In this document: piece after piece, positions 1 to 64,000 of the stretch | Layout: the number at the start of each line of letters is the position of its first letter | Position numbering within the stretch: position 1 is the stretch's first letter | NCBI RefSeq assembly: GCF_041248615.1 | Contig: NZ_CP158425.1 | DNA: 64,000 bases | Reading direction: 5' to 3' (one strand) | DNA from: Escherichia coli | GTDB taxonomy: Bacteria; Pseudomonadota; Gammaproteobacteria; Enterobacterales; Enterobacteriaceae | Position numbers and translations under genes: made by a program | The notes under the pieces: generated by a model | What the model was told of the DNA's origin: nothing | The model's input: the letters and a program-made list of their open reading frames with translations, nothing else | Databases searched by the model: none

Positions 1-133
1 GATTGGGTATCGCCGTGCTTCCGATATGTTCAATGGCTACGGCATGAGAACCGAAAAAATGGAGCAATTTTATTTTCTCTTCTTCAAAATTCTTTGTCCA
101 ATCCGGGTTATATTCCATAATTTCAATTTTCAT
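1..133 (-). CDS. GrpB-family protein, N-terminal part only (gene continues beyond window start)
   Basis: Minus-strand ATG at 133-131; translation MKIEIMEYNPDW..FEEEK..IEHIGSTAIP resembles GrpB N-terminus; no ORF-track entry because partial. Confidence 0.4.
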   Translation of the reverse strand, partial: MKIEIMEYNPDWTKNFEEEKIKLLHFFGSHAVAIEHIGSTAIPN

Positions 134-170
134 GATAGTTTCGTCCTTGCCTCAAAAACCATGTTTGGTA

Positions 171-1034
171 TTATACTCCATATCTCTCCGGTGCAGGAAT
201 AGCCTTTTCTGATGCACGGCTAACAGCTTCCCATTCTTCCCAGGTAGCCATCCGTGCTTTTAAGGTATCCATCGCCAAATCGTATACCATGCTGCCAAGG
301 ATAAGCCTCAAAGGCGGATTATTGCTGGCTACTAATTTCATAAGGGCTTCCGCTGCCAAGGAAGGATCACTATCGACCGAATCTTCGGAATACTGTTTCG
401 CCAGCTCATCGCGCAGTGTACCGTATGAATCTAATGGATTGCTGTAACTCATCGAAGTGTATAAATCTGTCCAATATCCTCCTGGTTCCACCATAGTGAG
501 TTTCACTCCGAAATGTTCCGCTTCTTTTGCTAAGGCTTCACTCATTCCTTCCAGCGCAAATTTACTTGCACTGTAAATACCAGACATCGGACCCGAGATA
601 ATAGCGCCAATGCTTGTAATCTGTATGATATGTCCAGAACGCTGCGACCTCAAATAGGGCATCACTGCCTGACAAACCCAAAGAGCTCCAAAAAAGTTTG
701 TGTCCATTAGTTTCCGAGCATCGGATTCGTTTAGTTCTTCAATCATACCCATAGTCATGATACCCGCATTATTAACAACAATATCAAGCCTACCGAAATG
801 TTTAACTGCTGTTTCAACCGTAGAAAAAACAGCCTCCCTATCTGTAACATCGAGGTTTAATGGCAGTAAGCTCTCTTGATATGTTTCTTCTAGCTTCGCC
901 AAATTATCGATAGTCCTTGCAACTGCAACAACTTTATCCCCGGCTTTCAAGGCGGCGCATGTAAAAGCATAGCCAAGCCCCTTGCTTGCTCCGGTAATAA
1001 ACCATACTCTTTTATTTTCGCTATTAGGTATCAT
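171..1034 (-). CDS. short-chain dehydrogenase/reductase (SDR) family oxidoreductase
   Basis: 287 aa ORF with N-terminal TGASKGLG Rossmann motif and YSASK (YxxxK) catalytic motif. Confidence 0.85.
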   Translation of the reverse strand: MIPNSENKRVWFITGASKGLGYAFTCAALKAGDKVVAVARTIDNLAKLEETYQESLLPLNLDVTDREAVFSTVETAVKHFGRLDIVVNNAGIMTMGMIEELNESDARKLMDTNFFGALWVCQAVMPYLRSQRSGHIIQITSIGAIISGPMSGIYSASKFALEGMSEALAKEAEHFGVKLTMVEPGGYWTDLYTSMSYSNPLDSYGTLRDELAKQYSEDSVDSDPSLAAEALMKLVASNNPPLRLILGSMVYDLAMDTLKARMATWEEWEAVSRASEKAIPAPERYGV

Positions 1035-1179
1035 AGATATTCTCCTTTAGGCTATTATAGAAAGATTATTATAAGCGAAATTAATACCGTTAAACGCCAT
1101 GAGCCCGACAATTTTGAGCACTTTGTTTTGTACTCCCAGAAGCTCACCACTACAAATTATCATCAACCCGGTCCTTTTT

Positions 1180-1439
1180 TCAGTCCACTTGCGGTTTCAT
1201 TGTTACTTTGTCATAGCGTCGTGTCAGAATGCGGCAGAGAACAGCGTTTACTATCAACGCAACACCAGACCAGAAAAACCATGTATTAACACCTATAACC
1301 TCAACAACCGGACCTGCAACAAGTAAGCCTATCGGCATAGAAAGAGTCATGGCGGTCATCAAAAGGGAAAACACCTTGCCCATCATTTCAGGGGCAATGC
1401 TTTCTTGAACATAAGCCATAACAGGAACATTCATAAATG
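1180..1439 (-). pseudogene. MFS-type transporter, C-terminal fragment truncated by IS26
   Basis: Hydrophobic C-terminal segment of a transporter-like ORF; reading frame runs into the IS26 terminal repeat at 1440. Confidence 0.5.
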
Positions 1440-2259
1440 GGCACTGTTGCAAAGTTAGCGATGAGGCAGCCTTTTGTCTTATTCAAAGGCCTTACATTTC
1501 AAAAACTCTGCTTACCAGGCGCATTTCGCCCAGGGGATCACCATAATAAAATGCTGAGGCCTGGCCTTTGCGTAGTGCACGCATCACCTCAATACCTTTG
1601 ATGGTGGCGTAAGCCGTCTTCATGGATTTAAATCCCAGCGTGGCGCCGATTATCCGTTTCAGTTTGCCATGATCGCATTCAATCACGTTGTTCCGGTACT
1701 TAATCTGTCGGTGTTCAACGTCAGACGGGCACCGGCCTTCGCGTTTGAGCAGAGCAAGCGCGCGACCATAGGCGGGCGCTTTATCCGTGTTGATGAATCG
1801 CGGGATCTGCCACTTCTTCACGTTGTTGAGGATTTTACCCAGAAACCGGTATGCAGCTTTGCTGTTACGACGGGAGGAGAGATAAAAATCGACAGTGCGG
1901 CCCCGGCTGTCGACGGCCCGGTACAGATACGCCCAGCGGCCATTGACCTTCACGTAGGTTTCATCCATGTGCCACGGGCAAAGATCGGAAGGGTTACGCC
2001 AGTACCAGCGCAGCCGTTTTTCCATTTCAGGCGCATAACGCTGAACCCAGCGGTAAATCGTGGAGTGATCGACATTCACTCCGCGTTCAGCCAGCATCTC
2101 CTGCAGCTCACGGTAACTGATGCCGTATTTGCAGTACCAGCGTACGGCCCACAGAATGATGTCACGCTGAAAATGCCGGCCTTTGAATGGGTTCATGTGC
2201 AGCTCCATCAGCAAAAGGGGATGATAAGTTTATCACCACCGACTATTTGCAACAGTGCC
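1440..2259 (-). mobile_element. IS26 (IS6 family), 820 bp
   Basis: Terminal inverted repeats GGCACTGTTGCAAA at 1440 and complement ending 2259; encloses Tnp26; flanking 8 bp differ (no target-site duplication). Confidence 0.95.
1492..2196 (-). CDS. tnp26: IS26 transposase Tnp26
   Basis: Protein MNPFKGRHFQRDIILWAVRWYCKYGISYRELQEM... matches remembered Tnp26; ORF-track N-terminal extension ignored. Confidence 0.95.
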   Translation of the reverse strand: MNPFKGRHFQRDIILWAVRWYCKYGISYRELQEMLAERGVNVDHSTIYRWVQRYAPEMEKRLRWYWRNPSDLCPWHMDETYVKVNGRWAYLYRAVDSRGRTVDFYLSSRRNSKAAYRFLGKILNNVKKWQIPRFINTDKAPAYGRALALLKREGRCPSDVEHRQIKYRNNVIECDHGKLKRIIGATLGFKSMKTAYATIKGIEVMRALRKGQASAFYYGDPLGEMRLVSRVFEM

Positions 2260-2605
2260 CCTGCGGGTTCTGACTGGAAAGGGCGCTCAGATCGACACCA
2301 CGACTGCGTCCGGTCGCATGGTGTTCGGAATCTTCGCCACCTTGGCCGAGTTCGAGCGGGATCTGATCCGAGAGCGCACCATGGCGGGTCTCGCCTCCGC
2401 GAGAGCGCGCGGTCGCAAGGGCGGACGAAAATTCGCGCTCACCAAAGCTCAGGTGCGTCTCGCGCAAGCCGCCATGGCCCAGCGCGATACTTCAGTTTCC
2501 GATCTCTGCAAGGAACTCGGCATCGAGCGCGTCACTCTCTACCGATATGTCGGTCCCAAAGGCGAGCTCAGAGACCATGGAAAGCATGTTCTCGGACTTA
2601 CGTAG
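2260..2605 (+). pseudogene. tnpR: Tn5393 resolvase tnpR, 3' fragment (5' end removed by IS26)
   Basis: 346 bp identical in translation to the 3' part of the intact tnpR at 11075-11420; begins directly at the IS26 boundary. Confidence 0.9.
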
Positions 2606-2669
2606 TGGACTTGCCTCGGTTTCGTTCCGGTCTTTTTGAGAGCATTATTTGTTATCAAGGAGACCATAT

Positions 2670-2945
2670 ATGTCATTAAAGCATAGTGATGAATTTAAGC
2701 GTGATGCAGTTCGCATAGCACTCACTAGTGGCTTAACACGCCGTCAAGTTGCGTCAGATTTAAGTATTGGGCTTTCCACGCTTGGGAAATGGATCGCATC
2801 AATTTCCGATGAAACTAAAATTCCTACCCAAGACACTGATCTTCTGCGTGAGAATGAACGTTTACGCAAAGAGAACCGTATCCTTCGGGAGGAGAGGGAG
2901 ATATTAAAAAAGGCAGCAATATTTTTCGCAGTACAAAAGCTGTGA
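2670..2945 (+). CDS. IS1133 transposase OrfA (helix-turn-helix)
   Basis: IS3-family OrfA-like protein with leucine-zipper C-terminus; ATG at 2670 preceded by AAGGAG. Confidence 0.8.
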   Translation: MSLKHSDEFKRDAVRIALTSGLTRRQVASDLSIGLSTLGKWIASISDETKIPTQDTDLLRENERLRKENRILREEREILKKAAIFFAVQKL

Positions 2946-3799
2946 GATTTCAGTTTATTACGGATTACCGTGGCTCTCTCTCACGTTCACGCATATGTCG
3001 TTTGATGGGCGTAACAGATCGTGGTTTACGTGCATGGAAACGCCGTCCTCCATCACTGCGCCAGCGTCGTGATCTTATACTTCTAGCGCATATACGTGAG
3101 CAGCATCGGTTGTGTTTGGGGAGCTATGGTAGGCCGCGTATGACAGAAGAGTTGAAAGCGCTGGGCCTGCAGGTTGGGCAGCGTCGGGTTGGACGTTTGA
3201 TGCGCCAGAATAACATTACAGTTGTTCGAACGCGTAAATTCAAACGGACAACGGATAGTCATCATACCTTCAACATTGCACCGAACCTATTAAAACAAGA
3301 CTTTAGCGCAAGCGCACCCAACCAGAAATGGGCAGGCGATATCACTTATGTTTGGACCAGAGAAGGATGGGTCTATCTTGCTGTTATCCTTGACCTGTAT
3401 TCCCGTCGCGTGATTGGCTGGGCAACAGGTGATCGATTAAAGCAGGATCTTGCATTAAGGGCACTGAATATGGCGTTGGCTTTACGCAAACCACCACCGG
3501 GTTGTATTCAACACACAGACCGTGGGAGCCAATATTGCGCTCATGAATATCAAAAGCTACTGCTCAAACATCAATTGCTGCCGTCCATGAGCGGGAAAGG
3601 CAATTGTTTTGATAACTCCGCAGTAGAAAGCTTCTTTAAATCATTAAAGGCTGAGTTGATTTGGCGCAGACACTGGCAAACAAGGCGAGATATTGAGATT
3701 GCAATCTTCGAATATATAAATGGCTTTTATAATCCACGCCGAAGACATTCAACACTCGGCTGGAAATCGCCGGTGGCATTTGAGAAAAAAGCCGCTTAA
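2942..3799 (+). CDS. IS1133 transposase OrfB (integrase core, DDE)
   Basis: 285 aa ORF overlapping OrfA in typical IS3 frameshift arrangement; DITYV...integrase core. Confidence 0.85.
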   Translation: MRFQFITDYRGSLSRSRICRLMGVTDRGLRAWKRRPPSLRQRRDLILLAHIREQHRLCLGSYGRPRMTEELKALGLQVGQRRVGRLMRQNNITVVRTRKFKRTTDSHHTFNIAPNLLKQDFSASAPNQKWAGDITYVWTREGWVYLAVILDLYSRRVIGWATGDRLKQDLALRALNMALALRKPPPGCIQHTDRGSQYCAHEYQKLLLKHQLLPSMSGKGNCFDNSAVESFFKSLKAELIWRRHWQTRRDIEIAIFEYINGFYNPRRRHSTLGWKSPVAFEKKAA

Positions 3800-3905
3800 A
3801 ATGAGAGATAGACCGGAACACAACCGGTGCAAGTCCATAGCAACTCGTTTCTTTTCGCAGGTTGAGCCACCTCCGCGCTTCATCAGAAAACTGAAGGAAC
3901 CTCCA

Positions 3906-4709
3906 TTGAATCGAACTAATATTTTTTTTGGTGAATCGCATTCTGACTGGTTGCCTGTCAGAGGCGGAGAATCTGGTGATTTTGTTTTTCGACGTGGTGA
4001 CGGGCATGCCTTCGCGAAAATCGCACCTGCTTCCCGCCGCGGTGAGCTCGCTGGAGAGCGTGACCGCCTCATTTGGCTCAAAGGTCGAGGTGTGGCTTGC
4101 CCCGAGGTCATCAACTGGCAGGAGGAACAGGAGGGTGCATGCTTGGTGATAACGGCAATTCCGGGAGTACCGGCGGCTGATCTGTCTGGAGCGGATTTGC
4201 TCAAAGCGTGGCCGTCAATGGGGCAGCAACTTGGCGCTGTTCACAGCCTATCGGTTGATCAATGTCCGTTTGAGCGCAGGCTGTCGCGAATGTTCGGACG
4301 CGCCGTTGATGTGGTGTCCCGCAATGCCGTCAATCCCGACTTCTTACCGGACGAGGACAAGAGTACGCCGCAGCTCGATCTTTTGGCTCGTGTCGAACGA
4401 GAGCTACCGGTGCGGCTCGACCAAGAGCGCACCGATATGGTTGTTTGCCATGGTGATCCCTGCATGCCGAACTTCATGGTGGACCCTAAAACTCTTCAAT
4501 GCACGGGTCTGATCGACCTTGGGCGGCTCGGAACAGCAGATCGCTATGCCGATTTGGCACTCATGATTGCTAACGCCGAAGAGAACTGGGCAGCGCCAGA
4601 TGAAGCAGAGCGCGCCTTCGCTGTCCTATTCAATGTATTGGGGATCGAAGCCCCCGACCGCGAACGCCTTGCCTTCTATCTGCGATTGGACCCTCTGACT
4701 TGGGGTTGA
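3906..4709 (+). CDS. strA: aminoglycoside 3''-phosphotransferase APH(3'')-Ib (streptomycin resistance)
   Basis: Protein from NRTNIFFGESHSDWLPVRGG... to ...LRLDPLTWG matches StrA; TTG start at 3906; ORF-track upstream extension not coding. Confidence 0.95.
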   Translation: MNRTNIFFGESHSDWLPVRGGESGDFVFRRGDGHAFAKIAPASRRGELAGERDRLIWLKGRGVACPEVINWQEEQEGACLVITAIPGVPAADLSGADLLKAWPSMGQQLGAVHSLSVDQCPFERRLSRMFGRAVDVVSRNAVNPDFLPDEDKSTPQLDLLARVERELPVRLDQERTDMVVCHGDPCMPNFMVDPKTLQCTGLIDLGRLGTADRYADLALMIANAEENWAAPDEAERAFAVLFNVLGIEAPDRERLAFYLRLDPLTWG

Positions 4710-5545
4710 TGTTCATGCCGCCTGTTTTTCCTGCTCATTGGCACGTTTCGCAACCTGTTCTCATTGCGGACACCTTTTCCAGCCTCGTTTGGAAAGTTTC
4801 ATTGCCAGACGGGACTCCTGCAATCGTCAAGGGATTGAAACCTATAGAAGACATTGCTGATGAACTGCGCGGGGCCGACTATCTGGTATGGCGCAATGGG
4901 AGGGGAGCAGTCCGGTTGCTCGGTCGTGAGAACAATCTGATGTTGCTCGAATATGCCGGGGAGCGAATGCTCTCTCACATCGTTGCCGAGCACGGCGACT
5001 ACCAGGCGACCGAAATTGCAGCGGAACTAATGGCGAAGCTGTATGCCGCATCTGAGGAACCCCTGCCTTCTGCCCTTCTCCCGATCCGGGATCGCTTTGC
5101 AGCTTTGTTTCAGCGGGCGCGCGATGATCAAAACGCAGGTTGTCAAACTGACTACGTCCACGCGGCGATTATAGCCGATCAAATGATGAGCAATGCCTCG
5201 GAACTGCGTGGGCTACATGGCGATCTGCATCATGAAAACATCATGTTCTCCAGTCGCGGCTGGCTGGTGATAGATCCCGTCGGTCTGGTCGGTGAAGTGG
5301 GCTTTGGCGCCGCCAATATGTTCTACGATCCGGCTGACAGAGACGACCTTTGTCTCGATCCTAGACGCATTGCACAGATGGCGGACGCATTCTCTCGTGC
5401 GCTGGACGTCGATCCGCGTCGCCTGCTCGACCAGGCGTACGCTTATGGGTGCCTTTCCGCAGCTTGGAACGCGGATGGAGAAGAGGAGCAACGCGATCTA
5501 GCTATCGCGGCCGCGATCAAGCAGGTGCGACAGACGTCATACTAG
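4709..5545 (+). CDS. strB: aminoglycoside 6-phosphotransferase APH(6)-Id (streptomycin resistance)
   Basis: Protein MFMPPVFPAHWHVSQPVLIADTFSS... matches StrB; start overlaps strA stop (TGATG). Confidence 0.95.
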   Translation: MFMPPVFPAHWHVSQPVLIADTFSSLVWKVSLPDGTPAIVKGLKPIEDIADELRGADYLVWRNGRGAVRLLGRENNLMLLEYAGERMLSHIVAEHGDYQATEIAAELMAKLYAASEEPLPSALLPIRDRFAALFQRARDDQNAGCQTDYVHAAIIADQMMSNASELRGLHGDLHHENIMFSSRGWLVIDPVGLVGEVGFGAANMFYDPADRDDLCLDPRRIAQMADAFSRALDVDPRRLLDQAYAYGCLSAAWNADGEEEQRDLAIAAAIKQVRQTSY

Positions 5546-5570
5546 ATATCAAGCGACTTCTCCTATCCCC

Positions 5571-5651
5571 TGGGAACACATCAATCTTACCGGAGAATAT
5601 CGTTGGCCAAAGCCTTAGCGTAGGATTTCGCCCTCTCCCGCAAACGACCCC
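5571..5651. repeat. Tn5393 81-bp terminal inverted repeat (IRR)
   Basis: Reverse complement aligns with the IRL at 7762-7842 with a few mismatches. Confidence 0.85.
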
Positions 5652-5880
5652 TTTATTGTAGGTGGGCCAGTTGGTGATTTTGAACTTTTGCTTTGCCACG
5701 GAACGGTCTGCGTTGTCGGGAAGATGCGTGATCTGATCCTTCAACTCAGCAAAAGTTCGATTTATTCAACAAATCCACGTTGTGTCTCAAAATCTCTGAT
5801 GTTACATTGCACAAGATAAAAATATATCATCATGAACAATAAAACTGTCTGCTTACATAAACAGTAATACAAGGGGTGTT

Positions 5881-6696
5881 ATGAGCCATATTCAACGGGA
5901 AACGTCTTGCTCGAGGCCGCGATTAAATTCCAACCTGGATGCTGATTTATATGGGTATAAATGGGCTCGCGATAATGTCGGGCAATCAGGTGCGACAATC
6001 TATCGATTGTATGGGAAGCCCGATGCGCCAGAGTTGTTTCTGAAACATGGCAAAGGTAGCGTTGCCAATGATGTTACAGATGAGATGGTCAGACTAAACT
6101 GGCTGACGGCATTTATGCCTCTTCCGACCATCAAGCATTTTATCCGTACTCCTGATGATGCATGGTTACTCACCACTGCGCTCCCCGGGAAAACAGCATT
6201 CCAGGTATTAGAAGAATATCCTGATTCAGGTGAAAATATTGTTGATGCGCTGGCAGCGTTCCTGCGCCGGTTGCATTCGATTCCTGTTAGTAATTGTCCT
6301 TTTAACAGCGATCGCGTATTTCGTCTCGCTCAGGCGCAATCACGAATGAATAACGGTTTGGTTGATGCGAGTGATTTTGATGACGAGCGTAATGGCTGGC
6401 CTGTTGAACAAGTCTGGAAAGAAATGCATAAGCTTTTGCCATTCTCACCGGATTCAGTCGTCACTCATGGTGATTTCTCACTTGATAACCTTATTTTTGA
6501 CGAGGGGAAATTAATAGGTTGTATTGATGTTGGACGAGTCGGAATCGCAGACCGATACCAGGATCTTGCCATCCTATGGAACTGCCTCGGTGAATTTTCT
6601 CCTTCATTACAGAAACGGCTTTTTCAAAAATATGGTATTGATAATCCTGATATGAATAAATTGCAGTTTCATTTGATGCTCGATGAGTTTTTCTGA
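5881..6696 (+). CDS. aph(3')-Ia: aminoglycoside 3'-phosphotransferase APH(3')-Ia (kanamycin/neomycin resistance)
   Basis: Protein MSHIQRETSCSRPRLNSNLDADLYGYKWARDNVGQSGATIYRLYGK...; upstream leader matches Tn903-type aphA1 context. Confidence 0.95.
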   Translation: MSHIQRETSCSRPRLNSNLDADLYGYKWARDNVGQSGATIYRLYGKPDAPELFLKHGKGSVANDVTDEMVRLNWLTAFMPLPTIKHFIRTPDDAWLLTTALPGKTAFQVLEEYPDSGENIVDALAAFLRRLHSIPVSNCPFNSDRVFRLAQAQSRMNNGLVDASDFDDERNGWPVEQVWKEMHKLLPFSPDSVVTHGDFSLDNLIFDEGKLIGCIDVGRVGIADRYQDLAILWNCLGEFSPSLQKRLFQKYGIDNPDMNKLQFHLMLDEFF

Positions 6697-6849
6697 TAGT
6701 TAGTCTTTGTAGAGACACAAACCTGAAATTCCGGACACCGCGCTTCAGGACATCTCCCTGGACGCCGATATCTGGCAGTATCCGGACGGTACTATCGAAC
6801 GCCGGGCCAACGGTACTCCCCTGCCCTTTATGACTGACGACCGGCTATT

Positions 6850-7758
6850 TCACCCACGCACTTCTCCATGAAATTTAGCATCGTCGCGGTTAATGTCGAA
6901 AATTTGCCACCTGACGTGGTTGGCATCGAGGGTGAAAACTGCCGTGGCGAGGGTGTTCTCCTCATCCGGATCGTCGGCAGCCAGCCGGTAAATTGGCAGT
7001 TCTGCGTCATGGGTATCTGAGAGAATGGTTTTTGCCGCCGCGGCGTCAAACGGAGGTTGCGTTTCCCGCCACTGCACGAGGCGTAACTGCCGCGACGCTG
7101 AACTGTCGGTAACGATCTGCTCAACGCCAGCCAGTGCCGCATGCACCAGATGGTTGGCATGCCCGGTTACCGTCGTCAGGGGTAGAACGGAACAGCCTTG
7201 ACCGGTGGCCTCAACGCTGAACAGCCGCGCATCGCCCAGCTGCCCGAGCGTATGGTGAAACGCCCCGGATCGCGGCTGGCCGGTAAGTATAGTGATGGCC
7301 TCGTCGAGGGTGTTCGCATTCAGCGAGGCGCGAGCCAGGATCTGACGCGGTAATCCCTGCGGACGATACACTGCACGGATGTTATTCACCGTGTTAACGA
7401 TACCTTTTTCATTTACCGCAAAGGTGTGGCCGCAAATCGACCCCGGATAGGCAAAACTCGTAAAGCTCAGACCGCGACTCGGAGTAATGGTAGCCAGCAA
7501 GCATTCATCCCGTAACTGAGGAAAACCGTCTTCATTATGCGCGATAATCCGCTCGCCTGCGGCGTTTACCCCGGCCACCGTCGTACAGCCATCCGACGTT
7601 GAGCGCACCAGATCGCCACGGCAGTTCCAGGCAAAGACCTGATCAACAGTGGCCTCCAGTCCCTGCGCCAGCCCCTCCAGCTCCTGCCAGATGTGCGGAT
7701 AATGCCGCTGCACCTCGGCGCGCATTAACCGGGTCTCAGGGGATGCCTGCAGGGTCAT
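6850..7758 (-). CDS. C45-family autoproteolytic acyltransferase/hydrolase-like protein (tentative)
   Basis: About 302 aa; DGCTTV motif resembles the Gly-Cys self-cleavage site of acyl-CoA:6-APA acyltransferase-like enzymes; ends 3 bp before Tn5393 IRL. Confidence 0.5.
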   Translation of the reverse strand: MTLQASPETRLMRAEVQRHYPHIWQELEGLAQGLEATVDQVFAWNCRGDLVRSTSDGCTTVAGVNAAGERIIAHNEDGFPQLRDECLLATITPSRGLSFTSFAYPGSICGHTFAVNEKGIVNTVNNIRAVYRPQGLPRQILARASLNANTLDEAITILTGQPRSGAFHHTLGQLGDARLFSVEATGQGCSVLPLTTVTGHANHLVHAALAGVEQIVTDSSASRQLRLVQWRETQPPFDAAAAKTILSDTHDAELPIYRLAADDPDEENTLATAVFTLDANHVRWQIFDINRDDAKFHGEVRG

Positions 7759-7761
7759 CAC

Positions 7762-7842
7762 GGGGTCGTTTGCGGGAGGGGGCGGAATCCTACGCTAAGG
7801 CTTTGGCCAGCGATATTCTCCGGTGAGATTGATGTGTTCCCA
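7762..7842. repeat. Tn5393 81-bp terminal inverted repeat (IRL)
   Basis: GGGGTCGTTTGCGGGAGGGGGCGGAATCCTACGCTAAGG...; tnpA reading frame terminates inside it. Confidence 0.85.
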
Positions 7843-10680
7843 TCCGAGCGGCGAAACATGGGCCAAGAGATCGGGCGATAGCAGCTTTCCATCGCGTTTC
7901 TGGTTTGCAACGACCTCGCCGAGCTTCATGGTGTTCCAGAAGATGATGATGGCGGCGAGCAGATTCATGCCGGCGATGCGGTAATGCTGGCCTTCGGCGG
8001 AACGGTCGCGGATTTCACCGCGGCGGTGGAAGCTGATTGCCCGCTTCAGCGCATGATGAGCTTCGCCTTTGTTGAGCCCGATCTGGGCACGCCGTTGGAG
8101 TTCGGCATCCAGAATCCAGTCGATCATGAACAGGGTGCGCTCGACGCGACCGACTTCCCGCAGGGCTGTCGCGAGCTCGTTCTGCCGCGGATAGGAGGCG
8201 AGTTTCCGCAGAATCTGGCTTGGCGCGACGGTCCCGGCAGCAATGGTGGCGGCGATGCGCAGGATGTCGGGCCAATTGCGCTCGATCATGGCTTGGTTGA
8301 CCTTTCCGCCGATCAACGCTCGCAGGTGCGCCGGGGCGGCCGACGGATTGAACGCGTAGAGCCGTTTGGATGGCAGGTCGCGGATGCGCGGAGCGAACCG
8401 GTAGCCGAGAATGGCACATGCGGCAAAGACGTGATCGGTGAAGCCGCCCGTGTCGGTGAACTGCTCGCGGATATGGCGTCCAGCATCGTTCATCAGCAGG
8501 CCATCGAGGATGTAAGGCGCTTCGCTTGCCGTTGCAGGAATCACCTGGGTTGCGAACGGCGCATATTGGTCGGAGACGTGGCTATAGGCTTTCAGGCCCG
8601 GGGTATTGCCATATTTCGCGTTGACCAGGTTCATGGCCTCACCTTGCTCTGTAGCGACGAAGAACTGTCCGTCGCTCGAAGCCGACGTGCCCATGCCCCA
8701 GAACCGGGCCATGGGTAACGCTGCCTGTGCCTCGACCACCATGGCCAGCGCCCGGTCATAGGCTTCGCCCTCGACATGCCACCGTCCAATGCGGATCAAT
8801 TCCCAGAAGGTGTGGGTGTTTGTCGCATCCGCCATTTTGCGCAAGCCGAGGTTGATCCCTTCCGCCAAGATAACGTTCATTAGCCCGATCCGGTCAGCGC
8901 AGGGTGCTCCTGTGCGCAGATGGGTGAACGCTTCGGTGAAGCCGGTCGCCGCATCCACCTCCAGCAGGAGATCGGTGATGCGCGTGGGCGGGATCTGCTT
9001 GTAGAGATCGAGCACCAGATCTTCGGCGCCTGTCGGCGCGGCGGCTTCGAGTTTCTCGATATGCAGAACGCCGTTTTCAATCGACCCGCCCGGGATCGTG
9101 CCTGCGCGAGCGGCACGGCCAAGCTCGCGCAACCGCATGTCGAGGCGAGCTTGCCGGTCTGCCAGCCATTCCTCCGGCCGCAATGGCACAGCGAGACGAC
9201 CGCCTTCCGCGATGGATTGTGCCGGAACGAGTGCGTGTTTCAGATCGCCATAGCGCCGGGACCTAGTAAGCCAGACATCTCCGGAGCGGAACGCATCGCG
9301 CAGATGGAACAGCACCGCGATCTCCCATAGGCGAGCGTCGCCAGCCCTCTGGGCCCGAAGGTGGCGATGCCATTTCGAGCTGGGCCGCAAGAAGCTGGTC
9401 ATCGCGGCATCGTTCAAACCGGTACGAAGGGCCGTCACCGCTTCCAGAAGCGGCAGTGCAACGGGCGCAGCTCGCAGATCGAGCAGGCGCAACATGCGTG
9501 GAGCGTATCGGCGGAAGCGGTGATAACCGTCGAGCACATGATTGAGCGGATCGTCGGCCATGGTGGCGGTCAGCCTGGTTGCCATTGCAACAAGGGTTTT
9601 TAAGCCGTCCCACCCTGACCCACTCGCGATGACATCGCCCAGCGGCTGGCCATCATCCTGTGCATCGACCAGGGCGCCCCCGATCTCGGCGAAGGATTTC
9701 AGGGTGTCACGCACCACCCCCGCTTCGTCTGCGACCTTTGCATGGCAAATACGCTCCGAAGCACGGTAGAGACGGCCGACGATCCGGTCGTGGGTTTCGA
9801 CCACTGCGTCGGCCAACATCGCCTGCCATTCCGAGACGCAAACAGCCAAGATCGCAAGCCGCCTGTCCTCCGGGAGATCGCGCATGCCGTCGGCATAATA
9901 CCGTTCACCCTGCCTGCGCAGACGAGTCACCCGATGGGCAGGAACGCCGGCAAGCAGATCCTCGGGGAGATCGATGCGTTGCAGATATTCGAGCCGGTCG
10001 AGCAGCCGGTTGGCCGACGAAGAGTTCGAGCCAGGCTCGAACTGGCGCAGCCACACAAAACGGGTCACCCGATCATCAGCCGTCTCCTCGAGCAATGCCA
10101 GCAACTGTTCTCGGATCGACATAGGCAGCCGACTGGCGATCCTCGTCTCGATGCGTCGCTCGGCATCGACGAGAGCCGCGGCACAAAGCCGCTCGATCGT
10201 GGATGTCGCGGGAAGGACAGTGCGGGTGCGTCGGCACTCGGCTACGAAGCGACGGGCGATATCCTCGTTCGACACCGCCATCTCGGCTTCTCGGAACAAC
10301 CATTCCTTCAGCTCGCTCGCACCACGTCCGGAGAAGGTGCGGAAGCCGTAGAGCCCCCGTAACTCGGCAAGATGCTCGTGCCGTGTTTCCTCGCGGGCAG
10401 CATAGTCTACGAGATCGTCGGCACCCAGGCCAAGCTGCGCTCCGATAAATTCGATGACCTCTGCAGGGATCAGTTCGCCTGGAGCCAGCACCCGGCCGGG
10501 ATAGCGCAGGACACACAATTGCAGGGCGAAGCCGAACCTGTTGTGAGCGCGCCGACGCAGCCTGATATGCCCAAGGTCTTCATCACTCAGCGTATAGTGC
10601 TTGAGCAAATCCGTCTGTGAAGTCGGCAAGCGCAACAGCGCGTCTTTCTGCCGATCGGTTAGAGTGACGCGACGCGGCAT
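7795..10680 (-). CDS. tnpA: Tn3-family transposase TnpA of Tn5393
   Basis: 961 aa ORF typical of Tn3-family transposases; divergent from tnpR. Confidence 0.95.
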   Translation of the reverse strand: MPRRVTLTDRQKDALLRLPTSQTDLLKHYTLSDEDLGHIRLRRRAHNRFGFALQLCVLRYPGRVLAPGELIPAEVIEFIGAQLGLGADDLVDYAAREETRHEHLAELRGLYGFRTFSGRGASELKEWLFREAEMAVSNEDIARRFVAECRRTRTVLPATSTIERLCAAALVDAERRIETRIASRLPMSIREQLLALLEETADDRVTRFVWLRQFEPGSNSSSANRLLDRLEYLQRIDLPEDLLAGVPAHRVTRLRRQGERYYADGMRDLPEDRRLAILAVCVSEWQAMLADAVVETHDRIVGRLYRASERICHAKVADEAGVVRDTLKSFAEIGGALVDAQDDGQPLGDVIASGSGWDGLKTLVAMATRLTATMADDPLNHVLDGYHRFRRYAPRMLRLLDLRAAPVALPLLEAVTALRTGLNDAAMTSFLRPSSKWHRHLRAQRAGDARLWEIAVLFHLRDAFRSGDVWLTRSRRYGDLKHALVPAQSIAEGGRLAVPLRPEEWLADRQARLDMRLRELGRAARAGTIPGGSIENGVLHIEKLEAAAPTGAEDLVLDLYKQIPPTRITDLLLEVDAATGFTEAFTHLRTGAPCADRIGLMNVILAEGINLGLRKMADATNTHTFWELIRIGRWHVEGEAYDRALAMVVEAQAALPMARFWGMGTSASSDGQFFVATEQGEAMNLVNAKYGNTPGLKAYSHVSDQYAPFATQVIPATASEAPYILDGLLMNDAGRHIREQFTDTGGFTDHVFAACAILGYRFAPRIRDLPSKRLYAFNPSAAPAHLRALIGGKVNQAMIERNWPDILRIAATIAAGTVAPSQILRKLASYPRQNELATALREVGRVERTLFMIDWILDAELQRRAQIGLNKGEAHHALKRAISFHRRGEIRDRSAEGQHYRIAGMNLLAAIIIFWNTMKLGEVVANQKRDGKLLSPDLLAHVSPLGWEHINLTGEYRWPKP

Positions 10681-10805
10681 ACATGTTCCTTTTTCAAAAT
10701 CTGATAGCGTTCAAGACGCTTTGTTTATGAAGCTGGTTGAGATACATTTCCAGAGGTCAATGCAATCGTGGCCGAAGCGCCGCCTCAAACCAACGTTTGT
10801 GATAC
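10681..10805. promoter_or_regulatory. res site / divergent tnpA-tnpR promoter region of Tn5393
   Basis: 125-bp intergenic region between divergently transcribed tnpA and tnpR, the usual position of res in Tn3-family elements. Confidence 0.6.
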
Positions 10806-11420
10806 ATGCTGATCGGATATGCCCGCGTCTCCAAAGCCGATGGCTCGCAGTCTCTCGACCTGCAGCACGACGCCTTGCGCGCCGCAGGTGTCGAACGGGA
10901 CAATATCTATGATGATCTTGCTTCCGGCGGTCGTGATGATCGCCCTGGCTTGACTGCCTGCCTCAAGTCATTGCGTGACGGCGATGTGCTGGTGGTCTGG
11001 AAGCTCGATCGCCTCGGACGATCGCTTGCCCATCTGGTCAACACGGTGAAGGAGCTGTCAGACCGCAAGATCGGCCTGCGGGTTCTGACTGGAAAGGGCG
11101 CTCAGATCGACACCACGACTGCGTCCGGTCGCATGGTGTTCGGAATCTTCGCCACCTTGGCCGAGTTCGAGCGGGATCTGATCCGAGAGCGCACCATGGC
11201 GGGTCTCGCCTCCGCGAGAGCGCGCGGTCGCAAGGGCGGACGAAAATTCGCGCTCACCAAAGCTCAGGTGCGTCTCGCGCAAGCCGCCATGGCCCAGCGC
11301 GATACTTCAGTTTCCGATCTCTGCAAGGAACTCGGCATCGAGCGCGTCACTCTCTACCGATATGTCGGTCCCAAAGGCGAGCTCAGAGACCATGGAAAGC
11401 ATGTTCTCGGACTTACGTAG
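10806..11420 (+). CDS. tnpR: Tn5393 resolvase TnpR (serine recombinase)
   Basis: 204 aa; N-terminal MLIGYARVSKADGSQSLDLQ serine-recombinase motif; C-terminal helix-turn-helix. Confidence 0.95.
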   Translation: MLIGYARVSKADGSQSLDLQHDALRAAGVERDNIYDDLASGGRDDRPGLTACLKSLRDGDVLVVWKLDRLGRSLAHLVNTVKELSDRKIGLRVLTGKGAQIDTTTASGRMVFGIFATLAEFERDLIRERTMAGLASARARGRKGGRKFALTKAQVRLAQAAMAQRDTSVSDLCKELGIERVTLYRYVGPKGELRDHGKHVLGLT

Positions 11421-11450
11421 CAACTCGTTTCTTTTCGCAGGTTGAGCCAC

Positions 11451-11871
11451 AGAGGTGGATCAGGAAATTTGAACAACACTTATAAGTGATATTTTGCTCC
11501 CCAAATGATGTTATAAACATCAATATATGGAGTATTTTATGACACGTAGACCAAGAAGAAATCATTCAAATGACTTTAAAGCTAAGGTAGCACTTGCTGC
11601 GATTAAAGCAGAAAAAACACTTGCTGAATTGAGTGCTGAATTTGATGTTCATCAAAACCAAATTATTGACTGGAAAAATCAACTGATTTCAGCTTCCTCG
11701 CAAGCTTTCGATCAATCAAAAGCTCCAACAGAACCACCCATCGATCTAAAAAAACTACATGCAAAAATCGGTGAGCAGGCATTAGAAATTGATTTTTTAG
11801 AAGGTGTGTTGAAGAAACTGGGTCGCTTCAACCACAAAAGTTAATCGATGACTCACTTCAGATTTCAGTAT
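11451..11871 (+). mobile_element. IS3-family element, left end only (AT-rich), truncated
   Basis: Starts AGAGGTGGATCAGG (similar to ends of the IS at 13781-15064); contains OrfA but no OrfB before the IS5-family element. Confidence 0.55.
11539..11844 (+). CDS. IS3-family transposase OrfA
   Basis: MTRRPRRNHSNDFKAKVALAAIKAEKTL... similar to the OrfA at 14669-14980. Confidence 0.7.
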   Translation: MTRRPRRNHSNDFKAKVALAAIKAEKTLAELSAEFDVHQNQIIDWKNQLISASSQAFDQSKAPTEPPIDLKKLHAKIGEQALEIDFLEGVLKKLGRFNHKS

Positions 11872-11938
11872 CTAGGGTCAGGACCCATTGATTTGAACTG
11901 ACGGCTGTGATTCAGATGGGCGTATAGGAGCCCGACTG

Positions 11939-12289
11939 ATGAGTAATTTGTTTTGGCTGACGGACGAGCAAATGGCTCGTCTTCAGCCCTATTTCCCCAA
12001 GAGCCATGGCCGCCAGCGCGTTGATGATCGACGCGTTCTGAGCGGCATCATCTTCGTCAACCGCAACGGGCTGCGTTGGCGTGATGCGCCGAAGGAATAT
12101 GGCCCGGCGAAGACGCTTTATAACCGCTGGAAACGCTGGGGCGACAAGGGCGTATTTATCCAGATGATGGAAGGTCTGGCCGTGCCTGAAGCCGCAGAGC
12201 ACAAGACCATCATGATCGATGCGACCTATCTCAAGGCCCACCGCACGGCTTCCAGCTTGCGGGTAAAAAAGGGGGCGCGGGCCGCCTGA
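11939..12289 (+). CDS. IS5-family transposase, N-terminal ORF
   Basis: 116 aa MSNLFWLTDEQMARLQPYFP... typical IS5/IS427-group OrfA. Confidence 0.75.
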   Translation: MSNLFWLTDEQMARLQPYFPKSHGRQRVDDRRVLSGIIFVNRNGLRWRDAPKEYGPAKTLYNRWKRWGDKGVFIQMMEGLAVPEAAEHKTIMIDATYLKAHRTASSLRVKKGARAA

Positions 12290-12309
12290 TTGGACGCACG
12301 AAAGGCGGC

Positions 12310-12699
12310 ATGAACACCAAGCTTCATGCCGTAACGGATGCGAGTGGTCGCCCGATCAGCTTCTTCATAACGGCAGGCCAGGTCAGCGATTACACCGGTG
12401 CTGCCGCCTTGCTTGATGAACTTCCCAAGGCCAAATGGTTGCTGGCCGACCGTGGCTATGATGCCGACTGGTATCGTGACGCTTTACAGGCGAAGGGGAT
12501 CACTCCCTGCATTCCAGGTCGAAAATCCCGCAAGAAGACCATCAAATACGACAAACGCCGCTACAAACGGCGCAACCGGATCGAGATCATGTTCGGGCGT
12601 CTCAAAGACTGGCGGCGTGTCGCTACGCGTTACGACCGGTGCCCAATGGCCTTTCTCTCCGCCATCGCTCTCGCTGCGACCGTTATCTTCTGGCTATGA
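12310..12699 (+). CDS. IS5-family transposase, C-terminal ORF (DDE)
   Basis: 129 aa, ...LADRGYDADWYRDAL... DDE-domain portion; likely joined to OrfA by frameshifting. Confidence 0.75.
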   Translation: MNTKLHAVTDASGRPISFFITAGQVSDYTGAAALLDELPKAKWLLADRGYDADWYRDALQAKGITPCIPGRKSRKKTIKYDKRRYKRRNRIEIMFGRLKDWRRVATRYDRCPMAFLSAIALAATVIFWL

Positions 12700-12719
12700 G
12701 CAATGAGTCCTGACCCTAG

Positions 12720-13318
12720 CGCATATCAAGCCAGAGGAGCCTGAGGTACTTGGTCTTTTAGCCCTCATGGAACTCCAGTGCTCTCGGCTGCTTGCCCGAC
12801 AAGATCGTCAAGGCTTGCCAGTGCCGCTCGATCGTCAGGATCGTGGCTTGTGGGATCGATTGCTCATACGTCGAGGTCTGGAGATAGTTGAGCGAGCATG
12901 CCGCATGTCGTCTCCCACTGGATGGTATCTTCTGCAAGCGTTGATTTCTGCTTGTCACGCGCGGGCTGCGAGCTTTCGAGACACCAATTGGCGAGAGATA
13001 CTGGCGAGATATGACGCGCTCTTCCTGTTGAGCCCTACATACGTAGTTGCCCTCAATCGAGCAGTCGCTGTGTCGTGGGCCATGAACCCCGCTGCAGGGA
13101 TGGCGGTCCTTAAGGCGATTGAGGACGAGTGGGACGTGGAGACCTACCCGCTTTTTCACGCGACGCGGGCGGATTTCCTTTCGCGTCTTGGTTTCCAAGA
13201 CCAAGCTGCGGCAGCCTATCAGGCTGCGGCCGTACTCAGCACCAACCTACCTCAAAAGTTGTTCTTGGTCACGCGCGCTGAGGAATGCCTGGCAGGGTCT
13301 CGGACAGATGTTGGATAA
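12720..13318 (+). pseudogene. ECF-type RNA polymerase sigma factor, C-terminal domain fragment (GC-rich)
   Basis: YLLQALISACHARAASFRDTNWREI...VVALNRAVAV resembles C-terminal extension of ECF sigma factors; N-terminal sigma regions absent. Confidence 0.45.
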
Positions 13319-13841
13319 CATCAGTCGATTGACGGTGATTGCGCGCACGTGGACGCGCATCATGACAGGTATGACGAGCCTTTGAACGTCCGCTGGCTGT
13401 GCCGGCGCCATCATATCCGGCTGCACTTCTACGGTGAGGACATGTTTCCTATGTGCAGGCCGCATCACGTATGAACGGCGGCTCTCCGGTTATGCCTCAA
13501 CGCCGCTGAAAGCGTCGCGCGGTCAGTCAGCCATGACGATCATACCTTATTCAGATCATGCGATCGGCGCCCTGCCATCAGGAGGATGAAATGCGTAAAG
13601 ATCAGATCCCGGATTTCGTTGATGAGATCTTCGCCACCGGCTGCCCAATCACCGCAGTAGGACAAGATTGCTATGTTTTGCAGAGAGCGATCTGCTGGCA
13701 GAAGACTTCGACCGTGTTGGTGAGGTGGTCGATAAAATCTGCCAGCGATAAGGAAAGCGTGACCATCTGTTGCTGACATCAGAGGTGGCTCGGTTTGTCT
13801 GAACAGTTTTGGGCGTTTTGCTAAGTGGATTTCCGCCTTGA

Positions 13842-14672
13842 TTATGCCGCCACCATCATTGGTGCCAGCGCGTTGAAGTAGGCCTGATCCGGCGTCTGCC
13901 GGTCAAGGGATGAATGTGGACGTCGGCTATTGTAGAAGGCGAGATAGCGGCCGATGCCAGCGCGAGCCTCGGATACGGTCTTGTAGGCGTGGAGATAGAC
14001 CTCTTCGTATTTGATCGACCGCCAGAGCCGCTCGACGAAGACGTTGTCGCGCCACGCGCCCTTGCCATCCATCGAGATGGCGATCTCCGCCTTCTTCAGC
14101 ACGGCTGTGAAGTCGATGGAGGTGAACTGCGAACCCTGATCGGTGTTGAATATTTCAGGCTTTCCATAGCGGGCCAGCGCGTCCTCGACCGCTTCGATGC
14201 AGAAGTCCGCCTCCATCGTGATCGACAGCCGCCAGGACAGAACCCGCCGGCTAAACCAGTCCACGACGGCGCAGAGATAGACGAATCCCCGCGCCATCGG
14301 CACATACGTTATGTCCATTGCCCAGACCTGGTTGGGCCGGGTGACCGCCAGCTTGCGCAGGAGATAAGGATAGATTTTGTGACCTGGCGCTGGTTTGGAG
14401 GTGTTCGGGCGACGGTAGATTGCCTCGATGCCCATCTTCTTCATCAGCGTGGCGACGTGCAACCGCCCGACCTCGGTCCCTTCACCCCTCAAAAGCCCTT
14501 GCAACATCCGACTTCCGGCGAACGGATAGTCGAGGTGCAGTTCGTCGATCCGCCGCATCAGGTCCAGATCGCCGTCGGACACTTGACGTGGAGAATAGTA
14601 GACACTGCCACGGCTGAAGCCGAGAAGCCTGGCCTGACGTGCGACCGACAGTTTGTGTGTTCGGTCGATCAT
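13842..14672 (-). CDS. IS3-family transposase OrfB (integrase core)
   Basis: 276 aa with DITYV...D...E integrase core; overlaps OrfA by 4 nt. Confidence 0.85.
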   Translation of the reverse strand: MIDRTHKLSVARQARLLGFSRGSVYYSPRQVSDGDLDLMRRIDELHLDYPFAGSRMLQGLLRGEGTEVGRLHVATLMKKMGIEAIYRRPNTSKPAPGHKIYPYLLRKLAVTRPNQVWAMDITYVPMARGFVYLCAVVDWFSRRVLSWRLSITMEADFCIEAVEDALARYGKPEIFNTDQGSQFTSIDFTAVLKKAEIAISMDGKGAWRDNVFVERLWRSIKYEEVYLHAYKTVSEARAGIGRYLAFYNSRRPHSSLDRQTPDQAYFNALAPMMVAA

Positions 14673-14980
14673 TTCTTTCCGCCCAGCAATCCCGCTTTGC
14701 CGAGCGCTCCGGCTAAAAAATCATTCTCCAATGTCAGTTCGCCTATTTTGGCGTGCAGCGTTTTGACATCGACGGTTGGACCTGCCGGTTCCGCCTTCGC
14801 TTCATCGCCGAAAACGCCTGTCGCCCCATCAAGGAGCTGGTCTTTCCACTGTTTGATCTGGTTGGCATGCACGTCGAACTGCTGGGACAATTCCACCAGC
14901 GTCTGCTCACCTCGGATCGCGGCGAGCGCCACTTTTGCCTTGAAAGCCGGGCTGTGGTTCCGGCGCGGTCGTCTTGTCAT
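14669..14980 (-). CDS. IS3-family transposase OrfA
   Basis: MTRRPRRNHSPAFKAKVALAAIRGEQTL... Confidence 0.8.
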   Translation of the reverse strand: MTRRPRRNHSPAFKAKVALAAIRGEQTLVELSQQFDVHANQIKQWKDQLLDGATGVFGDEAKAEPAGPTVDVKTLHAKIGELTLENDFLAGALGKAGLLGGKK

Positions 14981-15226
14981 GGTATCTCCTGTTCCCGGCA
15001 TCTAAGCCGAAGTCAGGCAGAAATTCCACTTATCACCGCTGTGCAGATTTCCCGAGCCACCTCTATCGTCGATCATTTGAGGAGCCTCGGCCGTTTCTAC
15101 GACCTGCGGCTTGAGACACTCCAATAGCGACTATGGGTCGGTCCGCGCTTTAGAATAAGGGATCTAGACCCTGTCGCCAATTTTGGCCTGACGGGGGTTT
15201 CCAGCTACGCCTTCATATGTCGTGCC

Positions 15227-15418
15227 TCAGCCGCGCTGCAAGCGCCGGGCACTGATGCCCAGCATGCTGGTGGTCTTCACCTTTCCGCCGACGCGCCTGA
15301 GGATGATGATTGCCGCGTCCGTGGCCAGCCCGGTGCCGATGGCAGCCAAATGACCCAATTGGAACGGCAGATAGCCCGGCTTGACCACGAGAAGCACTCC
15401 GATGAAGCCGATGACCAC
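15227..15418 (-). pseudogene. possible EamA/DMT transporter fragment
   Basis: 63 aa hydrophobic ORF GFIGVLLVVKPG...; short remnant only. Confidence 0.3.
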
Positions 15419-15999
15419 GGCGGTCCACCGCCGAACCGCGATGCTGAAGCCACAAATCGAGCTTTGCGAGGAGTTTCTTTATCCGTCTCAATGAGATAAG
15501 GGCCAACTTTAGATCAAGTGCGTCGTAGTACGGCGTGCACCTTGGGCTTGATCCAGCTATAGTGTAATTGTATGCTGGAAATATGTGCAACCCTGGTGTC
15601 TAGGCCGTGCGAAGCCAATCAGGCTCGAAAGTCGTTGCGGGTTGTTATCCGTTAAAGGCGGCGACTGTAGCCGCCGCTATTTGGCCCCTTGATACCATTT
15701 AGCATTTGGAGCTTTAGGTTCTATAATTTAACGTTACGCTACAGCCGACACCCCGCTTGCCTGAGCGTTTGGATTTCAATCACTTAGTAGACCAACTTGC
15801 GGGTCGACGGTTCGTGTCCCTTCAAGGCGGAGGCTTCGGCAGCTGGCGTCTCTATGCCGCGGTGGTGCTTTTCCGAAACGGAAGTCGCCCATTCGCGTCA
15901 CGTAAACCGACCGTCAGGCGGTACGGCTTAGGAGAATAATCGCAAAGCAGACTGAGACCACCACCCTCGCGCTACCCTTTGCGCAGGCGTCGAAGGCGA

Positions 16000-16542
16000 T
16001 CAGGTGCGCTGATCGAGTCTGTCGAGCACCATCGCTGCAAGTTCATCGCTGGTGTGTGCACCACTATCGAGAACACGGGTTGTGGACGGAAGCCGTTCCC
16101 TTGCGGCCAAGCATCGGGCGACATTCGCTAATCGCCACTCTCGAATCTCCGCATTCCGATTCGGGTCAGGATGCATGGTCTGGTTCGAGATCCGGTGACG
16201 CAATAGGTCCTCGTTAAGCATCAGAAAGATGTGCAGCAGCTGATCGTCGATCTGCCTTAACCCGTCGAGTATCTCAGTCAGATAGTCCGGGTGCACGAGC
16301 GTCATTGGGATGATGATGTCCTGCGAGTAATTCCTGCGAATCTCGCTGACCGCAGCGATCGTAAGTCCCCTCCACAAGGGGAGATCCTGATAGTCTCCGC
16401 TCGCTGGTATGGGGACCGTTTCTTTCACCACGAACCCGATTTCCTCAGGGTCAAAGATCAGCGATTTCGGACGCCGATCGCGCAGCCGCTCAGCGAGAGT
16501 CGTCTTTCCGGCGCCGAAAGGTCCGTTGATCCAGATTATCAT
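16000..16542 (-). CDS. tmrB: TmrB-like P-loop ATPase (tunicamycin resistance protein family)
   Basis: 180 aa with Walker A GPFGAGKTT; lies immediately downstream of aac(3)-II as in remembered contexts. Confidence 0.8.
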   Translation of the reverse strand: MIIWINGPFGAGKTTLAERLRDRRPKSLIFDPEEIGFVVKETVPIPASGDYQDLPLWRGLTIAAVSEIRRNYSQDIIIPMTLVHPDYLTEILDGLRQIDDQLLHIFLMLNEDLLRHRISNQTMHPDPNRNAEIREWRLANVARCLAARERLPSTTRVLDSGAHTSDELAAMVLDRLDQRT

Positions 16543-16554
16543 TGTCGACGGCCT

Positions 16555-17415
16555 CTAACCGGAAGGCTCGCAAGAGCGCTGGGCGGCTTCGTGTGCTGGC
16601 ACGATCGGAGTGGCTCCGAAGTGCTTCTCAAGATAGGTGACGCCGAACGTCACGATGTCCTGCGCGTCGAACAGGTAGCACTGAGCAAAGCCCACGACAC
16701 CTTCTCGATGGCGACCGAGCTTCACGTAAGCATTTGCTATAGTTTCGACCGCATCCGGCTTTCCTTCGATAGCAAAGCAATCGAGAATGCCGTTTGAATC
16801 GTATTCTGATGCCGTTTTCCAGGCGACTTCACCGTTTCTTCCAAGCATCGGCATCTCATACGTCACCCATCGTTTGTTGGGGATATCCGCAACCGCCTCG
16901 GCGTAGTGCAATGCGGTAACGGAGTTTAGCGGCGCACCCAACAGCAGGGCCTTCCCGCCAAGGCGGACGAACCGCTCGACGGGCGACCCTTCCCCCAAGG
17001 CGTGACCGAGTTCGTGAGGCTCCGTCAGCGTTTCAGCTAGCGGACCAACCGCGACCATCGATGCATCGGGGTGCGCGCTGCGCCGCGCGCCGGGGGCTTG
17101 AACCAGAAATTGATTCAGCAGGCCGAACCCACGGTAAGTCCCGGCCGTTGCGGGATCGAACGGCGGCCAGGTACGGCGGGCTTTGTCATCCAACCGAGCG
17201 CCATTCAGAGTCTCCTCGTAGGGTGATCGGTCCCACGACGCGTATCCCATCACAGTGCCAGTCGGCCCAACCGCGGAGCGTAACGCGGCAACGACCGTCT
17301 CCGCTCCTCCTTCGACCGGACCAATCGCTTTAAGTGAGGCATGCACCATCAACAGGTCACCGGTTTGGACTCCGAGTTTTCGAATTGCCTCCGTTATTGC
17401 CTTCCGCGTATGCAT
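16555..17415 (-). CDS. aac(3)-II: aminoglycoside N-acetyltransferase AAC(3)-II (gentamicin resistance); sub-variant not resolved
   Basis: 286 aa MHTRKAITEAIRKLGVQTGDLLMVHASLKAIGPVEGGAETVVAALR... matches AAC(3)-II family. Confidence 0.92.
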   Translation of the reverse strand: MHTRKAITEAIRKLGVQTGDLLMVHASLKAIGPVEGGAETVVAALRSAVGPTGTVMGYASWDRSPYEETLNGARLDDKARRTWPPFDPATAGTYRGFGLLNQFLVQAPGARRSAHPDASMVAVGPLAETLTEPHELGHALGEGSPVERFVRLGGKALLLGAPLNSVTALHYAEAVADIPNKRWVTYEMPMLGRNGEVAWKTASEYDSNGILDCFAIEGKPDAVETIANAYVKLGRHREGVVGFAQCYLFDAQDIVTFGVTYLEKHFGATPIVPAHEAAQRSCEPSG

Positions 17416-17491
17416 CGCGATATCTCCTTTTAAATTAAAAATGAAGTTTTAAATCAATCTAAAGTATATATGAGTAAACTTGGTCTGACAG

Positions 17492-18364
<873 letters not shown>

Positions 18365-18517
18365 TCAATATTATTGAAGCATTTATCAGGGTTATTGTCT
18401 CATGAGCGGATACATATTTGAATGTATTTAGAAAAATAAACAAATAGGGGTTCCGCGCACATGGTGATGCTGCCAACTTACTGATTTAGTGTATGATGGT
18501 GTTTTTGAGGTGCTCCA

Positions 18518-18793
18518 GTGGCTTCTGTTTCTATCAGCTGTCCCTCCTGTTCAGCTACTGACGGGGTGGTGCGTAACGGCAAAAGCACCGCCGGACATCA
18601 GCGCTATCTCTGCTCTCACTGCCGTAAAACATGGCAACTGCAGTTCACTTACACCGCTTCTCAACCCGGTACGCACCAGAAAATCATTGATATGGCCATG
18701 AATGGCGTTGGATGCCGGGCAACCGCCCGCATTATGGGCGTTGGCCTCAACACGATTTTCCGCCATTTAAAAAACTCAGGCCGCAGTCGGTAA
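18518..18793 (+). CDS. insA: IS1 InsA
   Basis: 91 aa [40 protein letters not shown]... Confidence 0.9.
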
Positions 18794-19215
18794 CCTCGCG
18801 CATACAGCCGGGCAGTGACGTCATCGTCTGCGCGGAAATGGACGAACAGTGGGGATACGTCGGGGCTAAATCGCGCCAGCGCTGGCTGTTTTACGCGTAT
18901 GACAGGCTCCGGAAGACGGTTGTTGCGCACGTATTCGGTGAACGCACTATGGCGACGCTGGGGCGTCTTATGAGCCTGCTGTCACCCTTTGACGTGGTGA
19001 TATGGATGACGGATGGCTGGCCGCTGTATGAATCCCGCCTGAAGGGAAAGCTGCACGTAATCAGCAAGCGATATACGCAGCGAATTGAGCGGCATAACCT
19101 GAATCTGAGGCAGCACCTGGCACGGCTGGGACGGAAGTCGCTGTCGTTCTCAAAATCGGTGGAGCTGCATGACAAAGTCATCGGGCATTATCTGAACATA
19201 AAACACTATCAATAA
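18712..19215 (+). CDS. insB: IS1 InsB reading frame (expressed as InsAB' by frameshift)
   Basis: 167 aa ORF overlapping insA. Confidence 0.9.
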
Positions 19216-19230
19216 GTTGGAGTCATTACC

Positions 19231-20737
19231 CTCCCCTCAAAGCCATATCACGTACGTTAATCCTGACTTCATTAAAATCAGTGGTTTCACTGAGGAAGAA
19301 CTATTAGGCCAGCCTCACAACATCGTAAGACACCCAGATATGCCGCCTGCTGCATTTGAGCATATGTGGAGTACATTAAAATCTGGCCGCTCATGGATGG
19401 GGCTAGTAAAAAATCGCTGTAAAAATGGCGACCACTATTGGGTAAGTGCTTATGTAACGCCAATAGCTAAGAATGGTTCGATTGTTGAATACCAGTCTGT
19501 AAGGACCAAGCCTGAACCTGAGCAGGTTTTGGCTGCGGAAAAATTATATGCTCAATTGAGAAGCGGGAAGGCCGCGAGGCCGAAATTGGCTGCTAGCTTT
19601 TCCGTGAAAATACTCTTGCTCATATGGGGTAGTATTATATCAAGCGCAATGGCTGCCGGCATGCTTACTGATACATCAATAAGCAGCTTATTGTTAGCCA
19701 CTTTAATGTCAGGAAGCTTAAGCTCTGTTAGTGTTTTGGCTATTCTCTCTCCTCTTGGAAGACTGGTTGAAAGAGCCAGGAATATTTCCAATAACCCATT
19801 AAGTCAATCCCTCTACACTGGGCGCACCGATGAGTTTGGCCAAATAGAGTTTGCTTTACGAATGATGCAAGCTGAAACAGGCGCCATAGTAGGTCGCATA
19901 GGTGATGCATCAAATCGGCTTAGCGAACACACCCGAGGCCTACTAAAGGATATTGAGTCAAGCAATGTACTTACAGTTGAGCAGCAGGCAGAGACAGATC
20001 AAATAGCAACGGCAGTAAACCAAATGGTGGCAAGCATTCAAGAGGTTGCGAGCAATGCACAGCATGCTGCAGATGCGGCCGGAAGAGCAGACACTGAGAC
20101 GGCATCTGGCCAGCGTCTGGTAGCCCACACAAGCCAGTCAATCACTGCCCTTGAAGGTGAAATTAGGCAAGCCACTCAGGTTATTCATGAGCTTGAAGGT
20201 CAAAGTAACGAGATATCAAAAGTTCTTGACGTTATACGAGGGATCGCCGAGCAAACGAATTTGTTGGCACTCAACGCAGCAATTGAGGCCGCGCGTGCTG
20301 GTGAGCAGGGGCGTGGTTTTGCTGTTGTCGCCGATGAGGTTCGCAGTCTTGCTGCTCGCACACAGCAATCGACAACGGATATTCAAAGCATGATCAGCGC
20401 TCTACAAGAGCGAGCGCAATCCGCTGTTACAGTCATGGAGCAAAGTAGTCGGCAAGCGCACACGAGTGTAGCTCACGCAGAGGAAGCAGCTACAGCTCTT
20501 GATGGAATTGGCCAACGCGTTAACGAAATTACCGACATGAACGCGCAAATAGCGACTGCGGTCGAGCAGCAGGGAGCAGTAAGTGAAGACATAAACCGCA
20601 GTATTATCAATATACGCGATGCTGCTGATACCAATGTACAGACCGGGCAGAATAATTTGCAAAGTGCGAAATCTGTCGCTCAGTTAACTAGCGCTCTGAG
20701 CGAACTGGCAAAACAGTTTTGGGAAAAACGAGGATAA
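19231..20737 (+). pseudogene. aer: aerotaxis-receptor-like PAS/methyl-accepting chemotaxis protein, 5'-truncated by IS1
   Basis: [16 protein letters not shown] segment and MCP signalling domain resemble Aer; first ~25 codons missing, frame starts at the IS1 boundary. Confidence 0.7.
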
Positions 20738-20870
20738 CGCTTTTCAGTATCTCGACAGGGATAACTTACTTTACCATCGGTTATCCCTTTTAGCCGCACA
20801 AATTTTAGCCATGGCTTTTCAGGAAGTCAGGGCTATCAGAATGGCCTTAGAAAGCCTAGTCAAAGAGCTG

Positions 20871-21671
20871 TCACGAGAACACCGTTAGCTTAGCGTACGA
20901 TTTTTTCCGAATTCTGCGGTTCCCCCTTAAATACCTTCCGATGGACTTAAACCTTGCCGCTGCAACTTCCTCGAAATAGGGCAGCATTCTTTTGCTGGCA
21001 TTAGCGATTGCCTGCGTTCGTTGTGTGATGATTTTGCTGATGGCTGTGCTGATCTGCCCTTCTTTTAAGGCCGCTTCTCTGATTTGTTCAATGCGGGTAT
21101 CTGAAATACCAGAGGACAGAGCATTCTGAACTGATCCAATTGCCAAGGAAGTGACCGCCTGCTGCTCTTGAGAGGGCACTAACGCAACGCTAATGCCCGT
21201 CACAGGGTTTTCACGGTCATCTGTACCTAATTGCTCAATCGCGAGGTCACGGAGCCCCTGAGCATCACTCACGAGGGCTGTAAGCGATGCCTGTAGGCTA
21301 TTCACTTCTTCCTGAGCTTGTCTGAGTTCAGCATCCCGGATTACCTTATGGTCGGGTTCAAATACAAAACTGGACAGAAAATCCTTAACCAGGAAGCGAT
21401 GCTCTCGCATTTCTTTGCCACGTTCCCTACGGTAGCCACTGCTGTCTTCAGTGACAATAGCAACAGTCTGACCGTAAACGCGGGGATGGGCGCGTAGAAT
21501 TACTGTATGCAGCTTATCTTCAACGTAACGCAAAGACGTAATGAGCAGTGTATCCCCTGCCACAATACCCTCTTCAGGGATGCTGTCAGTGGACGTCCAG
21601 TACTGACCCGCCAGCAAAGAATGAAATCGCTCTAAACGGTCAATGCTATTTTTGCTGACCAGGTCACCCAT
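20871..21671 (-). CDS. hypothetical protein (266 aa)
   Basis: ORF with GGAAGGA upstream of the ATG; no recognisable motif. Confidence 0.5.
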   Translation of the reverse strand: MGDLVSKNSIDRLERFHSLLAGQYWTSTDSIPEEGIVAGDTLLITSLRYVEDKLHTVILRAHPRVYGQTVAIVTEDSSGYRRERGKEMREHRFLVKDFLSSFVFEPDHKVIRDAELRQAQEEVNSLQASLTALVSDAQGLRDLAIEQLGTDDRENPVTGISVALVPSQEQQAVTSLAIGSVQNALSSGISDTRIEQIREAALKEGQISTAISKIITQRTQAIANASKRMLPYFEEVAAARFKSIGRYLRGNRRIRKKSYAKLTVFS

Positions 21672-21864
21672 ATACTTTTCCTTCCAGATTCGTGTGTTAG
21701 GTGAATCATACCAGATTGCCCTTGCCGTCTAATAACGCAGAAAACTGTGAATCCAAAATTCCTTAAATTCAAACCTGTCCAATATAAAAGATGGCTCTTT
21801 TTCTTATCCAGTGTTAAGCGATAATGCTCAATTTTATTTCATTATTGTCAGAATCAAAATAATC

Positions 21865-21896
21865 TGAAAATAAAAAAGGCTTCAGAATTGAAGCCT
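21865..21896 (-). terminator. rho-independent terminator after the 118-aa gene
   Basis: Stem AGGCTTCA / TGAAGCCT followed by a T-run on the minus strand. Confidence 0.5.
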
Positions 21897-21921
21897 CTAT
21901 ATTATACAACGTGAATGTATT

Positions 21922-22278
21922 TTATTTATCTTTCACCGGGTTCATTTCCCAGTATCTTTCACGTACGTTTTCTTGGCAATGGTCCGCTCGCTCCGGCGTG
22001 TCCCTTTTACGAGTAGCAAATGCTTCAATTACGGCATTCAAGTCTTTTTCTTTGATTTTAGATCCAACAGGCAAGTTTTCTTCAAACTCAGTCCTTACCA
22101 GTTCTTTCGTTTTTTTATAATCGGTTTCACTTTGGATTTCAGGTTTTAAACAAATATCGGCAACCATCACATCTGATTTGCCCGGGATCGGTTTTTTCCC
22201 GTTTTCAGATGCAAGGACCGCAGAGGAGGTAAAGGCGACAGACAGAGTTGCACATAACAGAAGGTATTTTAATTTCAT
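21922..22278 (-). CDS. hypothetical secreted protein (118 aa, signal peptide)
   Basis: N-terminal MKLKYLLLCATLSVAFTSSAVLA signal-like sequence; GGAG upstream. Confidence 0.5.
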   Translation of the reverse strand: MKLKYLLLCATLSVAFTSSAVLASENGKKPIPGKSDVMVADICLKPEIQSETDYKKTKELVRTEFEENLPVGSKIKEKDLNAVIEAFATRKRDTPERADHCQENVRERYWEMNPVKDK

Positions 22279-22427
22279 GACTCACTCCATGATTATCAAT
22301 GATGGTTGCTCAGACACATCATTTATACCATGCCTGTCACCGAATACGAGATCCCCATATTTTGGCTTTAAATATTATCCAATAGGGTTTCATACACCTG
22401 GCTTCTGAAAGCAAGGTTCAAGGAGCT

Positions 22428-23045
22428 TCAGGGGGAAATCAGATTGTTGTCGACCCAGTACTTGTGCAAACCTACCACCCAATTCCTGGAAATGGACGAA
22501 AGTTCATGCGCCAGTTCACGACAGCATTCAGGCGTAAAAATACGTATGGGTCCTGAAGTACCGATATCAACAGACATGATAAACTCCAGAATGTTGCCAT
22601 GGCATAGGTTGTTTCTCAGCCTGACAATTTCTGCTTCAGGTGTTCTCCCGGCTGCTACCTTAACCAACATATCCTGCTCGGCTGGAAATGAAAGTAATTC
22701 TACCGGCACCCCTTCCTGCTTGGCCTTTCTCAGTAAGGCATTACTCATTACGGAGATACCCTCCAAGTCCACCAGCTCAGGAGCTGCATGCTGATCGTTA
22801 ACTGTTGGTTTCAGCATCAGCGACTTCAACGTAACCATGAGTGATGTTTCAATCCCGTTCAGGAAGCTCGTACAGGCCGGTATCCATAGTTCGTGATGCA
22901 ACGCCTCGGTTGCTTGTTTAAAGAACCAGTCAATCACGGGGACAGTGTGATAATCATAATAGTGATTTATCTCGCTGAATCTTGACATATAAGCATCGTA
23001 CTCAGCCTGGTCTTCAGGAGATAAAAAATTTGGTGGGAGGGGCAT
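22428..23045 (-). CDS. hypothetical protein with HEPN-like Rx4HG motif (205 aa)
   Basis: RNNLCHG motif near C-terminus; otherwise unassigned. Confidence 0.45.
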   Translation of the reverse strand: MPLPPNFLSPEDQAEYDAYMSRFSEINHYYDYHTVPVIDWFFKQATEALHHELWIPACTSFLNGIETSLMVTLKSLMLKPTVNDQHAAPELVDLEGISVMSNALLRKAKQEGVPVELLSFPAEQDMLVKVAAGRTPEAEIVRLRNNLCHGNILEFIMSVDIGTSGPIRIFTPECCRELAHELSSISRNWVVGLHKYWVDNNLISP

Positions 23046-23199
23046 CAGAATCCTTTCATCCTAGCTTGTATACCTTCTTCGTAGGCCAGCTCGCCATTAT
23101 CGGTAAAAGATGGTTTTTGGTGTTTGTGACAAAGCTTAATTTTTCGTCAGGCTCGATAGCGTTACCGGAGAGATTTGATCTTTTCTCTGTAACTCGCAA

Positions 23200-23219
23200 T
23201 ACTGTTTATACATACAGTA
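23200..23219 (+). promoter_or_regulatory. LexA (SOS) box upstream of the umuD-like gene
   Basis: TACTGTTTATACATACAGTA = CTGT-N8-ACAG consensus, 20 bp upstream of the ATG. Confidence 0.75.
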
Positions 23220-23238
23220 TGAGAATTCGAGTGTAGCT

Positions 23239-23673
23239 ATGTCTGTTATCCTTGAGCACATTAGCAACAAGCCTTACGAAATGGCACCTTTTTTCAGTGA
23301 TTTACTGAGCTGTGGAGTGATGAGTCCGTGCGCCGGGCATGAAGATAATGAATTAAATTTGCATGAATATGTAGTCCGTAACCGCCCCTCAACCTTCTTT
23401 GTCAGGGCGGCGGGCCTCAGTATGATCAATGCCGGTATCAATGATGGCGCTATTCTGGTTGTGGATCGGTCTTTAACGGCACGACACGGCTCTATCGTCG
23501 TTGCGCTGGTGGATGGAGAGTTCACGGTAAAGATCTTACACACGTATCCTGAGCTGCTTTTGATGCCTTCTAATCCAGCCTATAAGCCGATACGTGTAAA
23601 TCCCGAATCCCTTGAGATATGGGGCGTCGTCACCTTTGCACTGAATCAGTTTAGCCATGTACATGCACGTTGA
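23239..23673 (+). CDS. umuD: UmuD/MucA-like translesion-synthesis accessory protein (S24 peptidase)
   Basis: 144 aa; Cys-Gly cleavage-site region, Ser in AGLSM and Lys in GEFTVK as in UmuD. Confidence 0.85.
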   Translation: MSVILEHISNKPYEMAPFFSDLLSCGVMSPCAGHEDNELNLHEYVVRNRPSTFFVRAAGLSMINAGINDGAILVVDRSLTARHGSIVVALVDGEFTVKILHTYPELLLMPSNPAYKPIRVNPESLEIWGVVTFALNQFSHVHAR

Positions 23674-24916
23674 TATTAACGGGGCCTATGCGGCATTTGA
23701 GTGTGCGATGGATCCCAAGCTGGCAAAAAAGCCGCTCATCATAGCCAGCAATAACGATTCGTCCGTCATTGCAATGAATAAACTGGCTAAAAGCGTTGGT
23801 ATTAAGCGTGGGACCCCAATTTTTAAGTGCAGGGATTTGATTCAGCAACACCAGATCGAAGTCCGGAGCTCTAACTTTACTTTGTATGAAGACTACTCAA
23901 ATCGCTTCCATGAAACGCTGGAAAGCTTCGCGCCTCAATCGAGTCGATATAGCATAGATGAAAATTTCATGTTATTGAAAAACATGAACAAGATAATAGA
24001 TTATGAAGATTACGGCCGGTTGATCAGAAGTACACTTCTTCATAATCTGTCCCTTACCTGTGGTGTGGGGTGTTCAAGCACCAAAACCCTGGCTAAATTA
24101 TGCACCTATGCGAGCAAACGATGGGCAGCTACAGGCGGGGTTGTAGTTTTGACTGATCAGGCCAGGATCAGGAAGCTCCTGGGCCTTATCAGTACCAGAG
24201 AAATATGGGGTATTGGTCAAAAGATCAGTGAACGCCTGTCGGCTTTCGGGATCATCACTGCCGGTGATTTTTATAATAGCGACGTTCGCTTTTTACGTAA
24301 AAGCTTTGGCGTTGAAATCGAGCGTACCTGGCGGGAACTGCATGGCGAACCATGTTTCCGGCTGCATGAATCCCCTCCTGTCCGGCAACAGATTATCGTT
24401 TCCAGAAGTTTTGGTCAGCGCCTTAATGAGATAGGCAAGCTACATGAGGCAGTTTCATTTTTTACCGCCCGGGCGGCAGAGCAGCTGCGCAAGGATGGCT
24501 CGTGGACCCGTCAAATCACAGTCTTCATTCAGAGCAGCAATTATGCGCAAGGTGAAAACCGCTACAGCAATTGTGGTATCGAGCCGCTTACCGCTACACA
24601 GGACACCCGCGATCTGGTTGATGCAGCCATGACCATCCTGAACCGCATTTACAAACCCGGGATAGCGTATGCGAAAGCTGGGGTAATGCTCTCCGCTATG
24701 ACTGACGGCACAGAGCAACTCAGCCTGTTTGATGAGCGCCCGGCCAGGCCTGGCAGTCAGGCACTGATGAAAGTTATGGACCGGTTCAATAAAGAAAAGC
24801 GCGGAGCTCTGTTTTTGCTGGGGGAAGGCATTCAACAGGATTTTCGTATGAAACAGGCCATGCTATCACCGAGATATACGACCCGCTGGGATGAATTACT
24901 CGTTGTAAAAGCGTAG
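23657..24916 (+). CDS. umuC: UmuC/MucB-like Y-family DNA polymerase
   Basis: 419 aa; N-terminal D..NGAYAA, SIDENF, and C-terminal LSPRYTTRWDELLVVKA resemble UmuC. Confidence 0.9.
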   Translation: MYMHVDINGAYAAFECAMDPKLAKKPLIIASNNDSSVIAMNKLAKSVGIKRGTPIFKCRDLIQQHQIEVRSSNFTLYEDYSNRFHETLESFAPQSSRYSIDENFMLLKNMNKIIDYEDYGRLIRSTLLHNLSLTCGVGCSSTKTLAKLCTYASKRWAATGGVVVLTDQARIRKLLGLISTREIWGIGQKISERLSAFGIITAGDFYNSDVRFLRKSFGVEIERTWRELHGEPCFRLHESPPVRQQIIVSRSFGQRLNEIGKLHEAVSFFTARAAEQLRKDGSWTRQITVFIQSSNYAQGENRYSNCGIEPLTATQDTRDLVDAAMTILNRIYKPGIAYAKAGVMLSAMTDGTEQLSLFDERPARPGSQALMKVMDRFNKEKRGALFLLGEGIQQDFRMKQAMLSPRYTTRWDELLVVKA

Positions 24917-24961
24917 CGGCCATGACCGGCATGGCCGTACTCATCAAAAGTGAAAGTAACT

Positions 24962-25771
24962 TTAGGCCCCGCGAGCTTTTTCGATTGCGCCCTGCAAAGT
25001 TGCTGCGTCCATAGCCCCGGGGATAAATGTGGTAGTCGCCGCATTCGGCTTTTTCATATTCATAATGATGAAGCCGGGTGTGCCGGTGATCCCAAGCGCT
25101 TCGCCCAGCTGCATGTTGCCGGAGATCACGTTTTCATATCGGTTTTTTTCCCTGTCAGAAAACGTGCTGTTAAACCCTGACTTATCCACCACAGTATTAA
25201 AGTCGCTGAGTTCGAATTTGCGTTGAGAGGTCATGAAGGTATGAGCCACAGCCATCAGGTTGTTGTGGTATTTACGATAGGCTTCAGCACCGAAATTCTG
25301 ATAGACGTGCAGACCCGTAGCGGCCCCCATGGCAGATACAGGTTTTGAACCGGCAAAAATCGGGAATTCTTTAAAGAAGAATTTTACATCTTTGCTCTGA
25401 TTCATTACCGATTCAACAACAGGTGTAACCCGCATGCAGTAAATACACTGATAGTCGAAGAACTCGATTACCGCGACGTCGGCGTCATCCGGGCCGATGT
25501 TTGGCGTCTCCTTGGTATCCAGCAGAGCTGGCGCATATGGAATTATTCGTTCCACTGAGGCACTTACGTTCTGATTTTCCAGCGCCTTACCTGCTTCCAC
25601 TAAATAATGGGGATTTTTTACCAGGTAAGTAGCGGCAATTTTGCCAATTTCTTCCTCACTGAGCACCTTCGGTTTAAAATAAGTTGCCGCGATTAACGCC
25701 GAGGCAGCGGTAGCAATTACCGCAGAAATTAAAATCGTGGCCATCGGTTTTAAATAAAATTCTTTAGACAT
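24962..25771 (-). CDS. DsbA-family thiol:disulfide oxidoreductase-like protein
   Basis: 269 aa with CIYC (CxxC) active-site motif and N-terminal membrane anchor. Confidence 0.65.
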   Translation of the reverse strand: MSKEFYLKPMATILISAVIATAASALIAATYFKPKVLSEEEIGKIAATYLVKNPHYLVEAGKALENQNVSASVERIIPYAPALLDTKETPNIGPDDADVAVIEFFDYQCIYCMRVTPVVESVMNQSKDVKFFFKEFPIFAGSKPVSAMGAATGLHVYQNFGAEAYRKYHNNLMAVAHTFMTSQRKFELSDFNTVVDKSGFNSTFSDREKNRYENVISGNMQLGEALGITGTPGFIIMNMKKPNAATTTFIPGAMDAATLQGAIEKARGA

Positions 25772-25877
25772 AGCTACCTTTATGCTTTTCAGCCTGTTAG
25801 TTATTAACCTGCGATGGATTATACTGGCCCGGTAAATCGGAATTATTCGTGAAACAATGCTTTTTGGAGATTAAAGG

Positions 25878-26489
25878 ATGATTAGGCAGGGCTTTATACT
25901 CACAACCGCAATGCTTTTGAGTGGTTGTGGATATCATTTCGCAAACCAGGTAGATGCGTACGATCTAATGCCTCGTCCTGTTACAAATAAAAGGTTTCAG
26001 ATAGTCCCTCCGGACGAAAGTATTCAGTCCAGAATGTTTTCAGGCCGTTTTGCTGATGGATTAGCAAAAAAAGGAGTCATTATTTCCACTCACCAGCCAG
26101 ATTATGTGCTCAGGTTCCGAATGAGCAGCTCACAGGAGAACATGCAGTATAGCGAGCAGCTTCTTACTGGGGTGACAGGCTACGTTGTAGATAAAAAGAC
26201 AACGAGAACTGACAAGCATGGCGAATCGCATACTGACTATGACTACAGGCCGGTCGATGGGGTAATAGGCACTGAGACGATGTCGCAGATGCACTATATG
26301 CGACAGCTGGATGTCGAGGTATACCCGTCAGCGAAAGGAGCAAAGCAGGTTCTGAAAGTGAGTATGCAAAGCAATGCACCTGTGCCGTCAGACAGCATTG
26401 CTTATTCAGCAATGATCGACGCCTTTACTGATAAATTTGATGCGCCGCTGCGTTCCGGAAATTATGTTGCAGTGATCCCCTGGAACTGA
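25878..26489 (+). CDS. hypothetical lipoprotein
   Basis: Lipobox LLSGC at residues 13-17. Confidence 0.5.
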   Translation: MIRQGFILTTAMLLSGCGYHFANQVDAYDLMPRPVTNKRFQIVPPDESIQSRMFSGRFADGLAKKGVIISTHQPDYVLRFRMSSSQENMQYSEQLLTGVTGYVVDKKTTRTDKHGESHTDYDYRPVDGVIGTETMSQMHYMRQLDVEVYPSAKGAKQVLKVSMQSNAPVPSDSIAYSAMIDAFTDKFDAPLRSGNYVAVIPWN

Positions 26490-26548
26490 AAGCAGACGGC
26501 GGGAAGAGAATGTTCAAAAGTGACTTTTGGACACGCACATAAACGTGG

Positions 26549-26971
26549 CTATCGCCCTCCCCCATTAAAATCATAAAGTCGGTAAAGATCGCCCATCGTG
26601 ATGGAATTGGGCTTATTAATGATTAGATACTGTAACTGTTCTTTATGTTGAGTACTGGCGGCTGCATTCATAAGCACTTCCAGGTAGAACTTGTAGCCTA
26701 TGCTTCGCTCTGAATACATATACTGGAACTGCAACAGTAAAATGCCTGACATAACATACAACAGCAGCAGACTGAGTAACACAGTGCTATCAGGCTGTTC
26801 CAGTGCCATACTGACATACCCTGAACCCAGAATGCACAGAAGCCAACCCGTCATTAGAGCAGGCACCCTACGACTCAGACGTTCATAACAACGTTTTATT
26901 ACGGGATCCCGGAGATACTTTTTGTCAGGTATCCCCGTTGCCCTGATGACGAAGTTACTGAGTATCGACAT
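26549..26971 (-). CDS. hypothetical membrane protein
   Basis: 140 aa ORF with hydrophobic segments. Confidence 0.4.
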   Translation of the reverse strand: MSILSNFVIRATGIPDKKYLRDPVIKRCYERLSRRVPALMTGWLLCILGSGYVSMALEQPDSTVLLSLLLLYVMSGILLLQFQYMYSERSIGYKFYLEVLMNAAASTQHKEQLQYLIINKPNSITMGDLYRLYDFNGGGR

Positions 26972-27004
26972 CTTTTTTCCTTCTGGACGCTCTCAGTCAA
27001 TAAA

Positions 27005-27403
27005 TCAGGCCAGGCGCTCATTGAAAGCTACCACGAGCTGCGAATCGGGATTTTTTACCAGTTCGGGCCGGATAACTTTTAGTTGCCTCGTTGGGGCGAG
27101 CTCATCTGTAGGCCTGATGGTGGTATTACCCGGCCCCTTGCGGGTACTGTCGGTGTTTACCTTGAGCTTTTTATTTCCCAGGTAGCTTTCCATCTTTTTA
27201 GAGATGGTGTCACCTGTGGTCGCAACACCAGAGAGTTCCTTTAGTTGTTCACCTTGATCCATTTGTACCGATGACATCAGAAATACGATTCCTGGATCGT
27301 TTTCCGTTCCACAGGCTCCGTACTGACATTGTGCAGCGAAAACGGGCTGTACACCTACAGCAACCAGCATTAACGTACTCAGTAAAGTAGATTTCATACA
27401 CAC
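27005..27403 (-). CDS. hypothetical secreted protein
   Basis: 132 aa, signal-peptide-like N-terminus ending VFA. Confidence 0.45.
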   Translation of the reverse strand: MCMKSTLLSTLMLVAVGVQPVFAAQCQYGACGTENDPGIVFLMSSVQMDQGEQLKELSGVATTGDTISKKMESYLGNKKLKVNTDSTRKGPGNTTIRPTDELAPTRQLKVIRPELVKNPDSQLVVAFNERLA

Positions 27404-27416
27404 CTCTTACAGTCGG

Positions 27417-27429
27417 AAAAGTTACTTTT
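27417..27429. repeat. AAAAGT-N-ACTTTT motif instance (AAAAGTTACTTTT)
   Basis: Perfect; overlaps dsbC-like stop codon, 14 bp upstream of next gene start. Confidence 0.6.
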
Positions 27430-28171
27430 GCGCAGCGCCCATTTGGGTCACCAGGTTTTCCGGGCTCAGCCACCCCGTAAATAACTGCGGTTTGCCGCTT
27501 AGTGTCACCATGGTAGGAGTACCTTGCAGCGGGATTGTTGAGGCCACCTGGAAATGCGATTTGATAATGTTTAAGCAAGCCTCATCAGGACGTCCTTCCG
27601 GGATAGTTGAAACCGGATTCATCGCTGCATCCAGAGCTTCGTTTGGCTTTGCTGAACACCAGATTTTGGCCATGTTCCCGGCTACTACCGAGTTCAGTCC
27701 TGCACGTGGGAATGCAAGAAACTTAATCGAAATACCGGCATCAAGATAAGACTTCAGATCATGATGCAGTTTTTGGCAGTATCCACAGGTTATATCGGTA
27801 AAGATAGCAAGCCGGTATTTTTCGTTTGGTGATTTGTAGTCGATGGATTTTGTTTTGGATGCGAATTCCCGGACGCCCATTAAAATGGCCTGCTCAGTGG
27901 TGTTTACCACATCTTTACCTTTCACGTGGAATAAGCTTCCGGTAAAAATGTAATCTCCGTCTTTGCTCACGTAACTTACCCCCTCCCTGGAAATCACCGT
28001 AAAAATATCTTTTACTGGCGAGGGTTCGACGTGCTCGATTGAAAGCCCAATGGCTTTGAGCTTATCCCGGGCTGCATCTGGCAGTACCATTGTATTAACC
28101 GGCTCGGCATTCATCGTGAAGGCGGTACTTAATGAAAGAAGTAATACCGATGCCTTAATAATTTTTTTCAT
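27422..28171 (-). CDS. dsbC: DsbC-like disulfide isomerase
   Basis: 249 aa; signal peptide; FTDITCGYCQKLH active site and overall similarity to DsbC. Confidence 0.85.
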   Translation of the reverse strand: MKKIIKASVLLLSLSTAFTMNAEPVNTMVLPDAARDKLKAIGLSIEHVEPSPVKDIFTVISREGVSYVSKDGDYIFTGSLFHVKGKDVVNTTEQAILMGVREFASKTKSIDYKSPNEKYRLAIFTDITCGYCQKLHHDLKSYLDAGISIKFLAFPRAGLNSVVAGNMAKIWCSAKPNEALDAAMNPVSTIPEGRPDEACLNIIKSHFQVASTIPLQGTPTMVTLSGKPQLFTGWLSPENLVTQMGAAQK

Positions 28172-28318
28172 TTATGCTCCTTGAATCGAGCACTAATATT
28201 ATCACGCCCAAAAATTCCAGAATTTTGCTTAAACGCTTAAATCAACGGGTAAAGCCGAAAGAAAGTCGATAGATATATGGGAGAATAGATAAAACGTAGA
28301 TTCAGTGGAGAAATCGTT

Positions 28319-28858
28319 GTGTTTACACCACCAGCAGATGATGTGAAACCTATTCCCGTTCCTGATGAGATTTACACTCAGTGCATTACGGATGCCGCCC
28401 GCTTCTTCGGAATTGATGCCGAACTGGTTTTTACGTTGTTTGACAATGAAGGCGGTAAGGTTGGTACTTTCAGCAGGAATACTAACGGCACTTATGATAT
28501 TGGCCCGATGCAGATCAACTCATCCAATCTGCCTGAAATAAAAAAGCATTTCCCGACTGTAACGTGGCGGGTTCTGGCTTACGATGCTTGCGCTAGTTTC
28601 TGGGTTGGAACATGGTGGCTCTACAGAAAAATTGTTGATCGCAAGGGCAATGTGTTTGAAGGGATTGCAGATTACAACAGCAAAACCCCAAAGGTACGTG
28701 CAAAGTACATATTTAACTTCATGGTAAAGTACAATCGCCGGATCCAGCAGCGTAACGGGATGGGTGAGCTTTATCAATGGACCCAACAACCTCCTCGATA
28801 CAATGGCCATATAGCTAAAAATGTCCCGGAGCAAAACCCGACTCCTGTTGTTAAATAA
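28319..28858 (+). CDS. lytic transglycosylase (transfer-associated, Slt domain)
   Basis: NEGG...GPMQIN motifs typical of plasmid X/Orf169/P19-type lytic transglycosylases. Confidence 0.7.
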   Translation: MFTPPADDVKPIPVPDEIYTQCITDAARFFGIDAELVFTLFDNEGGKVGTFSRNTNGTYDIGPMQINSSNLPEIKKHFPTVTWRVLAYDACASFWVGTWWLYRKIVDRKGNVFEGIADYNSKTPKVRAKYIFNFMVKYNRRIQQRNGMGELYQWTQQPPRYNGHIAKNVPEQNPTPVVK

Positions 28859-28940
28859 ATTCAACCTGATATTACAGAAGATCATCGAGTAGCTTGGGTA
28901 CCCCCCCGCAAAAAATTCGCATAGACTCAGGGGTAATAAA

Positions 28941-29507
28941 TTGTCTTTTTCTGCAAGAAATATATTTAAGATTCTCTCTTCTTTCTTGATGCAGAAAAGC
29001 CCTCTTCATGAAGAAGTATGTGTTCCTGAAGAAACAACAGCTGGTTTATGGGGCCCTCTCCCTGATTCGCATGTCGTGCTTTTCTTAGATTTCGATGGGG
29101 TTTGTCACAGGTGCAAAAATGAAACCTTTGAGCGAATGCCATTGGTGGAAAAATTACTGGATAAATGCCCTTCCATGGTGATTGTCATCTCCAGTTCGTG
29201 GCGTGAATGTGCCAGTATAACTTACCTGAAATCTCTTTTCCGGCTACCTTATAGAGACAAAGTCATAGGTGCTACCGATTCGGTATATTTAAAACCTAAT
29301 CAGTCAGGTGTGCGGGCTGCTGAGTGTGAGGACTTTGTATTTTCACATCGAGTTAAAGCATTTATCTGCCTTGATGACGACGAATCATTATTCCCGGTCG
29401 GTTATCCACATTTGCAAAAAACCAATTATTACACCGGCCTCACCGAATCTGATCTTGCAGCTCTTAACACCAGGTATCATCTGCTTATGAAACGTTGGGC
29501 TTCCTGA
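28941..29507 (+). CDS. HAD-superfamily-like hydrolase (tentative)
   Basis: FLDFDGV (DxDG) motif I, SSS motif II and CLDDDE motif IV-like. Confidence 0.4.
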   Translation: MSFSARNIFKILSSFLMQKSPLHEEVCVPEETTAGLWGPLPDSHVVLFLDFDGVCHRCKNETFERMPLVEKLLDKCPSMVIVISSSWRECASITYLKSLFRLPYRDKVIGATDSVYLKPNQSGVRAAECEDFVFSHRVKAFICLDDDESLFPVGYPHLQKTNYYTGLTESDLAALNTRYHLLMKRWAS

Positions 29508-29509
29508 AT

Positions 29510-29522
29510 TAAAGTAACTTTT
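29510..29522. repeat. AAAAGT-N-ACTTTT motif instance (TAAAGTAACTTTT)
   Basis: 12/13; between convergent HAD-like and HNH genes. Confidence 0.5.
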
Positions 29523-29614
29523 ACGGAGAGCATGCCCGCATTATCAGTTCTATGCTTCTCCATTTCTGCCCCGGGTCAAAGCATTGCACAGTTGGAAGAA
29601 AACATGCCGGTCTC

Positions 29615-30904
29615 TTAAGCTTGCTGCTCAGTTTGGTTCCGGTGCTGAAAAACCTGCCAACGGTGCTTTAGGAATTCAGTATTGATGGGTTTACGCAGCG
29701 GCTTAATAAACTCTCCTTGATATGCCGCTAAATCATGATCTACCGCCAAAGCTTCAGCGAGAATGTTAACCTCCAACGTCACCGGATGAATGGCAATCAT
29801 GTTTGCGTCGAAAAGATCGTGTATATCATGGCGTAAGAGCAACCCATTTGTATAATGGTCTACTCCTCCGTTACGATGCTCCATCAGATGAGCAGCCTCA
29901 GTGCGCTGGCGCAGTCTAGAGCCTGTAATCACACATTGGTCATAACAGTTGTTGCGGACGGCTTCTGCAAATGAGGCCTGATCTGGTCGTGTCTCGACAG
30001 TTGTCTTACTACCCTTACGCTTACCCGGTACAGTAGTTTCATCAGGAATATTCGGCTGAAGCTCCTTTTCTTCTATACCATCAGTCTTCATAGCGACCAT
30101 AATCGCGGCCGGTGGAGATTTAGGCTGATCTTCCTGCGATCTTTCGCGGCCACCAACTGGATACCCTAGAAAACCCTCAATGATCTCTAGTGGAGGTAAT
30201 GTAGCGTTTGAACGTGCATAAATAGCGAACTCTGCGGCACGTCCGCCGGGAATATATCTACGTACCAGTATTGGAAGAGAGGCTTCTTCATCTGGTTCCT
30301 CTTTTTCCGACAGGATTATTCGTTCGGTGAGACGGGCTGAATTTTTTTTCATTTCACTCAACAGTCTATTGCGTTCTTTTACCTTTCGGTCATTATCCTC
30401 CAACATCTTACGATGACTAACCTTAGCCAGATGGTCTTCCAGTTCCTGTATATATTCGGGATCGATAGTGTCAATTAGACCGAACGCCATCAACCGCTCC
30501 CCCCTTGTTTTACAAGATTCTAGCCGAACGCGAATGTACTCCTTACGCTTGGCCATCAAATGTTCTTTTTGTTTTTTTTCTCGAATTACACGGAGCTGAG
30601 TATTGTAATTAGAATAAACGGTTTCGCTATTCTGCTCTGTCTCTAGAGCAAATTTTTGTAGGTGTTCACGTAGTTTTTTACGGGTATTTTTGGGGGCATG
30701 CATTACGGTACGCTCAATGTATGAGCCTGTGCAGCGTAAAGAAAGTACAGTTTCAGCATGGGAATAACCAGCATTGAGACGATAGCGGGCAATTTTAAGC
30801 AAATTATTAAAGTGTGCACCATTACATATACCTAGTTCTTCCAAGACACGACGTTCTCTATCATTAATAGATGGATGGTTAATATCTTTTACTTTGTTTG
30901 CCAT
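29615..30904 (-). CDS. HNH endonuclease-domain protein with long coiled-coil N-terminal region
   Basis: C-terminal CVITGSRLRQRTEAAHLMEH...VDHYTNGLLLRHDIHDLFDANMIAIHP matches HNH_2-type motif. Confidence 0.65.
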   Translation of the reverse strand: MANKVKDINHPSINDRERRVLEELGICNGAHFNNLLKIARYRLNAGYSHAETVLSLRCTGSYIERTVMHAPKNTRKKLREHLQKFALETEQNSETVYSNYNTQLRVIREKKQKEHLMAKRKEYIRVRLESCKTRGERLMAFGLIDTIDPEYIQELEDHLAKVSHRKMLEDNDRKVKERNRLLSEMKKNSARLTERIILSEKEEPDEEASLPILVRRYIPGGRAAEFAIYARSNATLPPLEIIEGFLGYPVGGRERSQEDQPKSPPAAIMVAMKTDGIEEKELQPNIPDETTVPGKRKGSKTTVETRPDQASFAEAVRNNCYDQCVITGSRLRQRTEAAHLMEHRNGGVDHYTNGLLLRHDIHDLFDANMIAIHPVTLEVNILAEALAVDHDLAAYQGEFIKPLRKPINTEFLKHRWQVFQHRNQTEQQA

Positions 30905-30983
30905 GTCCTGTGTCTCAGTGCCTATTCAGCCGGAACATCTACTACATAAAGAACGAGATTGTACAGAAATCAGCTAAGTTTAT

Positions 30984-31019
30984 GAATAAAAAAGGCCGCA
31001 AATTTATACTTTGCGGCCT
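30984..31019 (-). terminator. rho-independent terminator downstream of the TraG-like gene
   Basis: Stem GGCCGCAAA / TTTGCGGCC followed by T-run on the minus strand. Confidence 0.6.
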
Positions 31020-31084
31020 TCACTGTTTAACACCATATTTTAGTAAATACGTTTAATTTTCATTAGGTTATATTTGAAACTCAC

Positions 31085-34000
31085 CTACCTTTTATTTTCA
31101 TTAAGCCACTGATCCGCTTTATCGACACGTGACTGGTAAGGCTCATTTGTGTTGCTCAGCTCTGACTTCATGTACTGAATGAATTCATCTGCTTTCTGAG
31201 GCCCAAAGCGTGGGTCATCCGTCAATTGCTGCCGGATAGCCCTTTCAGAGTTCTGCGCTGCATTCGCATAAGTCGAAACGCCGTCGCTGCTAATACTCTG
31301 ATACCGGTCACTTACAGCTGCGACGCCATCAGACATCTGCATGTGATTAAGGACTTTACCCTGGAGAGAATCAGGCATATTTGCAGGGTTAGAGGCATCA
31401 TTTGCTATCGATGTCTGGGTTTGAAGGATGCCCGCTCCCGTAAGCATCTCATTTACCGGTTTCGCCCCAACGCTGGTTAGCGTATCCGAAACAAATTGCT
31501 GGCCCCCGAGTAGCGCACCAGAAATCGCGCCCCGCTCAGTGTTGGCCTCTATCTTTTCCCCAACCAAGCGATCTGTGACGGTCTGAGTGCGGTTACCAAC
31601 GAGACCACCGCCCGACCCACCCTCTCCTAGGTTTGCCCGTACGACTGACTCAAGTGAACCATCAGCTCTGTTATGAGTGTTGAAACTGCTATGGATGCTC
31701 TGAACGTCATTCATACTCCAGTTAACGTTATAGTTACCCAGTTCATTAAGGATCTTCTGGGTATCCGCTTTGAGCTGCTCTCTTTCGGCACCGGTAGCCA
31801 TGGTGCTGGCACCATAGGTAAAGACAGCTTGCTGTGCCAATTCAGCTCGCTTATCGTCCCGGCTTAAGTTCGGGTTGTTGGCAACACGACTAAAGTAGTT
31901 ATCAGTGTTATTAGATAAGCCACGAACTTGACCGCTCTGATACATACTGTTCAAAGCAGTGGCTCGTTGATCCATTCCATCACCAACCACCCGACCTCCG
32001 GTAGCCTTTTCCAGATCGTTAAATGTGCCTTCTGCATTTCTGACATCCTGACCTGAATTGACGACTTTCTCTACACCCTGATTATTCAGTACAGGGCCAT
32101 TCGTTTTGAGAGAATTGAGCACATTCCTTTCTTCATCAGAATAAGTGCGGCCCACGTTGTTGTTATGTATTCCCTGAATATCGCCTTTGCCCGCGTTATC
32201 AAGGTTATACGGAGTAAAGCCAGCTTCACTTTTTCCAGGGACACGCTGAGTCGCGTCCTGAGCGTTGGAGGAAAGACCGAGTTTAGCCTGCGAATCAACA
32301 CTTCCACCCAGTTCCCCTACGCGTGACGCACTCATCACGCCAGACGTATTTACGCTGTCAGGAGTTCTATCCTGTGCCTGAGTGATAGTATTAATTCCTG
32401 ACCCTTCGCCTGAAATTCTGTCGAGCTGATTGGTGATAGGTAGCAGCTGCTGTGCATTACCACCGAAGTCGGAAACCAGACTTTTAAGCAGGCTGGAGGT
32501 TTCACGGAGATCCTGTTTATTACTTTCGGCCGTCTCTCCCCGGGCGGTATCAATCGCAATTTTTTGCTCACTGAAATCTCGTGTTGCAGCCACAAGCGCG
32601 TCAGTACGTTGAAGCTGCGAACCAAGCTGATTACTGGCCTTGAAGGTATCGTTATAGGAGTTAAATTTCTCCATAAACGCATTCTCATCCAGCCCATTCT
32701 TACGAGCAAAATTCCTTACATCATCATCACTGAAGTTTTTGTTGCGAATAGAATCGGAGAACCTGTCCAGGTTAATGCTTTGTTTAGAATCAAGGCTCAT
32801 TCCACTATTGGAGCTGGCGTTAGTCGATACCGATGTAGAAATGTTTTGCGCCATCGTCTGTGTCGCCTGGTTCATTTTCGACGATGCTTCTTTAAACGCA
32901 TTAGTATTGGATATCTGATCGCTGCTTACCTGAGACGCCGCTTTACTGAACTGGTCAGTCAAAGCAGAATCCTGGCTAAGCTGATTCGTGATTGCTTTTG
33001 AAAGGTCATTTGAAAGCGAGTCACTGCCTGTATTGGTCTTAGATGCGCCGCTACTCAATTGCCCTGCTACAGCTGCTTTCAGCCCGGCTCCGTTGCCAGT
33101 TCCAGCACCTCCATTAAGCCCAGCGTTTAGAATAACATTTGAAGCAATGCTGGCCATCTGAGACGCACTCACCCCATGTTTCGTTGCAATACCTTCTGCT
33201 ACAGAGGCACCAATCTTATCCGAGATCTGCTTCATTGTTTGCAGGTTGGTTGAGAACTGCTGGCTCGACTGTCCTGACCTTCCAATTTCACTCATCTGAC
33301 TGTAACCAGCCTGGAATGAATTACTTGCCGCACTCATAACTGATGAGGTTACAGCTGATCCTTGCCCCTGGCTGTTAGCGATACTTGAACCAGCATTCCA
33401 CATTCCAAGACGGAAATTACTTGAATCAACTGCGCCGCCATCGCTGTATCCCTGACCGGTACTGGTCAAGGCGGTTCGTGTCACGTCACCAAATGAAGAT
33501 TTACCGCTGTTAGGGCCATCCCATACTTTGGGCGTTACATGACCAGTATCCACCGGCGCATCGGGGGTCACTCCCTTAACCGCATTCATCATCGGGTGAA
33601 TCGACTGTGTCATCAGGAATAATGTGAGTACCGGAATCAGAGCATAAAGCGCGGAAGCAACAGACAGGTATGAACTGTATGTTTCCGCAAGCCCTGGGAG
33701 CCCCATCCACGTGACGGCATTATTCTGGCTGTTGAGGGTGCTCCAGGTATCCAGATCGGCCGTCGCGACTTTCTTCACATACGCGTTGACCATTACTGCC
33801 GTAAGCGGCCACATATTCACGAAGAGAATAAGTTGCAAATATTTCGCCGCAGCGGCAACACCATTACCACCTAACGCCAGCAGCATAAGCAAAGCAAATG
33901 GAGCAACCATGTAAGCAAACATCTCAAGGAATGCGATTGCTGCTCCAGACAGTTGTAACCACAACTGGCCCTGTGAAGCCATTGTGTTGGTTCGCTTCAG

Positions 34001-35038
34001 AGAAGCCTCAAACAACTGCATATCGGAAGCCAGACCGAGTGGGGTCTTATATTTGCTTGCGCCATTTCTGAGCTCATTCATTATGAACAGGTTCAGGGTG
34101 GCGTCATACGAACCAATAGCCTTACCGTACATACCATTTGCTGACGCCATAACATCAGTAAAACTTGCGCCGGTAGGTGCACCATTTGCTTCGTCTGGAG
34201 TAAGGATGCCGTTTGTCTGTCCTATAAGGGAAATAGTCTGGCGAGCTTCAGCTGTACTGGTAACCTGTTTCACAGTTGACCAGACCTCATCACACGTACC
34301 AGATTTTGAACCGTTAGCGCCAACAATACTGGCAGAGGCATTCTTCAGTGCGCCTTTCATCGCCTGATTAATCCGGTCCATGCTATCTGCCAGATTAGCT
34401 GAGAAAATATCGTTAAAAATAGTTTCTTTACCGGCAATATTTGCGCTTGAGTTTTGGGTAGCCTTCAGGCAGTTGTATGCAAGAGACTGAACGGTAGCAC
34501 ATACGTTCATTGGCCCTAGCCCGCTGGCCGGTTCAGGAAATGCAGAACAGTAGCCCTGGCTATCGCCGCCCCATTGCAAAAACTTCACGAATCGGATCAT
34601 CGGACCGAGGGTGATGTCATCGTCCAGAGTTGTTGCAGACAGGTCCACCGGAGAAAGCGGATCAAACGCAGTTTTATAATCCTTCAGCAAACCCTGGCTT
34701 AAGTTAGTGGTGACGGTGGCCATCGCAGCAATAAAAATTGGAATTCCGTCGACGTTTCTGACCTCTCCCGACTTTACAGATTCAATAGTTACATCCACTC
34801 GAACCATTGCCATCATGAAAAGGATCAACCCCAAAAACCAGGAGAAAAACGGTAATTCATTTTTGGTCGGAGCCTGAAGCCATAGCCACGTTTTATAGAA
34901 TAGGCTCACACCTGCTACAACGGCGGCCGTGGTCAGGAACTCTTTTACACCAGTATATTGAGAAAAGATTAGGGCAATACCGGTAAAAGCCGACCAGACA
35001 AAATCAATATCACCCAGGGTATATATGTTGTAATCCAT
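31085..35038 (-). CDS. traG: F-type conjugative mating-pair stabilisation protein TraG/TrhG (large, N-terminal polytopic membrane domain)
   Basis: 1317 aa; N-terminal multi-TM TraG_N-like region; follows TraH as in F-like/IncHI systems. Confidence 0.85.
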   Translation of the reverse strand: MDYNIYTLGDIDFVWSAFTGIALIFSQYTGVKEFLTTAAVVAGVSLFYKTWLWLQAPTKNELPFFSWFLGLILFMMAMVRVDVTIESVKSGEVRNVDGIPIFIAAMATVTTNLSQGLLKDYKTAFDPLSPVDLSATTLDDDITLGPMIRFVKFLQWGGDSQGYCSAFPEPASGLGPMNVCATVQSLAYNCLKATQNSSANIAGKETIFNDIFSANLADSMDRINQAMKGALKNASASIVGANGSKSGTCDEVWSTVKQVTSTAEARQTISLIGQTNGILTPDEANGAPTGASFTDVMASANGMYGKAIGSYDATLNLFIMNELRNGASKYKTPLGLASDMQLFEASLKRTNTMASQGQLWLQLSGAAIAFLEMFAYMVAPFALLMLLALGGNGVAAAAKYLQLILFVNMWPLTAVMVNAYVKKVATADLDTWSTLNSQNNAVTWMGLPGLAETYSSYLSVASALYALIPVLTLFLMTQSIHPMMNAVKGVTPDAPVDTGHVTPKVWDGPNSGKSSFGDVTRTALTSTGQGYSDGGAVDSSNFRLGMWNAGSSIANSQGQGSAVTSSVMSAASNSFQAGYSQMSEIGRSGQSSQQFSTNLQTMKQISDKIGASVAEGIATKHGVSASQMASIASNVILNAGLNGGAGTGNGAGLKAAVAGQLSSGASKTNTGSDSLSNDLSKAITNQLSQDSALTDQFSKAASQVSSDQISNTNAFKEASSKMNQATQTMAQNISTSVSTNASSNSGMSLDSKQSINLDRFSDSIRNKNFSDDDVRNFARKNGLDENAFMEKFNSYNDTFKASNQLGSQLQRTDALVAATRDFSEQKIAIDTARGETAESNKQDLRETSSLLKSLVSDFGGNAQQLLPITNQLDRISGEGSGINTITQAQDRTPDSVNTSGVMSASRVGELGGSVDSQAKLGLSSNAQDATQRVPGKSEAGFTPYNLDNAGKGDIQGIHNNNVGRTYSDEERNVLNSLKTNGPVLNNQGVEKVVNSGQDVRNAEGTFNDLEKATGGRVVGDGMDQRATALNSMYQSGQVRGLSNNTDNYFSRVANNPNLSRDDKRAELAQQAVFTYGASTMATGAEREQLKADTQKILNELGNYNVNWSMNDVQSIHSSFNTHNRADGSLESVVRANLGEGGSGGGLVGNRTQTVTDRLVGEKIEANTERGAISGALLGGQQFVSDTLTSVGAKPVNEMLTGAGILQTQTSIANDASNPANMPDSLQGKVLNHMQMSDGVAAVSDRYQSISSDGVSTYANAAQNSERAIRQQLTDDPRFGPQKADEFIQYMKSELSNTNEPYQSRVDKADQWLNENKR

Positions 35039-35046
35039 GTCAGACC

Positions 35047-36462
35047 TCAGTTACGTGTGCCACGAATACTTTCAGTGAAAGCCTTCCGTTGCAGGCGACG
35101 GTTATCCCAGGTTGAAATGACGTCCGAGCTGGTACCGACCTGGCTGTGCGATAGCTCATAGGCGGCTTTAACCTGTTTTGAGAGATTGTCTGTTAATCGG
35201 TTGAGATCATCCCTTTTACCCGACAGCGACTCACTCGGTATGCTCATGGTTGAAATTTTGGCCTCAACCTGGCGCAACATGTTGATTACGAGGCTCGTCG
35301 CAGCAATAGTGCTTATGTCCTGAATGTATGCGTACCCTTCCGGTGCTTCGAATGTTTGCAAAGAGTCGATAATGGTCGGGATGCCGATATAGGAGATAAT
35401 GCGTAATTCATCATCTGAAACACGAACGTCGTTGATGATTTTTTTCTGTACGTTTAAAAGAAGATCAGAAATGGTATCCTTCAATCCCTTAAAACCACCG
35501 TCATTAACTTCTGACATGACAAGGCACTGAGCCTTTCGTGGGGATGATGGATCTGGTGCCGGAGAACACTTGAGCATTTTAATTGATCCGCCAGCTGGTG
35601 GCCCCATGATGTAATCCGTGACAGTCATGGTAGACGGGCGGACTTCCATTCCCGCTTTTTCGCCTTTGCTATCCCAGTTGATAATGACAGTACCCACGAG
35701 AGACATAAGTTGTTCTGCCAATTTATAACCGGATAACTCCGTTACCCCTCCGATGTTCATTGTTCCCTTATCAATATCCATGAACGACATATAGAAGAGG
35801 TTACCACTGAATTTTTCAGCGAACTCTTCGGGATCCTTTGCTTTAACCTGAGAAGTGACAGCTTCAGGTGACTTTGTCATCGATGAGCCAAAATCAGGAA
35901 TGAGACCATTAATCGATCCCAGAATTGAGGCTGGTCCAGAGCTAACTGAGTTAGCGAACTGGCTTGGCGTACCCACGTTTTCAGAAAGGAAAGAGTAAGT
36001 TGCATTGCATGAATCTTTCGCAAATTTATTTAGCGCTTGCAGTTTGTTTTGGATGTCATTAATCGTTGCAGCACAGTCAGCACAAATAGCTGAAACAGCA
36101 ACGTTAAAAGCATAGATAGCCGCACCCTGGGCAATACCACGGGCCACCTGCACAAGCTGGTCCCCGTTGATCATGCTGAAGGACCCAAGAAAAACGTCAA
36201 TACCATTACAACCGACAGAAGCTTTTGGAAACGACATGGAAACAAGGTTGGTATTAACGTTTGTTGTTCGGTAAGACATTGACCCGCCAACTATGCCTGT
36301 ACGGGTTGCTGTGGAAAAGGTGGCCGGGCTGGTAGACGTCATCATGCCATTGAAAATGTTACGCATTGCGTTGTCTGCATTTGCAGTCGGGGCTAAAATT
36401 GCAGCACAAACAGAAAGAGACAAAAGTAACTTTTTGAAGTTGAAAACGGCATTACTGCGCAT
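35047..36462 (-). CDS. traH: F-type conjugative pilus assembly protein TraH/TrhH
   Basis: Signal peptide MRSNAVFNFKKLLLSLSVCAAILA; TraH-like sequence; ATG at 36462 has GGAGG upstream. Confidence 0.85.
   Translation of the reverse strand: MRSNAVFNFKKLLLSLSVCAAILAPTANADNAMRNIFNGMMTSTSPATFSTATRTGIVGGSMSYRTTNVNTNLVSMSFPKASVGCNGIDVFLGSFSMINGDQLVQVARGIAQGAAIYAFNVAVSAICADCAATINDIQNKLQALNKFAKDSCNATYSFLSENVGTPSQFANSVSSGPASILGSINGLIPDFGSSMTKSPEAVTSQVKAKDPEEFAEKFSGNLFYMSFMDIDKGTMNIGGVTELSGYKLAEQLMSLVGTVIINWDSKGEKAGMEVRPSTMTVTDYIMGPPAGGSIKMLKCSPAPDPSSPRKAQCLVMSEVNDGGFKGLKDTISDLLLNVQKKIINDVRVSDDELRIISYIGIPTIIDSLQTFEAPEGYAYIQDISTIAATSLVINMLRQVEAKISTMSIPSESLSGKRDDLNRLTDNLSKQVKAAYELSHSQVGTSSDVISTWDNRRLQRKAFTESIRGTRN
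36422..36434. repeat. AAAAGT-N-ACTTTT motif instance (AAAAGTAACTTTT)
   Basis: Perfect; inside the traF/traH overlap (traH signal-peptide codons). Confidence 0.5.
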
Positions 36463-37498
36463 AAGTGCCTCCAAAACTGCCGCCAGCATTGAGATAATTG
36501 ACCGGATCGGCCGTAGGCATGTCATAGCCTTCGAGTTTTTGGTCCATTATTTTTTGAAGTAAGAATGGGTCTGATTCCATTTCGGATTTATTAACGGTAA
36601 TAACGCCATCATCACCGATGGTATATTGCCTTTTAATATCTAGAGTTGACTGAAACGAAGCGTCATCGATCAGATTCATGCCCTTCGCGGCAAGTATAAT
36701 AGTGTTCTTTAATTCATCAGCGGAGATCATGCCTTCACTAATGCGCTGAGCTGATGTCCCATCCTTTGAAACCAGGAAAATTGTAGGTACCTCTCGAATT
36801 TTAAATTGATCAATAATTTGTGCATTGGGGATGTTAAAATCCTGAAAAAGGCCATTATGCAATGGCCTTCCATCCATACTGATTGGAAGAATATCTACCG
36901 AATAATAGTTCTGCATAAATTGAAGTATTTGGCTCTCTTCGTGGCAAAACTGGCAAGTACTCTGGAAAAAGAAAAATAAACCTGACTTAGTAAAGATATC
37001 TTTCATTACCGTTTGCTGATTTTTTTCAACAACAGTGCGGTGAGCATCCAGTGCCACCTTTTCCACTGGTTGCCTGCGTTTTTCAGACATCATCGGGTTT
37101 TTAAGAAAATAATCTTTTGATTTGTCAGAAAAACGCGTACTGATATCCAGCATTAACCTTTGCGCCGTGTAATAACGTGATAGATTTTCTGCGGTAGGGT
37201 TATCCATTGCCTGCGTTAACAGTCGAGGCATATTCTCTTTTAGCCATTTTGAATTTAAATCTACCTTTTCCTCTTTTGAAGGCGAGCTAGCAGCACCGGT
37301 TGGTGGCAAAACCTTTTCTTCTTCAGCTTCGCTTTTTTTAGCAGGATCGTCATACCAGAAGAAACCCTTCTTATAAGCCTGGCCTGATACAAAGGGCGTA
37401 TCTTTTATTAGGGGTTGCTCAGGGCTGGCGTGGGCACCAGTAATTACCAAAGACATAAGCAAAACCATCTTTGAAGGCGCTAATGCAATACGAGTCAT
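36452..37498 (-). CDS. traF: F-type TraF/TrbB-like thioredoxin-fold pilus assembly protein (CxxC)
   Basis: 348 aa with CQFC motif in a thioredoxin-like C-terminal domain; AAGGAG upstream of the ATG. Confidence 0.8.
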   Translation of the reverse strand: MTRIALAPSKMVLLMSLVITGAHASPEQPLIKDTPFVSGQAYKKGFFWYDDPAKKSEAEEEKVLPPTGAASSPSKEEKVDLNSKWLKENMPRLLTQAMDNPTAENLSRYYTAQRLMLDISTRFSDKSKDYFLKNPMMSEKRRQPVEKVALDAHRTVVEKNQQTVMKDIFTKSGLFFFFQSTCQFCHEESQILQFMQNYYSVDILPISMDGRPLHNGLFQDFNIPNAQIIDQFKIREVPTIFLVSKDGTSAQRISEGMISADELKNTIILAAKGMNLIDDASFQSTLDIKRQYTIGDDGVITVNKSEMESDPFLLQKIMDQKLEGYDMPTADPVNYLNAGGSFGGTYAQ

Positions 37499-38091
37499 AG
37501 ACCGTTCTCCTTTTCTGATGCGGTTATGATGGCATACAAAAAAAAGGTTAGAGCTCGTATAGCATGGTCGTTTTTATGTTGAAAAGGACGGAAAAGGAGT
37601 GCTGACTAAGAAGATAGTCTCGGTGATGGAAAGATCATCCATCTTGCACATTGTGAAAAATCCGGTGTAACAAAAACATGGTTTTATCGAATATCTAAAA
37701 GCAAATATTGCTTTGAAAACAGGTGTATTAAGAGCTGAAAAAAATCATCACCAGTAACGCTGTTTCTATATTTCAAAGAAGGAATAGCTAAGGATCAAAG
37801 AAGCGAACTTAGGCAAGAATATAAAATATATTAATTGAAAGCGATTAAGAAGTCGTCATGCATAGAAGGTTTTAGAGAACCTAAGTAGTTTTACGTTTTC
37901 AACAGAAAAAAAGGTGAACATTTTTTGGAACGAAGAAAGACTGTATAAAGAAAAATCAAATTATATCTTTACTTGTCAAGAGTTAATATTTAAGTTGTAA
38001 CTAATATTTGATTGTAAAGCAAACAACAGAATTTGACTTAAGTCAATATTTAGATTCAGACAAGGCAAGTTTCGCGATATCTTTTTTAAAT

Positions 38092-38604
38092 TTAATCTAA
38101 TTCTTCTTGAGAATACCTCTCTATGGCTGAAGCAGTTGAAGATAATCTGCAACGTGGACAATAAGCATCATTTGTCACTGGCACAATGTATGGGCGTTTA
38201 CATTTTTCGCAGGCACCTAGTTCTTCAATTTCTTTCATAGAAGTAAGGATTTCTATTATTTTATTAACTTCCGGTGCGCATACAAAGTATCCCAGATTAT
38301 GAAGGACACTCATTATTCGGTTGAAGTCAATTTGCCGAAAACTCGCTTCCGGATTTATTGGATCAAAACCAAAATAGTTAACTGCGACATCAATAACAGC
38401 AGAAAAAGCTCGGCGGTTATCTGTGCGTTTGCTCCAGCCCCGGATACCTTTTTTGAGTTTTGTTTTTGCACCAGGCTCAAAATCGATATTTTCAGCAACA
38501 TGATTACCGTACAAAATTCGTATTGTATTTTTATTTGCCCCAAGCGACATAGTCCTTGCTGCTCGCAATAGAGCATTAGCTTTTGTTTGATCGACCTTTG
38601 CCAT
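38092..38604 (-). CDS. hypothetical protein with C-terminal zinc ribbon (possible transfer regulator)
   Basis: 170 aa; CEKC...CPRC motif; position equals trhR/trhY-like genes next to oriT in IncHI Tra1 (assignment not verified). Confidence 0.5.
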   Translation of the reverse strand: MAKVDQTKANALLRAARTMSLGANKNTIRILYGNHVAENIDFEPGAKTKLKKGIRGWSKRTDNRRAFSAVIDVAVNYFGFDPINPEASFRQIDFNRIMSVLHNLGYFVCAPEVNKIIEILTSMKEIEELGACEKCKRPYIVPVTNDAYCPRCRLSSTASAIERYSQEELD

Positions 38605-38605
38605 A

Positions 38606-39406
38606 TTAATAATCCTTTAACATAACTTTATTTGTTAAAGTGTTGAACACATCCTGACGGTGACTGGTGAACATAGTGTCATAACGTAATAGTTCCATCA
38701 AATCATCACTAACTTTTCCTAACCGGATGTCAGCAGACAATTCATAAGCCCAGGCAAAAACTTTCGTTTTAAGTGAAACACTCTCTTCAATATGCCCTTG
38801 TGAGAAAGCAATTGTACGTGGGAAAAGAACGACATCGTTAATTGTTTTTAACGATGAATAACCAATGTCTTTAATAGCATCAGCTGTAGTTGGTTTTAAA
38901 CCAAAGAAAACACTTACAAACTCTGGTGCGAGCATTGAGATAAAGAACACCTGCATAAAGTAGTCATTCTGTATATCAACACATTTAGAACGCAACTCAT
39001 GAATCTTCTTGGGATTATAGATATCCACTGTACCATTCAGAAAAGTCACTTTTTCACCGGCATCGTAAATACCATAGTCAATATCATTTGTATCATATTC
39101 ACGAATTACATTGGAATCACCGTCCAAGACCGCAGAAAAAAACCTCTCCCATGTAATTTCCTTTCCGAGTGTACGCGGAACCAAAAAACTACCTGGACGT
39201 GTTTCCACTTCAAAAGCTAAATCAGCGGCTGTACTAAATCCTTTCCCAAATAGGCGACGCTGGAGAAGAGGAGTCCCAGTTTGATATGCAGAAGATCCAT
39301 GCACAGGCAATAACATTAAAAATGCACGGTAACTACGAATAAGCGAAATCTCAGTGCGGAAAAGTTTACCGAGTAAGCTACGAGTTAAATTATCAGATTC
39401 TGACAT
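38606..39406 (-). CDS. hypothetical protein (266 aa)
   Basis: ORF separated by 1 nt from the following gene; no motif recognised. Confidence 0.5.
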   Translation of the reverse strand: MSESDNLTRSLLGKLFRTEISLIRSYRAFLMLLPVHGSSAYQTGTPLLQRRLFGKGFSTAADLAFEVETRPGSFLVPRTLGKEITWERFFSAVLDGDSNVIREYDTNDIDYGIYDAGEKVTFLNGTVDIYNPKKIHELRSKCVDIQNDYFMQVFFISMLAPEFVSVFFGLKPTTADAIKDIGYSSLKTINDVVLFPRTIAFSQGHIEESVSLKTKVFAWAYELSADIRLGKVSDDLMELLRYDTMFTSHRQDVFNTLTNKVMLKDY

Positions 39407-39481
39407 GTGCTGATTGTCCTTGCGCCATTACAATTGTTCAAATCTTCAACATGGATTTTTTGTTAGGTGTTCGGTAGGGTG

Positions 39482-39494
39482 AAAAGTAACTTTT
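39482..39494. repeat. AAAAGT-N-ACTTTT motif instance (AAAAGTAACTTTT)
   Basis: Perfect; oriT-candidate intergenic region. Confidence 0.6.
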
Positions 39495-39733
39495 AGTATT
39501 TTCTTAAGGCTTGAATAAGCCTTAAATCTATCCCTTCAACCACACCGCTTACTTGTAACACTTTTTAACCAAACTGACCAGAATTTTATCAAAATTTCTT
39601 CGCATGCTAACGAAATGTGAAGCGATTAAAAAAAAACCTAAATCCAGCCCCTCCCAACGTTGGATTAGAATAACGACGTCTTTCACTGACCGTCATAAAC
39701 TGACATTTTTACTTTTCATCAACCTCATGCTTA

Positions 39734-39898
39734 CATAGGATCACTAAACAAAGAAAAGTGACCCTATGAATGCCTCACATAGGGTCACTTATGTTTGAAA
39801 AGTGACCCTATGTAATGTCGTCATAGGGTCACTTTTTATAAAAGTGTCACTATGGACAAAGTTCCATAGGGTCATTTTTTTTGGAAAAGTGGCACTAG
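39734..39898. repeat. array of about 43-bp-periodic imperfect palindromes (AAAAGTGACCCTATG-N9-CATAGGGTCACTTTT); candidate oriT/operator region
   Basis: Three full palindromes at 39754-39790, 39797-39837, 39841-39880 plus half-sites at 39734-39745 and 39883-39898, in the 760-bp divergent intergenic region before the relaxase operon. Confidence 0.5.
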
Positions 39899-39966
39899 AT
39901 ATATGTATAACTTTAATAGAGCAATGCACATTATCAAAAGCAATAATCCACAATGGTCATTCCCTC

Positions 39967-39979
39967 AAAAGTAACTTTA
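39967..39979. repeat. AAAAGT-N-ACTTTT motif instance (AAAAGTAACTTTA)
   Basis: 12/13; oriT-candidate intergenic region, other side of the palindrome array. Confidence 0.55.
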
Positions 39980-40164
39980 GAGGGTAGCGATGGAAGTGAG
40001 GCTAAACTCGCTGTTACTGTTTCTGAAGGCCCCTCCCGAATGGGGGAAACAGCGAGTGCATTACATCTGTTCAATTCCCTCATCAAAGAGCATTCAAAAA
40101 TCTTCTGTTCGTGAAAAAAAACGGAAATTTCCTCCGGTATAGTAATTTCACATCAGGAGGCGTC

Positions 40165-40650
40165 ATGAGTAATTCGAATCTTATAAGTTCTATAGAGCTA
40201 ACACGTAAAAATTTACGTGCTCAGATTGAAGGTTTGCGTGTTGAGGCTGAAGATCTCATTACAAAATACTGGATCAAGTGGAAGGAACGAAACCACCAAG
40301 AGATTAACCTTACCCGACATAGCAAAGTTCCAAAGAGGGAGTATCTGGGTTCTTACGCACCAAAAGTTGAGCTAATTGGTAATGCCAGAAAAGTAACGAT
40401 CACTTGGCATCAGTTCAGCCCTTATAAAACAAGAGCGCCTAGTCACATGTCAAAACGGGTGCAACCAATGAAAAGTGGAAAATATTCTAAGAACTGTTTT
40501 GTAAACCATGCCAGCTGGGAATACGAAATGATTTCTGAAACGGAAGCATTGCTGGAGCCTTACAGAGAAATGCTTGAGCTCTATCATTCAGCATATATCG
40601 AACTTGGACGAAAAATCCGTCAATACTCAAAAACTAAGGTGGCACAATGA
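40165..40650 (+). CDS. hypothetical protein, first gene of relaxase operon (possible relaxosome accessory)
   Basis: ATG at 40165 with AGGAGG 6 nt upstream; ORF-track start 40111 less likely. Confidence 0.5.
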   Translation: MSNSNLISSIELTRKNLRAQIEGLRVEAEDLITKYWIKWKERNHQEINLTRHSKVPKREYLGSYAPKVELIGNARKVTITWHQFSPYKTRAPSHMSKRVQPMKSGKYSKNCFVNHASWEYEMISETEALLEPYREMLELYHSAYIELGRKIRQYSKTKVAQ

Positions 40651-41384
40651 CCGACGCAATTATCACGGACAATGAGCGTATTAACATTGAACCAAAAGAT
40701 GTAATGGTAAAAGGTTCAAATAAAAAGCAAGGCGTAAACGCTCAAACTTCTACTCAACGTAGACCAGAGCACCAGGGTATGGCCAAAGTTATTATTAACC
40801 CCGGCACCCCAGATTTTAACCGGTTTTTAACTGCCAGAAATGGAGCAGTCATCAGAGGTTTTGATGATGTGAGTATCGCTATTTCCTCTCTCTTTAAAAC
40901 GGTTGATGCAGTTAAACATCCTGACCTTGTTCAGGCTATTCAGGATTGGTTCAACGAGCTGCATGAAGAAAACAATAAGATGAAAGAAAATCTTGTTGCT
41001 TATATTAAGTCAATTGAGTTCGACAAGAATGACTCATTCATGTCATCAACTCAGTTTGTACCTTTCAGTTTTGAACCAGTACAACTCAACTTCAATAACC
41101 ACAACACCATGAGGTTTTACAAGTACATCTTCGAGATGAACCAGCTCATGAACACAATGTATGAGTACAACTCATTGGGTTTACTGGCTGTAAGCGACTA
41201 TCCGGTTATGTCTCACAACATTATAAAGAGTATTAATTTATATGTTGAGAATGTGAAAAAGACTCTGAATGTTTCTCGCCGTAAGGATGGGCCATACAGT
41301 CCAGCAGAGTTCATCACCAAAGTAATGCAATATAAAAGTGTGCAGGCATACATTGCAGCCGAACTGTCAGGCAAACGTCGATAA
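40647..41384 (+). CDS. hypothetical protein (245 aa)
   Basis: Overlaps upstream stop by 4 nt (operon coupling). Confidence 0.5.
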   Translation: MTDAIITDNERINIEPKDVMVKGSNKKQGVNAQTSTQRRPEHQGMAKVIINPGTPDFNRFLTARNGAVIRGFDDVSIAISSLFKTVDAVKHPDLVQAIQDWFNELHEENNKMKENLVAYIKSIEFDKNDSFMSSTQFVPFSFEPVQLNFNNHNTMRFYKYIFEMNQLMNTMYEYNSLGLLAVSDYPVMSHNIIKSINLYVENVKKTLNVSRRKDGPYSPAEFITKVMQYKSVQAYIAAELSGKRR

Positions 41385-41387
41385 GGT

Positions 41388-44300
41388 ATGATGATGAATT
41401 TCAGGGCGCTGTATTTATGTATTAAACGGATTTTGGGGATATTCTCATCTCAGGAGAATGATGCAACCTCTGTAATGATTGAGGATATATCAAGCCTCTC
41501 TCCTTTTGCGCAGATTCTAGGAGATCAGAAGTACACTGTTCCTGATCATCCAAATCCAGAAGTCCTGAAATTCATCGAGTATCCAACTCGTCCGACGGGC
41601 ATACAGACATTTAATGAACAGTCAATCCTGTCTCTGTATCGGGAAAAGCTGCACTCAATTTCAATGATGTTAGCTATCAGCGATAGCGACATCAGGGACG
41701 ATGCATATACATTTACTAATTTAGTATTAAAGCCCTTGGTTGAATATGTTCGCTGGATACATCTTTTGCCAGCTTCCGAAAATCATCATCATAATGGTAT
41801 TGGTGGGTTACTTTCTCACAGCCTGGAAGTGGCCATACTCTCTTTAAAAAATGCGCATCACTCAGAACTGAGACCAATCGGATATCAAGATGAAGAAGTA
41901 GTCCGTAGAAAAGTATATCTCTATGCTGCGTTTATCTGTGGTTTAGTCCATGATGCCGGAAAGGTTTACGATCTCGATATTGTAAGCCTGAATTTAGCTA
42001 GTCCGATCATTTGGACGCCAAGCTCACAAAGTCTTCTTGACTGGGCACGTGAAAATGACGTGGTTGAATACGAAATCCACTGGCGAAAGCGTATTCATAA
42101 TCAACATAATATCTGGTCCAGCGTTTTCCTTGAGCGAATCCTAAACCCGGTATGTCTTGCATTTTTGGATCGGGTAAATAAAGAACGTGTTTATTCAAAA
42201 ATGATCACCGCCCTAAACGTTTATACTGATGGGAATGACTTTTTGTCTAAATGCGTGAGGACCGCTGATTTCTATTCTACTGGTACAGACCTTAATGTTT
42301 TACGTGACCCTATCATGGGTCTGCGTTCTAATGATGCAGCAGCAAGGGCCATTAGTACCATCAAGCACAACTTTACCAGTATCAATATCAACAATTACAA
42401 TGCTAAGCCTATGCACATCATTATCGTAAATGGTGAGGTATACCTTAACGAGAACGCATTCCTTGATTTTGTTCTCAATGATTTCGAATTACATAAATAT
42501 AACTTCCCTCAGGGAGAGGCTGGTAAGACGGTATTGGTAGAATCCCTAGTTCAACGTGGTTACGTCGAGCCCTATGATGATGAGCGTGTCGTTCACTACT
42601 TCATTCCGGGTATCTATTCGGAAAACGAAATATCAAACATCTTTAGAAATGGGATAGGGAAACTAGAATTCTATAACCTTCTTAAGCTAAGGTGGATTGG
42701 TTTAATCTTTGATTCCTATAAAATCCCTGACTCAGTGCCGGGTCTTTTTAGCGTTAATGCCAATAAAGACTTTATTTACATTGACGAGCAAAAAACAGTT
42801 ACTGAATACAGAAGACCAGTGCCCGGTCGGGACGCTATAACTAAAATTACTGATACTGTTGAGACGGCTGTTCTTAAGGTTAATGATTTAGGCCGCTCCA
42901 CTGCCTCTATTGATGTTGATATACATTCTAAGAAAAATGAAGGCTCATCCGACGATTTTGAGAAGAAAGCCGAAAGTGATAATGAAATTGATAATGACAC
43001 GCAGATAGTTAAATCTGAGGGTGAGGAAGCAGCTGATCCTGTCATTCCTGATATAGAAGAAAGTGAAGATGAATCGGCAAAGGACACGGAATCCCATGTC
43101 CTGGTCAACCAACTTCATGAACTCCTTTTAAGCGCTCCACTTTCCAATGACTATATAGTGTGTGTAGATGCTGTCCCCTACCTCAACATAGATGCCACTA
43201 TGGCATTGCTGCCGGGATTAGATGAAAAAGCATTTAGTGAAGAGCCCTATTTCCAACTGACATTCAGAGAAGGCTCTCTCGATGGAATGTGGATAGTAAG
43301 GGACATTGACGATCTGCGTTTAGTCCAGCTCGGCGATAACTGCGCCGGGTTCCAGCTCACCTATCATGAGCCAAGAAGGCCAACAACTTTAAAGTCACTT
43401 TTCAATACTTCTATGTATCAGGCATTAGTGATTAATGATGAGTCTTCTGTTGAAAACTCTGCCCCACGTCCAAAGCAAACGCTTGAGCTGCCTCCCCCAC
43501 GTGTAAATGCACTCGAAGAACATTCTGGCGACGTGGAATATCATGGAACCGATAGTGCATCCGCGACTGGTCCGCTGAAAACTGAGGCTGTGGAATATGA
43601 ACATTATCAACATCTTTTTGAGGAAGAAGATGAAGAGCATGAGATCATTGATTATACCGATTTCACACAGCTTAGTGTTTCTCGGCCAGAAGTCGGTAGT
43701 TGTGCAACAAGCTCTTCGGTCCATAATGAAAAGCTTCTCCCCGAGCCGTCAGAATTACCAGAACTTAACCGAGAACAGAACGCTGATCCCCAGGGTACGA
43801 TTGAACGCTCTATGGATGTTTCTGTAGGACAAGAAAACTCAGAACCAGATACTGAGGGTAACTGCCCACCACCAGCTGAAGTTGTGTATTCCCAGACCGA
43901 AGCAGCCGCAACCAGTGTGATGGCAAGTGAAGAGCCCGCCTTACCTCCTGTACTTGAAGAATCAAATGGAGAGCATGCGCCCACAGACGCTAAGGGGCAT
44001 CATCTTTCGCCAGCACTGGCCAGACTGTTCGCCCCAACAGCACCGGTAGAAAAACAAAATCCCAAGCGCAACCGGAATAAATCATCGGACAAAGCAGAAG
44101 TACAAAAACCAGCATCACCTGTTTCTGGTCACAATCTGAACAGTAAAGTCTTTGCAACTACTGAATCAGACCAAAATGGTGAATTCTCGCTTATAAGCGA
44201 AGGTGACGTTACAGAGCTTGAATTTGTAGAAATTGCGTCAGTACTGCATCAAATTCTGTCCAAAATGGAGGTGGCGTTTAAAAGAAAGCGCAAAAACAGA

Positions 44301-44540
44301 TTTATGGTAAGTACTCCTAATACTCTCTATCTGACCCAATCTTGCGTGGAAAAATTTGGGTCGCAGTTAGAGGCTCAAGATCTTTTCAATAAGCTTCCTC
44401 AGTACCTCGTTAATTCTGGTGCTGTGATCAATACAAAATGCCATGCATTTAACATGCCTACTTTGCTGGCCGCATCAGACCGGGCGAAAGTGGACATTGA
44501 ACGAATTATCAATAACCTGAAAGAGGCTGGGAACCTATAA
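41388..44540 (+). CDS. traI: MOB-H-family relaxase TraI-like (HD-hydrolase motif)
   Basis: 1050 aa; HHHNG and LVHDAGK motifs consistent with MOB-H relaxases; precedes coupling protein; acidic low-complexity C-terminal half. Confidence 0.65.
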   Translation: MMMNFRALYLCIKRILGIFSSQENDATSVMIEDISSLSPFAQILGDQKYTVPDHPNPEVLKFIEYPTRPTGIQTFNEQSILSLYREKLHSISMMLAISDSDIRDDAYTFTNLVLKPLVEYVRWIHLLPASENHHHNGIGGLLSHSLEVAILSLKNAHHSELRPIGYQDEEVVRRKVYLYAAFICGLVHDAGKVYDLDIVSLNLASPIIWTPSSQSLLDWARENDVVEYEIHWRKRIHNQHNIWSSVFLERILNPVCLAFLDRVNKERVYSKMITALNVYTDGNDFLSKCVRTADFYSTGTDLNVLRDPIMGLRSNDAAARAISTIKHNFTSININNYNAKPMHIIIVNGEVYLNENAFLDFVLNDFELHKYNFPQGEAGKTVLVESLVQRGYVEPYDDERVVHYFIPGIYSENEISNIFRNGIGKLEFYNLLKLRWIGLIFDSYKIPDSVPGLFSVNANKDFIYIDEQKTVTEYRRPVPGRDAITKITDTVETAVLKVNDLGRSTASIDVDIHSKKNEGSSDDFEKKAESDNEIDNDTQIVKSEGEEAADPVIPDIEESEDESAKDTESHVLVNQLHELLLSAPLSNDYIVCVDAVPYLNIDATMALLPGLDEKAFSEEPYFQLTFREGSLDGMWIVRDIDDLRLVQLGDNCAGFQLTYHEPRRPTTLKSLFNTSMYQALVINDESSVENSAPRPKQTLELPPPRVNALEEHSGDVEYHGTDSASATGPLKTEAVEYEHYQHLFEEEDEEHEIIDYTDFTQLSVSRPEVGSCATSSSVHNEKLLPEPSELPELNREQNADPQGTIERSMDVSVGQENSEPDTEGNCPPPAEVVYSQTEAAATSVMASEEPALPPVLEESNGEHAPTDAKGHHLSPALARLFAPTAPVEKQNPKRNRNKSSDKAEVQKPASPVSGHNLNSKVFATTESDQNGEFSLISEGDVTELEFVEIASVLHQILSKMEVAFKRKRKNRFMVSTPNTLYLTQSCVEKFGSQLEAQDLFNKLPQYLVNSGAVINTKCHAFNMPTLLAASDRAKVDIERIINNLKEAGNL

Positions 44541-46624
44541 TGTCAGATTCGAAGAGGACTAACCTCCATGCACAAGAGAATTTTTATCGGCCTATTCTTG
44601 AGTATCGTAGTGCCTCAATACTTTTGATTTGTTCGGTTTCTATGCTTTATATGGGACTTTCTTCAGACGGACTGGACATCGCCCCAATAGTTCTGTTCAC
44701 CTCAATATTGCTTTTTTTGCTGTGCCTTTATCGTTGCAAAACAGCAGCGCCATTCTTGATGGCTCATTGGCGTGTATTCAAGCGACATTTCATGTTCGTT
44801 AGTCTTGATTCACTGCGTGTAATTAACAAAAGTAACTTTTTCTCCAATGAGCGAAAGTATCGTCAACTGGTTCAGGATTATCAAAATAAAAATAAGGATA
44901 TACCCGAGCGAAAGTCCTATTTTTGTGATGGGTTTGAGTGGGGCCCGGAACATGCGGATCGGGCATATCAAATAGCTAACCTCTCCAGTGATAAACGTGA
45001 GATCGAGTTGCCATTCGTCTTCAACCCAATTAAGAGACATTTTGACGCAATGGCTCGTAAGATGGGCGGCAGCAATGCAATTTTTGCTGTGGAACGTAGG
45101 GAACCCATATTTGTAACTGAAGACAATTGGTTTGGTCATACTCTGATAACCGGAAACGTGGGTACCGGGAAAACGGTGCTACAGCGTTTACTAAGCATTA
45201 GCATGCTTCATCTTGGTCATGTTGTTGTTGTCATAGATCCAAAGAACGATGCAGAGTGGCGAGAATCTCTAATGGAAGAGGCTAAGACCCTCGGTCTTCC
45301 TTTCTATAAATTTCATCCTGGCCAGCCAGCATCTTCGGTCTGTATTGATGTCTGCAACACCTATACTAATGTTTCTGACCTAACATCTCGTCTTTTGAGC
45401 TTGGTGACAGTTCCCGGTGAGGTTAACCCATTCGTTCAGTATGCCAAGGCTCTCGTTTCCAATGTGATTTCCGGGCTTTCTTACATAGAGAAAAAGCCTT
45501 CTATTTATCTGATTCACAAGAACATGAAAAGCCACATGTCTATTGTGAATCTTACAGTCAAGGTAATGGAGTCATGTTACGCGAGATATTATGGTTACGA
45601 TGTCTGGACCGAAAAAGTTAAGTACGTCGCTAACGAAACCTTGCCGGTACGTTTCAAGCGTCTCGCTGAATGGTTTACGGCTCATTTCATGAATTACGAG
45701 GGGTCCGAACAAATAGACTGGTTAGATACTGTTTCCCAGCTTATTGATTACTCAATGTCCGACCCAGAGCATATGGCTAAAATGACCGCAGGTATTATGC
45801 CTGTTTTCGATATGCTCATTGAAAAACCTTTAAATGAGCTTTTATCTCCTAACCCGAACTCAGTATCATCAAGAGAAATTGTAACAAGCGAAGGGATGTT
45901 CAGCACTGGCGGGGTGCTATACATTTCGCTTGATGGCCTTTCAAACCCCGATACAGCAGCTGCTATTTCTCAATTAATAATGTCAGATCTGACCTCCTGT
46001 GCCGGTAGTCGCTACAACGCTCAGGATGGTGATATGTCAGCTAATTCCAGGATAAGTATTTTTGTTGATGAGGCACACTCAGCCATTAACAACCCTATGA
46101 TTAACCTTCTGGCGCAGGGTCGTGCAGCGAAAATTGCACTGTTTATTTGCACCCAAACCATCTCCGACTTTATTGCTGCGGCAAGTGTTGAAACTGCCAA
46201 TCGAATTACGGGGCTCTGCAACAATTATATAAGCTTGCGAGTCAACGATACTCCTACTCAGACGCTTGTTGTAGAGAACTTTGGTAAGAGTGCGATAAGC
46301 ACAAATATGGTCACTTATACGACCGGTTCAGAAACATCTTTGCCGCATAATAACTTCTCAGGTTCAATCTCAGAAAGAAAGCAGACAACTTTAGAAGAGA
46401 GTATTCCAAAGGATCTCTTGGGTCAGGTCCCTATGTTTCACATAGTTGCCAGGCTTCAAGATGGCAGGAAGGTTGTAGGCCAAATCCCTATTGCTGTTGC
46501 TGAGAAACAAATGAAGCCAAACACAACTCTGTCGGAAATGCTTTTCAAGAAGGCCGGAAAAGTTACTTTGCGTCAAAATCTCGATATCAAAAATCTTAAT
46601 AAATTTCTAAGGAAGTTGCATTGA
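44540..46624 (+). CDS. type IV coupling protein (TraG/TraD/VirD4 family)
   Basis: 694 aa; N-terminal TM segments; Walker A GNVGTGKT; start overlaps traI stop. Confidence 0.85.
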   Translation: MSDSKRTNLHAQENFYRPILEYRSASILLICSVSMLYMGLSSDGLDIAPIVLFTSILLFLLCLYRCKTAAPFLMAHWRVFKRHFMFVSLDSLRVINKSNFFSNERKYRQLVQDYQNKNKDIPERKSYFCDGFEWGPEHADRAYQIANLSSDKREIELPFVFNPIKRHFDAMARKMGGSNAIFAVERREPIFVTEDNWFGHTLITGNVGTGKTVLQRLLSISMLHLGHVVVVIDPKNDAEWRESLMEEAKTLGLPFYKFHPGQPASSVCIDVCNTYTNVSDLTSRLLSLVTVPGEVNPFVQYAKALVSNVISGLSYIEKKPSIYLIHKNMKSHMSIVNLTVKVMESCYARYYGYDVWTEKVKYVANETLPVRFKRLAEWFTAHFMNYEGSEQIDWLDTVSQLIDYSMSDPEHMAKMTAGIMPVFDMLIEKPLNELLSPNPNSVSSREIVTSEGMFSTGGVLYISLDGLSNPDTAAAISQLIMSDLTSCAGSRYNAQDGDMSANSRISIFVDEAHSAINNPMINLLAQGRAAKIALFICTQTISDFIAAASVETANRITGLCNNYISLRVNDTPTQTLVVENFGKSAISTNMVTYTTGSETSLPHNNFSGSISERKQTTLEESIPKDLLGQVPMFHIVARLQDGRKVVGQIPIAVAEKQMKPNTTLSEMLFKKAGKVTLRQNLDIKNLNKFLRKLH
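44828..44840. repeat. AAAAGT-N-ACTTTT motif instance (AAAAGTAACTTTT)
   Basis: Perfect; inside coupling-protein gene about 290 bp from its start. Confidence 0.5.
46558..46570. repeat. AAAAGT-N-ACTTTT motif instance (AAAAGTTACTTTG)
   Basis: 12/13; near 3' end of coupling-protein gene. Confidence 0.45.
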
Positions 46625-47733
46625 TGGATGAAAAAATTGTCCTGACGCGCCAGCAAATTTTAAGCTCTGCACTAAAAGTCAGCAAATGTCGCTCGCTCGT
46701 AAAAAGGCGCTTTCAGTCTTTGGGTTTAAAGTACGCAGATTCTCAGGAAGTTCGAGATCGGCTAACTAAGATAGAAAAAAACGCGTTTCATCATTTGGGA
46801 AAATTTTGTCAGAGCAACGATATCGATTCCCTATTCTCCATGGCAAATACCCTGTCTGAGCTTTTCCTTTTAAAGGGAGAGTTGATCACGACTGATCCCT
46901 TTGGGGACCGTGAAACCAGCTACTGGTCGGTACCACAAGGTTCATGCCATGAATGGATTCAATCGCTGACCACCAGCGAAGGTCCTGAACGTAAATTCGT
47001 TAGTTTCCGTATTTCTTTCGATAACAATGACGAACGGTGTGATCTTGTAAAGAAGAATGCCCGTATGCTTGGTTGTTATCTTTTGCCTTATTTCGTCGAT
47101 TTGACACGCACGGTGGGCGCATTCATTAATTTGCCAGGTAGTGTCTCTTTTAAACAAGTACAGCGCATCAAACCCCAGATTCATCCAGAAACAACACATA
47201 GTCATATAGTTACTATTGAGGACTCTCCCTTTCTTTCTCGGTTAAAATTTAAAATCATTACTGCCATAGATCGGCTTCCTGACCCTAATGGCCTTTATAC
47301 AAACACCTTTAACAGCATTATTGACCGTGCACTGCTGACTCATCTCAAAACCGAACAGGAAAAAATAGATAGTCCAAGAGTCTGCAAAAATGTGATTTCG
47401 GCTTTTGCCGACTCAACTCTTTCTCTGCCGGTGTTTAACATCGGCCTAAACGAGCAGTACAGATACTGGACGCCGTGGGGCATCAACTTTATAGAATTTT
47501 CCCGCCAGGCCGCAAAAGCAAGGACCGCTGTATTTGTTCCTGATGTGGGACAGATCGAGTGGAAAAGCGCAGAGCATAAAGAACTGGCGGAGTTAAGCCT
47601 CATCGACCAAATCATACCTAAACAGTACCACTGGCTCCTGGGTATCCCGACGATGTGGCGTAACAACTATTGCAATCACGATCAGAGGCTAGCTCTTTTT
47701 CGTGAATGGAGGGAAAGCAATGGCTGCGGATAA
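46621..47733 (+). CDS. hypothetical transfer-associated protein (370 aa)
   Basis: Overlaps coupling-protein stop; no motif recognised. Confidence 0.45.
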   Translation: MMDEKIVLTRQQILSSALKVSKCRSLVKRRFQSLGLKYADSQEVRDRLTKIEKNAFHHLGKFCQSNDIDSLFSMANTLSELFLLKGELITTDPFGDRETSYWSVPQGSCHEWIQSLTTSEGPERKFVSFRISFDNNDERCDLVKKNARMLGCYLLPYFVDLTRTVGAFINLPGSVSFKQVQRIKPQIHPETTHSHIVTIEDSPFLSRLKFKIITAIDRLPDPNGLYTNTFNSIIDRALLTHLKTEQEKIDSPRVCKNVISAFADSTLSLPVFNIGLNEQYRYWTPWGINFIEFSRQAAKARTAVFVPDVGQIEWKSAEHKELAELSLIDQIIPKQYHWLLGIPTMWRNNYCNHDQRLALFREWRESNGCG

Positions 47734-48382
47734 TACAAGCAGAGCAGCAGTGCTCAGAACAATGCTTTTTTTTGGCATGGTCATTTATTTTGGTTACAGC
47801 CTGGCTTTCCAGAATACTGAGGAGCTCAAATATCAGATTACTCAGGAGGTTAATGCAAGCCGGTCCATCATATCAAATGACCGTTGGAAGTCTGTTATTG
47901 CAAATAGTGAAGCGACTTTAAATTGGTTGGTACATGACTATAAGTTAATTGACTATCTGAATACTATTCTGATCCCTGACACCAAAAAACCAGCCAGAGG
48001 TATTAACATTGTTGCTGAAAAATTTACCTCTATTAATTACACTATGGCCAAAAACATACCCCTCTTACTTTATCAGTCCATTTTCCGGTGGAACTTAATC
48101 CTGGGGTGGCTAATCGTTTTTCTGCCCTATCTATTTGCCATGCTAGCAGATGGAATGTACCAGTGGAAATTGAAGAGGTACGTATTTGGTAAGGTTACAG
48201 TTCAGTTTTATCGTATTTGGTTTCGAGCATTTTGGGTGATCAGTGCTTTAACGATGGTCTACCTGGTCATGCCGAATATGTCACTATTTAACAATATCGC
48301 TCAACTTTTCCCACCAGTCGCTTTATTGATACTGGGAATTGCATTGAATCGCTTGTGGTCTAACTTTCAAAAACTCATGTAA
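47720..48382 (+). CDS. integral membrane protein (TraJ-like candidate)
   Basis: ATG at 47720 with GGAGGG upstream; several hydrophobic helices. Confidence 0.5.
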   Translation: MAADNTSRAAVLRTMLFFGMVIYFGYSLAFQNTEELKYQITQEVNASRSIISNDRWKSVIANSEATLNWLVHDYKLIDYLNTILIPDTKKPARGINIVAEKFTSINYTMAKNIPLLLYQSIFRWNLILGWLIVFLPYLFAMLADGMYQWKLKRYVFGKVTVQFYRIWFRAFWVISALTMVYLVMPNMSLFNNIAQLFPPVALLILGIALNRLWSNFQKLM

Positions 48383-48392
48383 AGGTGGTCAG

Positions 48393-49574
48393 ATGTTAAG
48401 CAGTAAAAAAAGGAAGTCCCCTACAAATATCAAAGAATCGCTCAATGATAACGCTGACCGTTTTTATAAGATGTTTCGCATTCATACCACGGCAAAAGTT
48501 GCTATGTCGCTAATTGCCATGACCGCTGTAGGGTTTTCTTTCTACAATCTTTACGAACAATGGCAGGACGCTGAAGGGAAGAAAGACCATATAGCTGTAA
48601 TACGGATTTCTGGCGAGATGGGTACCGGCTCGGAAACGGGCGATGGAACAGTGATCGCAACAGCTCTTGCCAAAGCTTACAATAATCCCCATGCCAAAGC
48701 AGTTATTATCGAGGCAGAGTCAGGTGGTGGTGGTCCCTCTGACGCCATCATTATTTACCGCCAGATAAACGCGCTTAAAAACCACCAGCCACAGATTGAA
48801 CGCGTATCAGATGCCGGTTGCTCTCTTTCATCTGTAGCCGCTGACAAGAGTAACAAAACCGGGAGCACAGAACGTGGCGATGAAGCACGGTCGAAGCAAA
48901 ACTCCCTCGAAGTACTCTCCAGCGGTACCGGTCGTTTTTTCTCTGATATCGCAGACTCATATAAACCAATCATCGTTAGTGTGAAAGGCATATGCGCATC
49001 CGCATGCTATTACGCGGTATCGCCCGCTGATGCAATTTATGCCGACAGTAATGCCCTGATCGGTTCTATCGGTGTGCGTATGGACCACTGGAATCTGTCA
49101 GAGATCATGAGCACAGTAGGCGTCAAGAATGAGCCCCTTACGGCCGGTGAGTTCAAAGATGCTCTTGACCCCTTCCACCCATTGTCCGATTCAACGAGGG
49201 AGTTCATGCAGAAGGAGATCCTGAACACGATGCATGAAAAATTTATAACTGATGTTGAACTTGGACGGGGTAAAAAGCTTCTCTCGCGTCATGATGCCGA
49301 TGCTGTTTCTCTCTATTCAGGCCGTGTATGGCCAACACCTCAGGCAGTTAAGTACGGCCTGGTGGATGGAGATCTTACGTCAGTAGAGATCCGTACACGT
49401 CTTTCAAAAATGTACTCCACTGACACGTTCAAAAACTACAATGAGCCTCATCGTAATCTCCGTTCTGCACTCGGCATGCTGATGAGCCTGTCTTCAAATA
49501 TTGAGAGCCTTACCGGTACCACTACCCGCTTGGTAGAATCTGTTAATGCCACCAGCTACCCCTCTGTGAGGTAA
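48393..49574 (+). CDS. S49-family peptidase (SppA-like)
   Basis: IAVIRISGEM... and CASACYYAVSPADAIYADSNALIGSIGV resemble the SppA/ClpP-fold signature. Confidence 0.6.
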   Translation: MLSSKKRKSPTNIKESLNDNADRFYKMFRIHTTAKVAMSLIAMTAVGFSFYNLYEQWQDAEGKKDHIAVIRISGEMGTGSETGDGTVIATALAKAYNNPHAKAVIIEAESGGGGPSDAIIIYRQINALKNHQPQIERVSDAGCSLSSVAADKSNKTGSTERGDEARSKQNSLEVLSSGTGRFFSDIADSYKPIIVSVKGICASACYYAVSPADAIYADSNALIGSIGVRMDHWNLSEIMSTVGVKNEPLTAGEFKDALDPFHPLSDSTREFMQKEILNTMHEKFITDVELGRGKKLLSRHDADAVSLYSGRVWPTPQAVKYGLVDGDLTSVEIRTRLSKMYSTDTFKNYNEPHRNLRSALGMLMSLSSNIESLTGTTTRLVESVNATSYPSVR

Positions 49575-49575
49575 C

Positions 49576-50307
49576 ATGGATGCTTTCAATCTGCTGTGGA
49601 GCATTACGGGGGTAGCTTTCATTATCCTTATTTTCGTCGTGTTGCTGTGTCTGTTGGGTTTTATGACCTCTGCCATAGCGGAACGGCGGACTGCAAAGGC
49701 AATTGAATCTGGGCTTCCTGAAGAAGCTCAGGGGCTACTTAGTGATCTCACCTTTCAGTTGTCGGCTCATAGCACTACTCAGGTTGATCACATTCTCGTA
49801 GCCCCACATGGTATATACGTCATAGAGCAGAAAAACTACGTAGGCAAGCTCTACGGTACTCTGGAGGAAAGCCACTGGCGGAAATGGACTCAGTCCCGAA
49901 CCCTCAAGTTGCAGAACCCGTTTAAGCAAAACCAGGGGCACATCAGGGCTATTCAGTCTGCTCTTAAGGCTAGAGAACTGGAATGTATCAATGTCGTCAT
50001 CATAAACGGACGTTGTAAGTTTGATGGCATCAAGCCGGAATGGTTATGTATGGGGATGGACGATTTTATCCATAAAGTCAAACAACGACGAGGGCTACGG
50101 TTGTTCACACCGGAGTCTGTTCAGCACATCTGTTCGGTGTTGAAGTCAACAAGGAAGTCGCCAGGGCTCTATACGGACCTTACTCATATTCACAACATAA
50201 CGACAAAGTACAAAGCCCCGATGAAATTCGAGCAACGAGTAACATACATTCTGCTCAACTTTATCCATTATCTGTGGGCAAGTCTGTTCACTAAGCAGAA
50301 GCCTTAG
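49576..50307 (+). CDS. NERD-domain protein with N-terminal membrane anchor
   Basis: DHILVAPHGIYVIEQKNYVGKLYG matches the NERD core; ATG one nucleotide after the peptidase stop. Confidence 0.65.
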   Translation: MDAFNLLWSITGVAFIILIFVVLLCLLGFMTSAIAERRTAKAIESGLPEEAQGLLSDLTFQLSAHSTTQVDHILVAPHGIYVIEQKNYVGKLYGTLEESHWRKWTQSRTLKLQNPFKQNQGHIRAIQSALKARELECINVVIINGRCKFDGIKPEWLCMGMDDFIHKVKQRRGLRLFTPESVQHICSVLKSTRKSPGLYTDLTHIHNITTKYKAPMKFEQRVTYILLNFIHYLWASLFTKQKP

Positions 50308-50345
50308 CGCTCTATCATTGGTAAGGCTGTAAAATGTCTGCAAAA

Positions 50346-50378
50346 GGCCCCATCGGTAAATTGTTGGGGCTTTTTCTT
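50346..50378 (+). terminator. rho-independent terminator ending the relaxase/coupling operon
   Basis: GCCCCA-loop-TGGGGC followed by TTTTTCTTT. Confidence 0.6.
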
Positions 50379-50593
50379 TGCGTAGTTCTGATACGGTTTA
50401 TCCTGTGGAGCATTATGGCCACCAGCCAGCTGGTGACTGGCCAACGCTTTGTATGACGTAGCCTACTCAGGGCAGGCTATTTTAGAGGGACCGATTTTTA
50501 TCCGGGCTAATTTAGAAAGAGATAATTTGAACTTAGGCGGGCTGACCACCAGCAGAGAGGTAAATCACTAGCCGGTGATATTGACAGAAGTCG

Positions 50594-50956
50594 TCAGGGG
50601 TTTAACGCCGGAATATTTTGCCAGGCCTCCTGCAAGGTCTGCAAGACTTCTACAAGTGATAGTGACGGCCACAGGACTGTTTCCGTCATTATCACTCCAG
50701 GTGGCTCGCACTCTACTGGTACCAGAATTAAAACAACACGAGTTCCTTTTACCTGGTAGGCAAGGTTTACTGCCGGTTGGCGGTAGGAGGCCAGTACACC
50801 CTCACCATATTGAGCAGGGTTACTTGCCCAGTTCCGCACCATTGCATACACCTGAGGCATATACCGACTATCCAGATCCCCTTTGGGCCGTCTGAACGGC
50901 ACGATTTCTTCTGAGCGGTAGGTGGTCGTTGTTGTATTGGTTGTCATCTTTGTCAC
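50594..50956 (-). CDS. hypothetical protein (120 aa)
   Basis: ORF only. Confidence 0.35.
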   Translation of the reverse strand: MTKMTTNTTTTTYRSEEIVPFRRPKGDLDSRYMPQVYAMVRNWASNPAQYGEGVLASYRQPAVNLAYQVKGTRVVLILVPVECEPPGVIMTETVLWPSLSLVEVLQTLQEAWQNIPALNP

Positions 50957-51012
50957 CTCCCCTGTTCGTCCATTTAGAGTTTTAAGCTGCTTTACACATC
51001 ACACTCAACTGA

Positions 51013-51297
51013 TTATTTAAGCTGGTCATCGTCTCTGGCCAGCATAGCCCAACCATTCGACTGGTTTTCGCGGGAGTAAGGATTCATTTCAAAATAACTA
51101 TCTACCGCGTCGCTGTCCGCAACAGAACTGTTGTTAGCTCTCTTTGAACCCTGAACCACTACAGCATCAACCTCTGCGGCTTTCCCGTTGCGCTGTACCA
51201 GGATTTTAACCGTCTTGGGCTTACGTCTTGCGAGCAGTTTGTTGGCGATAAAAAGCACAACAATCCAGGCCAAAAGCACGTATAAAAATTTATTCAT
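51013..51297 (-). CDS. small membrane protein (94 aa)
   Basis: N-terminal TM helix MNKFLYVLLAWIVVLFIANKLL. Confidence 0.4.
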   Translation of the reverse strand: MNKFLYVLLAWIVVLFIANKLLARRKPKTVKILVQRNGKAAEVDAVVVQGSKRANNSSVADSDAVDSYFEMNPYSRENQSNGWAMLARDDDQLK

Positions 51298-51451
51298 AAT
51301 GCCCTCCTTTGTATGTGATTATTATACCTGCTTCCATTGCAGGCCAAACAGGTTCGGTGTATGAAAAATAGACTTCTCTCCGGCGTATAGCAATCTACTT
51401 ACTGATCTGTTTTCGTATCAAACTGTATGGCATAACCGAGGGGCGTACGTG

Positions 51452-51464
51452 GTGAGTCAGAAAG
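51452..51464. repeat. AAAAGT-N-ACTTTT motif instance (GAAAGTTACTTTT, followed by CCG)
   Basis: 12/13; intergenic, 155 bp upstream of 51297 gene start. Confidence 0.55.
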
Positions 51465-51653
51465 TTACTTTTCCGTAATAGTTAATTTCAGATCCTTCTT
51501 CCAGTTACGCTTCAGTATAAAACCGATACCCTCTAATTCAGCATCCTTCACGTTTAATACGCTTCACTTTAAGGCAGGGCTTTTCGGTTGATATGAATTC
51601 TTTTTCCGGTTGCTGGACATGGGTTTCATCCTGATAGTTAAAATTGCAGGCTA

Positions 51654-51956
51654 TCAGTCACCACCACCACCTCCTCCTCCTCCTCCTCCACCGCCACCAT
51701 CACAACCACCAGCTATGCTATTTTCACCATTACAATCACCTCCGAGGGGGTTCAAATGGCTGCTCCCCTGTAGATGGTGTCCTTGCCAGATCGAACCCGA
51801 ACCAGCGCCTCCTGAGCGTCTTTGCTTGCCCTGAGGCAATTGTGCAGGCTCACCAGCACCGGCGGTCCCAAAAATGTCCCGGGCAATTTTATAAAGAAGG
51901 TAAAAAGGTACGCCCAGCATCATAAAAAAGATTACTGAAAATATTACACGTTCCAT
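51654..51956 (-). CDS. small membrane protein with C-terminal poly-glycine tail
   Basis: N-terminal TM helix; C-terminus GGCDGGGGGGGGGGGGGD encoded by the GGN repeat tract; strand chosen by neighbours. Confidence 0.35.
   Translation of the reverse strand: MERVIFSVIFFMMLGVPFYLLYKIARDIFGTAGAGEPAQLPQGKQRRSGGAGSGSIWQGHHLQGSSHLNPLGGDCNGENSIAGGCDGGGGGGGGGGGGGD
51661..51707. repeat. CCN/GGN trinucleotide repeat tract
   Basis: caccaccaccacctcctcctcctcctccaccgccaccatcacaaccacc. Confidence 0.8.
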
Positions 51957-52388
51957 TGATGATCTCCTGTCTTGTGAGAGACCAGTTATATCAGGGTGAT
52001 TCAGTATTTCCGTTTAGAAAAGAGTACTAATTTGGCCCTGTTCGATCTTAATTTGCCATCCGGGAAAAAGTCATAGGGATAGGCCTGCCAGAGTCAATAA
52101 CTTCCAGTGATCTGGAGGAGACCCCGGCTCTCTGAGCCCTCATGGATGGTACGGCTTTACCCCCTGTAAACAGATTCACGTTCCGCAGGACAAACATCGA
52201 CTACTGACGTCTCATATTTGCTGACGCTAATCCGACGTCTCATTGCCGTCTGCTTGTTTTCTTTAAAGGGTGTATTAGACGAATATCAAATCGGAATGGT
52301 AGGGGATGTGTGGGCACCATGCCCGGCCCTCTTTGAGCATCTGAGAGATTGGAGACCTAGCCGGGTAAGATAGCTACTTTCTTACGGG

Positions 52389-52757
52389 TTACCCTTCAAA
52401 TCCAAAGACGAAACGGACGCTGCCGTTCTCCACGTGGAGACGCTTTACTTCTTCGACAAATTCCTGGATCACCTCTCCGGCGTTATCGGGTGGTATGGCT
52501 GACAAAATTTCTTCCGAAGTCAGCCATGAGTATGAATGTTCACCGAATAAATCATCATCTTCGGACGGTATATCATCAGGTAATCCGCGTAATGCGTGGA
52601 TAAAAACTGCTGATGTGCTCGCCCTTTCACGATCTACATCAAATCCGAGCCAGGCAAAGTGGAGATATGATCGGTCCCCTTTATAATTGCTTGATAAATT
52701 AATCCATTTACCAGGCTTTTCTTCCCTTTGAAATCGCCAGCAGATATCAACGCCCAT
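52389..52757 (-). CDS. hypothetical protein (122 aa)
   Basis: ORF only. Confidence 0.35.
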   Translation of the reverse strand: MGVDICWRFQREEKPGKWINLSSNYKGDRSYLHFAWLGFDVDRERASTSAVFIHALRGLPDDIPSEDDDLFGEHSYSWLTSEEILSAIPPDNAGEVIQEFVEEVKRLHVENGSVRFVFGFEG

Positions 52758-52921
52758 TAAGAAACTCCATTACTATCGTTCGTATGAGATAACTATCATT
52801 TCAGAATACTATGACTTCTTCCCGTATAGAACTAATCGCTCACGCCAACTGGGCGAAGCCAACCGGTTCCGCCACTTCGCTCATTGGTTTTTAGGCGTAA
52901 GCACTGAAGCCAGTCTCCATG

Positions 52922-53464
52922 CTAACTGGCGAGCCTGCGAAAGTCAGACTCGTTGTTATAAAGCGGCATATCGTAAGCGGTGTCTGAAATGAACATGCGG
53001 ATCTGCTCAAGCGTCATGCCACAATGAAAACGGTTTACGCTCACATTGGCCCGGGGGAAGTCAGCACAAAACGCATTCAAAACATTTTCATGGACAATGC
53101 CAATGTTGATCAACGCAGCTGGCCCGTTGTCACGGAAGGATACGACACGGAATCCCCCATACCAGCCTGAATGGGAGAAAAATGAAAATGCGCCGGATGC
53201 CAGACCATTAGACAGGTCATAGCGCAATTTCCCGCACAGAGACTGGCTGTCTTTGCTGTACACGCGATTAATGAAAATACCGGGACCAACTTCTACCGGC
53301 TGCTTGTTGCTTGCTAAACACGGAAAGCCCACCAGCGAAACCTCCCTTTCTCCTGACCAGTTTACCTGATACCCGGCAGTGAGAAAGTCCGTCAGTTCTA
53401 CGCCAGAAAGAGCATTAATGGCCGCGATATCGGTAGTCAAAATATTTACGTTTTTCATATTCAT
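52922..53464 (-). CDS. hypothetical protein (180 aa)
   Basis: ORF only. Confidence 0.4.
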   Translation of the reverse strand: MNMKNVNILTTDIAAINALSGVELTDFLTAGYQVNWSGEREVSLVGFPCLASNKQPVEVGPGIFINRVYSKDSQSLCGKLRYDLSNGLASGAFSFFSHSGWYGGFRVVSFRDNGPAALINIGIVHENVLNAFCADFPRANVSVNRFHCGMTLEQIRMFISDTAYDMPLYNNESDFRRLAS

Positions 53465-53525
53465 CTCATCTTTATTCTAAAGTGCGTTTTTTGTCTATCA
53501 GCCCGAGGATTGAAAATTTGAATAT

Positions 53526-53963
53526 TTAATGTGACAGATAAATACCTGTCACTTTTTCAAAAACAGCCTGTAATTGAATATCGAGAGAGTTCATTTTAAA
53601 ATCCACCAGCTCACCTTTATTATCGCAAACCAAATAAAAATAGGAGTCAAATGCGTCTGTATCTTCATCTTTAAAAATACGGAAGGAATTAATTTTATCA
53701 TGCCCTTCAAATTCGGCATGAATACCATAGCGAACCGAGCCGTCATCGAACTGAACAACCCGTCGTACAGAATTAATCCGGACGTACTGTTTTAAGGCCC
53801 TCGCGAAATCGGCATTTAACGCCAACGCTCGTAAGATTGAATCAGCGGTTTCATTCTGCTTTTTACGATCGTATTCAAATATCCCACAGCCGGTGTTACG
53901 AAAGACCGGCTGAAGAGCATTAACCAGGTTGAAGGAATCCACGTTTCTGTCGTTTCTGTACAT
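53526..53963 (-). CDS. hypothetical protein (145 aa)
   Basis: ORF only. Confidence 0.4.
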   Translation of the reverse strand: MYRNDRNVDSFNLVNALQPVFRNTGCGIFEYDRKKQNETADSILRALALNADFARALKQYVRINSVRRVVQFDDGSVRYGIHAEFEGHDKINSFRIFKDEDTDAFDSYFYLVCDNKGELVDFKMNSLDIQLQAVFEKVTGIYLSH

Positions 53964-54007
53964 GAGATATCTCCTGCCCCTCCGCTATACGAAGGGGCTT
54001 GATAGGG

Positions 54008-54304
54008 TTACTGCCAGGCTGCGATCACTTCTTCGCACTGGAAATGAGATAAGCACTGCTGGAGTAGAAGAGCCAGCACCGCTGTGTTAGGGACGCGATT
54101 GTTACACCACGCGTTGAAAAGCAGCTGCCATGGACCGGCATAATACCCGGCCAGTTTCTTTTTTTGTTTAGCTGTACGGCAGCGGGAAATGGCCTGCTGA
54201 TAAAGGCTTTCATTCTCATCACCAGCCCGTTTTTGCAGAGTGCGATAAATATACGAATAAAGACTGTCAGAACAGTTTGAAGCGTACGCCAGTTGTTTTT
54301 TCAT
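54008..54304 (-). CDS. hypothetical protein (98 aa)
   Basis: ORF only. Confidence 0.35.
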   Translation of the reverse strand: MKKQLAYASNCSDSLYSYIYRTLQKRAGDENESLYQQAISRCRTAKQKKKLAGYYAGPWQLLFNAWCNNRVPNTAVLALLLQQCLSHFQCEEVIAAWQ

Positions 54305-54424
54305 AATACCTCCTGTTTAGAAGTATTATATGTAAACAGCCTCAGCGGCTAATAACCCGTAGCAATATAATTTGCATTTTTTCTATTTCTGAAGACGCTT
54401 TTTAAATTAATATTTACTGAGTTA

Positions 54425-54703
54425 TCACAACTTATTATTCTTCCCGTCTGCTGTTTTATTAATCCCCCAGTTAGTAATCACGCCAAGTCGGCGCAATTTT
54501 TCACGTTGTTCATAAATAAAAAAATCGCCAAGGCAGTCTTTTAAAACTTCACTATCCTGATATTTTATTTTTTGAAGCATCCTCGCAACTATGGCGCGTT
54601 TCAGGAATATGGCTGCATCAGACTCAAGCATTTGTGAGGACTGTCTGACGGTCTCCTGCATGTCGACGATACTGCTGAGCTTTCGTCTGACCACGCTTAG
54701 CAT
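54425..54703 (-). CDS. hypothetical protein (92 aa)
   Basis: ORF only. Confidence 0.35.
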   Translation of the reverse strand: MLSVVRRKLSSIVDMQETVRQSSQMLESDAAIFLKRAIVARMLQKIKYQDSEVLKDCLGDFFIYEQREKLRRLGVITNWGINKTADGKNNKL

Positions 54704-54887
54704 AGTGTCCGGGAACCGCTTAGCGGCTGAATGTAACCCGCAACAACGTTACGCATTGTTTTACTCACTGCAATTTTCCATTTAAGTCTGTTTGTTCCAC
54801 CAGCTGCTAACATCAGCGTTATTCATCCTGAGGTTTCGCCCGCGATTGACAGATCAGAGGCAGCATGGATGAAATTGCCAGAGTAGA

Positions 54888-55169
54888 TCACTGCATACGC
54901 GAATAGTGGTTTGTATTCAGTTCTGCGTTTGCCTGCTTTTCCAGTGCTGTCATAACCCGGCGGAGCATCGCCAGAGCCTGAACAGGCGAGCTCCCAAACT
55001 GCACTTTCACTTCAGCCGTATCATGATCCTGAATCAGGTCGAGTATATTCACTTCGATCCCTGCCCCGTTTTCATCTTTTGCCGTGCACTGAATACTTAC
55101 CCGGGTCACCGAATCCGTCAGGACTGGCAGTGGGTTAGTTTTGTCTACGTTGATAACAGCCTTCTTCAT
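54888..55169 (-). CDS. hypothetical protein (93 aa)
   Basis: ORF only. Confidence 0.35.
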   Translation of the reverse strand: MKKAVINVDKTNPLPVLTDSVTRVSIQCTAKDENGAGIEVNILDLIQDHDTAEVKVQFGSSPVQALAMLRRVMTALEKQANAELNTNHYSRMQ

Positions 55170-55188
55170 TGCCCTGTTTCCCCTTGTC

Positions 55189-55232
55189 CTGAAAAAGTTA
55201 CCGACCCGTCCGGATGGAGGGGTCGGTCAGAA
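55189..55232 (-). terminator. terminator-like hairpin after the ParB-like gene
   Basis: GACCGACCC / GGGTCGGT stem followed by T-run on the minus strand. Confidence 0.45.
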
Positions 55233-55234
55233 AA

Positions 55235-56419
55235 TCATGACTGTCCCTTGTTCATCTTATCAGCATGCTTACGCAGGTACTCTTTCAGGTCAGCATGAGC
55301 GTTGATGATATCGTTCATTTCATCATTGGTCAGAACAAGCGTGTAAGTATCAGTACTGACAGATTCACCTTCTTTAAGCTTGGCTTCTTCAGCAATACGT
55401 TCAAAAATCGGGATCGCGGTGTCTGCAATGACGGTCACAGTCTTTTTGTTCAGAACGCTGGACATGGAAGGTGCTTTACCTGCCGGGTTCTGTTTAGGAG
55501 CGCTGTCCTTTGGAGCTGGAGCCGGTTCCTGTACCGGTGGCGTATCCAGCGTCTCCGTATTGCTTTCATCGTTCAGTTGATCCGGTACCGGGGTGTTATC
55601 GGTAGTATCATCTGCCGGTTGCTCAGCACCGATGTTTTCCGGAGTCTGCGGATCTGCCATGCGCTCTTCTACCTTGGCAGCTTTGACGAATTTCAGCGTG
55701 TTTTTCGTCGCCTTGCCATAGATGGAGATCGCTTTGTTGATGTTATCTACCGCATCCTCACCGCTGTACATATACTCGTCCAGTGCAACGTACATGCTCA
55801 CCTGATCGCTCACAAGCATGGTCTGTAGTTCAGAAGGCAGGTCCAGTACGCGAACCATCTGGCGAAGATGCTGCTCTGATTTACCACGTTTTTTTGCCAG
55901 TTCCGCAAAGGTCTTAGGCTCTTCTTTATCTTCAACCAGACGCTTAATTGAAAGCGCTTCAGCTACGACAGACAGCGCCAGGTTGGAGTTGCCGGTCAGG
56001 GTGAAGAGTTCTGCTTTTGAAGCGCTACCGCGAAACTCTTCGCAGCGAATACGAGTAATGCGTTCACGCCCTTCTGCTTCCAGCTGGCGGTTTGCAATAG
56101 CGATGGAACGGATACGGCAAGCCCCCTGACGCAGTACAGGTACGCCATTAACCATCTGAACAACGATAGGCGTCACGCTGAACGGGTCTTCCATGTAGGC
56201 ATCGGCCAGGCTGTTCAGGTGTTCCACAACGTGAGGCATTGAATAGTAGAGCTCGCCCATACCGGCCGTGCGGGTGTTAAAGCCTTCCTGCTCTACAACA
56301 ACCGAAGGGTCAATGATAAGGCCGTTGCCTTTACGGGCACCGTTACCAGTGCGTTCCAGGTAACCACGAAGGCTGATTTCGTTGCTGTTGTTTTTTACTT
56401 CAGTTTCGATTGCGGACAT
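55235..56419 (-). CDS. ParB/Srx-domain protein (ParB-like, orphan)
   Basis: N-terminal IIDPSVV..NTR and GACRIRS (GxxRxR[AS]) ParB-box-like motifs; acidic linker; no parA partner adjacent. Confidence 0.55.
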   Translation of the reverse strand: MSAIETEVKNNSNEISLRGYLERTGNGARKGNGLIIDPSVVVEQEGFNTRTAGMGELYYSMPHVVEHLNSLADAYMEDPFSVTPIVVQMVNGVPVLRQGACRIRSIAIANRQLEAEGRERITRIRCEEFRGSASKAELFTLTGNSNLALSVVAEALSIKRLVEDKEEPKTFAELAKKRGKSEQHLRQMVRVLDLPSELQTMLVSDQVSMYVALDEYMYSGEDAVDNINKAISIYGKATKNTLKFVKAAKVEERMADPQTPENIGAEQPADDTTDNTPVPDQLNDESNTETLDTPPVQEPAPAPKDSAPKQNPAGKAPSMSSVLNKKTVTVIADTAIPIFERIAEEAKLKEGESVSTDTYTLVLTNDEMNDIINAHADLKEYLRKHADKMNKGQS

Positions 56420-56508
56420 TTTTGTTCTCTTTTTTGGTTGGTTGTTTAACTGCGCTACAACACAACAATACCAGGTTCGACATTTTTCCTAATAGGTTGC
56501 GGAGAAGA

Positions 56509-56521
56509 AAAAGTAACTTTT
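56509..56521. repeat. AAAAGT-N-ACTTTT motif instance (AAAAGTAACTTTT)
   Basis: Perfect; 90 bp upstream of ParB-like gene start. Confidence 0.6.
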
Positions 56522-56634
56522 TTTAAAAATTTTCCTGAGGCAATACTACTCGATCCGTCCGTTTTAAATCTTCACAACAGTGGGCCGTTTTTACGTTTAA
56601 GCAAAATAACTGGTTCAGAAGGTGACTCAGAGAG

Positions 56635-56647
56635 AAAAGTTACTTTT
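56635..56647. repeat. AAAAGT-N-ACTTTT motif instance (AAAAGTTACTTTT, followed by CCGG)
   Basis: Perfect; 216 bp upstream of ParB-like gene start. Confidence 0.6.
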
Positions 56648-56834
56648 CCGGTTGTCTGGGCCAGTGATGGGAGAGTGGCAGGACAGGAATGGCTAAACCG
56701 GTGCGGGTCTCTTGTAAGTCGCAGGGGATTCAGGAGATATAGAGGTAAACTGGTACGTTCAGTTTTTGGATTGAGCCGGGCTTTTGGCCCGGGCTTAAGG
56801 AAGCAGAAATTTGAACGAACTGGCAGGTAATGCT

Positions 56835-57011
56835 TTATGCCGCCGACAGCTGGCCGTCAGTGCTTTGCTGTTCTGGTTTGACAGTTGGGGGATAACCGGC
56901 AGTTAGCCGCTGGCATTCCGCATCACAGAAAGCCCTGAGGTTGCTGAAGACGGACTCCATGAAATCAGCATGAGCATACGAGTCTACAGGACGTGTCTTG
57001 TTATCTTTCAT
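56835..57011 (-). CDS. small hypothetical protein (58 aa)
   Basis: ATG preceded by GAGGAGAA; shorter than ORF-track entry. Confidence 0.3.
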   Translation of the reverse strand: MKDNKTRPVDSYAHADFMESVFSNLRAFCDAECQRLTAGYPPTVKPEQQSTDGQLSAA

Positions 57012-57520
57012 CTTGTTCTCCTCAATCATTATTAAAACCAGCGGATTTAGTTTCTGGCGCTCCATCTGCTGACCGGCTTTCCCAGAGAGCAGCGATGTGT
57101 CGGGTTCTTTTTCTCATTTTATCGTTTTCATCGGGCCCATCCGGGCGTATAAGAGACCGATTTGGCATGTTTAGGAAACGTACTGGCGTAATTAAAAGCT
57201 GAGGTTGGATTTGGAATAAAAGGATGCTTTTCCCGTTTGTCGGGTCTTTCGCCACCGCTGCACGATGATTCTGTCAGGCATTCTGCGCCCTCCCAGGCTG
57301 CACATCTGGAAACAAGCGTTGGGATGTTCCCTTCCCCTGCTCACCGTAGAAAGATCGGCAAGTCCCGACGGTCGTTCCGTACGAGCCGGGTCCAAATAAT
57401 GAATAAATAAAACGCCGCTTCAATTGTATTGACAATAGAAGTCAGGAGGATCATAGTGTCATTCATGGTGCGGCTTTCGCACCACCGCCCCGGCGGTACC
57501 GGGCAGAACTGGAGTACCTC

Positions 57521-58465
57521 ATGAAACTTTCCCGTCAGACGACTTCTGATACTTCTGTTGATGGCCGTTCACGCGCATATGCCTGGGGCCGTGTCCATTA
57601 TTTCATTATCGAACATGCACCAATGGCTGAGCTGGTCGCTATTGACGAGCTGCTGGAAAAAGCTGGCTGGAGCAATGACGGCTGTCCGAACTATGAGAAA
57701 GATGACGAGTTTGGTAATGCTGGTTACAGCTGTGGTTACTGGATCGATATTGACAGCGTGGGAAGCTTCAAGGCTGACTACAAACGTCTTAAGGGGGAGA
57801 TTAGTGCGCATATCGCCTCAAAGGCGGCAGAGGTGGAGATCCGCGTACTGGACTCGATGTCCGACAAAGAATGTAAAGATGTTGCCTCGGTGGCATCTAC
57901 TGTTCGCCGTGACTTACGTACGCAGTCCGAATCGCTTCATTCACTGCGTACAATCGTAACGGTTGATCATTACAATCCCTATGTGACCACCAGCCGCCCG
58001 CTGAGCATTTCCGCCTGGACACTTATCCACGACTGTCTGAAAACAGGCACCATCAATGACGTCTGTTCACGGTTGAGTTCATTAATCCTGCACTCTGAAG
58101 CCGCGATTGCCCGTTGTAAGGGAAGCTCCGACTACTCTTCGGAACACGCTCAGCTATCGTTTTTTGCTGGTAACGACTATGTCACCAGACGCACCCTTGT
58201 TGATGCAGCTCACGAAGAGGCTCTGCGAATGAACCGCCGCTTTGATGAACGCATTGCAATGAACGCGGATTCTGATGCCAGAAGGCTCCAGTGCGAATTC
58301 AACCTTAGCAACCATGTCGTACAGCGTAGGACCGTTGAATCTGCTCATATCCAGGCACTCAATGAAGACGTCACCCGTTCACAGGCGGAACCACGCTGCC
58401 CTGGAAAGCTTCTTCTGAATATGACCAGTCATGAGGAAGTGCGGGACTCACTGAGCGCCTGTTAG
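57521..58465 (+). CDS. hypothetical protein (314 aa)
   Basis: GGAG upstream of the ATG. Confidence 0.45.
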   Translation: MKLSRQTTSDTSVDGRSRAYAWGRVHYFIIEHAPMAELVAIDELLEKAGWSNDGCPNYEKDDEFGNAGYSCGYWIDIDSVGSFKADYKRLKGEISAHIASKAAEVEIRVLDSMSDKECKDVASVASTVRRDLRTQSESLHSLRTIVTVDHYNPYVTTSRPLSISAWTLIHDCLKTGTINDVCSRLSSLILHSEAAIARCKGSSDYSSEHAQLSFFAGNDYVTRRTLVDAAHEEALRMNRRFDERIAMNADSDARRLQCEFNLSNHVVQRRTVESAHIQALNEDVTRSQAEPRCPGKLLLNMTSHEEVRDSLSAC

Positions 58466-58561
58466 TCCAGCGACACCCCCTGCGGCTCTACTACCGGGCC
58501 GCAGTCTGCTCCTGCCCAGATGGTGCCAGTGGTGTAATGAATTTGTTTAATAAGGCTAAGT

Positions 58562-59164
58562 ATGATGAATAAAGAACAACTAATCGACAAACTGGAACGC
58601 GTGGTATGTGGTCAGTACTCCTACGAAATGCAGGAGCTTGCGTATTCGGCCCTCTGCTGCATTAAAGGCACCCCGGACGACTGCGCTAAGTTCCCTGTTA
58701 CGCGTCCGCTGCCTGACACCTTAGTGGACGTATGGGACGAAATCGGGCAATACCTTGGCACAGGCAAAGCCATTGAAACTCGCAGTTGCGGCGTTTCGCT
58801 TCTGCTTCATGGACACTGCTACGATTCAAATCATGTGCTTTACTGGCGCAATGCTGGCGCACTTCCAGCAGCTTGCGATACGCCACTGGCTGGTGGGTCT
58901 CGCAAACTGTTCACCTGCTCAGCCTGTGGAGTGGACGGTCTGGATGAACCACCTGAAACCAGTTGCCACTGCTGCACAGAGGGGGCCCACTGGGTTGAGA
59001 GCAGGCTCTTCACCTCCGGGCAGGCAGACCCTGAAGAATTTAGACCCGTGGCGGTCGTGAAAGAGTGTGCAGGCTCAACGCCGGATGATCGGCTCATCTG
59101 GAGTGTGATTGAACAGCTCAACGGCGAACTGGCGGAAGGCGATAAACTATTTAAGCGACGCTGA
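58562..59164 (+). CDS. hypothetical Cys-rich protein (200 aa)
   Basis: Multiple Cys pairs. Confidence 0.4.
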   Translation: MMNKEQLIDKLERVVCGQYSYEMQELAYSALCCIKGTPDDCAKFPVTRPLPDTLVDVWDEIGQYLGTGKAIETRSCGVSLLLHGHCYDSNHVLYWRNAGALPAACDTPLAGGSRKLFTCSACGVDGLDEPPETSCHCCTEGAHWVESRLFTSGQADPEEFRPVAVVKECAGSTPDDRLIWSVIEQLNGELAEGDKLFKRR

Positions 59165-59217
59165 CAGATCACGGCAGCATTTATAACAGACGAACTCCAG
59201 AATAATTTAAAGCAACC

Positions 59218-59574
59218 ATGAACATGAAAAAGCCCAAAGCTGCATTACAGAATGCCATGAAAGAAGATGTGCCAGCTGTGACACAGATTCAGATGCGATC
59301 TACGGTTTCCAGAAAGGTTCGCTATGTAAAACAGGCAAATCGAGAGGGTCTGAAATTATCTGAGTGGATGTCGCGGCATCTCGACGCTGTCTGTGATACC
59401 GCAGATGAGATTCATAAAGGCAAACGCTCAACTCCGGTTGCGCCTGGGAAGATTCCCCCAGAGGTATACCAGGTGATATACGATCAGTGCGGCGGGTTCG
59501 TGGAGTGTGATGCTAATGCCCAGGTTATCTGGGAAGCCTGCCGTAATGCCATTCTTAACGGAGACAAAGGGTAA
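59218..59574 (+). CDS. hypothetical protein (118 aa)
   Basis: ORF only. Confidence 0.4.
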   Translation: MNMKKPKAALQNAMKEDVPAVTQIQMRSTVSRKVRYVKQANREGLKLSEWMSRHLDAVCDTADEIHKGKRSTPVAPGKIPPEVYQVIYDQCGGFVECDANAQVIWEACRNAILNGDKG

Positions 59575-59604
59575 ACGGCAGGTATCGCCTGTCATTTTAC
59601 CCTT

Positions 59605-59823
59605 GTGAGGACAATACTGATGAACCATGAGAGCCGAACTGTATACCTGAACACGGCCATTGAGGCCCTGCTGAAAGCTGAGGCGGCTCTGAACGATCTG
59701 GCATTAGCCTATGAGCTTAAACCTGATGAAAAGGCAAGCGCATGCCATCCCAGAACCGGCACACTTTCCACTGCGTCCCAGGTAAAAAAACTCCGCCGTG
59801 TCCTTGAGAAGCAGAAGGTATGA
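59605..59823 (+). CDS. hypothetical small protein
   Basis: ORF only. Confidence 0.3.
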   Translation: MRTILMNHESRTVYLNTAIEALLKAEAALNDLALAYELKPDEKASACHPRTGTLSTASQVKKLRRVLEKQKV

Positions 59824-60199
59824 AGGGCTGCATCAGCCAGGCCCGGATATAAATACATGCTCTGCCAGGTGAGTACCACTGCCCGGTAGCCGAATGATAA
59901 GTTTTGATTTCACGGTTGCAATTTCTCCCTCTGGCATCACTGCTCCACGATGCACCCCGATCAGCTTAGCGTCTGAAAATGAAGATGCACCGGACCTGCA
60001 TGAAGCGGAACGGTGCCCAGCTGAGTGTTTGTGGGCACAATGAACCGCAATTTCATGATGGGAATGAAAGATGGCTGGTGGCCCGCTGATATGAACGCTT
60101 ACCCTGCATAACGTTACTAACCACAATCTTTTCACTAAAAGAAAAAAGGGTTCCTCCGCTTTAGAGGAACCCTTTCAAAAGGTGCCGATGGCATACTAA

Positions 60200-60232
60200 T
60201 CCACACCCTGAAAAGAGGGGGGTTGCCCCCCT
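60200..60232 (-). terminator. strong GC hairpin immediately 3' of hok-like gene
   Basis: AGAGGGGGG-TTG-CCCCCCTCT followed by T-run on the minus strand. Confidence 0.6.
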
Positions 60233-60241
60233 CTTTGTCAG

Positions 60242-60400
60242 CTACTTACCGGATTCGTAGGCCAGGATAGCAAATACCTCCCTTGTTCCGTCTTTCATCC
60301 GCAACTCGCAAAGCGAGTTTCGTGTGAGCCAGGTGAATATCAACAGCGTTAAACAAACTATTAATATGCACAAAACAATGGGTTGGTTCGGCATTTTCAT
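60242..60400 (-). CDS. hok: Hok/Gef-family membrane toxin (type I toxin-antitoxin)
   Basis: 52 aa [52 protein letters not shown] closely resembles Hok; in-frame upstream extension is mok-like. Confidence 0.85.
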
Positions 60401-60754
60401 GGCCTTCTTCTCCTTGCATTTAAGCAGGCAAGAGGCTACGCTGTGTGTGACTAGCATACAGGGGCCTCGGGTTAATTGAAAAATTACTCGGGGCTTTCTG
60501 CTTTTACCACAGTCAAACAGTGTTACCGCTGGCTGGGGCAAAAGCCTCCAGCACCAGCGTCATTATATCACTCTGCCCTGATCAGCCAAACACCCTGCCT
60601 GCATAAATCATTGATTTATAATTTATTTGACATGAGTCACTTCCGGTTGTCGGAGACAGTCTTTTTACACTAAAGAAAAGGGTAACGGGCAGCTGCTTGG
60701 TCGGAACATACAGTGCAGTTCCTGCCCGTTTAATTTCCGGATGCAATGGTAGGA

Positions 60755-61360
60755 TCAGGAGGCACTGGTTCCGTTGATTAGGGAAAGCTTATGTGCCTGA
60801 ATACGGCTGTATTCGAGATGGGATGGAATATTACAGATGCGCTCCAGTCGATCATGCAGCCTCGTGTAGGTCAGTCGATGAATACCGGACATTTCATCAA
60901 GTAGCCAGCGCTTGATGTAAGGGTTACAGGAAAGCCGGGCAAGATCGTCGTCATCCACTTCGTCAAAGAACCAGTACTGCTCCATCGGGACTACCTGAAA
61001 TATCCACGGCCGGGGATAGTCCCCTGTGACAACCAAAAACCATGCGAGAAAGCATAGACACAGCTCAACGATCATCAGCATCGAAAATTGCGAATAACTT
61101 AGACCAGGCACATAGGGTGAACTATCCGCAACATACCCCCTGAACAATTCCGCCACAAGGTAGCCCAATAGCGACAAGGCCAGCATCAGGGTCAGGATTA
61201 ATCCCCCATTAAACGCTACCGAAGCCTTTTGAACCCGATCAGGTGCTGTCCGGCTGCGATAGTTGGTCACTACTCTTTCTACAAGTGCCCTTATGGCAGC
61301 CTGTTCTTTACTGACATCAGCTCCGGAAAAACCGGACGGGCTTTTATTTAATTCAGTCAT
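60755..61360 (-). CDS. hypothetical membrane protein (201 aa)
   Basis: Two hydrophobic helices. Confidence 0.45.
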   Translation of the reverse strand: MTELNKSPSGFSGADVSKEQAAIRALVERVVTNYRSRTAPDRVQKASVAFNGGLILTLMLALSLLGYLVAELFRGYVADSSPYVPGLSYSQFSMLMIVELCLCFLAWFLVVTGDYPRPWIFQVVPMEQYWFFDEVDDDDLARLSCNPYIKRWLLDEMSGIHRLTYTRLHDRLERICNIPSHLEYSRIQAHKLSLINGTSAS

Positions 61361-61575
61361 ACCCCACTCCTGTTATGTGCTCTACTGAACAAACACGTAG
61401 ATCATACAGAGCTCACGGACGCACTCCTGCCAGATAAAGGAGGGAATTTGGCTGTAAGACGGTTAGCCAACAGTTCAGGTTATGCGTGGGATCCGGCCAG
61501 TCAGAAAGGATTCCGTTATTAACAGGCAAGGTTAAAGGCAGATGGACGTTGAAATTGTGGATGCTAAAAGGGGTA

Positions 61576-61857
61576 TTACTCTTTTTCCTGCATAGCGGCT
61601 TTTTCAGCCCGGGTGGCCAGGCGAGCATTTCCGAAAGGTTCACGGACAAGCAGGGGCTTCTCCTTCTTCCAGCCCCTGATAGCCGTTTCTCCAAAACGAC
61701 GTGGTGCATTGCCGTTCCAGCGAGCAATCACATGATTATCATGAATTTCTATAATGACAACGGGGTGGACAATGACCGTTGTAATGGTGGTATTTCCCAT
61801 TTTGGTACGGGTTACAGACCAAACCTGCATCCCGGATTCCAGCTGGCTGATTTTCAT
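61576..61857 (-). CDS. hypothetical protein (93 aa)
   Basis: ORF only. Confidence 0.35.
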   Translation of the reverse strand: MKISQLESGMQVWSVTRTKMGNTTITTVIVHPVVIIEIHDNHVIARWNGNAPRRFGETAIRGWKKEKPLLVREPFGNARLATRAEKAAMQEKE

Positions 61858-62231
61858 ATTATATCCTTAAGCCAACACGAACTGCGCCACAAAAATTAAT
61901 GTGGCGCAATTTACCATAAACAATAAACATCAGATACCCGTGAAGAGATTTCCCTTTATTTTAAAATTCTTCTGGAGAAAAAATGATATTTCCAGAAGAA
62001 GTCAGCGAAATTCAGAAACGGCCATCACAATGGTGCTGCGCTGACGCTGGCGTTCTGCCTTGCGCTGCCTGCGGCGATAGATCTATTTTGCGCTGACGTA
62101 AGGGCAGTCCTCACGGGTATACCAGCAGCAGCCGCAAGGTTCGGGCCGGGGTTTTCCGGCAAGTCCAAATGGTTTCATCAAGTCACCTTTTTAATATTTT
62201 TAATGGCAAGATACTTCCCTAACACATTGTT

Positions 62232-62543
62232 TTATCGCATATAACGCTGTTGCATAAACAGATACAGATAACCCTCAGGAGAAAACATGCAAAGGTTATC
62301 AGTGATAACCGCATCCAGATACCGAGTGTCAGTCTGTAAACGTTTTATCACCAGAAAATGTGCTGCCGCAGCCTTAATGCCAGAACTACCGTTTACAACA
62401 TTATGTATACCCGCTTCGAATAACGAACGAGCATGAATTACCTTTTCCCGGGCCGCTTCGATCTCCGCATTAATAACGCATTGCCGCGCCTGGATGACTG
62501 CCTCTCCGGTTAAATCGCGGAAATTCATTAGAGATGTGATCAT
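62232..62543 (-). CDS. hypothetical protein (103 aa)
   Basis: ORF only. Confidence 0.35.
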   Translation of the reverse strand: MITSLMNFRDLTGEAVIQARQCVINAEIEAAREKVIHARSLFEAGIHNVVNGSSGIKAAAAHFLVIKRLQTDTRYLDAVITDNLCMFSPEGYLYLFMQQRYMR

Positions 62544-62765
62544 GATTAACTCTCCAGATTATGTGGAATCATTATAACAACTGGCATCCCGCCACAAATA
62601 ACCTGAGAAAAATTCTTTGAAATATTCCTATATATAAGGAATTACAGTCGGAAAAGAAACGATGAAATAGCGCCGACCGCTTAAAATCGATAAATTAAAA
62701 TGGACGGCACTGGAATGAAAAACTGAAAGTAGTAAGACCGTAATTATCCTTCACGGATGTAAGCT

Positions 62766-62966
62766 TTATAAGAGGAGTACTGGCAAAGCTTTGCCAAGTA
62801 CTTCGGCGGTTGTGTCTACGATTTTACGGATGTCATCGATCTGCGAAGGCTTATTCAACACCACCGTAAAAAGCTCTCCTTCGTTATCAGCCTGCTCGCA
62901 GTTTCCGTATCGGCTCCCGTCGTACAGCTGCACAATACGTGACATAGAAGACTTTGTTTGTTTCAT
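62766..62966 (-). CDS. hypothetical small protein (66 aa)
   Basis: ORF only. Confidence 0.3.
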   Translation of the reverse strand: MKQTKSSMSRIVQLYDGSRYGNCEQADNEGELFTVVLNKPSQIDDIRKIVDTTAEVLGKALPVLLL

Positions 62967-63005
62967 GGCTTTGCACCTGCTTTTAGGCAGTTTGGTTACT
63001 GGTTA

Positions 63006-63230
63006 TCAGAAGCTGGTTTCATGCGCTTCCGGCTGGGACACGAACTGGTATTTGACGCCGCCAGGCACACCTACTGCTTCGGCAATAGAGTCGCAAAGCC
63101 GCGATAAATCATTTAGTGTCATCGGATATTCAATATCTACAGAATATAAAGCACCTGCATTTTCAGCATCTTCGATGTTTTTATACTGGGCACTAAATAT
63201 AGCAATGGTCTGAATTTCGTGGTTATGCAT
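63006..63230 (-). CDS. hypothetical small protein (74 aa)
   Basis: ORF only. Confidence 0.3.
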   Translation of the reverse strand: MHNHEIQTIAIFSAQYKNIEDAENAGALYSVDIEYPMTLNDLSRLCDSIAEAVGVPGGVKYQFVSQPEAHETSF

Positions 63231-63284
63231 GAACCGGTCCTTATTAAATTATAAAAGCCACCCGAGAGTGGCCTGAGTTGAAAC

Positions 63285-63488
63285 TTAAATCTGTGAAGTA
63301 TTTTTGAGAGATTTTTTGCGATCCAGATGCCGGGCAACAATGGTTCCGATAACAAGTAGCATGATGACCGCACTGAAGAAGGTGCTGTCAGGGACGCCCT
63401 GGAAAAAATCACTGAAACTGTAAACAATAAAAATCAATGCGCAAAAATAGAAAACGATACGAACATAAGGGGTAAAAAACATTTTCAT
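63285..63488 (-). CDS. small membrane protein (67 aa)
   Basis: Single TM helix. Confidence 0.35.
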   Translation of the reverse strand: MKMFFTPYVRIVFYFCALIFIVYSFSDFFQGVPDSTFFSAVIMLLVIGTIVARHLDRKKSLKNTSQI

Positions 63489-63627
63489 CGGTTGCCTTCC
63501 ATTCAGGGAGAATTCTCAGTAATTACATCACACCTGAAGAGAAACTATTTTCGTATAAATGAGCATTTTCGACATATCAGAGGGGGGGTTTACTCATAAA
63601 TGAGGTAGTAAGGGTCACACTTGAGGT

Positions 63628-63640
63628 GAAAGTTACTTTC
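63628..63640. repeat. AAAAGT-N-ACTTTT motif instance (GAAAGTTACTTTC)
   Basis: 11/13; intergenic, 140 bp upstream of 63488 gene start. Confidence 0.45.
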
Positions 63641-63667
63641 CTGGCTGCGAACGAACTATCTCAAATG

Positions 63668-63961
63668 TTAGAGGTGTGCGTTCGCCTTGAGAGCCTCATG
63701 CCCTGAGGAGCTCAACTTGAGCCGATAGTATAAACCTGGCTCCAGATGGCTTGCTGGCTGGCATAACTCCACGAGGCCGAGCCGGAACAGGACCGGAGAG
63801 CTCCTGCACGTCACATCATCAGGATTCCCCATAAACGTACGCCGTTCTCTGGCCCGTCTGAAATTGCCAGAGATATCATAGACCGTGCCGGATGCCATCC
63901 GTCGTAACACGTAAATCTGTGCCATTGTAAGCTTCTGGGCGGAACTGCTTAAACCTGACAT
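63668..63961 (-). CDS. hypothetical protein (97 aa)
   Basis: ORF only. Confidence 0.3.
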   Translation of the reverse strand: MSGLSSSAQKLTMAQIYVLRRMASGTVYDISGNFRRARERRTFMGNPDDVTCRSSPVLFRLGLVELCQPASHLEPGLYYRLKLSSSGHEALKANAHL

Positions 63962-64000
63962 ACCTTCCCCTCCTTATATAAAACAATCCGCCAGCAGCTC

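Follow-up and report, generated by a model that had tools for sequence, protein, structure and literature searches.

A probable IS1 adjacent deletion set blaTEM-1 beside a truncated Tn1721 mcp gene on an IncHI2 mcr-1 plasmid

In the window analysed here, a stretch of 64,000 nucleotides of Escherichia coli DNA, a single IS1 separates blaTEM-1 from a 5'-truncated chemoreceptor gene (Δmcp) of the transposon Tn1721. The two junctions of this IS1 differ in age. As judged from plasmid comparisons, the right, IS1-Δmcp junction is old, whereas the left, bla-IS1 junction is essentially private to the host plasmid, so that two events rather than one appear to have brought blaTEM-1 beside Δmcp. The best explanation for the younger junction, and in our view the probable one, is an IS1 adjacent deletion next to the Tn1721 remnant, produced by one-step intramolecular transposition.

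A 9-kb query from the window retrieved one record that matched at 100% over the full length, plasmid p14408_M1 of E. coli NRZ14408 (NZ_LT599829.1; window coordinates are record coordinates minus 128,000). This plasmid has a length of 238,073 bp, belongs to the IncHI2 group and carries mcr-1.1. Its 37-kb resistance island is bounded on the right by the 38-bp terminal inverted repeat from the mcp end of Tn1721 (20889-20926, reverse strand; record 148889-148926), with the 5-bp target duplication TTAAA adjoining at 20927-20931. The partner repeat (record 111856-111893), which forms the left boundary, and the partner TTAAA (record 111851-111855) lie outside the window. These are the only two Tn1721 terminal repeats in p14408_M1; they face each other, and TTAAA stands beside each. 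When the outer flanks were joined and one TTAAA removed, an unbroken backbone open reading frame of 388 codons was obtained, and 17 other IncHI2 records matched this empty site at all 240 of 240 positions. The paired repeats, the TTAAA duplication and the intact empty site together indicate that the island represents a Tn1721 insertion in the IncHI2 backbone, later filled and eroded.

The tetA(A), tetR, pecM and tnpR genes and the res site of Tn1721 are located at 113.6-118.4 kb of the record, about 28 kb to the left of Δmcp. The tnpA gene is incomplete and mcp is missing its 5' end. The features that define Tn1721/Tn1722 are present: 38-bp repeats, a 5-bp duplication, mcp beside one inverted repeat, a tetR-tetA(A)-pecM module and a divergent res-tnpR-tnpA arrangement. 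The island agrees with those of IncHI2 ST4 mcr-1 plasmids, in which resistance regions are found at one site and include a Tn1721 module (PMC7843963).

The gene to the right of IS1 (19231-20737, forward strand) is the orfI (mcp) gene of Tn1721/Tn1722, described in 1992 by Allmeier et al. as cited in PMC5052281; its modular place within Tn1721 is given in PMC7319535. From nucleotide 71/72 on, it is 100% identical to the 525-aa mcp of Tn1721 in the Aeromonas plasmid pFBAOT6, where the gene sits between the resolvase gene and the transposon end. The one-nucleotide ambiguity of the breakpoint arises because the last C of IS1 coincides with the native mcp base. The window copy lacks codons 1-23 and two bases of codon 24, beginning with the third base of that codon; the original prediction, which had put the loss at about 25 N-terminal codons, was right to within one or two (23-24 relative to the intact gene). 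Absent with this segment are the promoter, the start codon and residues 1-24, which include the PAS N-cap. The 202 bp that lead from the Tn1721 res region to the breakpoint, with promoter and start codon, were not found anywhere in the plasmid.

The mcp protein contains the Pfam domains PAS_3, HAMP and MCPsignal, and its closest relatives of solved structure are chains of E. coli Aer (E = 3e-65 for the full-length protein; E = 4e-42 for the PAS domain against 8DIK). The PAS domain aligns with the Aer structures in the same residue numbering. The putative membrane hairpin, judged by eye, is a run of hydrophobic residues at about 150-195 in full-length numbering, and the order of a cytoplasmic PAS domain, membrane hairpin, HAMP and MCP signalling domain is that of Aer-type receptors. 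Among NCBIfam models, no equivalog scored above its cut-off for this receptor. The label "Aer-like" that the gene had been given from its sequence is accurate. The same proposal had regarded a chemoreceptor gene as unusual plasmid cargo, and on this point it does not hold: a query with 19231-20900 matched 2,852 PLSDB plasmid records, with an identity of at least 99% in nearly every case, from Klebsiella, Escherichia, Salmonella, Aeromonas, Pseudomonas and others. Because mcp is a standard passenger gene of Tn1721/Tn1722 in so many plasmid records, it is not unusual cargo.

The segment between the two genes (18463-19230) is a complete IS1 of 768 bp on the forward strand. It is of the IS1B type and is 100% identical to IS1B-type copies present in 4,950 of 5,426 complete E. 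coli genomes. The element retains its two terminal inverted repeats, the left one (IRL, 18463-18485) reading GGTGATGCTGCCAACTTACTGAT and the right one (IRR, 19208-19230) reading GGTAATGACTCCAACTTATTGAT; 18 of their first 23 positions agree, in keeping with the length and the imperfect repeats of about 23 bp of the IS1 family. The insA frame (18518-18793) and the insB' frame (18712-19215) are both open on the forward strand in the open-reading-frame list. The motif AAAAAAC, read directly at 18769-18775 and in accord with the frame organization of the family, is what we take to be the IS1 -1 frameshift signal.

The 9-bp flanks of the element are unequal. The left flank (18454-18462) is CGCGCACAT, and the right flank (19231-19239), which lies within mcp codons 24-27, is CTCCCCTCA; since they differ, there is no target-site duplication, and the 9-bp direct duplication expected of a simple IS1 insertion is missing at 18463-19230. 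Re-inspection thus bears out the earlier reading of this IS1 as having intact ends and no duplication. The missing duplication is explained by later rearrangement and does not argue against the identity of the element; loss of target duplications by adjacent deletion or by recombination between IS copies is documented (PMC11708052). An inversion or a composite transposon was also considered and was ruled out, as a second IS1 with matching flanks was found neither in the window nor in the whole 238-kb plasmid, which carries a single IS1 copy.

On the left, IS1 abuts a Tn2 fragment (about 17425-18462) that includes blaTEM-1 and also occurs in other plasmids. The blaTEM-1 coding sequence (286 aa; 17492-18352, reverse strand) is present in the open-reading-frame list, and the source record annotates the product as TEM-1. 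It is preceded by 110 bp of native Tn2 sequence (18353-18462, reverse strand), read directly, which ends at 18462 against the left end of IS1; past this break, intact Tn2 in three comparison records reads CGCGCACAT followed directly by TTCCCCGAAAAGTGCC. The open reading frames and the comparisons with Tn2 and pFBAOT6 accordingly confirm the originally proposed layout, with the blaTEM promoter region to the left of IS1 and a truncated aer-like gene to the right.

The two junctions were then followed through public plasmids with 160-bp probes. An identical IS1-Δmcp junction was found in at least 77 PLSDB plasmids. Its carriers include IncHI2, IncF, IncI-gamma/K1 and IncFIB/IncY plasmids from E. 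coli, Salmonella, Klebsiella and Enterobacter, and at least five distinct left flanks occur beside it, including catA1 of Tn9, a truncated GNAT gene, a class 1 integron-adjacent sequence and blaTEM-1. The bla-IS1 junction, in contrast, was found in one piece only in p14408_M1 and p39EVA-1 among 72,556 plasmids and 5,426 E. coli genomes. The idea that one event had joined bla to the receptor gene fails on this distribution, given that the right junction recurs with other left flanks and the left junction is nearly private.

In p39EVA-1, an unrelated plasmid, the position of IS1 upstream of bla is the same to the nucleotide, and the right flank of the element is a different one. Only the Tn2 fragment and IS1 are common to the two plasmids, and they differ by four SNPs in the bla fragment and by seven in IS1, so that p39EVA-1 is not a clear donor of the junction. 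The commonest alternative left flank of the IS1-Δmcp junction, ending in CCCCTGTAATCCTA, is found beside a class 1 integron in pKUSR18 and in IncF, IncI and IncY plasmids.

Reciprocal junctions were sought as well. The mcp-side reciprocal, in which the 5' part of mcp through CTCCCCTCA is followed by the left end of IS1, had no one-piece match in PLSDB; three two-piece matches represent another IS1 insertion about 100 bp deeper in mcp, in Enterobacter mcr-9 plasmids.

The probable origin of the left junction emerges from comparison with pSE08-00436-1, a sister IncHI2 mcr-1 plasmid from Salmonella in Germany whose genes on the left side of bla are arranged identically. Positions 3874-18462 of the window, that is, 14.6 kb to the left of IS1, align with this plasmid without gaps at 99.98% (3 mismatches), and positions 18463-21676 align at 100%. 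The sole difference between the two aligned blocks is a surplus of 7,264 bp in pSE08-00436-1 (38524-45787 of the retrieved locus, L016), which contains the rest of Tn2, IS26, Tn21-type tnpR/tnpA, a GNAT gene and catA1::ISApl1. The right end of this segment falls exactly at base 1 of IS1, its left terminus, and the left flank CGCGCACAT of the window marks the distal endpoint.

In the long form, Tn2 continues beyond this flank as TTCCCCGAAAAG, and catA1 meets IS1 in the junction characteristic of Tn9. Because both junctions of the long form are native continuous sequence, we infer that it is ancestral and that the window carries the deletion, the direction of change being from the long form to the short. 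The long form, with or without ISApl1, occurs in at least seven IncHI2 plasmids, and the short form in the p14408_M1 record alone. A distance of 7.3 kb separates blaTEM-1 from the IS1 to its right, with the strand unchanged, in pSE08-00436-1, pMCR_1085_C1 and other plasmids. A shorter deletion, of 2,289 bp, occurs in CP070406 and CP070398; it starts at the same IS1 end and reaches into the GNAT gene, forming a nested series with the window. The variant with the CCCCTGTAATCCTA flank is not a third member of this series: the flank is absent from both strands of pSE08-00436-1, and that variant therefore arose by another route.

These comparisons decide between the two mechanisms that had been suggested for the arrangement, an IS1-mediated deletion or a replicon fusion. 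The deletion stands for the left junction. A fusion, in which IS1 would have joined a bla-bearing replicon to an IncHI2 plasmid that already contained Δmcp, would account for the lack of a target duplication and for the unrelated sequences on either side of the element. A cointegrate, however, has a direct IS1 copy at each of its two junctions, and p14408_M1 has one IS1 only; moreover, pSE08-00436-1 and its relatives already combine both flanks on a single IncHI2 molecule with order and orientation unchanged, and the 99.98% identity to pSE08-00436-1 extends over 14.6 kb on the left side of bla. We regard the fusion as effectively refuted and its probability as negligible.

It is also improbable that the short form is an assembly artefact in which two genuine copies of IS1 were merged, concealing the DNA between them. 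IS copies are classic collapse points of short-read assemblies, and the NZ_LT599829.1 record is flagged as linear. Nevertheless, the bla-IS1 junction sequence must stem from real reads, and the unique parts of the 7.3-kb segment are missing: Tn21-type tnpA/tnpR, the GNAT gene, catA1 and the reciprocal Tn2 sequence TTCCCCGAAAAGTGCCACCTG were all absent from the entire 238-kb p14408_M1.

The left junction presents what is expected of a deletion driven by a resident element. The endpoint lies at the IS1 terminus, the right junction is unchanged, and the retained flank formerly lay distal to the IS end, on the same molecule and with the same orientation. A deletion that starts from the exact IS terminus, keeps the IS and its other junction, has a variable distal end and leaves no duplication is the signature of an adjacent deletion, and such deletions by intramolecular transposition of IS elements are known (PMC9330008; PMC11708052).

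We propose the following course of events. Tn1721 would have inserted in the IncHI2 backbone and founded the resistance island. In an earlier event than the deletion, the IS1 of a Tn9/Tn2670-like catA1 module would have been placed inside the mcp gene of Tn1721, removing the promoter and the first 24 codons before the resulting junction spread to many plasmids. The immediate ancestor, resembling pSE08-00436-1, would have had the order aac(3)-IIe, blaTEM-1, rest of Tn2, IS26, Tn21-type tnpR/tnpA, GNAT, catA1::ISApl1, IS1 and Δmcp. The IS1 transposase may then have acted within this molecule, joining the left end of the resident IS1 to a target site located 110 bp upstream of blaTEM-1, and through intramolecular replicative transposition the intervening 7,264 bp would have been lost as a circle. 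What remains would be one IS1 that keeps its old right junction, is newly joined on the left and has no 9-bp duplication.

That the deletion occurred in one transpositional step, as opposed to two steps, is deduced from the plasmid comparisons. In a two-step route, which we consider possible but doubtful, insertion of a second, directly oriented IS1 at 110 bp upstream of blaTEM-1 would have duplicated CGCGCACAT, and RecA recombination with the resident IS1 would then have dropped the 7.3 kb together with one IS1. The product would be identical to that of the one-step deletion, and the IS1 of p39EVA-1 at the same nucleotide suggests that an independent copy could once have stood upstream of bla. 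That IS1 differs from the window IS1 at positions 262-555 only, and a crossover within the first 261 bp would consequently be traceless. However, the intermediate expected from this route, with the right end of IS1 followed by CGCGCACATTTCCCC (the bla-side reciprocal junction), had no one-piece match in 72,556 plasmids, and the bla-IS1 junction itself is confined to two records in PLSDB and the 5,426 E. coli genomes. The SNPs noted above leave p39EVA-1 as no obvious donor, and the route requires two rare events where one is enough. We thus favor the one-step adjacent deletion.

Upstream of blaTEM-1, the hexamers GACAAT (-10; 18394-18399, reverse strand) and TTCAAA (-35; 18417-18422, reverse strand) form what is presumably the P3 promoter of Tn3/Tn2; they were not flagged by a consensus promoter scan. 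The end of IS1 is 40 bp from the -35 box, and neither the promoter scan nor direct reading of the sequence revealed a new promoter-like site across the bla/IS1 junction. Judged from these sequence features, blaTEM-1 appears to retain its own P3 promoter, with no sign of changed bla expression.

On the opposite side, a hybrid IS1/mcp open reading frame of 506 aa (19217-20737, forward strand) begins at a TTG codon in the right inverted repeat of IS1, one nucleotide past the insB' stop and in a different frame from insB'. PGAP annotates its product as WP_001301397.1. The original prediction had left room for an alternative start that would restore a full receptor; this TTG gives only the hybrid, in which the five IS1-encoded residues MESLP take the place of 24 native ones. 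In terms of Aer, what is missing is the N-cap in full (residues 1-19) along with the beginning of strand Aβ, and no promoter-like site directed outward at the IS1/mcp junction was found in the promoter scan. The Aer N-cap has been reported to be essential for PAS stability and signalling (PMC9668731). Having neither a promoter nor the PAS N-cap, Δmcp is most likely an inert remnant.

At least 77 plasmids, from several incompatibility groups, share the hybrid frame in identical form. It is conceivable, though very improbable, that this frame is expressed weakly through IS1 read-through or TTG reinitiation, that the N-cap-less receptor enters host chemoreceptor arrays and biases motility, and that it has been kept for that reason. 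The naming of this hybrid as an ordinary chemotaxis protein in public records is an annotation artefact.

The case, of little import beyond bookkeeping, illustrates how a single resident IS1 probably pares down the resistance island in epidemic IncHI2 mcr-1 plasmids. The deletion discarded the already broken catA1 and transposon genes and spared both blaTEM-1 and aac(3)-IIe. For typing, the variable flank to the left of IS1 offers a cheap lineage marker, and the IS1-Δmcp junction is a stable marker that many plasmids have in common.

Among known systems, the closest are the classical gal/IS1 deletions, said to have been described by Reif and Saedler in 1975. IS1 adjacent deletions, as reviewed in PMC9330008, are alike in the exact terminus, the retention of the IS and its other junction, the lack of a 9-bp duplication and the nested endpoints; the p14408_M1 case is the same in kind, and its assignment derives from plasmid comparison. 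An IS1-like element upstream of blaTEM-6, which created a hybrid promoter (Goussard et al. 1991, as listed in PMC9330008), is similar in that IS1 lies immediately upstream of blaTEM. In contrast to that case, P3 is intact in p14408_M1, IS1 ends beyond the -35 box, and the junction is spanned by no promoter-like site.

E. coli Aer has the same architecture as the mcp product, with an N-terminal PAS domain, a hydrophobic hairpin, HAMP and an MCP signalling domain. In contrast to Aer, the mcp product is a putative receptor encoded by a transposon passenger gene, of which the window copy is devoid of residues 1-24 and the promoter.

Remnants of Tn1721/Tn1722 of the type "IR-Δmcp" have been reported previously (PMC7319535; PMC5052281) and likewise consist of the 38-bp Tn1721 inverted repeat and the 3' part of mcp at one edge of a resistance island. 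For these, too, 5-bp direct repeats show that the disruption came after transposition (PMC7319535). The p14408_M1 remnant, cut by IS1 at codon 24, measures 1,696 bp, compared with 1,455-1,707 bp for those in Klebsiella (PMC7319535). Neither the components nor the process is new, and an annotated source record is publicly available; the bla/IS1/Δmcp arrangement is ordinary mobile-element scarring.

At each border of the entire 37-kb resistance island stands a Tn1721 inverted repeat together with one copy of a duplicated TTAAA, one at window 20889–20931 and its partner beyond the window, at record positions 111851–111893. The Tn1721 insertion split a 388-codon IncHI2 backbone ORF, the 5′ part of which is annotated as a 266-aa minus-strand ORF (window 20871–21671) that ends within the Tn1721 inverted-repeat sequence. 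An intact, empty insertion site is present in 17 other IncHI2 records.

Within the island, the ORF that begins at the right end of IS1 (window 19217–20737) is an IS1/mcp hybrid, in which codons 1–5 derive from IS1. It is annotated as WP_001301397.1, 'PAS domain-containing methyl-accepting chemotaxis protein', and the public annotation of many plasmids presents the hybrid as an ordinary gene.

To the left of IS1, aac(3)-IIe (window 16555–17415) starts only 76 bp away from blaTEM-1, the gap being window 17416–17491. The Tn2 fragment common to other plasmids starts at approximately 17425, and thus the aac(3)-II module seems to lie immediately next to the Tn2 end. Farther away, window 1–5651, comprising the sul3-side genes, IS26, IS1133, and strA-strB, is inverted compared with the sister Salmonella IncHI2 mcr-1 plasmid pSE08-00436-1, in which strA-strB is duplicated. 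These two differences suggest an IS26-associated rearrangement at another place in the island.

In the unrelated IncFIA/FIB/X1 plasmid p39EVA-1 (NZ_CP138417.1, 3065–3848), an IS1A-type copy occupies, to the nucleotide, the position upstream of blaTEM-1 that IS1 has in the window, also without target duplication; the two loci differ by 7 SNPs in IS1 (positions 262–555) and 4 in the bla fragment. Either IS1 may have struck a hot spot independently in the two plasmids, or the junction may be an old one that both have in common. Within the same plasmid family, the IS1/blaTEM-1 junction of the pig-associated IncHI2 plasmids NZ_CP117034.1 (2110–3885), OY754830, and CP122769 is different from that in the window: IS1 is located 37 bp further upstream of blaTEM-1, which mcr-1.1 directly adjoins.

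On the mcp side, a module in which approximately 1.4 kb separate a dfrA1-aadA1 integron and intI1 from IS1, Δmcp, and the Tn1721 inverted repeat is identical across IncF, IncI-gamma/K1, and IncFIB/IncY plasmids (NC_025139.1, OW848878.1, and NZ_CP063951.1). Because the 5 bp adjoining the inverted repeat vary among these plasmids (AGTAA, TATAA, and TATTC), the module seems to have travelled as one unit. Enterobacter IncHI2 plasmids, represented by pC45-VIM4 (NZ_LT991958.1, 2640–6072), carry an IS1 break elsewhere in the Tn1721 mcp, after the equivalent of window 19336. These plasmids retain the 5′ half of mcp together with res-tnpR-tnpA, joined by IS1 to mcr-9, likewise without target duplication.

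Follow-up and report, generated by a model that had tools for sequence, protein, structure and literature searches.

The window that we analysed, by which we mean the whole stretch of 64,000 nucleotides (64 kb) of Escherichia coli DNA, carries on its + strand, within positions 23175-24937, a compact operon of two genes, umuD and umuC, preceded by a LexA operator (SOS box) and a putative promoter. The features of this locus are the following:

23175..23180, + strand: putative -35 hexamer TTGATC, as read from the sequence
23198..23203, + strand: putative -10 hexamer AATACT, as read from the sequence
23200-23219: LexA operator TACTGTTTATACATACAGTA
23239..23673, + strand: umuD, self-cleaving S24 peptidase subunit, 144 aa (Pfam Peptidase_S24, NCBIfam NF007621)
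23311-23316, + strand: UmuD cleavage site Cys25-Gly26, aligned with C24-G25 of K-12 UmuD
23419-23421, + strand: UmuD Ser61, aligned with S60 of K-12 UmuD
23530-23532, + strand: UmuD Lys98, aligned with K97 of K-12 UmuD
23657..24916, + strand: umuC, catalytic subunit of a Y-family polymerase, 419 aa (Pfam IMS, IMS_C, DUF4113; NCBIfam NF002955)
23672..23701, + strand: UmuC motif I, D6-I-N-G-A10-Y11-A-A-F14-E15, gapless alignment with DVNAFYASCE of UmuC
23957..23962, + strand: catalytic Asp101-Glu102 (SIDE motif), invariant in 8 orthologues
24716..24730, + strand: QLSLF, residues 354-358, putative beta-clamp-binding motif, aligned with QLNLF of K-12 UmuC
24917..24937, no strand assigned: G+C-rich hairpin (fold -18.8 kcal/mol, z -3.06), conceivably a shared terminator

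The two genes overlap by 17 nt, as expected from the initial annotation, which had described a umuD-like gene overlapping a umuC-like gene. On inspection by eye, no Shine-Dalgarno-like sequence is found in the bases preceding the start of umuC. The operon is flanked upstream by a divergent gene for a hypothetical protein of 205 aa (22428-23045, - strand) and downstream by a convergent gene of the DsbA family (24962-25771, - strand); neither PADLOC nor Pfam returned anything for the product of this divergent gene, nor for three further open reading frames nearby. The hairpin sits in the gap where umuC and the DsbA-family gene converge. A T-tract is absent from its + strand and only weak on its - strand, and the terminator scan made no call there.

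The products of umuD and umuC

The product of the first gene matches Pfam Peptidase_S24 (PF00717) with an E value of 2e-24 and scores 129.8 bits, for a cut-off of 110, with NCBIfam NF007621, the curated model of the autoproteolytic subunit of pol V. It is 47% identical to K-12 UmuD over its full length, its best match in the PDB is UmuD (8gmt_B, E 1.3e-31), and the full-length protein is conserved, including its N-terminal arm. The cleavage site and the Ser/Lys dyad, which had been announced as retained, are all present by alignment, and G26, S61 and K98 do not vary among 8 orthologues. With the S24 fold, the Ser/Lys dyad and a cleavage site of the form (Cys/Ala)-Gly, this protein has the marks of the UmuD / S24 LexA-like peptidases.

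In the product of the second gene, PF00817 (IMS), PF11799 (IMS_C) and PF13438 (DUF4113) each exceed the gathering score, and the curated UmuC model NCBIfam NF002955 covers residues 1-418 with 464.7 bits for a cut-off of 431. The identity to K-12 UmuC is 47% over the full length. Residues D6, Y11, D101, E102, Q354, L357 and F358 are the same in all 8 orthologues compared; among the representatives of the family, D6 is found in all those aligned at that position (146/146) and D101/E102 in 149 of 150. As to QLSLF, we presume that it binds the beta clamp, a function that we carry over from E. coli UmuC. A sequence search for a solved structure of UmuC gave none, the best matches in the PDB being DinB, Dpo4 and pol iota; the AlphaFold model of the protein has a mean pLDDT of 91.7. 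A score above the model cut-off, the set of domains, the catalytic carboxylates and the steric gate in register and a QLxLF motif all point to a member of the UmuC subfamily.

A coupled substitution beside the steric gate

It had been proposed that the N-terminus of UmuC (D-I-N-G-A-Y-A-A-F) contains an inserted residue which could alter its activity. This insertion is ruled out: the alignments obtained with BLASTP and MAFFT against E. coli UmuC and six other orthologues are gapless, and what had been taken for an insertion was an error of alignment by eye, where there are substitutions instead. DINGAYAAFE pairs position by position with DVNAFYASCE of E. coli, with D6, N8, Y11 and E15 in register, so that the catalytic Asp6 and the steric gate Tyr11, both of which belong to motif I, occupy the same places as in E. 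coli UmuC. The residues A9, F10, S13 and C14 of E. coli are replaced here by G9, A10, A13 and F14 (A9G, F10A, S13A, C14F). The suggestion of an altered activity rested on the mistaken insertion; a rare substitution adjoining the steric gate, as read from the alignments, is nevertheless real.

All full-length proteins of the IncH clade (67-100% identity) have Ala10 and Phe14. For the family at large, we considered the 146 representatives aligned at positions 10 and 14, taking one per cluster at 50% identity. At position 10, 134 of them have Phe and 5 (about 3%) have Ala; at position 14, Cys is found in 135, and 5 have Phe, Met or Trp. Ala10 and a bulky residue 14 occur in one and the same set of five proteins, which means that the covariation is strict in this sample (Fisher p 1.9e-9). 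These five proteins have 31-39% mutual identity, and for each of them a sequence with Phe10/Cys14 or Met10/Cys14 is nearer than any other one with Ala10. Since their nearest relatives do not have Ala10, the comparison points to independent coupled changes in separate lineages as the origin of the combination of Ala10 with a bulky residue 14. Two closer homologues deviate from the covariation and have Ala10, Phe11 and Cys14.

In the AlphaFold model, residues 8-11 form a loop and residues 12-18 a helix, an arrangement in which residues 10 and 14 could plausibly touch. The mutation F10L of E. coli UmuC has been reported to raise both fidelity and sugar discrimination (PMC3401427); as a change at this position alters the E. 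coli enzyme, a natural A10 variant could behave differently too. We put forward only tentatively, and with less belief than doubt, that the coupled repacking (Phe10 to Ala, Cys14 to Phe) loosens or tightens the steric gate, and that the fidelity or the ribonucleotide selectivity of the pol V of IncHI1 and IncHI2 resistance plasmids, which have spread worldwide, differs from that of the chromosomal one.

The operator and the putative promoter

The operator TACTGTTTATACATACAGTA agrees with the 20-nt consensus TACTGTATATATATACAGTA at 18 of 20 positions, and contains the palindrome CTGT-N8-ACAG at 23202-23217. Taken alone, this 8-base core is not significant: it has 3 matches in the 64 kb for 0.65 expected, and 3 or more were obtained in 4 of 100 shuffles. 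The two remaining matches, at 26380 and 44025, fall within open reading frames, and their spacers are rich in G+C. Because the bare core fails to be significant, we applied the 20-mer consensus in its place. When up to 3 mismatches are allowed, the sole match in the window is the one at 23200-23219, with 2 mismatches, while 0 are expected. Hence the consensus LexA box which had been noticed upstream of the umuD-like gene is borne out; the gap between the end of the operator and the ATG of umuD (23239) is 19 nt. The repeat search missed the palindrome, whose arms are 6 nt long for a minimum length of 8.

The operator of umuDC in E. coli K-12, TACTGTATATAAAAACAGTA (read from the genome record), shows the same agreement with the consensus, 18 of 20 positions, and is separated from the ATG by the same 19 nt. 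We aligned the upstream regions of eight operons, namely the window's own and those of an IncHI2 variant, IncHI1, E. coli, IncN (mucAB), IncL/M, IncK and IncF, and found a LexA-type box at the equivalent position in all eight; in the IncK operon, it precedes a dinI-like first gene. The half-sites of the IncHI1 operator are CTGG...CCAG. In two distant loci of the IncH clade (L009 and L011, 67-72% UmuC identity), the box is kept, with TTGATC exactly 19 nt upstream of it, and in one relative (L010) the left half-site of the operator is degenerate.

The hexamer TTGATC recurs unchanged before the umuDC operons of IncHI2, IncHI1 and E. coli, as well as in L009 and L011. The putative -10 hexamer AATACT follows it after 17 nt, its last four bases coinciding with the start of the LexA box, and it reads (A/G)ATACT among the relatives of the IncH clade. 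As the promoter scan made no call at the operator, where the pair of hexamers reaches 8/12, below the threshold of 9, it is from conservation only that we infer a sigma-70 promoter of the form TTGATC-17 nt-AATACT overlapping the operator. A CTGT-N8-ACAG palindrome with an A+T-rich spacer, near to the consensus and overlapping a putative promoter, has the marks of an operator of the LexA (SOS) regulon of Enterobacteriaceae.

Selection and distribution among plasmids

Between the IncHI2 and the IncHI1 copies, pN/pS is 0.125 for umuC and 0.153 for umuD. These values are ratios of proportions, as the synonymous sites are saturated between the two (pS 0.69-0.77) and the Jukes-Cantor dS could not be computed for umuC. 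Since non-coding elements remain conserved despite this saturation, the conservation of the operator and of the -35 hexamer reads as a footprint of function. Purifying selection, together with an operator and a -35 hexamer conserved across the IncH clade, argues for a working operon, presumably repressed by LexA.

A stretch of 1.9 kb containing the operon matches 946 plasmid records, of which 513 reach an identity of 99% or higher; 900 of the 946 cover 80% or more of the operon stretch, and 935 of the 946 are conjugative. Hundreds of plasmids from Salmonella, E. coli, Enterobacter and Klebsiella, 210-300 kb in size, carry it with 100% identity. The annotation of pSTM6-275, a plasmid typed IncHI2A/MOBH/MPF_F, names the genes umuD and umuC, and their neighbours match those of the window, which from position 21528 onwards is colinear with the backbone of this plasmid at 99.98%. 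The existence of near-identical DNA in plasmids typed as IncHI2, with the same neighbours, indicates that the operon belongs to the IncHI2 backbone. The reading of the locus as a plasmid-borne umuDC-like translesion polymerase operon with a LexA box is therefore upheld, by the NCBIfam and Pfam models passed, by the 100% identity to conjugative IncHI2 plasmids and by the box that occupies the equivalent position before seven orthologous operons.

IncHI2 plasmids are important vehicles of resistance genes, mcr and bla among them. Positions 1-21500 of the window form a resistance region, which holds strA/strB, aph(3')-Ia, a Tn3-family transposase, aac(3)-II, a beta-lactamase, IS1 and IS26.

Comparison with known pol V operons

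The operon resembles the chromosomal umuDC of E. coli in the order of its two genes (umuD then umuC), in the agreement and position of its box, in its -35 hexamer TTGATC, and in the Cys-Gly cleavage site, the Ser/Lys dyad, D6, Y11, D101, E102 and the QLxLF motif. It differs from it in being plasmid-borne, in the overlap of the genes (17 nt here, 1 nt in E. coli), in the distance from the -35 hexamer to the box (19 nt here, 17 nt in E. coli), in a C-terminal tail of UmuD which is 5 residues longer here, and in the four residues of motif I given above.

The mucAB operon of IncN plasmids (pKM101/R46 type; pol RI) likewise encodes an orthologue of pol V on a plasmid, with 45-46% identity; its genes overlap too (13 nt in L004), and a LexA box lies immediately before them. 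However, MucA has an Ala-Gly cleavage site where a Cys-Gly site is found here, and MucB has Met10 instead of Ala10. With 45% identity, MucB is no closer than K-12 UmuC (47%), which means that the name mucAB, when given to the IncHI2 genes, is a label only.

Much closer is the umuDC operon of IncHI1 plasmids (R27/pHCM1-type), with identities of 84% for UmuC and 81% for UmuD; it shares with the operon of the window the divergent gene for a hypothetical protein of about 205 aa, the convergent DsbA-family gene, the A10/F14 motif and the layout of the promoter, and differs from it by the half-sites of its operator, which are CTGT...ACAG in the window. Finally, rumAB of the SXT/R391 integrative conjugative elements (pol V R391) is also a LexA-regulated pol V orthologue on a mobile element, with the difference that further repressors encoded by the element, SetR/CroS, belong to it.

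The operon is an ordinary one, already named and annotated in hundreds of records, of the umuDC/mucAB type of pol V operon found in the backbone of IncHI2 multidrug-resistance plasmids. In the literature, mucAB of IncHI2 is named a mutagenesis induction system (PMC6206278) or listed among plasmid stabilisation genes (PMC4855149), umuC serves as a map landmark beside resistance regions in papers on IncHI2 plasmids (PMC9599605), and the IncHI genes are listed under ultraviolet light protection (bioRxiv 10.1101/334409). In the literature searched, we found such annotation-level mentions only, and no functional test of IncH umuDC/mucAB, including a Muc phenotype for IncHI2.

Proposed mode of action and alternatives

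We think it very probable that the operon is a umuDC operon of the IncHI2 backbone which is controlled by LexA and acts as pol V does in E. coli. The LexA of the host would bind 23200-23219, and as this operator overlaps the -10 region of the putative sigma-70 promoter, the operon would stay off. After DNA damage, or in the presence of single-stranded DNA, RecA would become active, LexA would cleave itself and the operon would be transcribed. UmuD would then be cut on the RecA filament at Cys25-Gly26 by its own Ser61/Lys98 dyad, and UmuD'2, UmuC, RecA and ATP would together make an error-prone translesion polymerase, held on the beta clamp via QLSLF. We have counted against this account the 8/12 score of the hexamers, the degenerate half-site of L010, the presence of Ala10 beside the steric gate and the fact that no experiment on the operon was met with in the literature searched.

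An intact operon under LexA control may all the same be of slight or no mutagenic effect in the plasmid and host where it naturally occurs, which we regard as a real possibility, if not the one that we would expect. Extra repression encoded by the plasmid, weak expression, poor processing of UmuD or a low activity of the variant are possible causes. It is reported that rumAB is a strong mutator if subcloned and is poorly mutagenic from native R391, owing to SetR/CroS (PMC8460599, PMC11602152); since some close relatives of pol V are thus poorly mutagenic in their native setting, an intact operon is no proof of a mutator phenotype. The weakness of the promoter hexamers, the start of umuC devoid of a Shine-Dalgarno-like sequence by eye, the A10 variant adjoining the steric gate and the fact that no Muc phenotype of IncHI2 was found in the literature searched go in the same direction. 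They have to be set against a strong purifying selection on both genes, the conservation of operator and -35 hexamer across a clade whose synonymous sites are saturated, and the retention of the operon in most of the matching records. Selection, conservation and retention argue that the product is used, not necessarily for mutagenesis. One may also imagine that the chief benefit for the plasmid, loosely termed plasmid stabilisation in IncHI2 papers, is damage tolerance or survival, for instance protection against UV or the restart of replication after the entry of single-stranded DNA in conjugation, or else a checkpoint of the UmuD2C type, rather than a supply of mutations. This we hold to be unlikely. 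The IncHI papers which speak of ultraviolet light protection or of plasmid stabilisation agree with it, though their statements are annotations; the conservation of full-length UmuD with its N-terminal arm agrees with it as well, and UmuD2C of E. coli has a separate role in a checkpoint and in cold sensitivity (PMC4045847). The sequence, however, does not separate such a role from mutagenic translesion synthesis, and the two are not exclusive.

The idea that the palindrome occurs by chance, or that the genes are decaying remnants, without any SOS-regulated function, deserves hardly any credit. It could draw on the frequency of the bare core in the window and in the shuffles, but it is contradicted by the full 20-mer, unique in the window and conserved in position across orthologous operons, by the intact reading frames with their low pN/pS, and by the catalytic residues, which are all retained.

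Significance

If the repacking of residues 10 and 14 does affect the steric gate, the mutation spectrum of the pol V of IncHI1 and IncHI2 plasmids would differ from that of chromosomal pol V. We consider that the coupled swap of Ala10 and a bulky residue 14 beside the steric gate is a point worth the attention of specialists, along with the functional role of a polymerase carried by so widespread a family of plasmids. The points of interest are whether the operon raises the mutation rate in a native IncH plasmid, and whether Ala10/Phe14 affects fidelity or sugar selection. Error-prone polymerases carried by mobile elements can accelerate the evolution of drug resistance, and such an acceleration has been demonstrated for antibiotic resistance with the Rum polymerase of R391 (PMC11602152).

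Residues of the UmuC active site

23684-23698, + strand: UmuC residues 10-14, compared across the family sample

Among 146 UmuC-family representatives, an Ala just before the steric gate (Tyr11 of the window UmuC) and a bulky residue (Phe, Met or Trp) four residues after that Ala occur strictly together, in five cases out of five in both directions. The five members which carry this pair (P0001, P0129, P0157, P0177 and P0200) belong to lineages that are not one another's nearest relatives in the sample. The exceptions to the pairing are two closer homologues, which read DINSAFVSCE and DINSAFASCE.

The LexA operator at related loci

The IncHI1 operator (L003 1040-1065, TACTGGTTAAATATCCAGTA) has the half-sites CTGG...CCAG, whereas its IncHI2 counterpart has CTGT...ACAG; LexA may bind the IncHI1 operator with lower affinity than the IncHI2 site. 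At L010, an IncH-clade locus with 71% UmuC identity, the operator keeps only its right half (GACCCTTATATATACAGTTA, at L010 105-128), other bases standing in place of the left CTGT. This sequence suggests either that LexA control was lost or that a recombination breakpoint lies upstream.

Genes and resistance region upstream of umuD

1-21500: multidrug-resistance region
19217-20737: PAS and methyl-accepting-chemotaxis-like ORF, left of 21528, where colinearity with the IncHI2A plasmid pSTM6-275 begins
22428-23045, - strand: divergently transcribed 205-aa ORF
L009 1763-2431: gene of an SOS response-associated peptidase (SRAP, PF02586)

The 205-aa divergent ORF, which is without a match in Pfam or PADLOC, is conserved beside umuD in IncHI1 and IncHI2 plasmids alike. 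At L009 (67% UmuC identity), the slot which this hypothetical gene holds in the window is occupied instead by the SRAP gene, immediately 5' of the LexA box and umuD. The multidrug-resistance region ends about 1.7 kb before the start of umuD, and it contains APH(3'')-Ib, APH(6), APH(3')-Ia, AAC(3)-II and a beta-lactamase, together with a Tn3-family transposase and resolvase, IS1 and IS26.

Downstream of umuC

24917-24937: G+C-rich hairpin (fold -18.8 kcal/mol, z -3.06)
24962-25771, - strand: DsbA-family gene, convergent with umuC (compare L002 2201-2501)
27422-28171: second thioredoxin-fold gene, by the annotation in pSTM6-275

The hairpin, which has no clear T-tract, lies within the 45-nt gap separating the stop codons of umuC and of the convergent DsbA-family gene, and may be a terminator shared by both. 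The window shares this gene order with plasmids of the IncHI1 and IncHI2 types. At the three IncH-clade loci that are more distant, between one and three small ORFs separate the two genes, and the DsbA-family gene is found about 0.8-1.2 kb 3' of umuC. In E. coli K-12, it is a convergent dsbB, rather than a DsbA-family gene, that comes after umuC. The presence of Dsb-type genes beside umuC both on the plasmid and in K-12 is probably a coincidence, because Dsb proteins serve the transfer apparatus.

Follow-up and report, generated by a model that had tools for sequence, protein, structure and literature searches.

Genes at one end of the transfer region of an IncHI2 plasmid encode exported thioredoxin-fold enzymes that probably serve as periplasmic helpers of the H-type (MPF-F) conjugation machine, topping up DsbA and DsbC of the host. 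The stretch of DNA analysed, here called the window, is 64,000 nucleotides long. Three proteins with CIYC, CGYC and CQFC motifs had been picked out in an earlier note, which proposed that the transfer apparatus brings its own disulfide-bond machinery rather than relying on the host. All three were present as exported thioredoxin-fold proteins encoded on the minus strand, and their coordinates and Pfam families were confirmed (Table 1).

Genomic setting of the Dsb genes

Comparison of the window with sequenced plasmids gave 100% identity to many IncHI2A, MOBH, MPF_F conjugative plasmids, and the window is the backbone of an IncHI2 resistance plasmid. The block is syntenic with genes R0126–R0135 of the IncHI1 plasmid R27, with protein identities of 45–90% (IncHI2 versus R27). 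In the same comparison pN was 0.09–0.18 and pS was saturated at ~0.76, showing that the IncHI2 genes are real and under purifying selection. Judged by orthology to R27 R0129–R0135, the region appears to form the distal part of the accessory block associated with IncHI Tra1. The Dsb genes lie 3–6 kb from trhG, trhH and trhF, with SLT, HAD and HNH genes in between, and are adjoined by umuDC; the SLT and dsbC-like genes are divergently transcribed.

Table 1. Features of the block and of the nearby transfer genes, with positions in the window
Feature	Position	Strand	Length (aa)	Family match or R27 orthologue
Putative DsbA-family, BcfH/ScsC-type thioredoxin-fold oxidoreductase	24962..25771	-	269	R0135 'dsbA', 75% identity
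Lipoprotein, lipobox LLSG-C17	25878..26489	+	203	R0134, 69% identity
Small membrane protein	26549..26971	-	140 (longest ORF; PGAP version shorter)	R0133, 45% identity
Small secreted protein	27005..27397	-	130 (from conserved Met)	R0132, 58% identity
Putative DsbC-type periplasmic disulfide isomerase paralogue	27422..28171	-	249	R0131 'dsbC', 84% identity
TrbN/IagB-like lytic transglycosylase (SLT)	28319..28858	+		Pfam SLT; NCBIfam TrbN 82 bits; R0130 'bfpH', 90% identity
HAD-domain protein	28941..29507	+		Pfam HAD_SAK_2; R0129, 65% identity
TrhG, TraG_N family, mating-pair stabilisation/entry-exclusion type	31085..35038	-		Pfam TraG_N; TrhG, 76% identity
TrhH, TraH family	35047..36525	-		Pfam TraH 194 bits
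TrhF, TraF-family thioredoxin-fold	36452..37498	-	348	Pfam TraF PF13728 175 bits; NCBIfam TIGR02740 'TraF-like' 329 bits (cutoff 232)

The DsbC-like and DsbA-family proteins

The 249-amino acid protein begins with a typical Sec signal peptide, as judged by sequence inspection, and matched Pfam DsbC_N (PF10411, 51.6 bits, cutoff 25, residues 32–89) and Thioredoxin_2 (59.8 bits). PDB sequence hits were to DsbC of Yersinia, Salmonella and E. coli, with E values of 1e-43 to 1e-36. When aligned with Salmonella DsbC (35% identity), all four cysteines coincided, as did the CGYC motif (C129-G-Y-C132, positions 27776–27787) and the QGTP loop, and C172 and C199 fell on the structural-disulfide cysteines (C141–C163 in E. 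coli). Both the GTP cis-Pro loop and the N-terminal dimerisation domain are retained. The NCBIfam DsbC equivalog NF008129 scored 178 bits, below its cutoff of 215. These sequence features point to a genuine, diverged DsbC paralogue and not to the housekeeping DsbC.

For the 269-amino acid protein, Pfam returned DSBA (PF01323, 72 bits, cutoff 25.6) and Thioredoxin_4. The only cysteines are those of the CIYC motif (C109-I-Y-C112, positions 25436–25447). On inspection, the N terminus fits either a signal peptide or a membrane anchor, and ~70 residues lie between this signal region and the first strand. In the AF2 model (pLDDT 88.5) the CxxC forms the N terminus of helix 110–125, right after strand 99–105; as modelled, CIYC occupies the canonical thioredoxin active-site position and is no chance motif. 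The catalytic domain is preceded by a helical arm of about 45 residues, and helices 39–52 and 54–83 of the model correspond in alignments to the arm at the N terminus of BcfH.

A PDB sequence search placed BcfH (7JVE) first, with an E value of 1.5e-35, followed by trimeric ScsC proteins; identity to BcfH was 31% over 236 residues, N-terminal helices included. Foldseek searches with the model likewise ranked BcfH at the top (full length), then PmScsC and CcScsC, and TM scores against ScsC catalytic domains were 0.84–0.88 (target-normalised). The Pfam ScsC_N match reached 15.8 bits, below the cutoff of 25.8. Among the PDB sequence hits with E ≤ 0.01, none was named E. coli DsbA, and the DsbA-named matches were weak (E 7e-5 or weaker). 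A classical E. coli-type DsbA was ruled out by the N-terminal extension and by CIYC, not CPHC, at the active site. Sequence and modelled fold together place the protein with BcfH and ScsC, and going by similarity to BcfH alone it is probably oligomeric through its helical arm. The earlier description as DsbA-like therefore stands as regards a DsbA-fold CxxC enzyme (Pfam DSBA) and falls as regards an E. coli-type oxidase, since the closest relatives are BcfH and ScsC. Because these relatives are isomerases or bifunctional enzymes, a clean split into one oxidase and one isomerase is not established.

Across 42 homologues, down to 25% identity, both cysteines are invariant and the T-P loop is kept in at least 90%, which indicates selection on redox chemistry. 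This conservation argues against the protein being mainly a redox-independent chaperone or structural part of the mating apparatus in which the CxxC is of minor importance. Such a role has been proposed for F TraF and could appeal to this protein, which is essential without a CxxC, to the discussion of TrbB as a chaperone and to the differing XX dipeptides of IncHI1 (CHFC) and IncHI2 (CIYC), and we regard it as very unlikely.

Genes between the two Dsb genes

The intervening genes had been described in the earlier note as coding for a lipoprotein and secreted proteins that may be substrates of the Dsb enzymes. One lipoprotein and one secreted protein were indeed found, and the third gene encodes a membrane protein with two helices. 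The lipoprotein is excluded as a disulfide substrate, because its only cysteine is the lipid-modified Cys17 of the lipobox; it gave no Pfam, NCBIfam or PHROGs match. No match in these three collections was obtained for the membrane protein either (pN 0.37, pS 0.72). A DsbB-like identity for it was considered and rejected, only the C46 position being common with R27 R0133.

A substrate role is thus conceivable only for the 130-amino acid secreted protein, with its conserved cysteine pair. The C-x4-C motif (CQYGAC) directly follows the signal peptide, and both cysteines are invariant in 17 aligned homologues. Its gene is always immediately downstream of the dsbC-like gene. No more than 28 protein clusters make up the family; those members that are named come from Enterobacterales, some of them on plasmid-sized contigs; an analogous small gene with CGPVAC is found on a pLVPK-type plasmid. 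The AF2 model of the protein was unusable (pLDDT 53). On the strength of its sequence, it might be a client or a partner of the Dsb enzymes.

TrhF and candidate clients of the Dsb enzymes

TrhF also starts with a typical Sec signal peptide on inspection, and retains a CQFC motif (C182-Q-F-C185, positions 36944–36955) together with the V-P loop. It is 84% identical to TrhF of R27, which has the same CQFC. By sequence it is assignable to the known “redox-active TraF” type, in which the CxxC is kept, unlike in F TraF. Elton and colleagues are said to have obtained no Dsb-like complementation with R27 TrhF despite its CxxC. A fourth CxxC thioredoxin-fold enzyme, HtdT, is carried by IncHI2 plasmids in Tra2, outside the window.

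Cysteine counts of the Mpf precursors were 32 for TrhN, 16 for TrhU and 8 for TrhH, the last being for the longest ORF, with 6 after the signal peptide; TrhG has 4 in its N-terminal region. TrhH is a likely disulfide client, and disulfides of F TraH have been described in the literature. The cysteine-rich TrhN, TrhU and TrhH are likely far more obvious clients than the products of the genes between the Dsb pair, paralleling the F plasmid, where TraN, TraU and TraH are the presumed clients of TrbB.

Relation to conjugative transfer

According to two papers (PMC10838148, PMC11315126) that cite Elton et al. (2005, J Bacteriol 187:8267), deletion of R27 dsbC reduces conjugation by a factor of about 10^4, and does so only when the host is dsbC-null. 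In an R27 htdA mutant at 25 °C, R0130–R0135 were co-derepressed with the tra genes (R0130, 20.6-fold; R0131, 13.0-fold; R0132, 8.1-fold; R0133, 10.3-fold; R0134, 6.0-fold; R0135, 6.0-fold), the neighbouring mucB and mucA rose only 1.5- and 1.3-fold, and at 37 °C R0130–R0135 were not induced (PMC7366339). At 25 °C, R0135 and R0130 of R27 exceed their 37 °C levels about 3-fold; R0131–R0134 of wild-type R27 change less than 2-fold between these temperatures (PMC7366339). The deletion phenotype and the co-derepression bear out the link made in the earlier note between plasmid-encoded periplasmic thiol-disulfide oxidoreductases and transfer. Co-derepression is in itself no proof of a transfer role, because many non-tra genes were induced in the htdA mutant as well (PMC7366339).

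Both observations also bear on whether the Dsb pair is cargo that benefits the host, serving envelope folding, tolerance of copper or oxidative stress, or fimbriae and virulence factors, and adjoins the tra genes by chance. The closest characterised relatives do have other roles, ScsC in copper tolerance and BcfH in a fimbrial operon, and the Dsb genes abut umuDC, a cargo-type function; however, derepression in the htdA mutant ends exactly at the mucB boundary, loss of R27 dsbC affects conjugation in the accounts cited above, and the position beside trhFHG is kept in both IncHI1 and IncHI2. Of 3233 plasmids with a homologue, 2464 were predicted conjugative and 615 non-mobilizable, and in non-mobilizable pLVPK-type virulence plasmids of Klebsiella the DsbA-family gene is intact although dsbC is truncated, which could point to a benefit outside conjugation. 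In Rts1, the R0135-like gene lies directly upstream of traL and is needed for transfer. On balance we consider the cargo explanation unlikely.

The claim that the plasmid machinery replaces reliance on the host was not supported. As cited, the R27 dsbC phenotype is confined to the dsbC-null host, and the plasmid enzyme is therefore redundant with the host enzyme and not independent. No DsbB-, DsbD- or ScsB-like partner was seen in the block, the sole membrane protein of which is without conserved cysteine pairs; recycling is therefore presumably by host DsbB and DsbD, just as F TrbB depends on host DsbD. The same points count against a self-sufficient plasmid system, in which the DsbA-family protein would be a dedicated oxidase, the DsbC-like protein a dedicated isomerase, and host DsbA and DsbC dispensable. 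Four CxxC thioredoxin-fold proteins per plasmid would fit such a system, and BcfH-type enzymes are capable of both oxidase and isomerase activity, but trimeric ScsC proteins in E. coli show oxidase activity only under special conditions, for want of a partner. More than 100-fold of Rts1 transfer depends on Orf206 (R0135-like) even in a dsbC+ host, and SXT S054 is likewise needed for transfer in dsbC+ hosts, suggesting non-redundant roles. Full self-sufficiency nevertheless seems to us improbable.

We favour the reading in which the IncHI block provides helpers for the conjugation machine. The SLT enzyme would open peptidoglycan, the dimeric DsbC paralogue would reshuffle wrongly paired disulfides, and the BcfH/ScsC-type DsbA-fold enzyme would add oxidase and/or isomerase capacity, with TrhF and HtdT completing the enzyme set. 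The clients would be TrhN, TrhU and TrhH, and possibly also the small C-x4-C protein. The plasmid enzymes would plug into the redox relay of the host, with DsbD keeping the isomerases reduced and DsbB/quinone acting as oxidant, and would for this reason top up, not replace, host DsbA and DsbC. Transfer efficiency could in this way be buffered against differences between hosts and against the low temperatures of IncHI conjugation.

More tentatively, the R0135-type protein, the DsbC paralogue and the C-x4-C mini-protein may together act as a small module, encoded by the plasmid, for the folding of TrhN, TrhU and TrhH, the R0135-type protein being a dedicated oligomeric, possibly membrane-tethered oxidase/isomerase for MOBH/MPF-F machines. 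This arrangement is possible, if doubtful, and could make IncHI transfer efficient at low temperature, as well as from hosts whose Dsb systems are poor or incompatible.

Plasmid-borne disulfide machinery of this kind has already been described, and the finding is an ordinary one: thioredoxin-fold isomerases encoded by F-type transfer systems themselves have been known in principle since 2005, and the exact IncHI2 genes carry annotations in hundreds of records. What is new is confined to the assignment, from sequence and modelled fold, of the IncHI “DsbA” to the BcfH/ScsC type and to the conserved C-x4-C mini-protein that accompanies the DsbC paralogue. IncHI2 plasmids rank among the major carriers of resistance genes, mcr and NDM included, and their transfer dependencies are potential anti-conjugation targets; Dsb enzymes are already pursued as anti-virulence targets.

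Comparison with known systems

The closest counterpart is R27 (IncHI1), which has direct orthologues in the same gene order, including the flanking SLT, HAD, lipoprotein and two small genes. Its active sites are CGFC (DsbC) and CHFC (DsbA-family), whereas those of IncHI2 are CGYC and CIYC, and in IncHI2 the HAD gene is separated from trhG by an HNH gene that R27 is without. BcfH of Salmonella Typhimurium, a trimeric thioredoxin-like bifunctional oxidase/isomerase of the bcf fimbrial operon, aligns with the 269-amino acid protein through the helical arm at its N terminus, the DsbA-type catalytic domain and the G-T-P loop. BcfH is encoded on the chromosome in association with fimbriae and has a CSWC active site and a clearly cleavable signal peptide, whereas the IncHI2 protein is plasmid-borne with CIYC, and the hydrophobic segment of the IncHI protein is longer and its cleavage uncertain. 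The trimeric ScsC proteins (Proteus mirabilis 4XVW/5ID4, Caulobacter 7RGV) and Wolbachia alpha-DsbA2 are isomerases that likewise combine a DsbA fold with an N-terminal oligomerisation helix. ScsC works in copper stress alongside a partner of its own, ScsB, for which the IncHI2 block has no counterpart.

TraF and TrbB of F are likewise plasmid-encoded periplasmic proteins with a thioredoxin fold in an MPF-F system; TrbB is a disulfide isomerase and, as with R27 dsbC, is redundant with host DsbC. F combines a CxxC-less TraF with the small monomeric TrbB, whereas IncHI plasmids have a CxxC TraF and full-length DsbC-type and DsbA-type proteins. Rts1 Orf206 and Orf212, SXT S054 and IncA/C DsbP are distant in sequence and lie at other positions in the tra region than their IncHI2 counterparts; Orf206 matched the 269-amino acid protein over 54 residues (E 2e-6), and DsbP (PDB 4ML1) matched the DsbC-like protein with an E value of 4e-12. 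Rts1 carries an analogous set, with a DsbC-family protein, two DsbA-family proteins and a CxxC TraF-like protein, and Rts1, SXT and IncA/C, all MOBH/MPF-F elements, have DsbA- and DsbC-family genes inside or beside their tra operons, as does IncHI2.

Thioredoxin-fold proteins of the transfer region

The three CxxC motifs that the earlier note had picked out beside the mating-pair genes were confirmed, all on the minus strand, and belong to genuine thioredoxin-fold proteins. Against Pfam, the 269-aa DsbA-family protein (CIYC) scored 72 bits with DSBA, the 249-aa DsbC-like protein (CGYC) 51.6 bits with DsbC_N and 59.8 bits with Thioredoxin_2, and TrhF (CQFC) 175 bits with TraF; TrhF also exceeded the cutoff of NCBIfam TIGR02740 ("TraF-like"). 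The DsbC-like protein and TrhF begin with typical signal peptides, and the 269-aa protein with a signal peptide or membrane anchor. As predicted by AF2 (pLDDT 88.5), the CxxC of the latter caps the helix after the first strand, where the active site canonically lies.

The 4.4-kb stretch around the Dsb genes was 100% identical to hundreds of plasmids from E. coli, Salmonella, Enterobacter and Klebsiella. Of 1010 matching plasmid records, 1000 are predicted to be conjugative, and a representative, pSTM6-275, was typed as IncHI2A with a MOBH relaxase and MPF_F mating-pair formation. The occurrence of plasmid-borne Dsb proteins here is already known, the sequence being identical to many annotated records; characterization of the DsbC and TrhF orthologues dates from 2005, and reviews of plasmid-borne thioredoxin-fold proteins exist. 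Genes in the window run in the order umuDC, DsbA-family, lipoprotein, membrane protein, secreted protein, DsbC-like, SLT, HAD, HNH and trhG/trhH/trhF, followed by the oriT/relaxase side of Tra1. An Aer-like chemoreceptor gene with PAS, HAMP and MCP signalling domains was also seen, placed between the resistance region and the backbone.

Features of the window and protein identity to R27 orthologues
Feature	Position	Strand	Identity to R27 (%)	Remarks
Aer-like chemoreceptor gene	19217-20737	+		506 aa from TTG start
DsbA-family gene	24962-25771	-	75	adjoins umuDC
CIYC motif	25436-25447	-		
Lipoprotein gene	25878-26489	+	69	
Small membrane protein gene	26549-26971	-	45	
Small secreted protein gene	27005-27403 (27005-27397 from the conserved Met)	-	58	
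DsbC-like gene	27422-28171	-	84	
CGYC motif	27776-27787	-		
SLT lytic transglycosylase gene		+	90	
HAD protein gene		+		
HNH endonuclease gene	29615-30904	-		429 aa, HNH-endonuclease domain
trhG, trhH		-		
trhF		-	84	
CQFC motif	36944-36955	-		

Conservation and expression of the block in R27

In the IncHI1 plasmid R27 this block recurs with unchanged gene order (trhF, trhH, trhG, HAD, SLT, thioredoxin-fold, two small ORFs, lipoprotein, DsbA-family, umuCD). Between IncHI2 and R27, pS was saturated (~0.76) and pN was only 0.09-0.18 for the Dsb genes, trhF and the lipoprotein gene, showing that all have been kept as coding genes. The active-site dipeptides differ, with CIYC in IncHI2 versus CHFC in R27 for the DsbA-family protein and CGYC versus CGFC for DsbC; despite 75-84% identity elsewhere, these differences could shift the redox potential. 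The HNH gene, which in IncHI2 separates the HAD gene from trhG, is missing at the corresponding place in R27, where those two genes are adjacent; it appears to be an insertion specific to IncHI2 within the Tra1-distal block.

Published R27 microarray data (PMC7366339), in which R0131 is labelled dsbC and R0135 dsbA, were used to examine expression. Expression of R0135 and of the SLT gene R0130 at the permissive 25 °C exceeded that at 37 °C about 3-fold. In a de-repressed htdA mutant at 25 °C, induction was 20.6-fold for R0130, 13.0-fold for R0131, 8.1-fold for R0132 (small secreted protein), 10.3-fold for R0133 (small membrane protein) and 6.0-fold for both R0134 (lipoprotein) and R0135; the neighbouring mucB and mucA rose only 1.5- and 1.3-fold, and there was no induction at 37 °C (PMC7366339). 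These data are supportive and not conclusive, because many non-tra genes were likewise elevated in the mutant (PMC7366339). In the text version of Table S4 of that study, gene names in the Tra2 part seem displaced by at least one row from their R-numbers, and values were taken by R-number; R0027 is named htdT in Table S3 and htdV in Table S4.

A consensus scan of 24800-29000 (4.2 kb) found no sigma-70-like promoter, against 6.4 ± 2.6 expected from shuffles, so transcription units are not definable from the sequence; the stretch nonetheless contains three divergent or convergent gene junctions. The absence of such sites would fit expression that depends on an activator (TrhR/TrhY-type) or is controlled by H-NS.

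Class assignment of the DsbA-family and DsbC-like proteins

A classical DsbA identity for the 269-aa protein was rejected, its closest relatives being BcfH and then ScsC proteins. The closest solved structure by sequence was PDB 7JVE (E 1.5e-35). [quoted passage not shown] Next came trimeric Proteus ScsC, Caulobacter ScsC, a "27 kDa outer membrane protein" type oxidoreductase, Wolbachia alpha-DsbA2 and Salmonella ScsC; none of the PDB chains listed at E <= 0.01 was named as E. coli DsbA. Foldseek with the AF2 model likewise ranked BcfH, matched along its full length, ahead of trimeric ScsC proteins. By BLASTP, the protein was 31% identical to BcfH over 236 residues, the alignment beginning within the N-terminal helices. 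The Pfam ScsC_N trimerization domain, present in many of its relatives, gave only a sub-threshold 15.8 bits, so that oligomerization of the 269-aa protein is a prediction. Across 42 homologues (identity down to 25%), the two cysteines never varied and the T-P loop hardly did, in contrast to the variable XX dipeptide. The probable placement of the IncHI "DsbA" in the BcfH/ScsC class, on the basis of sequence and model, is a modest refinement contributed by this analysis.

The 249-aa protein is a full-length DsbC paralogue. It matched solved DsbC structures from Yersinia, Salmonella, E. coli and Haemophilus (E 1e-43 to 1e-36) and was 35% identical to Salmonella DsbC, with CGYC, both structural-disulfide cysteines and the G-T-P loop aligned. 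Its score with the NCBI equivalog model for housekeeping DsbC (178 bits) fell below the cutoff of 215, identifying it as a diverged plasmid paralogue.

Related plasmids and dependence on the host

Remnants and relatives of the module were observed on other plasmids. In pJX6-1, a non-mobilizable, hypervirulence-type K. pneumoniae IncHI1B/FIB plasmid, positions 7590-11658 hold on one strand an IS1-truncated dsbC-like gene, two small ORFs, an intact DsbA-family gene (318 aa, CHFC, 43% identical to the window protein), two more ORFs and a HAD gene; the surrounding transfer genes are mostly lost. An Enterobacter IncFIB/FII plasmid carries a DsbA-family homologue (8914-9702, about 38% identical) at the distal end of its F-type tra region, past traD and traI and before repA, so BcfH/ScsC-type genes are attached to classical IncF transfer operons too.

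As summarized in the Rts1 deletion study, deletion of trbB in F lowered conjugation 10-fold and deletion of dsbC in R27 lowered it 10,000-fold, in each case only in dsbC-null hosts. The same study reports that Rts1 Orf206, which its authors relate to R0135, is required for transfer by a factor of >100, even in a dsbC+ host. The Orf206 gene lies directly upstream of traL, and the protein has weak similarity to the 269-aa protein (E 2e-6 over 54 residues).

The reading with the best support casts the plasmid Dsb proteins as accessory enzymes that would help to fold the cysteine-rich periplasmic components of the H-type mating machine and would supplement the host disulfide system, not substitute for it. 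A less likely explanation is that the DsbA-family gene is cargo of benefit to the host: it stays intact in non-mobilizable pLVPK-type virulence plasmids whose dsbC is cut by IS1, and its relatives have copper and fimbrial roles, but synteny conserved on the tra side, the dependence of expression on HtdA and the findings for Rts1 make this less likely. The earlier proposal that the apparatus brings its own disulfide machinery and does not rely on the host is unsupported, since the effect seen in R27 is redundant with host DsbC, F TrbB requires host DsbD, trimeric ScsC in E. coli has oxidase activity only with a compatible partner or under oxidizing conditions, and no membrane redox partner is encoded in the block.

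Candidate clients and comparison with known systems

Of the intervening proteins put forward earlier as possible substrates, the small secreted protein stands as a candidate and the lipoprotein is excluded, its only cysteine being lipobox Cys17. The secreted protein has a C-x4-C motif right after the signal peptide (CQYGAC in the window, CQFGAC in R27) that is invariant in 17 of 17 aligned homologues, and its gene always lies immediately downstream of the dsbC-like gene; in a pLVPK-type plasmid, a non-homologous-looking gene with CGPVAC occupies that position. The family comprises only 28 protein clusters, with named members from Enterobacterales, some on plasmid-sized contigs. AF2 with the 17-sequence alignment gave no usable model (pLDDT 53), and none of the three genes between the Dsb genes had a known domain in Pfam, NCBIfam or PHROGs. 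The 140-aa membrane protein, with two TM helices and a single R27-conserved cysteine position (C46), was rejected as a client or DsbB-like partner. The C-x4-C mini-protein travelling with the DsbC paralogue and the exclusion of the lipoprotein are further modest refinements made here.

A fourth enzyme, HtdT, is encoded in R27 Tra2, and IncHI2 plasmids carry htdT at 81% identity; neither htdT nor Tra2 genes were found on searching the window. Rts1 resembles the IncHI plasmids in that each encodes four CxxC thioredoxin-fold proteins, those of Rts1 (4222-5130, 11970-12815, 17193-17939 and 39796-40887, around tra genes) comprising two DsbA-family (CPFC, CPYC), one DsbC-family (CPYC) and one TraF-like (CKLC) protein. 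The obvious heavy disulfide clients would be TrhN, TrhU and TrhH, which in R27 contain 32, 16 and 8 cysteines, respectively, and parallel TraN, TraU and TraH of F, regarded as clients of TrbB.

Follow-up and report, generated by a model that had tools for sequence, protein, structure and literature searches.

Palindromic sites on an IncHI2 plasmid backbone

The window analysed here, a stretch of 64,000 nucleotides, corresponds to record 128001-192000 of the IncHI2 mcr-1 plasmid NZ_LT599829.1. It contains the oriT region with its repeat array, genes for TrhR, TrhY and MobI-family proteins, the gene of an orphan ParB-like protein (ParB-like-1) and, scattered among these, copies of the 13-bp palindrome AAAAGTNACTTTT (in probe form, AAAAGTAACTTTT; Table 1). 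Eight copies are perfect (26516, 27417, 36422, 39041, 39482, 44828, 56509 and 56635), against a dinucleotide-shuffle mean of 0.00, and 13 sites have at most one mismatch, against 0.24 in shuffles. Mismatches are almost confined to the outermost bases, and the real unit is therefore an 11-bp core, AAAGTNACTTT (AAAGT-N-ACTTT), all 15 window copies of which lie in 20001-64000 and none in 1-20000. Over the 201-kb plasmid backbone the core occurs 51 times against 0.6 expected (Markov-3), and 51 of the 53 AAGTNACTT 9-mers extend to it; no core site was found in the resistance island, in 37 kb of accessory DNA, in 100 kb of E. coli K-12 or in a 12.6-kb sample of an IncC plasmid. A or T is preferred at positions +-6, the centre is W in 84% and position -7 is G in 38-48% of sites. 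The motif is thus confirmed: it is non-random and occurs on the backbone only, and searching the literature for the sequence string found no description of it.

Table 1. Palindromic sites and candidate-binder genes in the window.
Feature	Position	Strand	Match or basis	Context	R27
Site GAAAGTAACTTTA	24952..24964		core intact, both outer bases mismatched	between convergent 3' ends of umuC and dsbA	
Site AAAAGTGACTTTT	26516..26528		perfect, G centre	intergenic, convergent gene on each side	
Site	27417..27429		perfect	overlaps stop codon of thioredoxin-fold gene (27422-28171, minus strand)	kept
Site TAAAGTAACTTTT	29510..29522		1 mismatch	intergenic, convergent HAD / HNH genes	
Site	36422..36434		perfect	trhF/trhH junction, ~34 nt into trhH	position kept
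TrhY homologue	38092..38604	-	synteny with R27	rival candidate binder	
TrhR homologue (tra-operon activator in R27)	38606..39406	-	synteny with R27 R0123	rival candidate binder	
Site AAAAGTCACTTTT	39041..39053		perfect	within trhR	kept
Site	39482..39494		perfect	82 bp upstream of trhR start; left flank of oriT array	kept
oriT-region array	39730..39900			6-7 alternating copies of 15-bp AAAAGTGACCCTATG / CATAGGGTCACTTTT, ~22 bp apart	
Site AAAAGTAACTTTA	39967..39979		1 mismatch	right flank of oriT array; 192 bp upstream of mobI/traH	
MobI-family protein (TraH in R27)	40165..40650	+	annotation	rival candidate binder	
Site TAAAGTCACTTTT	43390..43402		1 mismatch	within MobH relaxase gene	
Site	44828..44840		perfect	within coupling-protein gene (traD; traG in R27)	kept
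Site AAAAGTTACTTTG	46558..46570		1 mismatch	traD 3' end; next gene start 60 bp on	kept
Site GAAAGTTACTTTT	51460..51472		1 mismatch	intergenic; 169 bp upstream of minus-strand 94-aa gene	
ParB-like-1, 394-aa orphan, ParB/KorB/Noc superfamily	55235..56419	-		top candidate binder	
Site	56509..56521		perfect	96 bp upstream of ParB-like-1 start codon	kept
Site	56635..56647		perfect	222 bp upstream of ParB-like-1 start codon	
Site GAAAGTTACTTTC	63628..63640		core intact, both outer bases mismatched	intergenic; 146 bp upstream of minus-strand gene start	

The initial annotation had described this motif at 11 sites beginning at 27417. The motif itself stands, on stronger numbers than were given, but the count does not: only A/T centres had been taken, so that the G/C-centred sites at 26516, 39041 and 43390 were missed, together with 24952, and two of these (24952 and 26516) lie to the left of the proposed start. 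A chance expectation far below the observed number, absence from the resistance island and the pairs of sites before the ParB-like gene and around the oriT-candidate array were all borne out, and 'eight intergenic' was about right; an equal frequency in unrelated DNA, which would have told against the motif, was not seen. Of the proposed extension to ...ACTTTTCCG, a weak preference is left, the G at -7.

Placement of the sites relative to genes

Among the 13 window sites with at most one mismatch, seven are intergenic, one lies across a stop codon (27417, with the next minus-strand gene start 20 bp downstream) and five are intragenic, in trhH, trhR, mobH (traI) and traD (two). The intergenic share of all sites with at most one mismatch is 48%, and 37% of sites have no downstream start codon within 600 bp. 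Half of the sites fall within 300 bp upstream of starts, compared with 29% of random positions (p=0.003), but this enrichment is not significant against AT-rich 13-mers (39%, p=0.13). Good -10 elements, where they can be made out, follow the motif at a distance of ~130-160 bp, which leaves the promoter itself uncovered; sites precede the AC, R and H operons. The set is not one of classical operators; its closer likeness is to the dispersed sites of KorB (OB) or ParB (parS). The earlier idea of a 'global operator network' therefore holds for the plasmid-wide set and is, as stated, not supported for the operators, given the intergenic share and the distances from starts.

Conservation among IncHI-type plasmids

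R27 (IncHI1) carries 46 core sites. At the 20 of 20 IncHI2 sites alignable to R27, all 200 specified core bases are identical, compared with 64.7% of the +-15-nt flanks (Fisher p ~5e-32), while the central N varies; the positional conservation anticipated earlier is thus found, positions being kept in R27. Intragenic sites represent all three codon phases. The sites are under strong purifying selection for which the coding frame is irrelevant. An identical motif is present in plasmids related to pNDM-MAR and in those of Yersinia intermedia and Leclercia, where ParB-like-1 is only 35-50% identical, and the position of the 36422 site is also kept in the pNDM-MAR-like plasmid, with two copies there. 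Each IncHI-type resistance plasmid examined bears ~50 copies, in agreement with the earlier description of an IncHI-type backbone with a plasmid-wide set of putative protein-binding sites. Since the motif is unchanged while its surroundings have diverged, the palindrome almost certainly serves a plasmid protein as its docking site.

The oriT array

The first nine nucleotides (AAAAGTGAC) of the oriT repeat unit AAAAGTGACCCTATG match the AAAAGTNAC of the palindrome (N=G), a correspondence that is new here. The same array is present in R27, and the oriT of the pNDM-MAR-like plasmid retains AAAAGTNAC with a changed distal part. Single 9-mers are concentrated only at oriT, with three exact copies in 0.76 kb; the 14 found elsewhere in 201 kb equal the Markov expectation. 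The sites at 39482 and 39967 bracket oriT exactly 485 bp apart, a spacing identical in R27.

ParB-like-1 as the leading candidate binder

The palindrome is, on our tentative but preferred reading of the sequences, the site of a plasmid-encoded dimeric DNA-binding protein, most likely ParB-like-1, kept throughout the IncHI family. ParB-like-1 (WP_001272970.1 in IncHI2, WP_000108722.1 in R27) is by gene order the counterpart of R27 R0104, whose expression is high and constitutive (2196 / 2155 units at 25 / 37 C), and its gene heads a run of small genes of unknown function. It matches Pfam HTH_ParB (1.5e-5), and the profile of both ParB-like paralogue families matches the N-terminal and HTH domains of ParB/Spo0J/Noc structures. 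Its AF2 model (pLDDT 73.5), consisting of an N-terminal domain, an HTH, a disordered stretch of ~65 residues and a C-terminal domain, has RK2 KorB 8qa9 as best PDB match (E 1e-7, TMt 0.66), with Noc and ParB structures also matching, and as modelled shows the protein to belong to the ParB/KorB fold family. KorB has a similar layout. The phosphate motif is GACRIR in ParB-like-1 and GARRYR in KorB, which still hydrolyses CTP (PMC11790492); CTP use by ParB-like-1 may be expected but is uncertain because the first Arg of the motif is Cys. Across 12 diverged homologues the helix SEQH(L/I/V)R(Q/K) is almost unchanged; the ParB-like-2 paralogue varies there.

That ParB-like-1 would be the binder is suggested by this fold and by the proximity of sites to its gene. 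Sites precede the gene in every lineage: two perfect ones in IncHI2, one perfect and one near-perfect in R27, five perfect ones within 460 bp in the pNDM-MAR-like plasmid (a sixth lies beyond) and one perfect site ~110 bp upstream in Yersinia. Several points weigh against this assignment. The plasmid encodes three ParB-family proteins (ParB-like-1, ParB-like-2/R0042 and the Par1 ParB), inseparable by sequence alone; S-x-x-H in the recognition helix is a general ParB feature, and S-x-x-H-x-R is also retained in the IncC homologue, although no motif occurs in the IncC sample. The nine-nucleotide oriT match, moreover, speaks just as much for an oriT-binding factor, MobI/TraH for example.

Alternative binders

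The MobI-family protein is presumed to be the oriT adaptor for the MobH relaxase, and MobI of IncA/C plasmids is regarded as a multimeric protein that binds DNA and serves MobH relaxases as an adaptor (bioRxiv 10.1101/2025.04.21.649884). Were MobI/TraH or another reader of the oriT array the binder, the dispersed palindromes would be secondary regulatory sites through which it could control tra and backbone genes, in the manner of TraY/TraM. The nucleotides common to unit and palindrome in both IncHI2 and R27, the survival of AAAAGTNAC in the pNDM-MAR-like oriT, the concentration of single 9-mers and the constant spacing of the bracketing pair all fit such a factor. We nevertheless consider it unlikely: the densest site clusters precede ParB-like-1 and trhA, not mobI, ~50 dispersed sites would titrate a relaxosome factor, and MobI has no recognised DNA-binding domain, its only annotation being a PHROG of unknown function. 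The distal CCCTATG of the oriT unit is also missing from the dispersed sites, so that the array may be read by another protein, instead or as well. A dispersed centromere (parS) for partition or positioning, bound by ParB-like-2 (R27 R0042, annotated 'partition protein') or the Par1 ParB, appears similarly improbable. The IncC precedent speaks for it, as do the ParB-family membership of ParB-like-2, its very high expression in R27 (6132 and 2278 units) and a conserved variant, AAAAGGTACTTTT, 86-96 bp upstream of its gene in IncHI2, R27 and an IncHI1B-typed plasmid. That upstream site is, however, a mismatched variant, the recognition helix of ParB-like-2 differs between the IncHI1/2 and pNDM-MAR lineages while the motif is invariant, and neither orphan ParB-like gene adjoins a ParA gene. 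The Par1 parAB operon has no site and is preceded by a 249-bp x 12.6 tandem array, which is the likelier Par1 cis element.

TrhY and TrhR jointly act on the F, H, AC and Z operons (PMC7366339), and HtdA, which counteracts them, reportedly acts at the protein level. That the motif is the DNA target of these activators, controlling tra and most backbone genes, is decidedly unlikely, even though the AC, R and H operons are preceded by sites and trhR adjoins oriT with a site upstream. The F-operon promoter is the standard TrhR/TrhY/HtdA reporter, yet its gap contains no site in IncHI2 or R27, with a best PWM score of ~1 against 16-24 for the best sites of the site-bearing promoter regions scanned in these plasmids; sites are likewise missing upstream of htdA (AN operon) in both and at the Z promoter in R27. 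TrhR and TrhY therefore do not need the motif, and we rejected it as a TrhR/TrhY box on account of the F promoter. No DNA-binding domain is detectable in TrhR, TrhY or HtdA (the TrhR homologue has no Pfam or NCBIfam match, and TrhY only a faint Zn-binding Pfam match, E 0.24), and half of the sites are intragenic. Of the two candidates named by the initial annotation, the ParB-like protein is accordingly better supported, and the Zn-ribbon protein (TrhY) loses ground with the siteless F promoter. Binding by a chromosomal Enterobacterales factor whose sites the plasmid family accumulated would explain a motif constant in Escherichia, Salmonella, Klebsiella, Yersinia and Leclercia plasmids whose proteins fall to 28-35% identity, but is very improbable. 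Besides the lack of core sites in the 100 kb of K-12, a single enterobacterial contig came out of a pair scan across 100,044 species genomes; it has additional core sites and is probably an IncHI-like one. None of the E. coli regulators known to us has this consensus; in line with the earlier failure to recognise a host-factor site, the sequence-string literature search was empty.

Comparison with known systems

The OB of RK2 is TTTAGCSGCTAAA, and KorB has 12 sites on this plasmid. The IncHI set resembles KorB/OB (IncP-1) in its 13-bp palindrome with a single central base, in its dispersal over the backbone, with some sites near promoters and some far from any, and in a candidate binder of KorB/ParB fold that has KorB as best structural match, a comparable phosphate motif, a long disordered linker before the C-terminal domain and sites preceding its own gene. 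It differs in having ~50 sites, half of them intragenic, an unrelated palindrome sequence, no adjoining ParA/IncC partner or identified KorA-like co-repressor for the candidate, and a related half-module arrayed at oriT. The 13-bp OB palindromes serve KorB in long-range silencing, and the OB oligo is the G-centred form (PMC11790492).

ParB of IncC (IncA/C2) plasmids, which like the IncHI plasmids are large MOBH / MPF_F resistance plasmids, has 14 dispersed parS sites (core TTTCACATGTGAAA), four of which lie within ORFs and one at the promoter of the binder itself (PMC10954446). Palindromes are thus scattered over the backbone and several lie inside ORFs in both cases, but in IncC the sites are inverted repeats of 22 bp, recognised by the ParB from a complete parAB-053 operon, whereas the IncHI Par1 operon lacks the motif and has its separate 249-bp repeat array; the IncC sample, in turn, lacks the IncHI motif. 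Noc/NBS and chromosomal ParB/parS also combine ParB-superfamily HTH proteins with 14-16-bp palindromes in coding and non-coding DNA, but their role is chromosomal (nucleoid occlusion, segregation), and sequences, scale and context differ. The TrhR/TrhY-HtdA circuit is one of the same plasmid family and affects transcription plasmid-wide, with the motif at its targets AC and H and not at its reference target, the F promoter; to our knowledge, it has no known DNA site. In StbA/stbDR of R388 and TraM/TraY of F-like plasmids, oriT-proximal repeats are bound by regulators of transfer or of the balance between stability and conjugation. Unlike the ~50 dispersed IncHI sites, theirs cluster near oriT, and the protein families differ.

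A model for the palindrome network

If ParB-like-1 is the binder, it would repress its own gene via the 2-6 upstream sites and occupy the ~50 backbone sites before tra operons (AC, R, H) and many small-gene operons, as well as at gene junctions inside operons and in gene interiors. Binding at the palindrome would be expected to repress transcription, and ParB-like-1 could act at a distance, sliding or spreading like KorB and ParB, so that backbone expression would be coordinated or silenced and the plasmid possibly positioned. The oriT array, through the nine nucleotides of its units, would tie the network to conjugative DNA processing. The protein docked at the palindrome, probably KorB/ParB-like to judge from the sequences, would thereby coordinate the whole plasmid.

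Extent and delimitation of the palindrome

The initial annotation had listed 11 sites of a 13-bp palindrome, AAAAGT-N-ACTTTT with A or T at the centre, in the window. For whole-plasmid counts we used p14408_M1 (NZ_LT599829.1), an IncHI2 plasmid of 238,073 bp that carries mcr-1 and belongs to the MOBH and MPF_F classes; the window is an exact match to part of this record (see table). Eight exact copies of AAAAGTNACTTTT occur in the window and none of 100 dinucleotide shuffles contains any match; with at most one mismatch the count rises to 13, against a shuffle mean of 0.24. Mismatches are almost confined to the outermost bases, indicating that the real unit is the 11-mer AAAGTNACTTT (hereafter the core), with preferences for A at ±6, for A or T at the centre (84% of sites) and, weakly, for G at −7. 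Fifteen cores lie in window 20001-64000 and none in 1-20000, which bears out the reported absence of the motif from the resistance island. All 11 sites of the original list are correct, but three G/C-centred sites and one further core site had been missed, and two of the omitted sites lie to the left of the point at which the network had been said to begin.

Over the whole IncHI2 plasmid there are 24 perfect 13-mers, 46 sites with at most one mismatch and 51 cores; the corresponding numbers for R27, the IncHI1 reference plasmid (180 kb), are 26, 50 and 46. All IncHI2 sites fall within the 201-kb backbone, where a Markov-3 model expects 0.6 cores against the 51 seen, and 51 of the 53 AAGTNACTT 9-mers run on to a full core. 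No core occurs in the control sequences, which comprised accessory DNA (37 kb), E. coli K-12 (100 kb) and an IncC plasmid (12.6 kb). Over-representation thus holds against both dinucleotide shuffles and the Markov-3 model, and these controls together with the control DNA rule out chance or base composition as the explanation. A literature search, whose coverage stopped short of the 2014 TrhR/TrhY paper, returned no description of the motif.

Positions of the features discussed (L numbers denote individual sequence segments)
Feature	Position	Remarks
Window in p14408_M1	NZ_LT599829.1 128001-192000	exact match
Resistance island, end part	window 1-20000	
Backbone	window 20001-64000	umuDC, dsbA, Tra1, long run of small unknown genes
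Tra1		trhG, trhH, trhF, trhY, trhR, oriT, mobI/traH, mobH relaxase, traD coupling protein
trhF/trhH junction site, IncHI2	window 36422	
trhF/trhH junction sites, pNDM-MAR-like	L046 12419, 12436	17 bp apart
oriT array, IncHI2	window 39730-39900	trhR-mobI gap
oriT array, R27	L008 8417-8610	
oriT, pNDM-MAR-like	L046 8630-8812	
Palindromes bracketing the array, IncHI2	window 39482, 39967	
Palindromes bracketing the array, R27	108335, 108820	
mobI/traH	window 40165-40650(+)	putative oriT adaptor
ParB-like-1 gene	window 55235-56419(-)	394 aa
Sites upstream of ParB-like-1, IncHI2	96 and 222 bp upstream	two perfect
Sites upstream of ParB-like-1 counterpart, R27		matching pair
Sites upstream of ParB-like-1, pNDM-MAR-like	within 460 bp	five perfect, sixth further upstream
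Site upstream of ParB-like-1, Yersinia	~110 bp upstream	one perfect
hok-family toxin gene	window 60242-60361	flmA-like, R27 R0101
AAAAGGTACTTTT upstream of ParB-like-2, IncHI2	record 233411 (L005 41411)	
AAAAGGTACTTTT upstream of ParB-like-2, R27	45095	
AAAAGGTACTTTT upstream of ParB-like-2	L011 4741	
Tandem array upstream of Par1 parA, IncHI2	L002 12504-15594	outside the window
Direct repeats between trhA and repHI1A, R27	L006 38881-38979	three copies of 43 bp
AAAAAGTGAT and AAAGTGAGCAAGTCAC, IncC	L013 5880-5945	

Conservation across plasmid lineages

Positional conservation among related plasmids, which the initial annotation had made a test of the motif, is borne out by R27. For 20 IncHI2 core sites the surrounding segment can be aligned with R27 (188-418 bp, 66-81% identity), and at all 20 the ten specified core bases are identical (200/200), against 64.7% identity in the ±15-nt flanks and a central base that switches freely. 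The trhF/trhH junction is among the conserved positions, as are sites within traD, trhR, tus and trhI. Sites inside genes occupy all three codon phases, which rules out a protein-coding motif; that such sites are conserved nonetheless indicates that selection acts on the DNA itself. A dispersed repeat or mobile element of the REP, BIME or MITE kind is at odds with an information content of about zero past ±7 and with flanks that are 65% identical against 100% for the core. An RNA or DNA hairpin would have a 6-bp A/T-rich stem with a 1-nt loop and is not viable; a methyltransferase or restriction target is unlikely, such targets not being known to show over-representation together with positional conservation.

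The motif extends to lineages whose backbone proteins are only 28-50% identical to those of IncHI2. A pNDM-MAR-like Klebsiella plasmid has 12 perfect sites in 40 kb and a second such plasmid five sites upstream of trhA; the pNDM-MAR-like Tra1 region carries a single site in mobH and pairs of sites at oriT and at the trhF/trhH junction. The motif is also found on a Yersinia intermedia contig and on a Leclercia-type plasmid contig. The trhF/trhH junction site is kept in IncHI2, R27 and the pNDM-MAR-like lineage, which suggests a specific role inside the F operon. When 100,044 species genomes were scanned for pairs of perfect sites 20-50 bp apart, the result was a single enterobacterial contig, from Klebsiella grimontii and probably IncHI-like, and no new lineages. 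The same scan yielded about 20 unrelated contigs (Bacteroidota, Prevotella, Clostridia and others; L015-L039) with two perfect AAAAGTNACTTTT copies at this spacing; these pairs may be due to AT-rich composition or belong to an unrelated repeat family.

Placement relative to genes and promoters

Among the IncHI2 sites with at most one mismatch, 22 of 46 are intergenic, a 2.4-fold enrichment over a backbone that is 20% non-coding, although half of the sites are inside genes. The 300 bp upstream of a start codon hold 50% of the sites, compared with 29% of random positions (p=0.003) and 39% of AT-rich 13-mers (p=0.13), so that this excess is significant only in the first comparison. A further 37% are separated by more than 600 bp from any downstream start, and several intragenic sites fall at gene junctions inside operons. 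No consensus promoter overlapping the sites was found at oriT or at the gene for ParB-like-1, an orphan ParB-like protein discussed below. Where a good −10 element is visible, the motif lies about 130-160 bp upstream of it, and no fixed motif-to-promoter spacing was seen in the promoter regions examined. Such an arrangement is unlike a classical promoter-operator set, in which sites overlap or abut −35/−10 elements. Of the operator network originally proposed, the conserved, selected network of putative protein-binding sites stands; the element is better described as a dispersed site set in the style of KorB or ParB than as promoter operators. A comparable mixture of near, far and orphan sites is known from the KorB operators of RK2, and parS and Noc sites can be dispersed in a similar way.

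Site density is about one per 4 kb over the backbone, with small clusters only at ParB-like-1, trhA and oriT. This dispersal, without tandem clustering beside a rep or par gene, argues against iterons or a centromere array. Between trhA and repHI1A, R27 has three 43-bp direct repeats, each containing AAAAGGCACTTTT, a one-mismatch variant of the motif; these have the look of iterons in which a motif-like core is embedded. A Tus/Ter-like site was also considered, a Tus homologue being encoded on the plasmid; however, Ter sites are asymmetric, their consensus has only GTAAC in common with the motif, and some 50 fork traps are implausible.

Link to the oriT array

The gap between trhR and mobI contains six to seven alternating copies of a 15-bp unit (AAAAGTGACCCTATG / CATAGGGTCACTTTT) about 22 bp apart, and R27 carries the same array. 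The first nine nucleotides of the unit reproduce the AAAAGTNAC part of the palindrome, from which it appears that the dispersed network and the oriT array share a recognition module. The pNDM-MAR-like oriT retains AAAAGTNAC, the distal part of the unit being changed to (A/C)AATG, and single 9-mers outside oriT are not enriched (14 seen against 13.9 expected). On either side of the array stands a full palindrome, and the distance between the two is exactly 485 bp in IncHI2 as in R27 despite divergence of the intervening sequence; the constant spacing may reflect a looping or architectural constraint. Judging from these sequence matches, either one protein would read both the dispersed sites and the oriT array, or an oriT factor would be the true binder.

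Candidate binding proteins

That ParB-like-1 binds the palindrome is the best-supported hypothesis, which we hold tentatively and at slightly less than even chances. The protein has a ParB-type HTH (Pfam HTH_ParB at residues 149-209, E 1.5e-5; TIGR00180, 5.4e-7; PDB ParB matches), and a profile of the two ParB-like families of these plasmids aligns with ParB, Spo0J and Noc structures from the N-terminal domain through the HTH. Pfam makes no PF02195 call in ParB-like-1, and the GERRLRA motif (GxxRxxA) aligns with G(H/A)CRxR(A/S) in the ParB-like families. This nucleotide-binding motif, which belongs to the N-terminal ParB/Srx-like domain, retains its G, its second and third Arg and its Ala (which is Ser in the IncHI2 protein), with Cys in place of the first Arg; the phosphate motif is GACRIR in ParB-like-1 and GARRYR in RK2 KorB, which hydrolyses CTP (PMC11790492). 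In an AlphaFold2 model (pLDDT 73.5) the N-terminal domain and the HTH are followed by some 65 disordered residues and then a C-terminal domain; Foldseek ranks RK2 KorB first among PDB structures (8qa9; E 1.1e-7, TMt 0.66), with Noc and ParB next. In each lineage examined the densest site cluster is upstream of the ParB-like-1 gene, and these 2-6 sites are indirect evidence for specific binding. Among 12 homologues of 35-67% identity there is almost no variation in the helix SEQH(L/I/V)R(Q/K), whose S-x-x-H part is general to ParB proteins. The R27 orthologue by gene order, R0104, shows constitutive high expression (2196 and 2155 units).

No ParA gene was found near ParB-like-1, which heads a run of small unknown genes; the sole parA is that of the Par1 operon, 60 kb away on the circle and with its own ParB. 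A ParABS partition module for ParB-like-1 is accordingly not supported, no ParA ATPase gene being present in the same operon. Although S-x-x-H-x-R is preserved in the IncC homologue, the 12.6-kb IncC sample has no palindrome, whether upstream of the homologue's gene or elsewhere, a result that speaks neither for nor against ParB-like-1 as the binder. This homologue (pB557-NDM) has 312 aa, is 32% identical to ParB-like-1 and lies in the same gene run as a DNA methyltransferase; just upstream of it, AAAAAGTGAT and AAAGTGAGCAAGTCAC loosely resemble a AAAAGTGAC module. Further upstream of the ParB-like-1 gene than the region with the sites, at a distance of about 4 kb, lies a hok-family type I toxin gene, in an order conserved in R27.

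Besides a host factor, several plasmid proteins compete with ParB-like-1 as the binder. The shared oriT module would suit an oriT or relaxosome factor, for which MobI/TraH, the presumed adaptor for MobH relaxases (bioRxiv 10.1101/2025.04.21.649884), is the candidate. The paralogue ParB-like-2 (R27 R0042) is annotated as a partition protein, and few R27 genes are expressed as highly as that encoding it. At 86-96 bp upstream of this gene there is a conserved variant of the motif that is not palindromic, AAAAGGTACTTTT; the recognition helix of ParB-like-2 varies between lineages. The ParB of Par1 is a rival of the same kind, although its parAB operon is without a palindrome. Directly upstream of Par1 parA, a 249-bp unit is repeated 12.6 times in tandem over 3.1 kb; this array, with no ORF of at least 80 aa and no palindrome copy, may be the Par1 centromere or incompatibility element. 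With no site at parAB and this separate array in place, the palindrome is unlikely to be the Par1 centromere.

The transfer regulators TrhR and TrhY are the remaining rivals. According to one report, they jointly activate the F, H, AC and Z operons of R27, HtdA counteracts them, 139 of 181 expressed R27 genes show derepression in a mutant of htdA, and no DNA target is described there for the known IncHI regulators TrhR/TrhY, HtdA and H-NS (PMC7366339). TrhY is the protein that the initial annotation had called a Zn-ribbon protein and proposed for binding assays; no recognisable DNA-binding domain was found in TrhR, TrhY or HtdA. Copies of the motif precede the AC, R and H operons. In the gap of the F promoter, which serves as the standard reporter for TrhR/TrhY, there is no motif in either IncHI2 or R27 (best PWM score about 1, against 16-24 for the best sites in the site-bearing promoter regions scanned); the motif is likewise absent upstream of htdA in both plasmids and at the Z promoter of R27. 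The motif is therefore not a general TrhR/TrhY box, an explanation ruled out by the motif-free F promoter.

Comparison with known systems and implications

A conserved, selected, plasmid-wide site network on IncHI backbones is thus confirmed and extended. The closest known system is KorB of RK2 with its OB operators, which are likewise 13-bp palindromes dispersed over the backbone. KorB has 12 OB sites on RK2, and the IncHI plasmids have about four times as many; they differ also in the sequence of the site, in its connection to an oriT array, and in that the ParB homologue is an orphan for which no ParA or KorA partner was found. As a CTP-dependent clamp of the ParB family, KorB exerts silencing at a distance (PMC11790492). 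A second precedent is IncC ParB, whose parS sites are likewise dispersed, numbering 14, of which four are located in ORFs (PMC10954446).

By extension, an IncHI plasmid might have a KorB-like, possibly CTP-dependent sliding clamp, in which an orphan ParB homologue would load at about 50 sites, four times as many as on RK2, and whose recognition module would also occur in the oriT array. One protein would then couple plasmid-wide silencing, and perhaps positioning, to the start of conjugation, and its sites would take the place of the missing cis element through which R27 is globally derepressed upon htdA loss. We regard this full scheme as speculative and rather unlikely.

Plasmids of the IncHI1, IncHI2 and pNDM-MAR types carry mcr-1, NDM, ESBL and typhoid multidrug-resistance determinants. 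Their regulation is only partly understood, and most backbone genes respond to htdA loss without a known cis element; an invariant motif with about 50 sites and a named candidate binder provides a handle that makes IncHI global regulation directly testable. The motif might also serve as a sequence signature for IncHI-family backbones and, by analogy with the destabilisation of IncC plasmids by extra parS copies, in incompatibility- or titration-based plasmid curing. If the KorB analogy is true, long-range silencing by ParB-family clamps would not be confined to IncP-1 but would be shared by another plasmid family, one that is much larger and of medical importance.
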